From Raja brachyura (lineage: Eukaryota): DNA of 64,000 nt. The position numbers and the translations under genes are program-made. The notes beneath the pieces are model-generated. The model was not told where the DNA came from. It searched no databases and saw only the letters and a program-made list of their open reading frames with translations. The stretch spans positions 28,458,001-28,522,000 of the forward strand of contig OY740796.1 of assembly GCA_963514005.1 (NCBI GenBank), read 5' to 3'. Each line of letters begins with the position of its first letter. The first letter of the stretch is position 1. This document shows positions 1 to 64,000 of the stretch, piece by piece.

Positions 1-1032
1 CGGATTTGATAAAGGAACTTGAGGTTAATGAGCCATTAGGAGGTAGTGACCATAATATGATCTGGTTCAATGTATAATTGGAGAGGGAGATGGGTAGATT
101 GGAGGTGTCAGTGTTACAATTGAATAAAGGGGACTATGGGGCCATGAGGCCAAAGTTGACTGAAAGGATACCCTAGCAAGGTACAGTGGAACAACAATGG
201 CAGGTATTTCTAGGAATAATATAGAAGGTGCAGGATCAGTTCATTCCTAGGAGGAATAAAGATTCCAAGGGGAGTAAGCGGCGACCGTGGCTGACAAGGG
301 ACAGTATAAAAATAAATAGAAGAACGTAGCAATACAACGTAGCAAAGATGAGCAGGAAGCAAGAGGATTGGGTAATGTTTAAAGAGCAACAGAAGATAAC
401 TAAAAAGACAATACGGGGAGAAAAGATGAGGTACGAAGGTAAGCTAGCCAAGAATATGAAGGAGGATAGCACAAACTTCTTGGGTTTGTGAATAGGAAAA
501 CATTAGTTAAGACCAAAGTTGGAAAAGGTGAATTTATTATGGGGAACAAGGAAATGGCAGATGAGTTGAACAGGTACTTTGGATCCGTCTTCTCTAAGGA
601 GGAGATGGAGCGGCTGGGCTTGTACACTCTGGAGTTTAGAAGGATGAGAGGGGATCTTATTGAAACATATAAGATTGTTAATGGTTTGGACACGCTAGAG
701 GCAGGAAATATGTTCCCGATGTTGGGGGAGTCCAGAACCAGGGGCCGCAGTTTAAGAATAAGGGGTAAGCTATTTAGAACGAAGACGAGGAAACACTTTT
801 TCTCACAGAGTTGTGAGTCTGAGGAATTCTCTGCCTCAGAGGGCGGTAGAGGCCAGTTCTCTGTATACTTTCAAGAGAGAGCTAGTTAGGGCTCTAAAAG
901 ATAGCGGAGTCGGGGGATATGGGAGAAGGCAGGAACATTGTTCTGATTGGGGATGATCAGCCATGATCACATTGAATGGCGTGCTGGCTCGAAGGGCCGA
1001 ATGGCCTACTCCTGCACCTGTTGTCTATTGTC
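1..1032 (+). mobile_element. CR1-clade (HER1-type) LINE fragment, internally deleted, with 3' UTR and tail
   Basis: ORF2-like MGNKEMADELNRYFGSVF joined directly to C-terminal RLGLYTLEFRRMRGDLIETYK...SRTRG; 3' end gaagggccgaatggcctactcctgcacc...tgtctattgtc. Confidence 0.9.
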
Positions 1033-1334
1033 TCGCCGATGTAGGGGATACTGAATCGAGAGAACTGAAGGCAATGGATAATGTTGGAACAGATGCATGT
1101 AAATCCGTCTCACTTTAAAGGGCTGTTGGGGTTATATGTTGCACCTCCTGTAATTACAGGAGAAAGTACCTGTGCAGGGGGCAGGAACTAGTGGATTAAC
1201 GAGTTCTGGCAGAGCCACTTTCACCAACTTCCAAGATCACAATGGATCTGCTGGAATTAAGTTACGGTATACATTTAAAGAGGTGAGTCGAAAGATCAGG
1301 GTTTTGAGAAGTATTACGTACTGGCACAGAAGAG

Positions 1335-2070
1335 ATAGAAACATAGAAAATAAATGCAGGAGTAGGCCATTCGGCCTTTCGAGCCAGCACCGCAATTCAA
1401 TAGGGGGGTTTCACGTAAGGTCACGGGTCATAGGGCTTGACGCACGGATCCATCTGGAGAACATCGGTAACTGCCGGTATATGTTATTAATACAAGAAAC
1501 GCGTACTTTCCTGCATGTTAAAACCCGCCAAAATGTGGATTGTGTAAAAATTGTGGAAATTGGGGTAAGCATAAGAGACATGTACCCAACTTCTGAATTC
1601 CAAAAATGAAGCGAAATGAAGGTAAAGGGAAGCGAGAGCTGAAGGGACAAGAACAGCTAAAGTGCTTGGCAAACATTGGCCGTGCAGATATCTGAATTGA
1701 AAATATTGGGAATTATCGCGTTTGCTCACTGTATTTCATCAACAGTAAGGCATTATTTGTGTTTTTTCTTGATTCCTTTGGTATCTAAAAAGTCTCAGAA
1801 GTGATAAATCTGGCTGTAAAGACGCGTTTTCCTTTTTGTGTGTAAAATATGTTTGTATCCCGATTTCCATAATTATTTACAGCGCAAAAATTGATAATTT
1901 CGGCGGGTTTTAACGGGCCCGCTACGCTGGAAACAATGGTCAGTGCTTACCTGCAGTTCATCGCGTGTACTCCACTTGCCGTAGCGTAGCAACAGTACGG
2001 GTTATGGGTCGTGACCCGACTGCCGTCAAACCTCCCTACATGATCATGGCTGATCATCCAAAATCAGATA
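1335..2070 (-). mobile_element. HER1/CR1 3' tail fragment split by a DNA-transposon-like insert
   Basis: tagaaacatagaaa...caattcaa (1335-1400) resumes as catgatcatggctgatcatcc (2039-2060). Confidence 0.8.
1401..2038. mobile_element. Non-autonomous DNA transposon (~640 bp) with imperfect TAGGG-ended TIRs
   Basis: 5' taggggggtttcacg versus reverse complement of 3' end tagggaggtttgacg (13/15), both followed by ggtcacg..cata. Interrupts a LINE tail. TSD unresolved. Confidence 0.7.
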
Positions 2071-2825
2071 AGGCCAGAGAGGCCGACGCCTGCTCCTATT
2101 ATCTGGTTTTTATTTTAAAGCGTGCACTCTCGGCTTTATTATGTTATATTGGGAAATGGGAATTATCATTTGGTTTACAACATACCCTTCATCTTAACAC
2201 ATGTGTTGACCCATTGGTGCCCTGGAACCTGTGTGTGAAAACGCCCTTCCAACTCAACCGACATCTGTCCCCCCACTCAATCTATATCGCCTCTCCCTCC
2301 TCGAACTGTGACACTGCTTATGCGAGGACTCCCTGTGCGACCCGATGTCCAGTTTGACCGCAGAGGCGTCGCAAGCCTGCCTTGTCCAAGGCCCCGATGC
2401 TTTCTTGGCAGCTGTCAGCGGCGGGTGAGTGAGTGATGAGTACACGACTGGGTCCAGATCTCATCGATCGCGCTTCGTGACGGTGTGGATGAAATGCCGC
2501 ACCTTCGCTGGGCGGGAGAGTTCCTCTCTTGGAAACGCCAGTGAACTAACTGCCTTTTTCCTTCCTGTTCTATCACCACAGCCGGCCCCATATCCACCTT
2601 CCGCGGCGGAGATGTCGACTCCGCCTCCTGCCTCATCTCCGCTCCACCCGCCTGCCCCACCACTGATCCTTCCCCCTAGACTAAAGTGACTGCGGTAATG
2701 TTCTTTGGAAAGCGCCCCAACCTTTACCGAGACACTATTCTCACCGGGGCTCAACTAGGACAAAGGGCACGTTTTTCAAGTGCCCCATTGGTCTCCTCCA
2801 ATCCTTCAGACCTGCAAAATCCCAT

Positions 2826-3762
2826 GGTGGACAAAAATGCTGGAGAAACTCAGCGGGTGAGGCAGCATCTATGGAGCGAAGGAAATAGGCAACGTTTCGG
2901 GCCGAAACCCTTCCTCAGACTGATGCAGGGTGGGTGGGGGGGGCGGGAAGAAGAAAGTAAGAGGAAGAGCCAGAGGGAGAGCTGGAAGGGGAAGAGACAG
3001 CAGGGGCTACCGGAAATTAGAGAAGTTAATGTTCAGGCCACTGGGGTGCAGACTGCCCAAGGTGTCTGCTCATGAGGTGCTGCTCCTCCAGTTTCCGGTG
3101 GTGCTCACTCTGGCAATGGAGGAGGCCCAGGACAGAAAGGTCGGATGCAGAATTGAGGGGGAGTTGAAGTGCTGAGCCACAGGGAGATAAGGTAGGTTAA
3201 TGCGGACCGAGCAGAGGTATCCGGCGAAACGGTCGCCAAGCCAACGCTTGGTCTCACCGATGTAGAGCAGCTGACATCTAGAGCAGCGGATGCAATAGAT
3301 GAGGTTGGAGGAGGTGCAAGTGAACCTCTGCCGTACCTGGAACGACTGCTTGGGTCCTTGAATGGAGTCGAGGGGGGAGGCAAAGCGACAAGTGTAGCAT
3401 CTCTTGCGGTTGCAAGGGAAAGTGCACGGGGAAGGGAAAAATTGACCAGTGATGTATGGAGGGAGCGGTCTCTGCGGAAAGCAGACGGGGGGGGGGGGGG
3501 GGGGGGAGATGGGAAGATGTGGCGAGTGGTGGGGTCACGTTGGAGGTGGCGAAAATGATGGAGGACTATTTGTTGTATGTGACGGCTGGTGGGGTGAAAG
3601 GTGAGGACCAGGGGGACTCTGCCCTTATTCTGAGTGGGGGGATGGGGGGAGAGAGCAGTATTGCGGGGTATTGAAGAGACCCTGGTGAGGGCCTCATCTA
3701 TGATTGGGGAGGGGAACCCACGTTTCCTGAAGAAATAGGACATTTCCGATGCCCTGGTGTGG
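2826..3762 (-). mobile_element. Penelope-like retroelement 3' fragment (RT thumb, linker and GIY-YIG endonuclease, frameshifted) with pLTR
   Basis: ORF 3105..3743 RVPLVLTFHP...AFRRDRSL; another frame gives FPCNRKRCYTC and NLIYCIRCSRCQLLYIGETKR (GIY-YIG). Possible TSD aaa(a/c)tcccat at 2816 and 3763. Confidence 0.9.
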
Positions 3763-4426
3763 AAACTCCCATTCTGGCTTTAATCACTCCGATTTCCCAA
3801 TGGGAGTCTCGTGCTCTTGGAATTTTCTTCCAGAACCTCCTCGCCAAATTGATTTATTCTAGCTTTCTTCACTAGTCTTCTTATCTCGAGCTCAGACTAT
3901 CTGAAACTCTCCCTGGATCTTCCGGCAGTTTTCACCACAAGCCATCCCCAGCAAGTAAATTATTGCATATGCAGCAATACTGCACTTTCAACGCCTTAAC
4001 TGTAAAGGGTTTTGAGTCATCACGTGGATAAAGCATTGCATAAAACCCGCTGAGGATTTGCAGACGTTAATCAGGGCACAAATCTCGGTGATTAGAAGCG
4101 TGCGGACGTCTTAGAATACCGATTTCAGGCACGGTCGACAGATTGCACTCGTCTCTCCTCTCCCTCGTTGTACCCCAGTCTACACCGAGTAGGCTGAGGT
4201 CGGATCAGCTTACAATAGAGCACAGTATTCCACACCTGAGGGGATCCGCCGTCTGTGTGGCTGGAACGCATCTCACGTGAAGGGCGCCCTTACTGAGTTG
4301 GTGAACGGTCGAGCCTCTGGAGGGTGGCGAATGCAGGTCAATTGTTATGCCCCTTTCTTTCCCTCCCCCCAGTAAACTTCCCGGACAGATTTTGGCAGGT
4401 TTAGTCTCCAGCGAGGCAGAGAAGGC

Positions 4427-4620
4427 GGGTGCAGCAGCATCTAAGGAGCGAAGGAGATAGGCGACGTTTCGGGTCGAGACCCTTCTTCAGTCTGAAAAAG
4501 GGTCTCGACCCGAAACGTCGCCTATCCACTTCGCTCCTTAGATGCTGCTGCACCCGCTGAGTTTCTCCAGCCTTTTGTGTAACCCTCGATTCTCCAGCAT
4601 TTGCAGTTACTTCTTTAACA
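4427..4620. mobile_element. Palindromic mini-Penelope (inverted pLTR) with hammerhead-like core
   Basis: Near-perfect inverted repeat centred at 4491; TSD cagagaaggc at 4417-4426 and 4621-4630. Confidence 0.88.
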
Positions 4621-5299
4621 CAGAGAAGGCATCCAGAGGCCAACTTCCGCACTCCCAACTATCCCGCAGGTTTATACCACTTAAGGTTTAAAACAAAAAG
4701 TGTCTCACTAACGTGTTATTGGCGAACTCAAGAGCTTGCTCTTCTGCCAAAGCCCACATGGGATAGAGCTAGAAGCATCAACGATCGCAGTGATCTCTAA
4801 TCTCAAAATGTCCCGAATGGGGCCCACTGTGCCCCTGTGGAGATGCCGCATCCTGATTTATTGTGGACTTCCGTAACAGGAGATTGTTTTTACTTTTCCT
4901 TTCCCTCCGTCGTTTCTCACCCAACTACGTTGACACTTTCTGAAACCCAAACTGAGAAAGCCATTGGTCGCTTTTATGCACCAATTTCTCCGCCCGTCTA
5001 ATAGAGGTCCATCCAACGACTTAAGATCTCAAGTTTGTTTCGACTGAAATAAACTTCCACCGTCTAAAGCAATGTGTATAGGGCAGGTCCAACGCACCAA
5101 CCCAAATGAGCCGTTTTTCGCCGCCCTTTTATGGATTGGGTAGAAAAATCCCACCCCGTGATCTCGATGGGCGGGCAGAGGTCACCCCTTGAGACGACGA
5201 ACCCCGCCGCTAGATTTAACGCGGATAGAGCAACATGCCTAATTGAGTGGATTTTTGCTTTCATAGGAATCTCAAAAAAATCGACCCAAAAAGGTCACA

Positions 5300-7538
5300 G
5301 AGAACTCCCATAATGTGCCAAAAAACTTTTATTAAGATTTTATAAAAGGAATTTGTGTTGCATAAAAAACTTTTATTTAACGAAACATAACAGGAAATAT
5401 AAAAGAAACAACTGCAAAGGAAAATGGAGAGCGAATTTGAACACCACAACACAAGATGAGGACAGAGGCGGGATGAAGACAGAGGCAGGAAAAGGGTACA
5501 AAGAACGGGGTCTGTAATATTAGACATGGCCGCCTGCCCAGAACCCTGTGTGTGCACACAGAGACTCTGCCTGTACCATTACACAAAGCTTTCTTCAGCA
5601 AGGATTCAGCAACTTGCAGCCACAACTAAACAAGCACCATCTCAGGGAGGTGAGTCATCGCATCACAGCGCTTCAGCTTTACGGAGCGGGACCACAGGCT
5701 CTGTCCAACCTTCTTGCGAGGACGAGCATCCCCAGGTCAAGGGTGCCAATGGAATTCAGGGAAACAACACAGGACCTGTCCCCAGGGCAAGGAACGCCGT
5801 CTTCTACACTGTCCTACCGCACATTCCCGGGGTTAGAGGAAAGCTGTCCCCACGTTACAGCTCGCCAGCATCAAGAGTGCACCTTGCAGCACCCACCTAC
5901 AACAGATCTGAAACAGGCGGCGTGTAACCCTGCACCTGCACCCAGCGAATGGGCCTTGGCTTTCAGCACGCCTGCAATCCAGTTCAACACCATAACCAAG
6001 ATCTCTCCTCTGCCCGACGAACGGCCCGCGTGGAAAAGCTTTGTGTAAGGGAGTGGAATGTCTAGAAGCTGTCAGTGATACTTCGAGATGGCGTGTGCGC
6101 GTGCCTGTGTGTGCGCGCGCTCGTGCTCGTTCATGAGATGTGCTGCATTCCTGTAGCTTGCACAAACACAACTTTTCTTCAGGCCTGTCCTCCTGTGCTC
6201 CATCCAGCACTGGGGATGTTGGAGCCCCAACTGAACTCCTGGAAAAATTTATTCACTTTCTAAACATAAGAGAAAAATAGGTCCAGTCCCAACGAGAACG
6301 TTTTTTTAAAAAAAAAATCAACTTTCAGGATCTGGCTGCAGGATTCAAATCAGATGATGTATTTTATTTTAAAAATCAAATCTATGTTTAACTTTTGCAT
6401 AGTCTGTTGATGCTTAATTTTCAGCCTGTTCCTGAAGGGTCGGGTATTAGATATGTGGGGACTGGTAGGGGGCACACGAAAACTTGTTGACCTTGGACCA
6501 GAGATGTTTACTGCAGCCTGACCATGCTACAGTGTAGTCATTTGTCACTCGTGAATGCTTGGAGAGAAAACCAAAAAAAAAACAATTAAACATTTTTTCA
6601 TTGTAATTATTCAATGTTGAAATATTGCCTGAAGTCATCAGGTATAACTAAAATGATTAAACATCTGATTAATGTGAAGTACAGCACACAGGAAGTGGTT
6701 AGATTAACGGAATGCACCAAGCCCCCAAAAGCCCAGTGACTTCCAATATGGCTTCCCTGATTCCCAGAATGCACAGCGAGCTGGCATCAGCAAAACACCT
6801 CCCCCTTCCAAATTGCATTATTATTTAAATCAAATCTCCTTATTACACTTTACCCCCTCTGTTCTTAAAGGCAGCAAATCAGCTGGGACATCGGGAGCTA
6901 AGAACCACATCAACCACAAAGGATACTAGGTTAATTTTAATATTCCAAGGACTAATGGACCCTATTGTTGTGAGAGGGGTCAAGGTGGGGTGAGGGAGGG
7001 GAGGGGGGGAGGGGGGGGTGGGAGTTAACCAAACTTAGCTATGATATCCCCACTCCTCCCTCAGCCCACCCCATGGTCGCTTAGCCTTCTGATGTCTGTT
7101 CCACCAGAAGTCATTGATGCGAGTCTGGAATGGGAACCCAGGTTGGCATTCTCCCTCCTTATCTCAGGCTAGAGGGCATTAGTCATCCTGCCTTGAGATT
7201 GAACACAAGGATTTTGTGGCTCAGTTATTCAGTGGGCAATGTATTTATCCACTGAGCCAATGTCTCAATTGTGATTAACCAAGGGGAAGTTTAAATTTAT
7301 CAAATAGCGCCAGCTCTTAAAAATGTTGATTTTTTTTGTGTGAATGCTGAGGGAATCAGGTAAAAGGTTATTCAGCCACTCTAAGGGGTTGGGGGTCAAT
7401 CTGCAGGTACAGACTTGCATGAAAACAGACCTCCTAAACAACAATATTCACAAATCTGAATGATACTCCCAATGACTCCTTCCCGTCACTCGTTACCTCA
7501 CTAGTTCTACACAGGGTCTGAGCAGCTGCACCATCCTT
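5300..7538 (-). other. PCBP4: PCBP4 3' UTR with candidate AATAAA signals at 6363-6368, 6248-6253, 5372-5377 and 5328-5333
   Basis: tttatt on the plus strand at these positions. The distal signal is followed on the minus strand by a GU/U-rich element (tctctgtgaccttttttgggtcgatttttttg). Confidence 0.6.
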
Positions 7539-7851
7539 TCAATACGGTGAGAACTTCTGTCGCTCAGACTTCTTAACCCCATTGGATGAGGAGATTTTGG
7601 CTGTGTAAGCTGACAGGCTCCCAGAAGGCCCCGAGTTGGCTGCAGACAATGCCAGGAAGGGAACATTTTTCATGCCAAGGAGGCTGGAGATGGGAATGGC
7701 ATAGGGGGCATTCAGCATAGAGGATGGGAGGGCGGAGCTCATCGATGCCAGTGGGGAAGAGGCAGGGTTGGCAGGCTGAGAGAAGGTCATGTTGAGGTCA
7801 ACTGGGGTCGTGATGGAAGCATTCTGGGAGGTGGTTTTAGCCATCTCTAAA
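7539..7851 (-). CDS. PCBP4: PCBP4 terminal coding exon (C-LEMAKTTSQN...AYTAKISSSNGVKKSERQKFSPY*)
   Basis: tctttgcag|T TTA GAG. The long C-terminal tail ending ERQKFSPY is diagnostic of PCBP4 rather than PCBP1/2/3. Confidence 0.95.
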
Positions 7852-9293
7852 CTGCAAAGAAAGAGAGGTGGAGAGAGGTCAGGGTTATATTAGGTGAGAG
7901 GAATAGAAGACTGAGTTAAGGAGGGGTGGTGGAGGATGATATTAAAACAAATGTAAGGATACATTATGCCACAGGTTCAATACTTTTGTATTGAATTAAA
8001 AACACACACAAGGCACTAAACACATGCAGGGGGGGGGGGGGGGAAGGGGGCCTTCCCAGCTCAATAACCTTCAGCTACCTAGGATCCCAAATTTATGAAG
8101 GGCACCCATTTCAGCTTCCTAACACCAACCAGCCAATAAATGCAGACATGTAGTTAAAGTTCTCCTGAGGAAACAGTTTGGTGTACAAACCAGTTTCCTT
8201 GAGTAAACCACACTGCTCACCCCAAGCACTAATGGCATTTCAGTATAGAAAGCTGATCAATTCATGAAAGATCTATCTTTTACAGAACCTTCAATCAACT
8301 GGCTGGAAAGCTATATGAAAACGATTCTTCTCTCTCCCTCTACACTCTCTCTCTCTCTCTCTTAATCCCCACATTCCATTTATTCCTCTTCGAGATAATC
8401 CCAGTGCCCCTCAAATAAAGACCACTCAATGAAACTCATTTTCTCATTATGGTATTCTTATAAAACTCACTTTTCTCCAGCCTAGCCATCGGGGTTTTTA
8501 AAGGGTCAGATTTCTCGATTTAGGTTGTCTCTGATCCAACCATTCTCAGCCCTGCTGATAACCTGTCCTACTTTACCTAGGCTTCCCAAAGACAAACCAG
8601 GTGACAGAATTCACACTGAGGACTGGTCTGCCAATGCATGCTAGGAGTAAGATTTGCATCGACAATCTCATCTGCACTGAGCTCAAGGACCTGTCTGTAC
8701 CTTGATCTCCCAGAAGGTGACTCAAGAGTAGCAGGTTGCCAGTCTTGGCCAGAGAGCCCGGGAGTTTTCAGCAGAGGAAACAGGAGAAGGTAACGAGTCA
8801 TAGTGACAATGACCATTATACTGTAACTGAAAAGTTTTCTAAGAAAGGTTGGTGGACATATTCAACACAAATGCCAGTGGAACTGAACATTCAGTGTCTG
8901 TAATCTTAAAGCCTCTCACAGCTTCAACTACACTTCAGGGAGTAGACAAACCCCAGCATCACCAACCAATCAAGTCTCAAGTTTGATCTTTGCTCCCAGC
9001 TAATTGAACCAACACCAGTCAATACACCTGCCAATGTTGAGGGTGAGAAGACAAAGAGGTTTAGGTTGGGGAAAACTTTAAGAGTTTTAGCCTTTGACTG
9101 GTAACTTTAAGCCTGTGTCTCACATTTGAACTGCACCTCTATACATTGCATGACATCAATAATCCTTTTGACACTTGCCATGAATGCTATCACTTAGGTG
9201 GGATACTAAAGGGTAAACAGTATTTGTGAAACCGTACAAGGAGGGGAGAAAACAAGGAACCACAGAGCCAAAGCATATCCCAAACACCCCAAA

Positions 9294-9690
9294 GTGGTGG
9301 CACAGTGTCGCAGGTGGTAGAGCCACTGCCTCACAGCTCCAGAGACACTGGTTCAATCCTGACCTCGGATGCTGTCTGTCTGGTGTATGAACGTCCACCC
9401 AGTGACTGCGTGGGTTTCCCCCAGGAGATCCGGTTTCCTCCCAGTCCCAAAGACGCGCAGGTTGGTAGATTAATTGGCCACTGTAAATTGCCTCTAGTGT
9501 GTAGGTAAGTGGTAGAATCTAGGTGGGGTGGGTGGGGAGGGGGAGAAGGCGGGGGGGAGGAAGGAGTTGATGGGAATGTGGGGAGAATAAAAAAAATAGG
9601 ATTAATATAGGATTTATGTAAATGGGTGGTTGATGGTTGGCATGGACTTTGTGGGCCAAAGGGCCCATTTCCATGCTGCATCTATGACTG
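9294..9690 (+). mobile_element. HE1/V-SINE (tRNA head, V-domain, CR1-like tail)
   Basis: tggcacagtg..gcag..ggtagag, B-box ggttcaatcct, ctgcgtgggtttc...tccggtttcctccca..ccaaagac core, tail gggccaaagggcc..tttcc. Confidence 0.85.
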
Positions 9691-10176
9691 TTATCAATAT
9701 GAGGAAGGACAATCGTGCCAGCATTCAGTCCAACAAATGATCCTTGCAAGAAGGCAGTGATCAGAGGCCTCTGCCTCCAGCGGACAGAGGGAAAGGGAAG
9801 GAGCACAGAAGAGGAATTCAATTTCAGATCACCCTCCTGATGGTTGAAGGTAGAATGCCCCCTGCAGTCTCCAGGGAAAAGGACAGCACAAAGGGGCCCT
9901 GGGCAAGCTCAGCAAGACAGAGCACATGTTGAAAGAAACTAAATGCTCCAAACAGCCCACATCCCCCTTCCCATTCCATATCCCGGTCAGTGTTAATTTA
10001 TTGGGTGTTTATGTGAGTTGGCTCAATTTCATCTACTGTGCCCTTTACTCTGAAAAAGCTCACCGTCACCCAGCACCAAACTTGTACCCAATGCCAGCAG
10101 GCCGCCTGTCCCTCTTAACTGTATGCTATATTGCCTCCTCCATTACCGTACTGGGGTAGGCCACCAGGTTTCCTTA

Positions 10177-10497
<321 letters not shown>

Positions 10498-11809
10498 TCA
10501 CCACTAACACCAAACACAGTTCTGCCAATCTTTTTAATGCCCGATGAAACATGGCTCCCTCTATTCTGCCACAAATGCTTCTAGTTTGTAGCCTAATTTA
10601 CCGAAATACTCTGTATACCCTACAGAATGTACTCTGACCTCCAGCAGTAGTGTCCCTCCAGCTTTGGCCTGACATCTGTTTAGTGAAACTTAATATCTCT
10701 CCATTCTTGTTCTGAATTTCAAAAGACACATGTCGTGTGTTGTCTGGACAGCATTCCTTTCTTCCTTTGTCACTTGACACTCCGGGGTTTTGAAGAGAGT
10801 ATTGTGTGGTACTGCTGATTGACTATTTATAAGCATTGGGCTGTGACCCTGCTTCACATTCAGCACATGCCAGGAATTGCAGCCCAATTCCTGTCCACTA
10901 TCCATCAACAGGAACAGAGCAACAAAAAAAAAATTGCAGCATCAGTCTCAGATTCATATGAATGTGGCTAGGCACATCACATACAACTTCAGTCCAAACA
11001 GGTCACAGATATTTAATATTGCCTTCTCACGATATGCTGTGATGTTGTCATCATCGTAGGGAGTGCCTCTAATCAAATGTATTCTAAATTTGGTTACTCT
11101 GGTTATAATGTGAGCTACTCATTTCATCTGTAAAGACATGCTATTAATACTGTGAGTTGCAACTTCCCATGTATATAATCACCCCATTCATGATGGGAGG
11201 GATAATCACGCAGATTGAGGGCAGTTTACTTATTGTTGCATCTGTGCAACTGGTAGAGCTGCTGTCTCACTCAGGTTTAATCCTGACCTCTGGTGCCGTC
11301 TCTTTGCATGTTTACCCTGTGACATGTGGGATTTGTCCATAAGGGGTCCCACAGTAAGCTTTATCTTCCCCACACTTTAAGTGCCCAGAAGACACAGCGG
11401 GCAGCATGAGTGAGCAGCACAAAACTCATTCCCCAGCTAGTGCCAGCAGTCAGCAGCAGAGGTGAGAAAATTGGTAATTATAGAAACAAAGTTAAATTAA
11501 TGTGAAAACATAACTCTAAAAGTCGACGCCACTCTGGTCCAAATAGTGTATTTCTTTCTTTTTCTAGTCCTGGTCACTAAAATTGCACTTTTGGGAAACA
11601 CGGTAATATATCAACTTGTTCACACACTGACCCACTGTAGTGCCATCAACTCTCCTAGCTCCACCATCCTGCTCCGTTTTTTTGGCCGTGCATACGTTTT
11701 ACTTCGCTAATGGATGAGTGTTAGGGATGGCCGGAATAGCAACACGAAAAAGGCAGGTTGGGTTCTCTGGCCATTCTCTCTACCACATTTGTTCTAAAGC
11801 TGCAACCAT

Positions 11810-12115
11810 ATCCTCACATCCGAGTCAGGAGGTGTTCAAGCCCCAGGCAAATGGATACAAACTAGACTGACGTGTTAATGCAACACAGGGGCAATTCCTT
11901 TTCTGAGTAAACTGATGATTCACCTGGACTTGGGTAGATTTGCAATACGTAAAGAGCAAAGTTCATCCCTTGTACCCAAGCAAATATTTACCTTCAAATA
12001 TTGTTAAAGGGCATCTAATTATCACGTTGCTAGATGCAACTTAGCTACCACAGTTCTAATATTACCCTGCAAAATGTATTAAACTGCCTGGAACATCCCA
12101 AGGTTGTGAAAAGCA
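11810..12115 (+). mobile_element. Old Deu-domain-like SINE remnant
   Basis: ttcaagcccca...gactgac...agagca..gttc.tccc..tgt.cc..gcaaatattta.c.tca..., typical of DeuSINE cores; degenerate. Confidence 0.4.
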
Positions 12116-12486
12116 AAAACAATACCCTGCCTGTATCCAAATCCCTCACCGCTGTTTTCATTTTACTTTACACTGATCCAGTAGCCCTTGGCATATTTCG
12201 ATAAATAAATATTTCTAGTTGATCCTCTTCACCTCAAATCCATCTCTCCAACAATGCAGTGCTATCATTGTTAACATGTATGAATTTTAAGCTAGCAAAT
12301 CGAACTTTAGATCCGGAATGCAGCTAAGGGAATGTTTGTTCCAGAATAGCAGGTGTACAAGCTTAGGGCGAGCACTTACTAGAACTTAAATGTGAATGGA
12401 TCACATTAGATGTCTGTTTTCCATGTCTAACCCAAGAGGAATACGCACATGCACAGGAAACATCCAACTCAACTAACACTACTTAC

Positions 12487-12539
12487 ATCATTTGGAATCA
12501 GGAGCTCCTGAGATGTAGTCTGACCACTGTTGTCCAATC
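12487..12539 (-). CDS. PCBP4: PCBP4 coding exon 10 (G-LDNSGQTTSQELLIPND)
   Basis: cag|GA...GAT|gtaagt, 53 bp. Restores phase 0; start of KH3. Confidence 0.93.
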
Positions 12540-13129
12540 CTGCAGATATAAAGGAAAAATTAGCACAAGAACAGAGAGGCTTTTTTTTTTTTTTTAAATG
12601 ATCAGCATCATGGAACTTATGCAATGCCACTTAATGGCCAGTGGAAAGATTTTCCAATTTTCTCTGTACCATTAAAGGTAAATTAAGCAATCCATCCGAA
12701 ACTTAAAGTTACTGACACCTAACCAGATGCTGCTTTTCGTTTCTTCGCATGTGCTTTCATATTTCTTCACAGCTTCATCATCTGCTTGTACTTAATTCTA
12801 TATGACCCCTGACCTCATCCAAACCAGACAGCTGTATATTCTTTAACAATGACACACTGGTGGTATTATGTATAAACGGAGCCGCTTCATTCTTTAAAGC
12901 GGATTGCACTGATTCTGTATCCATGAGGGCAGTGGAAGCTTAGTCACTGATGGAACAACTCAGATCAATTGATTTATGGACATTAAGGGAGAGTTCACAA
13001 ACAAAAATCGAGAATTCTGCCGAGCAGTGATTGTTCAAGAATAAGGACTATCAGATTAGATGCAGCTTCACCACGTAATTAACTAACAGAACAGTTGCTG
13101 CCTCTTTCTTCGATTGTGTTGGCACATAC

Positions 13130-13205
13130 CAGCGTATGATGAGGAGGACTGGTTCACTGCATTGTAGGAAGCGTGCTGAGCAGCCAACTGGTGAAGCTTC
13201 GACAA
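13130..13205 (-). CDS. PCBP4: PCBP4 coding exon 9 (LSKLHQLAAQHASYNAVNQSSSSYA-G)
   Basis: tag|TTG...GCTG|gtatgt, 76 bp, phase 1. LTKLHQLA-type motif. Confidence 0.9.
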
Positions 13206-14441
13206 CTACAAAACAGAATGAAAAAAGTTATCAACAAAAGTTCAGCAATCACAATGGACAGTGCTTGTCGCTCCTGATCTCAGGACTTAATCTTAAAATT
13301 CTGAAGCGTTTCCAATATCAACTTGGCATCTGCCCTCACAACAGAAAGTGGGCAACACCAGAGGTGAGAGAACACCAGTGGCTTCTCAGGGCCCAGATGA
13401 TACAGCATCTGGAGTAATGTTCATAGATCTAGACTCCCCCACAGGGAACAATATACTTGTGAAAGAGTGAAGTGTTTAATTATCTTATGTACCAACACGG
13501 GACAATTAAATTCCTACTTGGAGCAGTTTAACCGTAAAGGCAATACACGGATAAATATATAATAATAAAAAGAAATTCAATAAATTAATAACCGATTTGT
13601 CATATGAGACCATCTCTCAATTTTCTAAACTCTCCCTTTCCTCATTAGAGAAACTCTAATTACCCCTTCCCTCACCATTCCCAGGAATCATCTGACAATT
13701 CTTAGTCCACAGCCCACATTGTGTAATGTCCATTTCATTGCACCACCCATCCCTTCCTGCATTGCAAACAGCAGCTGGAGAAAAAGCAGGGATTTTTCAC
13801 AAGATGCAAGTAGCAGTTTGTGCTCAAGCTATTTACTCCTTAATTTGGGTGGCATGGTGCAAATTTCAGACAGCTCCAACCTCAAAGTTTGTCAATTCTT
13901 CCTGGCAGAAACTCTTGGGATGGCTAATTGTAAGTCCAGGTTGATTGAAGATCACTGCCCTGTCCTGAAGTACACCCACCCAAACATAACAATTCAGGAG
14001 CAAGAAACACAACAGGATTTTCTGTGTAGAGGCTCATGCTGCGACGACAATATTCAACAAGACAGTTCTTTTAAATTCTACCCTGGCCATTCCCTGAGTT
14101 TGGGTGAGATAGAAAGTATTAGCAGGCACAGAACAAGTTTCCCACTTAAGCATGGCTTAAAAAGCATTGTAGGCAACCGCAGTCACCAACTCGATCAAGA
14201 ACACTGTCCTCTTCCAGGGGAGGCTGGTCGTGGATAACCAATGCAAAATCTAACATGCGGGGAGTGGGAGTTAATCAAAGGTTCTCCCCCCCCCCCCCCC
14301 CAAATCTTCTACCCAGTGATTCAACATGAAACACAACCCAAGCAGCCATTTCCAGGCTGCCAGGGCTTAATTCCCAATACCAAATGACTTTTTAAAGCAG
14401 TGTTTTTGTTTACACGCTACAACTATTTGAATTTCACTTAC

Positions 14442-14483
14442 ATCTGGATGAGGGACTGCAAACTGTCCTTGGACGGTGTAGGC
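14442..14483 (-). CDS. PCBP4: PCBP4 coding exon 8 (AYTVQGQFAVPHPD)
   Basis: cag|GCC...GAT|gtaagt, 42 bp. Matches the PCBP linker AYTIQGQYAIPHPD. Confidence 0.92.
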
Positions 14484-16168
14484 CTGAAAGAAAATTTAAA
14501 GCATAAGACCATGTTTGAAGGTACATCTCACTAACAGAGCTACCAACAAGAACAAAGTCTATTGCCATACAATAGCACTACAGAAAGTTAAGTTAAACTG
14601 GTGGCAGTTTGGCTCCTCTTGTCTATCCCTGCCAGACAACCACATATACAACGATCACTTTTTCTCTCGGCTCATAGCATTGCTTAATTTACTCTTCAAG
14701 AGCTAAATGTTCTAAATATTTCTAGCCCCACTTTTATTTAAGAAGCACTAGACTTCTAAACCACATCTGCAAAAGCTTTTAACTTGAACTCTGAGCCACA
14801 GCTGATTCTGGTTCTTCAAAGGAGAATTATTCAGGGATGAAAGATATAGGACAGCAAATCAGCAACGACTCAGTGTTACCCCAGTCAAATATACTGGGTT
14901 CAAATCCCACTTTAGTGATAAAAAAAATACCAGGCTGACATTCCAGAGGGAATTTTTTAGATGAAATGTCTGCTCCCTCAGTTGGGTATAAGCCCTTGGC
15001 ACAACTTCAAAGGCTGGGAATATTCCCCTACAATAAACCGTGGCTACACTTTATTGCTTAATTCATTTAATGTGCTGCACAAGGCTTTGAGTTATCCTGA
15101 CCATTGGCAGTTCTTTATTCACAGTACGAAAATCTCTAACACCCAAGTGCCACTCTGTAATTAATATAATAGTTGATTATGTGGTTTGATTGCATTGACA
15201 AGAAGAAAGGTTTTCCTTCAGTTTCCCAACGTTAGTGTAAGTCGTCAACGGTAAAATACAAATCACTAGTAGCACATTTCCCTAGGATTCAGGTTAGGAG
15301 AATTAGCTCCGTGTTAAACCAAGGGGATTGAAGAACAGGAACGAATAATAGAATATTGTGGGACACACTACAGAGTAGGACTCTCCAATTTCTTGGTTTT
15401 TCAAGGAGAATTAGGTCAGTCATAAAATGGTGATCCAGTGTCAAACACTACACGATAGGACAGCAAAAGCACAAGGCCTGGTGGATAGCTTTATATTTAT
15501 AGAGGATCGAACATGCAATCAGAATAGAAACAGCAGCAGCTGCCACAAATCCCATTAACTAAATTGATCATTCATTCTAATTTGCCCTACTTCTCCACCT
15601 CGTATTTGTGTTCATATAAACCATGTCAAAAGTCCAGAGAAGGTTATATCAATAGAAAATTCATTAGCAGTACCATACAATGAGACTGAAGCATGTATTT
15701 CTAGTAATATTTCCATTCACCGCATACCAACTAAAAATATAAAGGACTCAAAAGCTGGCCTTATCCAGAGGGAAGAGTGTTGGGCCGTGGTACTCTGAAA
15801 CGCGATAAATCCCAAGAACATTCATAACCATACACATTTCCATTCATATATACATACAAATTGTCGGGAATAAGGTCGTCTTTGTCCTTAAGAGACTAAA
15901 ATAACAGAGGGATGTTAGCAAGATATTCCGTCCTTGGTGGAGGGCCTGCAATTGAGTTGGTGGTATGTGGAAAAAATAAATATGTCAGGTTGCAACCAAG
16001 CCTGACTGCAAATCACTTGACTTTGGTTCTAGGTGAATTCCAGTTCTAATAAATTGAAAATTGAAGTTTGAGATTTACCACAAGCAACAACCCAGGAAAC
16101 GTGTGTCCCACTGGTACACTAGCATGGTACTGCACTCGTATCCCCAAACTGCCCCAGCAGCCTGTAGT

Positions 16169-17698
16169 TAGAAACATTGAAAATAGGTGGAGTAGGCCAT
16201 TTGAGCCTGCACCGCCATTCAATATGATCATGGCTGATCATCCAACTCAGTATCCTGTACCTGCCTTCTCTCCATACCCCCTGATCCCTTTAGCCACAAG
16301 CTCCACATCTAACTCCCTCTTAAATATAGACAATGAAGTGGCCTCAACTACCTTCTGTGGCAGAGAATTCCAGAGATTCACCACTCTCGGTGTGAAAAAT
16401 GTTTTTCTCATCTCGGTCCTAAAAGATTTCCCCCTTATCCTTGAACTGTGACCCCTTGTTCTGGACTTCCCCAACATCGGGAACAATCTTCCTGCATCTA
16501 GCCTGTCCAACCCATTAAGAATTTTGTACGTTTCTATAAGATCCCTCCTCAATCTTCTAAATTCTAGCGAGTACAAGCCGAGTCTATCCAGTCTTTCTTC
16601 ATATGAAAGTCCCGACATCCCAGGAATCAGTCTGGTGAACCTTCGCTGTACTCCCTCTATGGCAAGAATGTCTTTCCTCAGATTTGGAGACCAAAACTGT
16701 ACGCAATACTCCAGGTGTGGTCTCACCAAGACCCTGTACAACTGCAGCAGAATCTCCTTGCTGCTGTACTCAAATCCTTTTGCTATGAATGCTAACATAC
16801 GATTCGCCTTCTTCACTGCCTGCTGCACTTGCATGCCTACTTTCAATGGCTGGTGTACCATGACACCCAGGTCTCGTTGCATCTCCCCTTTTCCTAATCG
16901 GCCACCATTCAGATAATAGTCTACTTTCCTGTTTTTGCCACCAAAGTGGATAACCTCACATTTATCCACATTATACTGCATCTGCCCACTCACCCAGCCT
17001 ATCCAAGTCACCTTGCAGCTTCCTAGCATCCTCCTCACATCTAACACTGCCCCCCAGCTTTGTGTCTGCCAGCCAGTTCCCCACTACCGGTGTTATAGAC
17101 TAACTGGTCTGTAATTCCTTGTTTTCTCTCTCCCTCCCTTTTTAAAAAGTGGGGTTATATTAGCTACCCTGCAATCCTCAGGAACTACTCCAGAATCTAA
17201 AAAGTTTTGAAAAATTATCACTAATGCATCCACTATTTCTAGGGCTACTTCCTTAAGTACGCTGGGATGTAGCCTATCTGGCCCTGGGGATTTATCGGCC
17301 TTTAATCCATTCAATTTATCTAACGCACCACTTCCCGGCTAACCTGGATTTCACTCAGTTCCTCCATCTCATTTGACCCCCGGTCCCCTGCTATTTCCGG
17401 CAGATTATTTTTCCTTAGTGAAGACAGAACCAAAGTAGTTATTCAATTGGTCTGCCATGTCCTTGTTCCCCATGATCAATTCACCCGTTTCTGACTGCAA
17501 GGGACCTACATTTGTTTTAACTAATCTTTTTCTCTTCACATATCTATAAAACCTTTTGCAGTCAGTTTTTATGTTCCCTGCCAATTTCCTTTCATAATCT
17601 ATTTTCCCTTTCCTAATTAAGCCTTTTGTCCTCCTCTGCTGGACTCGGAATTTCTCCCAGTCCTCTGGTAGACTACTTTTTCTGGCTAATTTGTATCC
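16169..17698 (-). mobile_element. HER1/CR1 LINE fragment in PCBP4 intron, lacking the RT core
   Basis: ORF 16247..17047 (KCEVIHFG...HLEYCVQFWSP...RGDL-like) and ORF 17093..17314 (KSPGPD.LHP...NYRPVSL); (tagaaaca)-type tail. Confidence 0.92.
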
Positions 17699-17948
17699 TT
17701 GTATAGGTGTGATGTATATCCCTCATGTCAATTCAGACCCACTATCATCCCCTACAACCCTGGGACATTCTCCAAGAGAGCCACCAAGGCTGCAAAGCCC
17801 CCCTGGAGCAATGACTGGACATTCAAAACGAAGGGCTAAATTCCCAAAGGGTTACTGTGTTGAACAGCTCACATGCTCTTTGACAAGAAACACGCGACAC
17901 TTACTGGCGTTAAGAATGTACAAATGGCTCACATTCAATCATGCTTAC

Positions 17949-18023
17949 CTGTCCACCAGAGAACACCACTGGTCCAGGTCCAAGGGTGGGACGGTAAGGA
18001 ATGGTGGCACCTTTTGGTGGAGA
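17949..18023 (-). CDS. PCBP4: PCBP4 coding exon 7 (SPPKGATIPYRPTLGPGPVVFSGGQ)
   Basis: tag|TCT...CAG|gtaagc, 75 bp. Conserved SPPKGATIPY. Confidence 0.93.
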
Positions 18024-19266
18024 CTACACAGAAGAAACATAATGGAGTATTACCATTAGAACATTAGAAATAGAAACACGCCATAAAGCCTCTATGATTT
18101 AACGCCACTATCTGTCTAATCCCCATATTATCAACTATCTTAGTATCCAGAAAGCTATCCGTTTTTTTGAATGTCTTAGCATCCACAATATTCCGAAACA
18201 CACATGACCAGTTTCAGAAAGGGAGGGGAATTGGTGAACTGCATCGCCGCACCAGTTGTGTTACATTGTATGATTCGAGCATGACTCCCTCCACATTGAC
18301 TTTGCGGTCAGGCATTTGATGGAGGGAAAAGGGGAGGAACTCTAAAGACAGCAAGGCTCGTCTCCCTCTGCTCCATTGAATGTAGAACAGTGCACTTAAG
18401 GAAGTGCCCCCTTTTATTCTCATTGCATCCTAACCTTACTCGTGCCTCAGTTCAATTCTCACCAAAATTATTTCTCATTTGGTCCAAGATATTAAGCAGA
18501 ATTCCACCCATAATGCTGAAATCAGGATTCATTGAAAAGTTCCAGACACCAATTCATTATCTCCCAGCCCTTAAAATCAATGCCATTCCGCTCCTCCTCT
18601 TCCAACAGATTTGTAAATGTCAAACTGAATATCATCACTACACTTATCTTAACTCTTTCCAGTTTTGTCATTCTGACAATGTGTTTGATGCCCTTTCAAC
18701 AGCTTTGGAGTTAAATACAGTGGCCTGTCATTTCCAATCAGCTTCAGTTATTATCCTCACGCATTCAAACTTGGTTTTCCAGAAAATTCCTCAATTCCAT
18801 TAAACACCAGATACTGTGCTTCTATATTCTCCAATCACAGAAATCTCACTCCCTACTCAGGGGCTAAAATATGTACTATACTCTAATCCCTTTCTGCTGC
18901 CCAAGAATACAGATCACTCCAGACAATTTCAAATCCTGATCTCATCAATGTCAAGGCTGGGAAATAGGCACCTGGACCGGAAAGTGTTCTGTGTCCGCAT
19001 CAAATTCTTATCATAGGTTAGAAAGAGGAATGTATTCTTTCCACGCTGCCGCATCAAACATTCCTAAGATTGAGTAGTAGACACAGAACTATATATCATT
19101 TCCTTCAGTGCTGCTTTTCCACAAACATTGTATCATCCACAAATGCTAGACACTCTGCTCCAGAATTTCAAAGTTCCCTAAGTGACCCTAGGGAGTCCTG
19201 AGTTGCCATTACTGATGACTGTTCTATGTTTTCATGTTTTCTGTTAATCATTTACCAGATAGTTCA

Positions 19267-19482
<216 letters not shown>

Positions 19483-20071
19483 TCAAGCCCTATCATGTAC
19501 AACATTTAGCTGGGAGAAAAACTTGGACCGCAGCTTGCTGGCTTCAGGAAAACCTGCTTTAATAAATTTCTCCATTTGGATTGTGAGATTAAACCATCAC
19601 TTCCACTGGTGATCTTAAATTATAAAGCAAAGACTGGAAATCTGAAATGAAATCTCATTGCTGTATATGTTCAATACATCAGGTAGTATCTGCGAATAGA
19701 AATTAATATTTTTTTGACAAAAGCTCTTGAAACATTAACTAGTTTCTCCACAGAAGCTGCTTGACTAACTGAATATCTCCTCTATTCTGTTTTTAATTTC
19801 ATGGTCCATATCAAACCTTCCCAGAATCACAATGCGTGAATCACACAGGATAAGACCATTCAACTAATTGTCCTTGCAGTGGCTCCATATAAAAGCTGAC
19901 CACCTCATTCTAATAATTCACCGTCCTATCAAAGTTACTGCTGATCAATCATTGTTCGCCAGATTATGTTACATTAAAAAAGTGTTCCATGTGGTCTCTG
20001 GCACCTGAAAAAAATGAACTCCTCCATTTACATCTCTTATTATATTGGTCAGATGTATTCCATTACACTGG

Positions 20072-20334
20072 ATGGCACAGTAGAGCTGCTGCCTCACAGT
20101 GCATCAGACTTGGTTCGATCCTGACCTCGGGTACTAGCTGTGTGGAGTTTGCAGATTCTCACTGTGATCACGTAGGTTTCCGCCAGGTGTTCGTTTCCTC
20201 CCATATTGTAAATTGCCCCTAGTGTGTAGGGAGTGGAAGAAAAAGTGGGACAACATAGAACTACTGTGAACGGGTGATCAATGGACTCAGTGAGCCGAAG
20301 GGCATGTTCCAATGCTGTATCTCTAAACTAAACT
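20072..20334 (+). mobile_element. HE1/V-SINE
   Basis: gtagagctgctgcctcacag, ggttcgatcctgacc, tgtaaattgcccctagtgtgtag, tail tatctctaaactaaac. Confidence 0.85.
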
Positions 20335-20559
20335 TAGCCTTTTCTTTCATTAAAGACAATTAGCAGTAATAAAACATCTCAAATACTCGATGTCTTGCTT
20401 TGAACCATAATTTCATACTGTGGAGAGCTCCCAATTTTTACCCTGATGCGCATGGAACAGGCATCATCCGGTGCAAAACAGGCTTAATTCACCCACCCAT
20501 TCCTCACCAACTCACAGGTAGCTTGTATACGTGATGACCAATTTTACCAAAGTGGGTCA

Positions 20560-20895
<336 letters not shown>

Positions 20896-22094
20896 CTAAT
20901 GTCAATAACAATAGATCTAAGCCGCTGAAAAAGGGAAAAGGGGTAGGGAGGTAGATGGAAAGGAGAACAACTTATACTATACATATATTAATATACATTC
21001 ACAATAAAATTACGCAGAAACAAACATAAACAAATCCAAATAATTTCAAATAATTATCAATCAATCATTTAAGAATGCTTGGGAGAAGAATAGGAAATTT
21101 AACGTTTAAAGAGACAATTCCAGAGAATACAAGCAAAGGAAAAGAAAGGCAGGAGTCAGAAGAGGGACACATAACACAAAAGATGAGACCATTAAATCTG
21201 AGACACTTGATGTTAAGGTTGAATTGAGGGATAATGGGGATAGGATTAGATCAGCATATGCTGTTTCCCTAGGGTAGATGTGCTAGGATTTAATAAACAT
21301 ATCTTTAATAACTCACCACTTCACTGAACTCGGTTGTTAAATGTCACTAAGGGGTACCTCAGCCATTACTGATGGATATGCCATGGAAGCAGCAAATCCT
21401 ACTGCCAGATCTTGGTCTCAGTTTAATGAAAAACAAACTGCACTTTACATCTAGCCTGCACTGTAATAACTTGAGAAACAATGACAAGCAATGAACTGGG
21501 TCCTTCATCCAGAACGTCACATATGTTACATTTAATTTGGAAATATGACAGAGCAGAATAATGAACTTATTCGAAGTGCTGTATCCCTACTGGTTACAAC
21601 CACACTCCATGATAATAGTAAATACACAATGCTCATTGCGTTTTTAACACTGCTGCTCTAATCTTTCAAGCAGAGTAAAACATCACTGGCATATTCAAAG
21701 CAGTATTGTCTCTAACAGGATTCTCCAGAGTAAAAGATAGGGAAACCAATGAGACAACTGAAGATATCTATACATTTGAGATGCAATATGCTTAGCTTTA
21801 ACCGTTCCTTCCCAGAAGACCACAAATAGGCTGTGGGCCGAGCATCGAAAATGTGCCTAGAATTTAACTTTCGTGACCCATGACTGGTATCTACTTGAAA
21901 TTTGGCAGAGATTTAGATAAAATATAATTGAGAAGGAATTCATAACTCATCAGTCAAAAGTTGGACACTAATTAATTAAGCTAATTAGAAAATTAGATCG
22001 AAAAAGTAAGCGCCATCTAGTGCTCAAAGCTCATATTACTCTATGTGGAGCCTAATTCCGTGCTGTGGTCTATTTAAACCATATATATATATTA

Positions 22095-22096
<2 letters not shown>

Positions 22097-22139
<43 letters not shown>

Positions 22140-22152
22140 TGAGAGTGTGTGT
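22097..22152. repeat. (GT)n/(GA)n microsatellite
   Basis: Direct reading. Confidence 0.95.
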
Positions 22153-22668
22153 GACTTGTGAATATGACTGGAGTTATATATAATTATATTATTAAAAAAT
22201 ATATACAATTAATATAATTGCGAGTGTATATGTTGAGTGAGACTGCCGCAGAGGTCCCGGGTTTCACCGGCTCCTGAACCCGCCTAATTAATGTGTGAGG
22301 GCAGATCCTGTGTGTTCCCCCGTTTACTGAACCCCACTGCCTGCCAGTGGGCAGAGTGGGGATCATGGCCATAGTGGGACTGGGGCAGTGCCAGGCTGGG
22401 GGAAGGTTAACGCATCTTACACTGAGAGGAAAATGCCTAACCCTAACTCGCCTCCCCTTCCAGAGCTGCTCACGGCTGGAGCTGGAGCCGCTTTGGGACC
22501 GGCTGCGGGCTCTGTACGTGTGGCCGCTTAGCGCATCCACCTCGGCTAGCATGCCCTTCTGGATCATCATGGTGATGATGGTGGGGAACAGCACTGACCT
22601 GCACGCCGCCTTCAGCATCCCCATAGCACCGGCTCCATCAGTATGCCTGCTCGCTCGCTGCAACATCG

Positions 22669-22846
22669 GCCAGCCGACAGCCCGACCGATCCCTCGCAGC
22701 ACCCACGCGCCTACCGACAGCCCGACCAACCCCTTGTAGCACCCAAGGGCCAGCTGACAGCCCTGACCTCTCACAGCACCCAACGGCGGGCCAACAGCCC
22801 GACAAACCCCTCGCAGCACCCACGGACCAGCCGACAGCCCGACCGA
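22669..22846. repeat. GC-rich ~40-bp minisatellite, about 4.5 units (ccagccgacagcccgaccgatccctcgcagcaccca...)
   Basis: Units start near 22669, 22710, 22750, 22790 and 22827, inside the TIR element. Confidence 0.85.
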
Positions 22847-23258
22847 TTGACTGACCCTAATCCTGGCATTACATTTTTATTTAACAGTTCACATCATAAT
22901 TTTACAACGATAAATCAATTGTAAAACAAAGTTATCAGCAAGGTTACATTACCTTTATTCTTTCGAAACGTTGCTTTTTAAAAATATAATTAGAAGGCAG
23001 CCATGTTCCCAGTGTGCTCGCTGCCTAGCTACCATGAAACAAAGCGCGTGATTGGTCAATTAACGTGCTTTGATTGGACAATTACTACTCCGAAAATTTG
23101 AGGTTTTTCTCATATTTTAAAAATATGTGCAGGTTTTGGTCTTGACGGGTTTCAGGTATGGTTTCTATAATATTTTTTACACAATATGTTATAAATACAG
23201 GTAGATATGTGATTTGGGTCATGAAATTAAACGAAAAAGCACCTCAGCCCACGGTCTA

Positions 23259-23408
<150 letters not shown>

Positions 23409-23861
23409 CTACAGAAAAGAAACAGAAAACACTCACCTAGCTAAATGCAGCAAGTCACGCAATATTTATGTACCCCATCATTGAACCCCAGTTAACCTTA
23501 GTTTGTATCCCAAATATTATTTATTCTAAAAAGAATCACCCCAAATATTTCAATTAGCTGTCTGTAAATTGAAGTTTTGAAGAGTTTAATTCAGGTAGCA
23601 AGAAACTAAGGTGTGAGATACTGAGCCATGTCCAACATATTACTGAATCAGATAACCATGACCATGCTCAGAACATCACCTTCAAAAGAACAAGTTGGTT
23701 AAGTCACTCATCCACTTTGAGGATGTACTCCATCATGATATGGTAGGCTAATGCAGGACCCATTTAGCAATCAAGTGATATAAACAACAGACTTGTATTC
23801 TACTGAGTTAACATCCGTGATCAGCGTGAACATTGAATGACAAAAGATCCCCATAACTCAC

Positions 23862-23894
23862 CTCCTCACGCATTCGCTTTATCGTGTCACCTTT
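23862..23894 (-). CDS. PCBP4: PCBP4 coding exon 3 (KGDTIKRMREE)
   Basis: cag|AAA...GAG|gtgagt, 33 bp, in frame. Confidence 0.95.
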
Positions 23895-24004
23895 CTGAAA
23901 AGTGAAACAGAGTGTGAAATTGCTGAAACAGCCTAACCAGTGGTGGCGCACGGGAACAAGAAACCAACCCGCGTGGGAAAAATACAAGTGTGCTGAGTAC
24001 TCAC

Positions 24005-24028
24005 CTTCCCAATGATGCTGCCAACTTC
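24005..24028 (-). CDS. PCBP4: PCBP4 coding exon 2 (EVGSIIGK), 24-bp microexon
   Basis: cag|GAAGTT...AAG|gtgagt. KH1 GxxG region, same microexon as other PCBP genes. Confidence 0.95.
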
Positions 24029-24595
24029 CTGTGAGGAGAAAGGAAGAACACAATTATCAACATGGGGAAACATCCAGATCCCAACTCTAGTTGTGCTATC
24101 TCACGCCTGTGATGCTACATGGTTATCAACATTGAATATCAATGAATATTAAGGGAAAGGTATATTATCCATCCATAGTTGCCCTCTTTGATCACTGATA
24201 ATAGTTTGTTATAATTGAACAGATAGTAAGCTGCTTTAGAGATCGGTTAAGTCAACCAAGTTAGTGTGGTGCTATGGCCAGACAGGGCATGCATGGTGAG
24301 TTTGTTTTCTTAAACCAGGTACATTTTCAATGATGCGAAGGAAATAGGCAACATTTCAGGTCGAAACCCACACACTGGGACTTGAATGAATGCATTATTG
24401 ACCCAGTAAGTTAACACGTTATCCACACACTATAATGCTTGGATAATTAATGGATGTGAAATTCAGAGTCCAATTCAGGCGTCTATCTGGTGATGAGGTG
24501 GAGTGGTCTAGCAATGCCACCCAAAGACTAGGTATAAATGGGTTGTAGGTTTCCTTTGGATTCATAATACATTTTGCAGCTCCTCAGTCACATAC

Positions 24596-24670
24596 CTTGC
24601 CATGCATGAGCAGTCGGAGGGTCAGTGTAACATGCAGTCCTCCATCAGAACAATAATCAGTCTGATCCAT
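24596..24670 (-). CDS. PCBP4: PCBP4 coding exon 1 (MDQTDYCSDGGLHVTLTLRLLMHGK), start of KH1
   Basis: Translation matches the PCBP N-terminus (LTLRLLMHGK). ATG 24670 is in strong Kozak context (acaATGg). Donor AAG|gtatg at 24595. In-frame upstream ATG at 24700. Confidence 0.9.
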
Positions 24671-24929
24671 TGTCGGCTGCAGCTCCAGGTCAGAGCACAT
24701 CAAACTGTCACTAAGCATGAAGAAAAAGTTTACAATCGAAAAATAAAAATAAAACTAAAATGATAGCACGCGCCACTAAAGAGACAGGAATGGAAATGAA
24801 TTAAAACGAAGGGCTCAGATAACCAACCCACAAATAAGCACTCTCAATAATTAAACCCTGACAAGAGATTACTTGGATCACAACGTCAAAGGTCAGCCCA
24901 GGACCACACCCATCAGCCTTCAAAAGAAT

Positions 24930-25600
24930 TTGCATAAAATGAGAAGAGGAATGAAATGTAAAGCCAGAGAGGGAGGGATATAGGTGGAAGGGAAAAGAGG
25001 GGGGTAAAAGGGAAATGAGGGACTGAGGGATGGGAGACGAATGCACAAAGGAAGGGAACGCAGCAGGATAACTGGGGGTTCGAGGATATGGGGGCGCATT
25101 GGGGTGGGGAGCATGGGAAAGAGAGGGATGTTAATTGGGTTATTAGTTGAAATTGGAGAATTCAATGTGCATACCGTTGGGTTGTAAGCTACCCAAGGTG
25201 GAATACGAGGTGCTGTTCCTCCGGTCTGCGTGTGGCCTCAGTCTGGCAATGAAGGACGCCAAGGACAGAAAGATCGGTATGAAAATGGGAGTTAAAATGG
25301 TTGCAACCAGGAGATCCCTCTGCCTTTACATTCCACTCCACTTCTCTCTTTATCTGGCACCCTTTTCACCTATAGCCTTTGTCACTTCACCATTTACCAA
25401 TCAAGAGATCCCTCACATATATCGACCGATCGATCACCTGCCAAGCTTTGTCCCACCTCCACCTCCCTTTTCGACCCCATTCTCCATCAGCCTGAAGAAG
25501 TGTCTTGACCTGAAACCGTGTCTGACCATCTCCTCTACAGATGCTGCCTGACCCGCTGAGTTCCTCCACCACCTTATGTTTAGCTCAAAATTCCAGCAGC
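24930..25600. mobile_element. Penelope remnant: GIY-YIG C-terminus (minus) plus inverted pLTR (plus)
   Basis: tcaatgtgcataccgttgggttgtaagctaccc...gaggtgctgttcctcc, then ctgaagaagtgtcttgacctgaaac...gatgctgcctgacccgctgagttcctcc. Confidence 0.8.
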
Positions 25601-26756
25601 CACAGGTGGCAACCTTTATGCTCAGGCGATTTAAGTTCTTGTCTAGAGACTTCTCAAACGCTGTTGGGGACTCTGCTTATACTTCTATTTCTATTTCTCT
25701 CCCTCTCTCTCTGGCAGTGCATTCCAGATATTCACCACTCTCTCCTAAATATAAGCCCTCTAGTTTTCTTCACCTATTAAAGGGAGGTTTTTCTGCAATT
25801 TTTCCAATTTATGCACCTCATTTTATATATCTTAATCATTATGCCTCTTAATCTCTTCAGGGAAAACATAACTAGCCTCTACACTCTTTAGAAGCAATTT
25901 ACTTGGTAGAAAATATGAATAGTGGGATATCCAAAATATATCTGGGGATTATTGCAGTGAGCAATAAACTTTGAAGGGATGAATGGCCTTTTCTCAATTA
26001 TCTTCCTCATGTTCTCCTGAGCCTGGCATACGCACAATGACTGCAGAGATGTCCAGGGCAACAACCATTGCAACAATTGTCAACTTAGACGATTAGCAAA
26101 TTACCCAAAGTACCTTTCTTGCTTGAAATAACCAGATCATAGAAAAGAGCAAAAAGCACCACCACATTAAGGCAACATTCAGGATTCTATCAACTTTGTG
26201 ATGAGATTTCTTAACTTCCCCATGGTTCCTTAGCCAATTATTATTACATTTTACACATTGATTGTTTTCATAATTCTGAATCTTTTATTATACCTGATAA
26301 GCGTATTCACTGAACTCTTAATCAACGCATATGAGTCCAGCATCAGCAATCTCGGTATTTATACTGCCTAGAATAACAGTCATCTAACAATCCAAACTCA
26401 GCCCTCGGGTTTCAACATAGCCTGAGCGGTTGGTTTAGAGGAATTACACATTGAGAGAACAGATGCAAAGGCATTCTGCCGCTTGATCTCGCTCAGCTGT
26501 CTGGCACATGGCCCAGATGATTATCTTATTTTAACAAGACAAATGACAGGCTGGCCGCTGAGGGTGGGCAAAATTTGGACCCTTCACATTGAAATAAAAT
26601 TTCTGTATTTTCAACACATCAAATGATGAACAAATAGAATATGTGGACAGGAATTCCCCATTTTCTCCAGCCCTCCATCGAGGTTATTAAAGGTGTCAGC
26701 TTTCAGGTAGGACATTAAGTCACAGTTCTTCGTCCCTGATTGAATGTAAAAAAGGG

Positions 26757-27400
26757 ATGAGCGGTGGGGGGGAAACAGGTCGGAGAGTGGGGGAAAACCG
26801 GTTGGAGGGTAAGGAAAAGGGTCGAGCGCGGGGAAGAGAAGGAAGCGGGTCGGGGGGAGGGGGAAGGAAGCGGGTCGGGGAGTGGACGGACGGATGGGGG
26901 GGGGAAGGAGGAGTCAATGGGCGGGGGGACGAGGCGGGAACGGGTCAGGGGTGGGGGGGGAGGAGACGGGACAGGGGAGGAAATTGATTTGGGGGGGGGA
27001 GATCGGGGGCTGACGGATCGGGGGGTAAGGATACGGGACATGGGGAAGGAAATGGATCGGGTCGTGGGGGGGGAAGGAAATGGGTCCGGGGGGGGGGGGG
27101 GGGAACGGGCCGTCGGGTGGGGTGGGAGGAACGGGCCGGGGACGGACGGGGGGATGGATGGAGGGAAAGAAACGGGCCGGAGGAGGGGGGGGGGAGAGAA
27201 AACAGGTCCGGAGGGGGGGTGGAGGAAGGAAATTGATCGGGGGAGGAAATGGGCCGGGGGAGGGGGGAAGGGAAGAGACGGGCCCGGGCGGGATGGATGA
27301 AGAAACGAGGGAGAATATGTAAAGGCGTGAAAATGGGGAATCTGGAGACGTGGAATTTGAGAAGTGGGGAGGAGGCGGGAGTGGAGCGGGGAAGGGACGA
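26757..27400. repeat. G-rich (plus) / C-rich (minus) low-complexity tract at the 5' end of PCBP4 intron 1
   Basis: Dozens of G3-G15 runs; the ORFs here are Gly- or Pro-rich artefacts. Confidence 0.85.
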
Positions 27401-28015
27401 GGAGTGATCAGTTGGCGGGTTTTGGGGCCGAGCGCGGGCAGGATTAGTAACTGCGAGCGCGAGGCCTAGTCCGGGAGCGGCGCCGAGGCGCCTGGAGGCC
27501 GCGTGCGGCCCAGCTCCCCCCCTCCCCCCTCCATGCTCTCTCTCTGAGGCCCGCCCGCGCCCCGACTACACCCCGCGGGACTCAGTACCCGTACCCGGAC
27601 ACGTTCACTCAGCACCATCCCCTCCCCGCCCCGCCGCCATCGCCTTACCCCGCCAACATCTCCGCCGCCGTTGTCCGAATGTGGTTCCTCTCCGACTTCC
27701 TGCTGACGAGAAGCAGCGACAATCGTCCGCCTGTACGACACGCAGCGCACCGCGACCTCCCTCGCCACCGCCCTCGCCCGGCCCGCCCGCCAACTGCACA
27801 CATCTTCCGCCCCATCGTCAACAAAATATCCTCCCCCACTGTCTGATCGCGCAAACACCCCTTCCATTCACCCGTCAAATTCTGCAAAACAACTCCCCAC
27901 CCTTCTCCACTCACCCCACAGTCTGATCGTGCAAACAACTCACCCACAGTCTGATCGCGCAAACCCCTCCCCCTCCTTCCCCCTAAAAATTGAACTTCGG
28001 GCCCGAACGCGTGCA
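27400..28015 (-). promoter_or_regulatory. CpG-island promoter and candidate non-coding exon 1 of PCBP4 (donor gcggg|gtaagg at 27648)
   Basis: Very high GC and CpG density, GC boxes (ccgccc), and a good minus-strand donor about 3 kb upstream of the first coding exon. Confidence 0.7.
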
Positions 28016-28164
28016 TTTTCTAAATCCTTGTGATTTGGGGAAGACGGGCTTTAGATTGCATTCTCTTTTGTACAATGAAAGGGTATTCTCATTCCTTACT
28101 AAATGTACTTTCGGTGAATTTTAAGATTTTCTACTGCATTCGTCAATTCCCCTTTAAACAAACA

Positions 28165-28330
28165 CATGCTGGAGTAACTCAGCGTGTCAGGTAGTATCTC
28201 TGGAGGACATTTCTGGTCCCTTCTTTCCGGGACCCTTCTTCTGCCACCTTCCCATGCCCTTCAGAGATGCTGCCTAAACCACTGAATTACTCTTAACATT
28301 TCATTTTGTAGACCAGCATCTGCAGTTCCA
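28165..28330. mobile_element. Degenerate palindromic mini-Penelope
   Basis: tgctggagtaactcagc...cagagatgctgcctaaaccactgaattactc...ccagcatctgcagttcc. Confidence 0.7.
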
Positions 28331-28653
28331 TGTTTCTCAATTCTCCTTTATGCATCAAATCAAATCTATTTATTATGTTAATTTCCCAAATCTCACGTAC
28401 TCAGATCAAACTTAAAAACACCGTGATGGAGATACGAGAACCTGCAGATGCTGTTATCCCGACCAAAAACAAACTGGATGAACTCAGCAGGTCAAGCTGC
28501 AGCAGGGGAGGTCGACATTTTGGGTGATAGCTGCCAAGGATAAATTCATCATTATATTTAGTGACCAGTCTTGTACACGTGTTAATGGAGTGGATTGTGG
28601 TAAACCCATGACAGCCATAACACTGATTGTACAGTCTAAGCGTAAAATATTCA

Positions 28654-28938
28654 GGGGTGCACAGTGGCGCAGCAGTAGAGTTGCTCCCCAGTGCCAGAGA
28701 CATTCGATCCTGGCTATGGGTGCTGTCTGTACAGAGTTTGTACGTTCTCCCTGTGACTGCGTGGGCTTTCTCCGGGTGCTCCAGTTTCCTCCCACAGTCC
28801 AAAGACTTGCAGGTTTGTAGATTATTGGTAAAATTTTGAATTGTCCCAAGCATGTAGCGTAGCGTTAGTGCACAGGGCAATCGCTGGTCAGCGTACACTC
28901 ATTTGGCCGAATGGCCTGTTTCCACACTATCTCTAAAG
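28654..28938 (+). mobile_element. HE1/V-SINE
   Basis: gcacagtggcgcagcagtagagttgct, ctgcgtgggctttctccgggtgctccagtttcctcccacagtccaaagac. Confidence 0.88.
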
Positions 28939-29178
28939 TATATTGTACACATCCTCCACTCCTTTCTTAAACTGCCGTTGCATTAATTGCCAACTCTGCT
29001 GGAAGTGTTTACTAGCACTTCCACATCACCTGTATCCACCCAGTTTCAAGACATGTGCCATCCCAGGATTACTTTGTTGAGTTGTTATCTCAATACATTC
29101 CTGGCCCCTACCACCTTTAAACCACTAAGTTCACTTTCAACTTCCCCTCCCGCACCACACACATTCATATCCTTCCTG

Positions 29179-29269
29179 AAGAAGTCTGAAGAAGCGTCTC
29201 GACCCGAAACGTCGCCTAGCTCCTTAGATGCTGCTGCACCCGCTGAGTTTCTCCAGCCTTTTGTGTACC
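29179..29269 (+). mobile_element. 91-bp single-arm Penelope pLTR insert with hammerhead-like core
   Basis: ctgaagaagcgtctcgacccgaaacgtc; 15-bp TSD ttcatatccttcctg at 29164-29178 and 29270-29284. Confidence 0.88.
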
Positions 29270-30772
29270 TTCATATCCTTCCTGCCTGCCCGTCCCAATC
29301 CAGTGACTTTGTTTGGAAGCGTCTGACTTTTAAATTATTCATCCTGGTTTTGACCCAAAACGTCAACTATTCCTTTTCTCCGGAGCTGCTGCCTGACCTG
29401 CTGAGTTATTCCAGCATTTTGTGTCTACCTTTGGTATAAACCAGAATCTGCAGTACCTTCCAACACAAGTGTTTTTGAGACCCGCCCTCTAAAATGGATC
29501 AAAAGACCACACAGCATTGTTTTGACGTGGAGGGGCAAGAGTTCCCGATGTCTTGGTGTCAATATTTAGCTTAACACCTAAAAATAAAGGCTTAAATTTA
29601 AGTGTATTGGAATGGCACAAAAGTAGGACACAAACAATTTTAATGTTTTATGTGTCATTCCTAACTGTCACTGTATGTCATGTTGTCACTTGCGGGCGGA
29701 GCACCAAGGCAAATTCCTTGTCTGCGAATACTTGGCCAATAAACTTATTAATTCATTTCTTTCCAGACCTGGTTTGCACAATTGCACCCCGAGTTAGATT
29801 TAGCTCTTAGGGTTAAAGTAATCAAGGAATCTAGGGAAAAAGCAGGAACGGGATACTGATTTTAGTCCCAATTCATAAACATTCTATGTATGGTTGTTGG
29901 CGGGAAGTTTGGGCAGGTGACAGCAGTTGCTGGGTTAAACAATACTCGGGCAGGTTTAAGTGGTGAGAATAGATGTGGTGGCACATCATTGCAGTACGCC
30001 AAGCCACACCAACTTCAAAAAGATGCAGAGTGAGCCCAGTGCTTGGCGTCAGGCGGTCTGTTCGTCAGTCTCTTCCTCAGGAGGTCACAGATTTATAAAT
30101 TAATTTACTCTTCGTTTATTGTCCAGTCAGACTACAAAGGTGACTTCAACATCCAGGAAGGCAGACGGTGGGGGCAGGTGGGATAATGCAGCAATCAACA
30201 CAGGCACTGCAATATATTCAGCCAAGCCAGTGTCACATTACACTGTTGTTCCAGCCCAGAAGCCCCAGGGCAAAAGACCTTTAATGACGCAAGACCCATC
30301 TCGCCAACTCTACTGCTGCCGTCACTCTCCCAGCCTGTCTCGTTCAGTTATTCTTTCTCTCACCCTTCTCTTTGAAGATTGATGAGCAAACCTCACTGCT
30401 GATAAATGTTGAGATGGGGAGTTTGGCTTCCAATTCTAATGAGCCATAAAACCTGTCTTTTGTGGCTTCTAAATAAAGTTTCAGTCCTGGCCTATCATCA
30501 CTACACTTTGCCCCTTCTCTATTCTACAAATTACAGCTGTGCATTCAGCCACTGAGGTCTCAGAAAGCATGATCTGTGAGCCCAAGGATAGAGAGTGGAC
30601 CACTGAGTAACTAAAGGCCAACTTTTTGATTATTGACCTTAATCCTCTAGGCACCCAAACTTCACTGAAATTAAAAACGATCATAATCTGTTATACATGC
30701 TCGATCTCCTCAGTGAAAATATTCACTTTAGTCACGTCCTAATACCCTAAACTACATCAAATTATCCCAAGC

Positions 30773-31065
30773 AGGGTGGCACAGTGGCGCAGCGGTAACA
30801 TTGCGGCCTTACAGCGCTGGAGATCCGGGTTCGATCCTGACTACGGAGTTTGTAGGTTCTCCCTGTGACCGCGTGGGTTTTCTCCGAGATCTTCAGTTTC
30901 CTCCCACACTCTGAAGATGTACAGGTATGTAGGTTAATTGGTCTGGTATAAATGTAAATTGTCTCTAGTGTGTGTATAGGATAGTGTTAGCGCGTTGGGA
31001 TCGCTGGTAGTTGCGGACTGAGTGGGCCGAAGGGACTGTTTCTGTGCTATATCTCTAAACTAAAC
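30773..31065 (+). mobile_element. HE1/V-SINE
   Basis: gggtggcacagtggcgcagcggta, gggttcgatcctgac, tail atctctaaactaaac. Confidence 0.9.
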
Positions 31066-31249
31066 TTGTCAGCAAATCTACAACCTGGACACAATGTGAC
31101 AGGCAACATGATTTCACAGGAGTAAATGGTTACACAAACATAAGTACTGGTAGTTCTGCTCTAACGTACTTTTCTATAGTACAAATTGGATGCAACAAGA
31201 ATAATTAATATCTATTACACAATTGATTACAACATTTACATCTGGAACT

Positions 31250-32080
31250 AGAAAAACATGGAGTGACGGCGCTGCCTTGGCAGCTGCGGCTCGCCTGCAG
31301 TCCGTCTGTTTTTTTCTTTTTTTGTTGTTTTCTTGTCATGTTTTAGCGTGTTAATTTGAGTTATAGTGTGTGTGGGAAGGGTGGGAGAAACGTTTTAGTC
31401 TCTTCCTTTGGGGGGACGCGACTTTTCTTGTCGTATCCCCCCTCTCCGTCTGCGCTGAGGCCTAATGGCATAGCTGGCAGCATCCAACTGCAACTGACCT
31501 CGAGTTTCCGGAGCCACCGGAAACTTACCAGCGCGAGGCTGGCCGACTTCGGGGCTGTGGCGGGTTCAGGCATTCCGGCGGCCTGACTAGGAGCTGTAGC
31601 GGCTTTCCGGTGGCGGTGGCAGCAACTTCAGAGGCCCGGCCACGGGCTCAGTGGACAACATCGTCGGGAGCTCGCAGGTCACAGGTGGGTTACCTGTTTT
31701 TCTGGAACTCCCACGGCAACAGCAGCGTCCGCTGGACAAGAGGGCAGCAGCTTCGGCAACTTCGACCGTCCCGGGCCGTGGAGTTCAACCGGCCCATTCG
31801 CGGAGCACGGTTCAGCCGCGGGAGTTACTTACATCACCCAATGGGTACATAACATCGGAGGCCTGGATCGCCTCAGCGCAGAGGAAGAACAAGAAGGGAA
31901 GAGACAAAGACTTAAGATTTTGCCTTCCATCACAGTGAGGAGGTATCTGGTGAACTCACTGTGGTGGATGTTACACGTGTGTTTATTGTGTGTTTTGTTA
32001 TTTACTATACGTATGACTGCAAGGCAACAAAATTTCGTTCTGACCGAAAGGTCTGAATGACAATAAAGTTTCCATGATAC
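31250..32080 (+). mobile_element. Non-autonomous CpG-rich element with Rex1/Babar-type 3' stem-loop tail
   Basis: GC-rich body without RT ORF; 3' aatttcgttctgacc-gaaa-ggtctgaatgacaataaa resembles Rex1 tails. Confidence 0.55.
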
Positions 32081-32465
32081 CTGACTTAAAAGTTACATTG
32101 GGGAAAAAACAGAAAAAAAGTCTTGGATTTAAACAGTATAGGGAATGAAATCTGTGTCTTTGCAACTTGCCCGCAGTAATCAGACGCCATTGCCTAAGAG
32201 CATCACTGCTACTTTAACTGTGGATGGCCACTGAAATTGCCAAACAATCACTTCTATTGACACTTGTCAAGCAATACGATTAAACAATTTAATACAGCCT
32301 ATAATACTTTTAGCTTGAAGTACCAAAAATAAACGTAACTATCAAAGATACATATTTTATTTTAAATCCTGTGGGGGAAAAATAACCTTGTCATTGCAAG
32401 TCTGAAACCCTCCAGCCCCTAATCGGCTTTTCCCCTTTGACACAATCTTGAAACTGAAGAAGTCT

Positions 32466-32993
32466 GACTGAAGAAGGTCCATCTGTCTCCTCAGATCCTG
32501 GTGAACTTCTACCGCTGCACCATCGAGAGCATCCTTACCAACTGCATCACAGTTTGGTATGGCAACTGCTCTGTCTCCGACCAGAAGGCATTGCAGAGGG
32601 TGGTGAAAATTGCCCAACGCATCACCGGCTCCTCGCTCCCCTCCATTGAGTCTGTCCAAAGCAAGCGTTGTCTGCGGAGGGCGCTCAGCATCGCCAAGGA
32701 CCTCTCACCCCAACCATGGACTGTTTACCCTCCTACCATCCGGGAGGCGCTACAGGTCTCTCCGTTGCCGAACCAGCAGGTCCAGGAACAGCTTCTTTCC
32801 GGCGGCTGTCACGCTACTCAACAACGTACCTCGGTGACTGCCAATCACCCCCCCCCCCCCCCCCCGACACTTATTATTATTTATTCAAATCATTTGCTGT
32901 GTCGCTCTTCCAGGGAGATGCTAAATGCATTTCGTTGTCTCTGTACTGTACTCTGACAATGACAATTAAAATTGAATCTGAATCTGAATCTGA
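32466..32993 (+). mobile_element. Rex1/Babar LINE 3' fragment
   Basis: FYRCTIESILTNCITVWYGNCS..LQRVVKIAQRITG; HPNHGLFTLLPSGRRYRSL..SFFP; tail (TGAATC)n. Confidence 0.92.
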
Positions 32994-33139
32994 AACATGA
33001 TTTTGTAGCAACACAAATATCACGTTGCAGCAGAATTACCCCAAAGATGAAATATTTGTTCACTGCAGATTTGTAGGTAGAAAACAAATCAATAGTGGTT
33101 CGAATCCCCGACTGTACATTCTACCCCCACATTTGCTCA

Positions 33140-33272
33140 GTCCAGTCTGAAGACCGGTCTTGACCCAAAACGCCACCCGTTCCTTCTCTCCAGAGGTGCT
33201 CCCTGTCCCGATGAGTTACTCCAACATTTTGTGTCTATCTTCGATTTAAACCAGCATCAGCAGTTCTTCTGA
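33140..33272 (+). mobile_element. Penelope pLTR remnant
   Basis: gtctgaagaccggtcttgacccaaaacg...gagttactccaacattttgtgtctatc...ccagcatcagcagttc. Confidence 0.75.
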
Positions 33273-36200
33273 CAGATGTCATTCATTACACTAAATCTCA
33301 AAATTAAACACCAAAGTCTGGAGATTACATAGGGTATAAACAAAAATAATATTTGACAGAGCTTTTAAAGTTGCTCTCCAAAGGGAAAATAAATTGTCAG
33401 TTGCAAAAGACTAGAACCAAATGAAAAGAATGAGTAATATGCTGGAAGTAGTTACAACGATAGGAAGGATGAGAGGTCACAGGGAGAAAGAATTTCACGG
33501 ATGAGCCGGGAATTTCAAGATTAAGCAGAGGTTGAAAGGGCTGACAAAGAGATTGAAATGGATGCTTCCATACAGTAACGGACCACGTGCTCCGTGGATG
33601 TTGGCAAGGTGTGATATTGAAATATCACCAACAAAAACTGATGCCAAATAACATGAGGTGATGTCATGGTAAGTGAAGAGTTATGAAGGACTGCAAAACC
33701 AGTGCCAAATAATCAAACCATTCTTAACTGGGTGCCAATGCAGGTTAGCAAGGCGAGAGTGACGGCCTGATTAGCAAAGGTTTGCTTGACCCCATGTTTT
33801 AGTGGAGTTAAGGAAGCTGACCATGAGTCAGCTGCAGCTATGCAGTCTCAAGTTTCCATGTCCTTCAGCCGGGTTTCTACAGCAGACAAGTTGGAGGCAG
33901 GAGCAAAATCAAGCAGCTTGCAGGATTGGAAATAGGTCAGCTGGTGCTGAACTGTAATGGTCAATTTGCAGTCAAAACAAGCCCAAGTTTGCACAGATAA
34001 AATATATTTTTATATTTCCCTTCCCTTTTATCTTCACCTTGCCCTCTCCCTATTAAAAAGCTTCAAAATTTTAAACCTCAAGTATTCCTTTTACCATGTT
34101 GCTATGTCTCCCCTCCTTGATTAACCTTTCTAGCTAGCTTTTCCTCTCACTCTGCCCAAGTTTTTGACAGGGTCCCTGAAGTGTAATGCCCAGGTATGGA
34201 ACTGGTACTCTTCAGATACCTTACCAATGATTTTTACGAGCTCCATGTTGGGAGTAGTTAACAAGGTACACTTCAAGAACAAGTGTTGAACTTAGGCAGA
34301 CAAAAGAGAATTTAATGGCTATCCTGCATGACAGTGGAAGAAATATTAGCGAGTTTGTTTTTAGCTTTGGTTGTTAATGGAAGATTGGAGGCAACAATTA
34401 CACAGCAAGAGTTGTTGACACCATGGTGGTTGTGAGACAGATGGATATTAGCCCTGTCTGGCTAATATGGGATAATTCGACCAGATAGTCCCCATCACCC
34501 CTCACTACCTGGCACTCTAATTGTAGCTCATTCTGAAATAATCCCCTAGTTGTGTCAGAAGTAAAGCAGCTTTCCCCTGATCTGTCTAACTCCTTTCCAG
34601 CCTGTTTAATTAAACACCCACAGAAACAGATATCTATTGCCTGACGCATCCGTCTTTATTCAGTGAATGTCTGCACAAGAGAAGGGAATGAGAGTGTAAT
34701 AAAGATAAACAAGTTCTGGTTTGCGCCAGCTTCACAGTTCTCATCCATTTCAGCTGTGAGGTAGTTACGTGGCCTCTGTCTAAGGCACAGATAAGGCCCT
34801 GCTGCCAACTACATTTTTGTCCACCACGCTTATTCCATATTCTCACATCATAGAAACATAGTGACTGCAACCATCTATGCCTTCCTATTTAAATGATCTG
34901 ATTCCCCATCTCCTCTGACAGCATGTTCCAGATATTAAGGGCTCGAAGGCCTATTCCTGCACCTATTTTTCTATGTTTCTATTAACGAGTAAACCCTGGC
35001 ACCCTTGCAATGCAGCATTCTCCCAACAAGACAACAGATACTGAATGTAGCATTAGCTGCCTCAACGATGAGAACGATATATTATTCCTGTTATCATTCC
35101 TTCCCCCACCACAGCATGATGGATTGCCATCAGGTTAAAAAAATGTAAACTAGAGTTCAGATTGAACAGGATGCAGAAACTCCAGGACAAAATTTTAGCC
35201 TGAACCGTTAAGATGCAGGAACTTGCATTTCCCAGCAATGTTCATAATTCCATCTGTTGCCAAATGCTTAAAGTATTATTGAAGCCATTATTGAAGTATT
35301 ATTGAGAGGGCAAATTCCACAGTGATACTGCCTAGACAACATTCTTTCATGATGCCAGATGAGGGATACATATTAACCAGAACATTGCAAGAACTACTTT
35401 ATTCTTCTCTGAAGTGCTTTGGATGGAATGGTGGCACTCAGCTCAGATATGCTGCCTCACAGCTCCATTGACTTGTGTTCAGTCCTGACCTACAGAGCTG
35501 TCTGTGCAGTTTGCACAATCTGCCTGCCACCACGTGGGTTCTCCCCAGGTTTTCCCGTTTCATACCACATCACAAATGGTCACAGGGAAAATTATTGGCA
35601 GAATGGGGTTGCCGTGAGCTGTCAAAGTGGAGGACATTTAGCCCATCGAGTATGTTGTAAGAAAATATTGGATTGTTTATATTCACTGATGAGGAAACAA
35701 GGCTTCCTCTTAACAAGCCACCCAAAAGATGGCACCACCAGCAGGCTAACTCTCCCTCAGTTAGACGGATATAGAAACAGGTCTTTCAGCCCGTCATGTA
35801 CATTCTGACTAATCACATACATCAACACCATCCTGTTTTCCAGTCCTGGAATAACAGAGTGGGACCCAACCCTCCTAGCAAACCATGGCTGCATGGTGGC
35901 CTCGGGCATCCAGGTAAATAGACAAAACTATACAAAGGCCCAGATGTGACTTGCACTAACACCCTGCTAATAAAAGATTCCTTCTTGTGAAGCTGTTATT
36001 CAGTGTTGCTGTCAGGGGCAACCACGGAGACAGGATGCCTCTCACCCAGCAGCTGATTAAATGTAGTGCAAAGCCAGTGAACGGGAGCTGTGATCAGCTC
36101 CCTCTCTCTCTTTCCTCCCCCTATAATTCTCTTGAATAGGCCACTGATTTATGGCATCGCAGCAGTTGTTAATCATCAGAATCTAGAGGAAAAGCAGATA

Positions 36201-38033
36201 AATGAATAAAGCAGAAGCAGGTGGACGATGGAAGATGACCGCAGTAACCTTTGGGCTTATCCTTCAATCGGGCGGCTTAGCCGCATTCTGACAGTACAGC
36301 TGTCACTCGGATTCATTGTTGCATTAAGGGGCCTCTCTGCTCAACTCGCAGTTTTAAAAAGCCTGTGTCACATTTCTCCCAATTGATAGCTGTAAGTAAA
36401 CCTGGGGATGACTGAAAGTTTCAAATTACGGCGGCGACAGATATTTCCCTACCCCCCCCCCCCCCCCCCCCCACCGTCTCTCTCTCTCGCACACAAAGAA
36501 TTGGTCTCCCCAAGCCATCCACAATCTAACAGTCTTCATGCAATCCAGCATGAGGAACACATACAAACACCCAACGGGGTCATTATATAACCTCCACGGC
36601 GCAGCAAATGCTTCTTCGGACAAAGCTGAACAATGAAGATAATGGGATTGGGTGTCAGAAAGAGATAGCGGGAAGGTTTTCTATTTGGGGGGGGGAAGGG
36701 AGGGAGATTCCCAAGTCAAGAAATTGGGAAGTGTTGAAGGCCCCATTTGAGGGAGAGAGCAGTTTTAGGGGTGAGGTTTTGGAACCCACTGGGAACTCCT
36801 GTCCAAGAGCTGTCCTACCTTTCGATCTGGAGCCGTTGCTTTAACGCGCGCTGCCTTTGCAGTGGGTGCCAGCGACTTCACTCACTTCCTGGAATCGGGA
36901 GGTTTCACACAAGCCAGCAGCTCTGAACGCACGGATTCACTCCACCGCACAGTCCTCCTGATATTACAATCACGTCTTTCTCACAGCTACAATTCCGCTA
37001 ACATTAACAAAGAGACACAGAGCTCCTCCCCCCAGCTCACCAAAGAAAAGTGGGCGGTGACAAAAGTTCTTGTCTTTTACTCGCTTTAACCCTTTGGAAG
37101 TCAAAACTAAAAACACAAGAGATGCTTGAATCTAGGCAGCATATGTGGAGGGAATGTATTGATGACTTTTCGACCAGACCCGCTTATTTTCTCCAGCAAT
37201 TTGTTTTTGCTCGGCAGTAAAAACTGACTGGTCAAAGATAGTTAGCAGATTAAATGAATTAATGCACACAACTGTTATAAACAACCGACCACACAAGACA
37301 TTAGATACATAACATTAGATCAAGTTACGAGATGTATTTATTTCTCAAAGTAAGAAAAGGAATCTCTAAATCAAATGAACTACTGACAAATTGACAATGA
37401 AAGGCACCTCGTGAGGGTTATTATCAAGAACCCTTTGGCTCCACTCAAACTCCCCGACCTTCAAACACCGGTAAATATCAAAAAGCAGGAAACGTTCAAC
37501 AGGCCAGGCAGCTTCTGTGGAGAGAGAAAGAGAGTCAACTCTTTAGGTGGTGGCATCTGGACAGTTCTGGCATTTTCTGTATGTTTCCCATATTCAGCAT
37601 CTGCCAGTGTTTGTTTGGATTACCCCTCCCCCCCAGCCTCCCTCACGGCAGTCCCTAGCTTGATCTTCCTCCTAACACAGCGTTTCATCCTTTCTGGTAT
37701 CTCTCTTGCTCTTATTGGTCCCTCAGCTTCACTTACTTTTGCAGGATGTCCGAAGAGACACATTTCCTTCTGGTCTCCATGGAATCTTGCTTTGCTGGTC
37801 TAATATTCACACCAACCACTACGGGGCGACAGTGTAAGGCAAGGCCTGACCTCCTTCAATTAACCCAGGCCTGCTTGCAGGATGGGACAGGTAGAAATGA
37901 CATTGACCCTTAAATTAAGAACCAATGGTCACCACCTTACAATAAGGGGGTGGCCATTTTGAACAGAGACAAAAATATATTTATTCAATTCAGGCACAGA
38001 TTTGCATGAACTCTTGTCCAACTTCATAGGGGC

Positions 38034-38385
38034 TTCATTGTGGTGCAGCTAATAGAACCAATGCCTCACAATTCTAATGACTTGTGTTCAACCCTGACCT
38101 CAGGTGCTCTTTGCGTGGAGTTTGCATGTCCTCCTTGTGTCCAAGTGAGTTTCCTCCGGTTTCCTCCCACTTCCCAAAGATGTGCTGATTAATAGGTTAA
38201 TTAACCTGGGTAAATCGTCCCTCGTGTTTATGTGGGTGGTAGAATCTGGGGGCAGAATGTAGTTGACCAGAATGTAGTTGACCAGAATGTAGGGGGTGAA
38301 TGACAAAGGATTAGTGTATTATTACTGTAAATGAATGGCTGATGGACAGTACGGACTTGGTGGGCTGCACCTTCTCCAACTCTAA
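38034..38385 (+). mobile_element. Older HE1/V-SINE
   Basis: gtggtgcagc, tgcctcaca, gtggagtttgcatgtcctcc...tccggtttcctcccacttcccaaaga. Confidence 0.75.
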
Positions 38386-50225: not shown

Positions 50226-53074
50226 ACTTATTGGCAGATACTGAAAGACAAGATCAGTCTTTTTGTTTTGATCAAATGTGTTTGATCAAGATCAGACTTT
50301 ACTCAGCCTTCACATACTCCTGACACCCTGATTTTTTTTATGTGCAATTAATTGATGGGATTTTGACAATGCTGACAGATATTGCTCCAATACCCTCAGG
50401 AAGGTGGTTGCAAGCTGCCTGCTTGACCTGCTGCAGTCAAAGTGCCCAGCACGGGGCGCATCACATGGCCAGGAGATGTGATCAGTGCAGGGCAAACTGA
50501 TCTGTTTTAATCCGTACACTGATTTGTACTCTGTATCACTCATCCCAGCTCCGCTAATCCGATGTACGTGTCAGCGGCTCCCTGACGAGGAGCTTTACTG
50601 GAGATTGTGCTCCATTGGGGTTGCGCAGCTAGAACTGCACCAAAAATTATTTTCCATCAGTTCCCAACAAGATTTTGTTGCTGCATCTTTTGTGATTTTT
50701 ATTTTTTGGTATTGCTACCTTGTCCACATCCAACAAGGGGTGCAAAATGGATTTTGTGCTGTAAGGAGTGAACAATCGGCAGGACTTCAGTAGAAATCTG
50801 GGTTGCGTACACAGAGACCCAGTTGTGCTGAACCAGGATTAGCTCTGTGCCAGATGCAGTTGCAGAGCTAAAAGGCTGTAAATGAGATTAGTTTTCATCT
50901 CAATATAATGGCGAGGCAGAGACTTCAGCCAAAATCTGCACTTTCATATTCCCCGTGGAATCAAGCCAGGCTAATGGGATTTCCACATTATGAGCACACA
51001 CACACACAATCATTGGCCCAATATCTAATTCAATACAAAATATTTGAATTGATCAGTAATAAACTGGAGAACCATCAGTACAATAACCCGGTTAACAGGA
51101 GCTAGAATAGATTCAGAAAGTTCTACCTGACTAATCTCGTTAAAATCTGTTACGTGACCAACCTGTTGCGATCCGGGCACAGTGTAGCTGGTTGTCCAAT
51201 AGGTTCTGACAAAGTTCCACGTGGAAGTTGTTGGAATTCAGAGGAAAGGATAATGGCTGCAAAGTAGGAACAAATGGTTACTAGTTGCAACAGTGGAGTC
51301 ACGATATAAACATATGGAGGGGAGGACTTCAGGTCTTGGTGCTATTTCTAATTTGGTTCAATACCCTATTTAACAGAGCAAACAAGTCATGCAGTGACCA
51401 TCTCCAACAAGAGAGCTTCTCACCAGAAGTCCTTATTGACCTGAAAATAAACTGGATCAGTTACGTAGATGGACACAATAGCAGGGCAGAGGTGCGGATT
51501 CTGCAGAAGAACCACCACTCTGACTTAGAAATATATCACTGTTCTTCCTTTGGCACTGGATCATAATCCTTGAACTTCCTGCCTAAAGGAAATACCCTCA
51601 CTAGTAGCAACAGCGCCTCACCTTTGCTTCTCTTACCGCTGATCTCATATCCCAAAAAACTACTAAGAACAAGATTTTAATCTTTTTATAATAAAAAAGT
51701 CCCACCCCACATAATCTTCCCCATCGGTTAAAACCATTTCAGTTCTTACATCATTCTTGATCATGTCCACATGATACCCTATGCAGAATTTGGACATTGC
51801 ATGGCAGAATACGCCCGGAGGTGTTAAATCGTTCCGACTTCTTGCACATTTGAAGATTGAATGCATCCCCCACTCACCTTCCCCCAGACGTCAGACTATA
51901 AGATACAGGAGCAAAATAAGTGGCAGAATAGGCCCTGGTGCTCTGCATGGTTCTATGTATGCTAGGAATTTGAATGCAACCCCCACTCCCCTCACTCAAG
52001 TGCTAAGGTCCTGCCACTGTGGTTTAGAGACATACTCCAGAAATTAGAAGGCAAAATCTGGGTGGATTCCAGTGGGACAACTACACTGTCACTGGTCTGA
52101 ATGATTCTGGTGCACTACCCCATTACCCTTGTATCTGCATTTATTCATAGATCATTGGTCTTTAACAGGTTCCCTGGAACACTCAGTAAAGACTGCAAGT
52201 AGCAAGTTCCAGAGATGATGCAAAATAGATTCCCTTGACATTAAGGCTACATGACTAAATATAATGTCAAGAAATGAGAGGAAAGAGTATAATCAATATG
52301 AATAGGCAAGGGGTGGGGAGAACATCTCCACTGCTGAGATAAAAGTAAATCTGTTGCAATTTTTAGATCAAATCATCCCAGACCCAGCAGTTCCTTAGGG
52401 CAGTGTCTCAGGCCCAACCATCTTCAACTACTTCCATCAATGGCCTTTCTTGTAATATCACTTCTGAAGAGGGCACACCTGCACAATTTTGCTTTCCATT
52501 TAAAATATATTACCAATAACCAAATTCAGCATGCGGCAAGACATGGATAACCTTCAGCCTTGGGATGATAACTGGCAAGTAAGATTTGCCACAAAAGCAC
52601 CAGGTAATGGCCACCTCCACGGTCTAGCCATCTACCCATGATGTTCAATCGTCAGTCCCTCACCATCAACAGCCAAAGTCATCACCAGCTAAACAATTAG
52701 ACGCAGATCTGACAAAGTCAAACTTCTACTTTCTGCTGGAAGAAACAACAACCTCTATTTTAGGTTCTTGCTGTTCCCATCTCTATGCTGCCCAGACCTG
52801 TGGAGAAAGAGCGTGTGAGCGTGTGTATGTATGCACATTGGAAAAACAGAGATATGCTCCACACAATCACACCCAGAGTACAGGAATCAGAATGATAGGG
52901 CATCAGTCTCAATTTCTGTCACTAGCACCCAATAGCTCAAATTCCAAAAACATATTCTGTAATAATTGGATTGTCACTAGTAACGCATAACATGCCACAA
53001 CAGGGAAGTCTTGACAGAAGACAACTTCTGTCAAAAGAAACAAGAGTCTTTTTCAACCGGGATGGAAATATCAA

Positions 53075-53442
53075 AGCCCGGAGGGGAGGATGCTCCTCAA
53101 ACTGCGGAGCATCCTGGACAATACAGCTCACCCCCTCCATGCCACACTGGTCAGCCTGAGGAGTACCTTCAGCAATAGACTGGTTCCACCACCATGCAGG
53201 ACAGAATGCCACAGGAGATCCTTCTCCCCTGTGGCTATCAAACTTTACAACTCCTCCCCCTTCTGTCCTGGGGTAGACGGAGACTGACTCCCTCTCCCAC
53301 ACCCCCTCCCCAATCTTGGCATATCCCCTAATCCTTTCCACTTGTCACTTTAATTTCATGTTTCATGAATTTTGTGTTTTTATGACTGTTGGCAGGTCAA
53401 TTTCCCTCCTGGGATTAATAAAGTTCTATCGTATCGTATCAT
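53075..53442 (+). mobile_element. Rex1/Babar LINE 3' fragment
   Basis: LRSILDNTAHPLH...RTECHRRSFSPVAIKLYN; tail aataaagttctatcgtatcgtatc. Confidence 0.85.
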
Positions 53443-55164
53443 ACACTATAGGGGAAAGTGGTGGAAGCAGATATGAAAGCAATGTTTATGAGGAGTTTAG
53501 ACAGGCACATCAACAGACAGGAAATTGAGGGTATACAGACAACGTGCCAGTAGATGTGCAGTTTAAATTGGATCACGTTTAGCACAGACATTGTGGGGCA
53601 AAGGGCATGTTCTATATTCTATGTAACTATCAGCACTTACAAATACAACTGCATATATTTCCGTAGCAACTTTGAGCAAAATGCCTCAAGGAAGTTCCAG
53701 GCTATAAATCAGACAAAAGGTGACCCAGTAACATGCAAGAATTAGGAAACATCAAGAGGTTAACTAATGAAAGGTGGGGAGGTTTGGGGAAGAAATTCCA
53801 GAAAGGTCAAGACCTTGTTAGCAAGGTGAACAGTGGCTTTGGAATATACTGGAGACAAAGTGTCAGCAAACACGCTTGGTTCAGATAAAATAAAGGCAGG
53901 CTCACGTTTAAAGATTTTTACCCCGATATACAATACTGATGTTGCTCTGGAAACTCATTTGATTGGAGAGATTTGTGGCAAATCAGTTTAATCTTGACAT
54001 TCGAAAAGCACGAAACCTTGCATACCAAAGGCTTCATTCATCATTTGAGCAGACTCCAGTCGGACTAACCGACCTGGAATTGGGATTGGGATTCTGATTA
54101 TCAGACAAAGCTGGCAAATGCAAGTGCATGTGAACATTCCCATGACTAGTTAACCTGCAAATGCTCACTTCAGACCAGGGTACCCGAGACACTAGCATAG
54201 TTTCTACCCTAGGAAACGGTGGCAGAAAGCAAACGCCATCTGCACTGTGGCTCATGATTCACAAAGCACAAGAAGCAAAAAGCCTTGTATGGCTTGCGAG
54301 GGCATATGGATAGCAAAGGCTGCTTGGAGCAGTGGCTCAGACATCCAAAACAAGGATCAACCAAAACTTGGCCTCACCTCAATAAAAAGATAATTTTACA
54401 ATAAATGGGTTCAAATCATAATTTGAGCCCATTTATTCTCCTCTCGCATTGCAGCACTATTCAGCAGTCTCACTAACCTCCCTGCTCCCTCACACTATCG
54501 AATGAGCAGCATTTCCAGAGAAACAGCAGCCAGACATCAATGAACAATCGCTGCAAGACTAAAGAGAAGCAAGACACCAACTCACTTTGGTACAAACGCA
54601 AAATGTGTTGTTTGGTACCAATTGACAGGAAGGGTCTCAAGATAATGATTTAAGCCCAAGAAAAAAAGTGATTTAATCCTCGGCCACTGCTTAACAATTA
54701 CAACCGAGGACAGGCCATTCAACCCCTTCATTTGGTGGTTATTTTCAACACCCCAAATCAGTAGCTGCCAGTTTTTCACTTTACATTAGCCCAAGAAACA
54801 TTGACATGATTGCCACCAATTAATATGAAGGGAAGCATTCCATATCTTCTGAGTACCCAGTGTAAAAACCTATAGGAGCTAATCCCAAATTTCTTGCAAT
54901 TGAATCTAGTGTCTTCATTTGTTGTGTGGGCAGCTTGCAGGCCAAGTGATGATGCACGTTATTTATATTGCACCCTAGGACAAGACCATGAGCCAGAGAG
55001 AGAACAAATCCTACGGTTTTGCTCATCTTAGTCTAGATTCAGCCCATTTCTGTCCATACCATTTTATTTCTGATAGCTCCTGAAAATCAAATATTTCCTA
55101 ATGGACACAGACCGAATTAGTTTATTATGACCCAACTAGCCCAGGAGAGTGGGGAAACACAACA

Positions 55165-55441
55165 CATGCTAACCCCGGGGAACAAACGGGTTCGGTTTTT
55201 ACAGACGTCTGTTCGTAAGTTAGTTGTTCATGTCCGAAATATATATAAAATTCACTATGGCAATCATATCGCCACAATATTATAATGAATGGCCTTGAAG
55301 TCTGATAGGAAACAATAATTACTAAAAGTAGTGAGAACGCAGAAATTAGTTCTGCCGTTTGTATGAATGATTGTGTTTATGTAGGTTGGACATTTACATG
55401 GGTGTCAATAAGTCGGCCATTTGTAACCTGGGGATGGCCTG
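55165..55441. mobile_element. Degenerate Tc1/mariner-Tigger-like MITE
   Basis: catgctaaccccggggaacaaac versus reverse complement of the end caggccatccccaggttacaaat; internal ttcgtaagt motif. Confidence 0.55.
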
Positions 55442-56108
55442 TGCCAGGTTACTGGGCTAAGACTTGACAAGCCACAGGGACTGTACCCTTTATTAGGGCC
55501 ACAGCCTTGCTGCAATCGCCTTGCTGCCATGCCCTCCAAGCACAATGTTCATCAGACAGCATGAACAGTCAGCACCTGTCCCGCCCTGCTGAGCTTCAAA
55601 AGGCACAGAGACCCGATATTCTCTTTGCCAACAGATGTTTCTGAAGCACTTCAAAACATTTTCCATTCAAGCTAACATCAAATGTTTAGTACAATGGATT
55701 GAACTCAGTCACGGAAGCTCCCATGGGCCAGATCCTCAGCCATATTTTCCATAGGAACTTAGTTCTAAGCTGCTTTCTCTGCAAAACTGCCTCTCCTTCT
55801 GCAGCACAGGCATCGTATTGAGCAGAAACCGCCATTGCACCATTTCCATTGTACTGCCTGAAGGTAACCTAGCACATAATGCAGACTCAGCCCTTGGTCC
55901 AACTGATTCCAGAGCCTTTCTCCCACTTTCTTCCAGACCTGTCATCTTTGCTAAAGGTTCTTCCCATTCCACAGAATTCCAATGGAGCAACACATCCAGC
56001 CAGAATCCATGCCGCAGAAACTCTCAGCAAATGCTGAGACCATGGGGTCAGCCTACATTTATTGAAATGTGCTGATTTTTAACGTCCAGCATACTCCAAG
56101 AAATTACT

Positions 56109-56327
56109 TGTTAAAGAAGGAACTGCAGATGCTGGAGAATCGAGGGTTACACAAAAAGCTGGAGAAACTCAGCGGGTGCAGCAGCATCTAAGGAGTGAAG
56201 GAGATAGGCGACGTTTCGGGTCGAGACCCTTCTTCAGACAGGAGGGTCTCGACCCGAAACGTCGCCTATCTCCTTCACTCCTTAGATGCTGCTGCACCCG
56301 CTGAGTTTCTCCAGCTTTTTGTGTAAC
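56109..56327. mobile_element. Palindromic mini-Penelope with hammerhead-like core
   Basis: ~90-bp near-perfect inverted arms; TSD ccaagaaattact(t) at 56096 and 56328. Confidence 0.9.
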
Positions 56328-57859
56328 CCAAGAAATTACTTCCCAGCTGGAAATGATGGTTTTTGGCAGGATGCGAAGGAGGATAGTGTGCTCCTTCACG
56401 TAGCTGGAAAAGAAAGATTCCACAAGGAAATGTACAGATCTGGAAGCTCCCTGCAGGGAGCTGAACATTATTTCTGTCAACACCATAGGACTAACACTCG
56501 ACCCAATGAGATCTGGCACAGACACCAACATTTACTGGTTCAACATCCCTGCAGCCTTCAAGCCCTGCCCTTTTCTTTTCTTCTCGTTCTTTACTCTGCC
56601 TTCTAGAATGGGTTACTGCAGAGCTCCACATTCCCATCAATTTCAAGGGACAACATGTTTTGTTTTAAATTGCCTTGGGATTTGTAAATGGCTGTGTTCT
56701 GGACACTGCTGTTTGAGACAACCCCAAGTTACGACAGAGAACATAATGGTGCTTTCCCGATTTTGCAGCTTCACAGCTCCGTTTGTTCCACAGCACCGAT
56801 GCCAGCTGTGACTGCAAGTTACCGATAGCAACAGGCCGCTGATTGGCCAACACGTTTACATAGGACAGCAGTGTTCAATGCACCAGTTGCATCGCAGTTT
56901 TCAAAGATGAATAGAACAGCTTGTCTGCCTTTCTAATGCAGTCCCTCGGGATAGAGGATGATTTGCTTCCACTAAAAATTAAGAGCAATGTGGCTGATGA
57001 AGCCAGTAGGAAATCACGGACTATTACACAGGGAAGGTTCTCTACAGGGCAAGTGGATAGATGAAGAACTAGCATCCTCCTTCTCATTTTACACAAGGTG
57101 CCTATGCATTTCACAATTCACAAACGAGGTTCTCAATACCTCCTTCATTCCCACCATCTCCTGGACCAGAGATTCTAGTAGACACTGGGAATGTTTCACA
57201 TTTTCTTCTCCCCAAAGGAAGCTTTGAGCACCTCCTTGAATAGTTTCTCCTGTTCACCTGATAACCTCTGCCAGTGGCATAGCTGTGAATAGAGCTAGTA
57301 TTTCAGGAGCCTGGTGTTCGGCAAGCCGAGGTAACTTGGCCCTCAACCTGTAATGTTGGCTGGGAGTTGGTTAATTTGTGCTGCCAGCAAAATTGGAATA
57401 TTGTACAGAGAAAACACTAGCATTATCTCTCCAGTCCTTTGAAATAGTCCAGTTCTCAGAAAACTACCGTTGGGGACAGAAATTGCTGCCGCCCTGTAAA
57501 CCATGTGCTCTGTACCAGGTCTGGTTTTGATCTTCAGCTATTTTGTCCCTCCCCCTTCAGTCACCTTAAAGAATGTACTGGCACATTAAACGTGGCCATA
57601 CATTTCATCGTCAAATCTGCTTTTGCAGAGGTGGCTGCTTCTTCCATATCTCACAGAGGACCTTTATTGTAGCAGATGAAAGACAGAAAGGTTCTTGGAG
57701 GACAAAACATCTTGTACCAACCAGTCTTAAAAACAGCCTGAGGCACTTTGTCAGATCAAAGTGTCTGTAGTTGACAAAAGAAAGGAAAACTGAAGCTGGA
57801 CGAGAAATAAAGATGATACGGGTCACCTTTACGGCTTCCTCTGTTGGTTAAATTCTCAC

Positions 57860-58095
57860 TGTTGCAGGGATGTAGATCAATGATTCAGAGACACAAGTTC
57901 CACTCTCACCACAGCAGCTGGGAATTTAAAATAAATCTAGAATTAATGCCAATTTCAAGAAGTGACCAGGAGACTGCTTGATGTTCAGAAAATCCAATCT
58001 GGTTCACAAACCTTTTGCAGAGGAAGTCTGCCATCACCCACTATGACCTGCACACGACTCAAGACCCAGCAACATGGTTAATTCTTAACCACCTT
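57860..58095 (+). mobile_element. Old SINE remnant (shark L2-tailed type)
   Basis: atctggttcac...gaggaagtctgccatc...gactcaagacccagcaacatggttaattcttaac; degenerate. Confidence 0.45.
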
Positions 58096-59100
58096 CTGAG
58101 ATGAGAACAGCTGGGGGAGAACCCACAGTGACGGAAGAACTCAGCAAGAGCAGTACCAACAGGCCACTCAAGCCAGAACTGCCATTCAGTCATATTTCAT
58201 TGACCCATTGATGGGATAACTCAACTGGCCCATCTCAATCCCCTTTCTCTGGGGCACTGAACTCCAAAGATTGAGGCAACAGAAGAAATGCCTTCTTACC
58301 TTTGCTCAACCGACAACCCCTTATTCTGAAACTATAGCCCCTGGATCTTGATTCCCTCATACAGCGAAACATCCTACCCTGACAATCCTTTGCAGCATAA
58401 AGAGTCATACAGCGTGGAAACGGGCTCTTCGGCCCAACTTACCCACACTGACCAACATGTCCCAACTACTTCACGTCCCACCTGCCTGCATTTGGCCCAT
58501 ATCCCTCAAAAACTGTCCTATCCATGTACCCTTCTCTTGATCAAATGTAGAGATGTACAGATCTCAACGAAGTCAGATGGGGCGTGACCAAGACTGTCCT
58601 GCTGAAGCACGTCCCTTCCCTTCGTATTTCATATCCACCTTTCCCATGACAAGACATACAATTCTCCTGCTTGGTTCAGAGCTAATGACTAATGCTGATC
58701 CAGTGCTGCTGTCACCATCAATAAATGGTAAACTCAATCAGTCCATGAAAAAGGGAGGCTTCCTTTGATCATTAACTCAGAGGTACTGAAGCATGAGAGG
58801 CATGGAAATATGCATGGAGCCAAAATGGGCCGTTGAGGATGTCCAATACAGGCTCATCCCAAATGAACTGTCAGGGAAAGGAAGACTGTACAAACCCCAT
58901 GGCCATTTATCCAACAATCACTAATAGCACAGCCAACACTTGGTCTCAAGAATATCAGAGTGATGCAATACATGTATATACCCCAAGGGTGAAAAGAACC
59001 ATCACAAAACATTTGTTCCACTGCAAGCTACTGGTTGCTTAAACCACAACAAAACAGACATTCCAGCCCAACAGTGGGTAAAGGACAGCAAAAGAAACTT

Positions 59101-59371
59101 GGGTAGCACAGTAACACAGGGGGAGTGTTGCTGCCTCACAGCACCAGAGACCCGGATCTGATCCTAGCCCGCACGTTCTGCCTGCAACCACATGAGTTTA
59201 TTCCAGATGCTCTGGTTTTCACCCACATTCCAAAGACGTGCAGTTTTGTAGTTTAAATACCTTCTGTAAATTGCCCCTAATGAGCAGAATAGAACTAGTG
59301 TATGGGTGATCACCGGTCAACAGTCTCGATGGGCCGAAGTGCATGTTTCCACATTGCATCTCTAAACTAAA
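59101..59371 (+). mobile_element. HE1/V-SINE
   Basis: gctgcctcacagcaccagagacccgg, cacattccaaagacgtgc, tail tctctaaactaaa. Confidence 0.82.
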
Positions 59372-60169
59372 GTCCCAGAGCACATTGATGCATTTGGATG
59401 TCAGAGAAATGTACTAGTCCAGAAAATGCTAGAATTCCAACACCTTCTACATAAGCTTCCAACACTCAAGAAATATGCATTATAGCAGAACTACCTGTAT
59501 ATAGAAACCAACACTAGTCCAACAATCCCCAATTCAACTTCCCTCTTCCCAAAACGTCAACTCTGGCCATTAAACAGATAACAGACAACAATACAGCACA
59601 GGAAAAGGCCCATTGGCCCACAATGAACAGAATGCCTGCATATCCATGTGCAATCTAAATGCTTCTTACATGCCACTATCGTAACTGCCTCCCACACCAC
59701 CCTGGCATTGCGTTCCAAGCACTCACCAATCTCAGGGTAAGAAGAAAAAAACGTGCCCAGCGCATGTCCTTGAAACTGCTTCCCTCTCATCTTAAAGCCA
59801 TGCCCTCCAGTCCTTGACATTTCCATCCTGAGAAAAGAGACCACTACACTTTCTTCTGTTTTTTTGCTACCTAGTCTCCAGATCCCAAACATTTAAATGA
59901 ACATGTTACTTCATCACACCAGCACATGGTTAACCAGAGGGAAATGTACAGTAGAGACCCCAGGTAGACAGTACTACGAATGCTACTTTTCTTAATATCT
60001 ATTAATGATTTGGAAGTATACAATTTCAAAATGCCAGAACTTAGGGCAGAGTGAACTAGAGACAGACAGATACATTGATGAAATTTAATGCTTTGGGAGG
60101 AAGAACATGAAATGCAAACTAGAGGACGTCTTTAAAAAGGTCACAAGAGCAGAGCTATCATCGCATGCA

Positions 60170-60630
60170 TGTTTAAGAAAAAACAGCAGATGCTGGAAAA
60201 TTCAAAGGTGGACAAAAATTGCTGGAGAAACTCAGCGAGTGAGGCAGCATCAATGGAGAGAAAGAATAGGCGATGTTTCGGGTTGAGACCCTTCTTCAGA
60301 CTGATGTCGGGATGGGGGAGACGGGAAAAAGAGAGGAAGAGGCGGCGATAGTAGGCTTTGTGGGAGAGTTGGGAAGGCAGAGGGGAAGGAGGGAGAAAGT
60401 AAGGGCTATCTAAAATTATAGAAGTCAATGTTCATACCGTTGGGGAGTAAACGGCCAAAGCGAAATACGAGGTGCTGTTACTCCAATTTGCACTGGGCCT
60501 CACTCTGGCAATGGAGGAGTCCTGCACCCCGCTGACATCAGTCTGAAGAAGGGTCTCGACCCGAAACGTCATCTATTCCTTCTCTCCATAGATGCTGCCT
60601 CACTCGCTGAGTTTATCCAGCATTTTCTGT
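60170..60630. mobile_element. 5'-truncated Penelope insertion with inverted pLTR and intact hammerhead-like cores
   Basis: Minus-strand pLTR plus GIY-YIG tail 60170-60520, then inverted pLTR 60521-60630 (ctgaagaagggtctcgacccgaaacgtc); 18-bp flanking repeat ctatcatcgcatgcatgt at 60155 and 60631. Confidence 0.9.
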
Positions 60631-60649
60631 CTATCATCGCATGCATGTA

Positions 60650-62490
60650 CATCGCACATTGAATGTGGCCGGGCAGGTTGAGAAAATGGGCGTAATAAAG
60701 TATGCGGAATCCTGCACTTTATAAATCAAGCCAGTGAGCAAGGAAATCATGGCAACATTTTATAAAACGCCAGTTTGGCACAACCAGAGTAGAGTGCCCA
60801 GTTCCTGACACTAGATATTTGGAAAGATTTAAAGTCTTTCAAGACTGCGCAGAAGAGATTTACTAAATAGATTACAAGGATGAGAGATTTTGGATTGTCT
60901 GGAGGTGGAATTATTGACAGTAGAGCAGGTAAGGTGGCTGACATATGTAGAAAATAGAACAGACAAGAACAGTGGGAGGAGCAGAAACATGAGGACCGAC
61001 AGGCTTAATTGCATTAGTTTTAATACAAGTAGCCTCACTGGCATGATTGATAGGCCGAGTGTGTGGATGAGCACACGGGATTATGATATTGATGCAATCA
61101 TTGGAACATGATTGATGGATGGGCAAGAATAGCAGCTCGATGTGCCAGGATGTAAAAGTTTCAGATGTGACAGAGAGGTTGAAAAAGAGGGGGTGGTGTG
61201 GAAGTACTGCTCTGGCAATGAGGTTATTTGGGTAAAATAAATAAGAAAAGGCTGGTCAGTATGTGGGGCTATGCTATAGACCTCTCAAAAGTCCATAGGA
61301 ATTGGAAGAGACTCGTAGGCAGATCATAGCAGGGCTATAGAAGTAGTGATTTTAAACTTTTCAAACATTGACGAGGGTAACTTCAGTACCACGGACTTGG
61401 ATGGGGATGCATTCAAGAGAGTTTTTTCCTGAATCAATATGTAGAGTGTCCTATTAGGAAGGGGGCTTGACCTCATCTAGGACAGGCAAGTGGTGGAAGG
61501 AATTGCCGAGGAACACTTTGAGAACAGTACCATAGAGGTTGGAGATTAGAGGTTGTAATGGAAAAAGATAAAGCAAGTCCTTGAGTTCAGTCCCGGTTCA
61601 GTGCAGTGGACATCTCCTATGCTTGCCTTCATAGGGCAAGGCATTAGGTGCAATAGTTGGGACGTTATGTTGCAGCTGTACAAAACATTGCTTAAACTGC
61701 ATTTGGAATATTGTGCACAATTCTGGTCAACACACTACAGAAATGATGTGTAAATAATAGAGAGAGTTCAGTGGATGATAGCTGGAATGAAGGGTTGTAA
61801 TTATAAGGAGAGATTGGACAGGCTAGGTTTATTCTCACCGAAATGCAAGAGCTAAGGGACAATCATATATAAAAGTTTAGATTAGGAGCAGCACAGTGGT
61901 GCATCAGTAGAGTTACTGACTTACAGTGCCAGAGACCCGGGTTTGATCCTAACCACTGCTGCTGTATGTATGGAGTTTGCACATCCTCCGTGACTGTGTG
62001 GTTTTTCTCCAAGTGCTCTGGTTTCCTCCCACATTCCAAAGATGTCCAGGTTTGTAGGACAATTGTTTTTTTGTAAATTGTCCCTAGAGTGTAGAATAAA
62101 ACTAGTGTATGAATAATTAATGATAGTATGGACTCAGTGGGCTGAAGGACCTGTTTGCACTCTATGCCTAAACTAAACTAAACATGATGAGGGCCATAGA
62201 AAGGGTAAATATTCAGCCTTTTTCTTAGGGCAGGGAATGCTAGAACTATGGGGAACAGATTTAAGGGAGGAGATTGGAGGGGCAAGATTTCTCCAACACA
62301 GCAGGTGATGAATATCTGCCAGAGGAGGGGGTGGAGGTTTACAATGTTTAAACAATGTTTAATTACAATGTTTAAAAGGCATTTGGAAAGGAACTTGAAA
62401 AGGAAAGGTGTAAAGGCATGTGGGCCAAATGTAATTAGCATTGATTAGGCATCAGAGGCAGGGAAGGGTGGCTGTTTCTGTGCTGTACAT
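60650..62490 (+). mobile_element. Mosaic of old CR1 fragments, with an HE1 SINE nested at 61885-62182
   Basis: Degenerate endonuclease (YDIDAIIGT-W) and HLEYCAQFW-like segments; SINE head gcagcacagtggtgcatcagtagag and tail ctaaactaaac. Confidence 0.7.
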
Positions 62491-62496
62491 TTCCAG

Positions 62497-62699
62497 TGTA
62501 GGAAAGAACTGCAAATGCTGGTTTAATTCGAAGATAGACAAAATGCTGGAGTAACACAGCGGGACAGGCAGCATCTCAGGAGCGAAGGAATGGGTGATGT
62601 TTCGTGTCTGAAGAAGGGTCTCGACCCGAAACGTCACCCTTTCCTTCTCTCCAGAGATGCTGCTTGTCCCGCTGAGTTACTCCAACATTTTGTGTCTAC
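62497..62699. mobile_element. Palindromic mini-Penelope with hammerhead-like core
   Basis: ctgaagaagggtctcgacccgaaacgtc at 62608; 14-bp TSD ctgtacatttccag at 62483-62496 and 62700-62713. Confidence 0.9.
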
Positions 62700-63750
62700 C
62701 TGTACATTTCCAGGCTTGTTCAGGGAAGAGGGAGGATTGAAGAGATCTGATGGGATATTAAAGTACCCGGACATAATAGAGTTAAAAAGCGTTTCCATTG
62801 GTAGAGTGAAAAAAGTGTTTACATTTGTGGAGGAGCCAATACCCAGAAGACAGAAGAAAGGAATTGGCCAAAGCACCCGAGGGACACCAAGCTTTTTTAA
62901 AAACAAGCACAGCAAGTGGTGAGAACATGGAATGCACTGCAGGAGTGGCAGAAATAAACAACTTAGCTTTCAGATGCTTCCAGCTCACTTCTGAAAGGAA
63001 GTAGTTTCCACGACAGTGCGGAGAGTGAGTGGTGGGACTGGATTTTTTGAGATAAACCAGTAAGGTCTTATGGGCCAAAGAGCCTCCTCCTGTACTGTAA
63101 CCATGCTGTGATTGTGAACTGTGGGGTATGGTACCTGGACCTTGCAGTGAACTGTAAGGCACAGACCATAACTCCACACTCTGTCGCTTGCCTTAAGTGT
63201 GGCTTCACTTACTGCCTGCTCCCATTTGTCCGTTGGAGATCTGGACAGAAATTGCTCTGTCAATGTCCAGTCGCTATCTGTAGGACAGATCCACCCACAT
63301 TGCCTCACCCTCCAGGCAACAAACTAGCCTGCAGAAGTTATGAATGCAAAGCCTTGTTGTGAGACACAGGAGCTTGGCGCCCTCGTGACCTGCTTGTTTC
63401 TGCAGGCAGCCAGGGCACACAGTGGCCCATTGAACAGGCGATGATGCATTGCTGGTAATTACAAGCGACTTCTTCACATTCCTCAATCCCACACATCCTA
63501 TCCCAAATATGCTGACCTTCAGTAATTGGCTGCCGCCTCCATCGTACAGCAGCCAAGAACCTCTGGCTAGGAGGAGGCTTACAGAAAACTAATGTCACTC
63601 ACGCTCAAAGGTTTTAGCCACTAAAATGTCAAGCATCATTTCTGGCTGAAGACATTTTTTTTTTAAATATAAGCAGGCCTTTGTTCTGGTGCCTCTCCCT
63701 CTGTTCATGCCACCACACACGGGAAGGCAGCGCTCAACAATAGTAGCTCA

Positions 63751-64000
63751 CTAGACTAAGTGGGACCCGTTGGGTCCCATGTTCACACGGGAGGGCTGGT
63801 CCCCCAACACAATATTCCACCTCTCCACCAATTCCAATATTGGTGGCCTGTGGGGGGGCTTTCTGGAGCGCTGGTATGGGTTCTTGGGGTGGCAGCTCAG
63901 TCACTCAAGCCTGATATGCTGGCAGCTCACTCATGGCTGGCAGTTGACTCATGGCTAATCCTTGAAATTCCATTTCAAGCAGGGTGCAAGGCCACCAAAT
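63751..64000 (-). mobile_element. Helitron-like element, 3' terminus (continues beyond the window)
   Basis: Minus strand reads tgggaccc-aac-gggtccca hairpin, then cttagt, then CTAG|T: the canonical Helitron 3' end. Confidence 0.7.

Follow-up and report, generated by a model that had tools for sequence, protein, structure and literature searches.

The short hammerhead-bearing inserts of a 64,000-nucleotide stretch of the Raja brachyura genome (the window) are end pieces of a very abundant mobile element of a known class, and not a separate ribozyme parasite. Five inserts match the pLTR end of a Neptune-type Penelope element, ORF-bearing and 3,965 bp long, from the same genome, in which one 35-mer of the family occurs 37,886 times; this end comprises a minimal hammerhead and a 36-nt tail. 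Besides their identity to this parent, the copies have a 5' edge that is sharp, 3' ends fixed at two positions and TSDs of 8-20 nt, and palindromes have a single tail and variable centres.

Inserts in the window and their parent element

The parent, present in the genome as full-length copies and as a tandem array of 3,965-bp units, was found to carry RT and, C-terminally, the GIY-YIG endonuclease (EN) in one unit, together with tandem or partial-tandem pLTRs, an inverted 5' arm and a 30-40 bp tail, as in EN+ Penelope-like elements (PLEs). The Pfam matches of the RT (RVT_1, E = 1.8e-4) and of the endonuclease (E = 0.014) both fall short of the Pfam cutoff, and the parent copies that were read contained frameshifts. 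A window ORF (3070-3534) has a C-x4-C-x2-C linker between RT and EN; the Neptune/Nematis type is defined by a CX2-5CxxC linker in the excerpts of PMC8557442, and the parent is assigned to the Neptune type by this motif. When 95 positions were compared in 225 arms, the same variants were found in long copies (66), in copies starting at the 5' edge (124) and in copies with a TCCTG leader (31), so that no separate SINE or retrozyme lineage with diagnostic variants of its own was seen.

The five inserts of the first-pass annotation, each with its own direct repeat, proved real, with TSDs of 10, 15, 14, 18 and 14 nt (Table 1); when 1,500 pairs of random positions were searched with this geometry, a repeat of at least 10 nt was found in 0.33% and one of at least 14 nt in 0.07%. 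Two of them had to be redescribed. The insert at 29179..29269, taken for a palindrome, is a single arm with G>C in helix II and a 6-nt filler copied from the first bases of the element, and that at 60170..60630, taken for ORF-less, has a long arm that extends by ~350 nt, at 73% to 2812-3127, into the 3' UTR and the last part of the endonuclease ORF. The older copies near 25.5, 28.2, 29.4, 33.1, ~37.2, 41.4, 44.4 and 45.2 kb were confirmed by arm homology at 71-85% identity, and the several age subfamilies were also supported. No TSD longer than 7 nt was found at ten other places, namely these eight, 47.9 kb and the 2.8 kb remnant.

Table 1. Penelope-derived features in the window.
Feature	Position	Strand	Details
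Decayed 3' part of ORF-bearing Penelope	2812..3779	-	linker, GIY-YIG, 3' UTR, pLTR with intact core at 2918
Left TSD, 10 nt	4417..4426	+	right copy 4621-4630
Palindromic head-to-head insert	4427..4620	.	minus arm: core intact at 4490, tail-less, short 3' end
Insert 4427..4620, plus arm		+	G8>A, tailed; centre is a small CAG-T-CTG palindrome
Old arm	25485..25585	+	ORF-end fragment at 25149-25277
Old palindrome	28150..28340	.	right arm tailed, core lost
Left TSD, 15 nt	29164..29178	+	right copy 29270-29284
Solo tail-less arm	29179..29269	+	helix II mismatch, short internal deletion
Old solo arm	29346..29467	+	tail present
Old solo arm	33140..33270	+	tail present, start near -4
Old remnant	37134..37204	.	
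Old palindrome	41400..41580	.	left arm tailed, centre within core
Old palindrome	44425..44590	.	left arm tailed
Old arm	45175..45310	-	tail present, start -1; ORF-end fragment 45449-45566
Left TSD, 14 nt	56096..56109	+	right copy 56328-56341
Young palindromic insert	56110..56327	.	minus arm tailed, core intact at 56237, start -1
Insert 56110..56327, plus arm		+	tail-less, without CUGA box
Left TSD, 18 nt	60155..60172	+	right copy 60631-60648
5'-truncated element with inverted pLTR arm	60170..60630	.	minus: tail, pLTR, 3' UTR, GIY-YIG ORF end
Insert 60170..60630, inverted arm		+	tail-less pLTR, core intact at 60543
Left TSD, 14 nt	62483..62496	+	right copy 62700-62713
Palindromic insert, older subfamily	62497..62699	.	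minus arm tailed, cut within core
Insert 62497..62699, plus arm		+	tail-less, core intact at 62608, start at -1

Fixed ends and one tail per palindrome

Arms were chosen by their 3' 35-mer and numbered from the T of TCTGAAG (position 0). In a sample of 98 arms, drawn from one contig's first 4.2 Mb and including four local duplicates, 50 started within the 6-nt window from -4 to +1, at the 5' edge of the ribozyme; the loss per base was 0.086 at the edge, against 0.0027 downstream and 0.0018 upstream. In a wider sample, cleared of duplicates, 54 of 127 arms started at this edge. Genome-wide, 7,033 of 29,279 exact core matches broke at -1, the preceding base being G in 4,033 and C or T in 3,000; before -2, a hand count of the first 100 of 4,573 listed gave G 52, A 38 and T 10. 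One or two untemplated G residues adjoined the TSD in L242/L257, L249, L262, L266 and L298, and the same edge was found in ORF-bearing copies (L116, L118, L120 and L122 of 30; also L186 and L240). Starts at the edge, often after an extra G, fit run-off at a capped RNA start. The edge lies on an initiator-like YYANWYY (CCAGTCT/TCAGTCT). It is also a good splice acceptor, with a pyrimidine tract and CAG. Part of the G excess comes from microhomology, seen at about 8 of 30 G-class loci, and from filler templated by the element, and no TSD was found close to about 9 of 25 edge arms that are not inverted.

The 3' ends fell at +0..3 past the anchor in 59 of the 98 arms and at +31..39 in 35, with four elsewhere. 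Shared centres or ends had been proposed as the test against independent truncations of full-length Penelope; the centres vary, as truncation would have it, and the ends are fixed, so the inserts are not random truncations either. Exactly one arm was tailed in all 33 TSD-confirmed palindromes (47 candidate pairs; p 1e-10), the count being 19/19 among loci picked without regard to the tail. One tail per palindrome, together with centres that differ from copy to copy, suggests that the palindromes were likely built at insertion. Arkhipova et al. (2013) had a different explanation for head-to-head palindromes, namely self-priming on an antisense template. For an Anolis PLE in vitro, both strands were nicked and extended, two internal start sites defined the tail and ribozyme cleavage was not needed, according to the excerpts of PMC11167929.

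Hammerhead core and its putative cleavage

The motif, recognised from its boxes and not from a curated model (Rfam gave no hammerhead match at E<=5), shows the core boxes, the extra base after A9, the G10.1-C11.1 pair and the palindromic 15.2-16.2 of minimal type I hammerheads, and its majority bases were constant across subfamily groups differing downstream (copies with <=8/29 mismatches). The Penelope origin and the minimal type I layout with its dimer requirement, as first annotated, are supported; dimeric cleavage was the subject of work by Lunse et al., as cited in the excerpts of PMC6765202. The extra A after A9, regarded as a defect, is in fact a published trait, a base between 9 and 10.1 being conserved in PLE minimal hammerheads (PMC4209133). 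Palindromes were also said to place a core on each strand, but none of the four in the window has it intact on both. Intact cores occur in the window only at 60543+, 62608+, 56237-, 4490- and 2918-; the partner arms are mutated (G8>A at 4491+, a broken ACGU palindrome at 60299-) or shortened (56244+ and 62604-). The long hairpin expected upon transcription was predicted at -188 kcal/mol, and the core of a palindromic transcript would be locked inside it. When folded as monomers, neither the core nor the unit did better than shuffled sequences (z 0.13 to -1.06), and Rfam searches of the hairpins returned only miRNA-precursor matches below the gathering score.

Arms started at the cut in 0/98 and 3/127, and the RNA templates were likely mostly uncut. 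Starts at the cut site (+29) numbered 108, against 20 at +28 and 52 at +30; a clear peak there was rejected, since two control positions, +32 and +36, had 82 and 78 starts when filtered for the same purine-purine flank, leaving an excess of ~1.3-fold. AAA exactly at the cut site was found in four independent insertions and at neither neighbouring bond. The ribozyme is probably a weak cutter acting only as a dimer, with cleavage dispensable for insertion.

Proposed mechanism and relation to known elements

The reading that we favour, and consider rather probable, is that the inserts are copies of the parent's pLTR end made by tail-primed RT running off uncut RNA, with palindromes arising from priming on both target strands. 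RT would likely prime at the first tail of the uncut RNA and run off its probably capped 5' end at the ribozyme edge, which would then be the transcription start. The endonuclease may nick both target strands ~14 nt apart; one nick would prime at the site where the tail ends and its partner at the one 36 nt farther upstream, and both cDNAs would join at their far ends via microhomology, often the CAG-T-CTG mini-palindrome. The resulting stumps have none of the RNA that lies downstream of the tail and probably give rise to no further copies.

The first-pass annotation had suggested a retrozyme/SINE-like parasite mobilised in trans, here taken as a self-propagating, non-autonomous retrozyme/SINE whose short units have transcripts of their own. 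The fixed ends and very high copy number speak for it, as do reports, in excerpts of the sources, that other sequence can be mobilised by pLTRs acting in cis (PMC3846280) and that animal retrozymes derive from pLTRs (bioRxiv 10.64898/2026.07.22.740005). It is nevertheless very unlikely: the short copies have the parent's variants and no private ones, their centres vary, their 5' ends lie off the cut in nearly all arms, and the sampled loci are dispersed monomers or inverted pairs, with no tandem array in the window. Moreover, the Anolis protein requires RNA 3' of the priming sites (excerpts of PMC11167929), which the stumps lack. Ordinary 5' truncation of long read-through RNAs, with an RT pause or favoured microhomology at the ribozyme edge, would account for the many edge junctions that use microhomology, including the CAG-T-CTG palindrome, but we give it little credence: within 6 nt the loss per base rises 30-50-fold, there are solo copies with an untemplated G and no microhomology, and the edge lacks a strong fold (z 0.13).

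It is also unlikely that the edge marks a splice junction or an end left by RNA processing, at which a tiny or variable first exon is joined at CAG/TCTG and RT stops at or just past the junction. The acceptor context is strong in every subfamily and matches the position at which the intron of D. virilis Penelope ends in the ribozyme (PMC4209133), a donor-like CAAG/GTATG lies 30 nt after the tail, and 4/30 ORF-start copies begin 5-13 nt before it; yet the junction predicted from this donor-like site was found once in the genome, edge copies have no common leader upstream and TSDs often directly adjoin the edge. With this single match, splicing from the post-tail donor to the CAG, whether to excise the ORF or to yield an exon circle, was not supported. 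The idea that copies with a fixed TCCTG leader form a subfamily of their own was rejected as query bias: exact matches number only 30, these copies have no private variants, 25-30 matches are expected by chance (a rough hand estimate from what flanks the 3,000 edge copies preceded by a pyrimidine), and the leader is often supplied by the target.

The inserts do not hold up as a new kind of mobile element; they are of a known kind, useful as a mechanistic record. How the Penelope class copies itself is likely reflected in the start point that they have in common and in their strict rule of one tail. More tentatively, the tens of thousands of stumps could be read as a fossil record of the whole cycle, in which the RNA begins with its cap at helix I of the hammerhead, a dimeric enzyme as a rule primes the two target strands at two different RNA sites, the minimal hammerhead cuts in the animal at a low rate (suggested by the AAA insertions at the cut but not at neighbouring bonds) and cut ends are sometimes A-tailed and rejoined. 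The family bears on PLE integration, RNA start and in vivo cutting by minimal hammerheads, with one element studied in vitro so far, and its predictions are sharp and countable: the RNA should start at -3..-1, each target strand should have one priming site, and cleavage should occur, rarely, at +29.

Published EN+ Neptune-type PLEs, as excerpted from PMC8557442 and PMC3846280, have the same RT, C-x4-C-x2-C linker, GIY-YIG and tandem arrays, and the same inverted arm, 36-nt tail at one end and 8-20 nt TSDs; inverted 5'-truncated pLTRs, one-sided 30-40 bp tails and solo pLTRs are described there. In contrast, about half of the arms here consist of the pLTR alone and have in common a sharp 5' edge, and one tail per palindrome was found in 33 of 33; neither the edge nor the one-tail rate was found quantified in the excerpts of published PLE descriptions. 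PLE minimal hammerheads likewise have the CUGAnGA and GAAA boxes, the extra base 9/10.1, the G10.1-C11.1 pair, the palindromic 15.2-16.2 and opposite-strand pairs 100-700 bp apart, whereas here helix I has 2 bp, like that of D. virilis, and helix II has 4 bp. Animal non-LTR retrozymes (excerpts of bioRxiv 10.64898/2026.07.22.740005) are also non-coding, hammerhead-bearing and pLTR-related, but form tandem repeats with a ribozyme per unit, in contrast to TSD-flanked monomers and inverted pairs whose sequence is that of a coding parent. The Anolis Poseidon element PAc (Frangieh et al. 2024; excerpts of PMC11167929) resembles the present family in its two internal priming sites bounding the tail and in the extension of both strands with uncut RNA as template; it belongs to a clade other than the parent's, and its ORF starts inside the ribozyme, whereas the parent's ATG lies ~32 nt after the tail.

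Window inserts and their parent element

The positions of the five inserts in the first-pass annotation were borne out, with direct repeats bordering each on both sides, whereas 1,500 position pairs drawn at random, used as a null without shuffling, gave repeats of at least 10 nt in 0.33%. At all eight places named for older copies arms were found (an arm being one pLTR-end copy, a minimal hammerhead with or without a 36-nt tail), and significant target-site duplications (TSDs) were absent. The 29179 insert, described as a palindrome (two inverted arms), is a single arm only, and the 60170 insert, described as ORF-less, extends into the ORF end. All but one of the five inserts retained the complete motif CTGAAGA-A-GGGT-CTCG-ACCC-GAAAC-GTC, each on a single strand rather than on both as supposed.

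Features in the window and at sampled loci of the same genome
Feature	Position	Remark
Insert	4427	10-nt direct repeat
Insert	29179	15-nt direct repeat
Insert	56109	14-nt direct repeat
Insert	60170	18-nt direct repeat
Insert	62497	14-nt direct repeat
Intact hammerhead motif	2918	within decayed element
Protein fragment	3105-3776	~100,000 first-look candidates genome-wide
Stuttered stub	32454-32480	element's first bases without remaining arm
LINE 3' fragments	400-923, 16195-17083, 42844-43368, 48462-50227	mutual likeness 77-93%; presumably CR1/L2-like; Pfam search of 16247-17080, no match
Second dispersed short repeat family, SINE-like	9326, 20107, 28696, 30804, 35452, 38061, 61916	taken to be HE1-like
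G+C-rich island, G-rich tandem repeats	26700-28000	56% G+C over 26-28 kb; possibly a promoter region
Splice-donor-like site	L173:4407-4420	also in full-length copies L114-L142
Tandem 61-nt units	L319-L321 (G000:C2:55272483-55272640)	three units
Tail-to-tail pair	L209:1450-1760 (G000:C1:1532.4-1532.8 kb)	around 20-nt piece
Palindromic insert	L196:1500-1875	15-nt TSD; ~150 nt unrelated sequence captured between arms

The Penelope assignment also stands; the window arms match the pLTR end of full-length RT-bearing units. A search from the protein fragment led to long RT-bearing copies and then to full-length units, among them a tandem array with a period of 3,965 bp on contig C18. The layout of this parent is, in order, 3' UTR, pyrimidine tract, CAG, hammerhead, ~65 nt, 36-nt tail, 30 nt and ATG, and the young arms at 56109 and 4427 match its pLTR end nearly letter for letter. 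Its linker motif, C-x4-C-x2-C, is given as a hallmark of Neptune/Nematis elements in PMC8557442. Exact genome counts were 37,886 for the 3' 35-mer, 29,279 for the hammerhead core, 9,555 when the young flank upstream was included and 573 when the older one was. Judging by its repeats, the genome probably belongs to a cartilaginous fish. A splice-donor-like CAAG|GTATG overlaps the ORF's ATG, downstream of the tail; 4/30 ORF-start copies begin 5-13 nt upstream of it, a possible second RNA start. The junction that splicing at this donor would leave occurs once in the genome. Two partial tandems (L186, L240) span the 5' edge, the tail and ~100 nt further into the ORF start, followed by a second pLTR.

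Arm ends and the predicted cut site

Arm ends were mapped against one natural array unit (T of TCTGAAG = 0) at 100 listed places of the 3' 35-mer in the first 4.2 Mb of contig C1, 98 of them distinct in context, with four local duplicates. Among the matches listed, 50 of the 98 arms started at the 5' edge (-4 to +1), 15 at +3 to +52, 8 at -6 to -136 and 25 further upstream, with a loss per base of 0.086 at the edge versus 0.0027 and 0.0018 on the flanking sides; in a broader de-duplicated set, 54/127 started at the edge. ORF-bearing copies end at the same edge, which is located on YYANWYY, taken here as the initiator consensus. Non-A was found at -2 in 7,033 of the core matches genome-wide, and the break is therefore placed at -1. 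G was in excess directly upstream of the start: in several solo copies the TSD was separated from the element by one or two G that lacked a template, and in other copies the G came from microhomology or from filler templated by the element's first bases. The 3' ends of the 98 arms fell into two groups spaced 36 nt apart, an interval that is the known Penelope tail.

The hammerhead call holds; the core fits the published minimal type (PMC4209133) and is unchanged across subfamily groups with differing downstream bases. Of the features raised against it, the 2-bp helix I and the extra A are both present, the latter belonging to that published type. An Rfam search returned no hammerhead match. 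Arms starting at the predicted cut (+29) numbered 0/98 and 3/127; the RNA templates were mostly uncut. Genome-wide, 108 starts fell at +29 versus 20 at +28 and 52 at +30, but the +29 count was only slightly above flank-matched controls at +32 (82) and +36 (78). Four insertions with different flanks (L337-L340) carried AAA precisely at the bond where cleavage is predicted, none was found with AAA at either neighbouring bond, and at least three A preceded the +29 start in 5 of 25 inspected copies (6 with L324). The AAA copies hint at rare cleavage, A-tailing and rejoining, although the four insertions may share descent from one source copy. At another locus (L313), AAA stands at this bond with three bases lost. 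Each of the three 61-nt units starts at the predicted cut site, and they could have been copied in a rolling fashion from a small circle or arisen through successive template jumps.

One-tailed palindromes and known systems

Among the sampled loci, 47 candidate head-to-head pairs were collected, 33 with a TSD of at least 8 nt (8-20 nt, mostly 12-17), seven of these from searches seeded with a tailed window unit. The tail was present on exactly one arm in 33/33, and in 19/19 when loci were picked irrespective of tail; the seven window palindromes, judged by eye, follow the same rule. Centres differ between copies, CAG-T-CTG being favoured. The tail-to-tail pair, two long copies of which one is tailed, is a geometric exception, reversing the usual head-to-head order. 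Hammerhead pairs on opposite strands were previously noted (PMC4209133), and inverted pLTRs with a one-sided tail appear in PMC3846280 and PMC8557442. For the Anolis protein, PMC11167929 describes nicking and extension of both strands from two internal sites bounding the tail; each target strand would then use one of the two priming sites. Three observations offer clues to the Penelope mechanism that can be put to the test: the common start of the arms, the single tail per palindrome and the insertions with AAA at the cut.

The suggested retrozyme or SINE-like parasite was not borne out. Long, edge and TCCTG arms (66, 124 and 31, respectively) shared common variants at similar rates, with no private variants in the short classes over 95 positions. 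An apparent TCCTG-led subfamily was rejected, the leader being chance flank. Tandem arrays are a defining trait of animal retrozymes in bioRxiv 10.64898/2026.07.22.740005, whereas the window-type units do not form such arrays.
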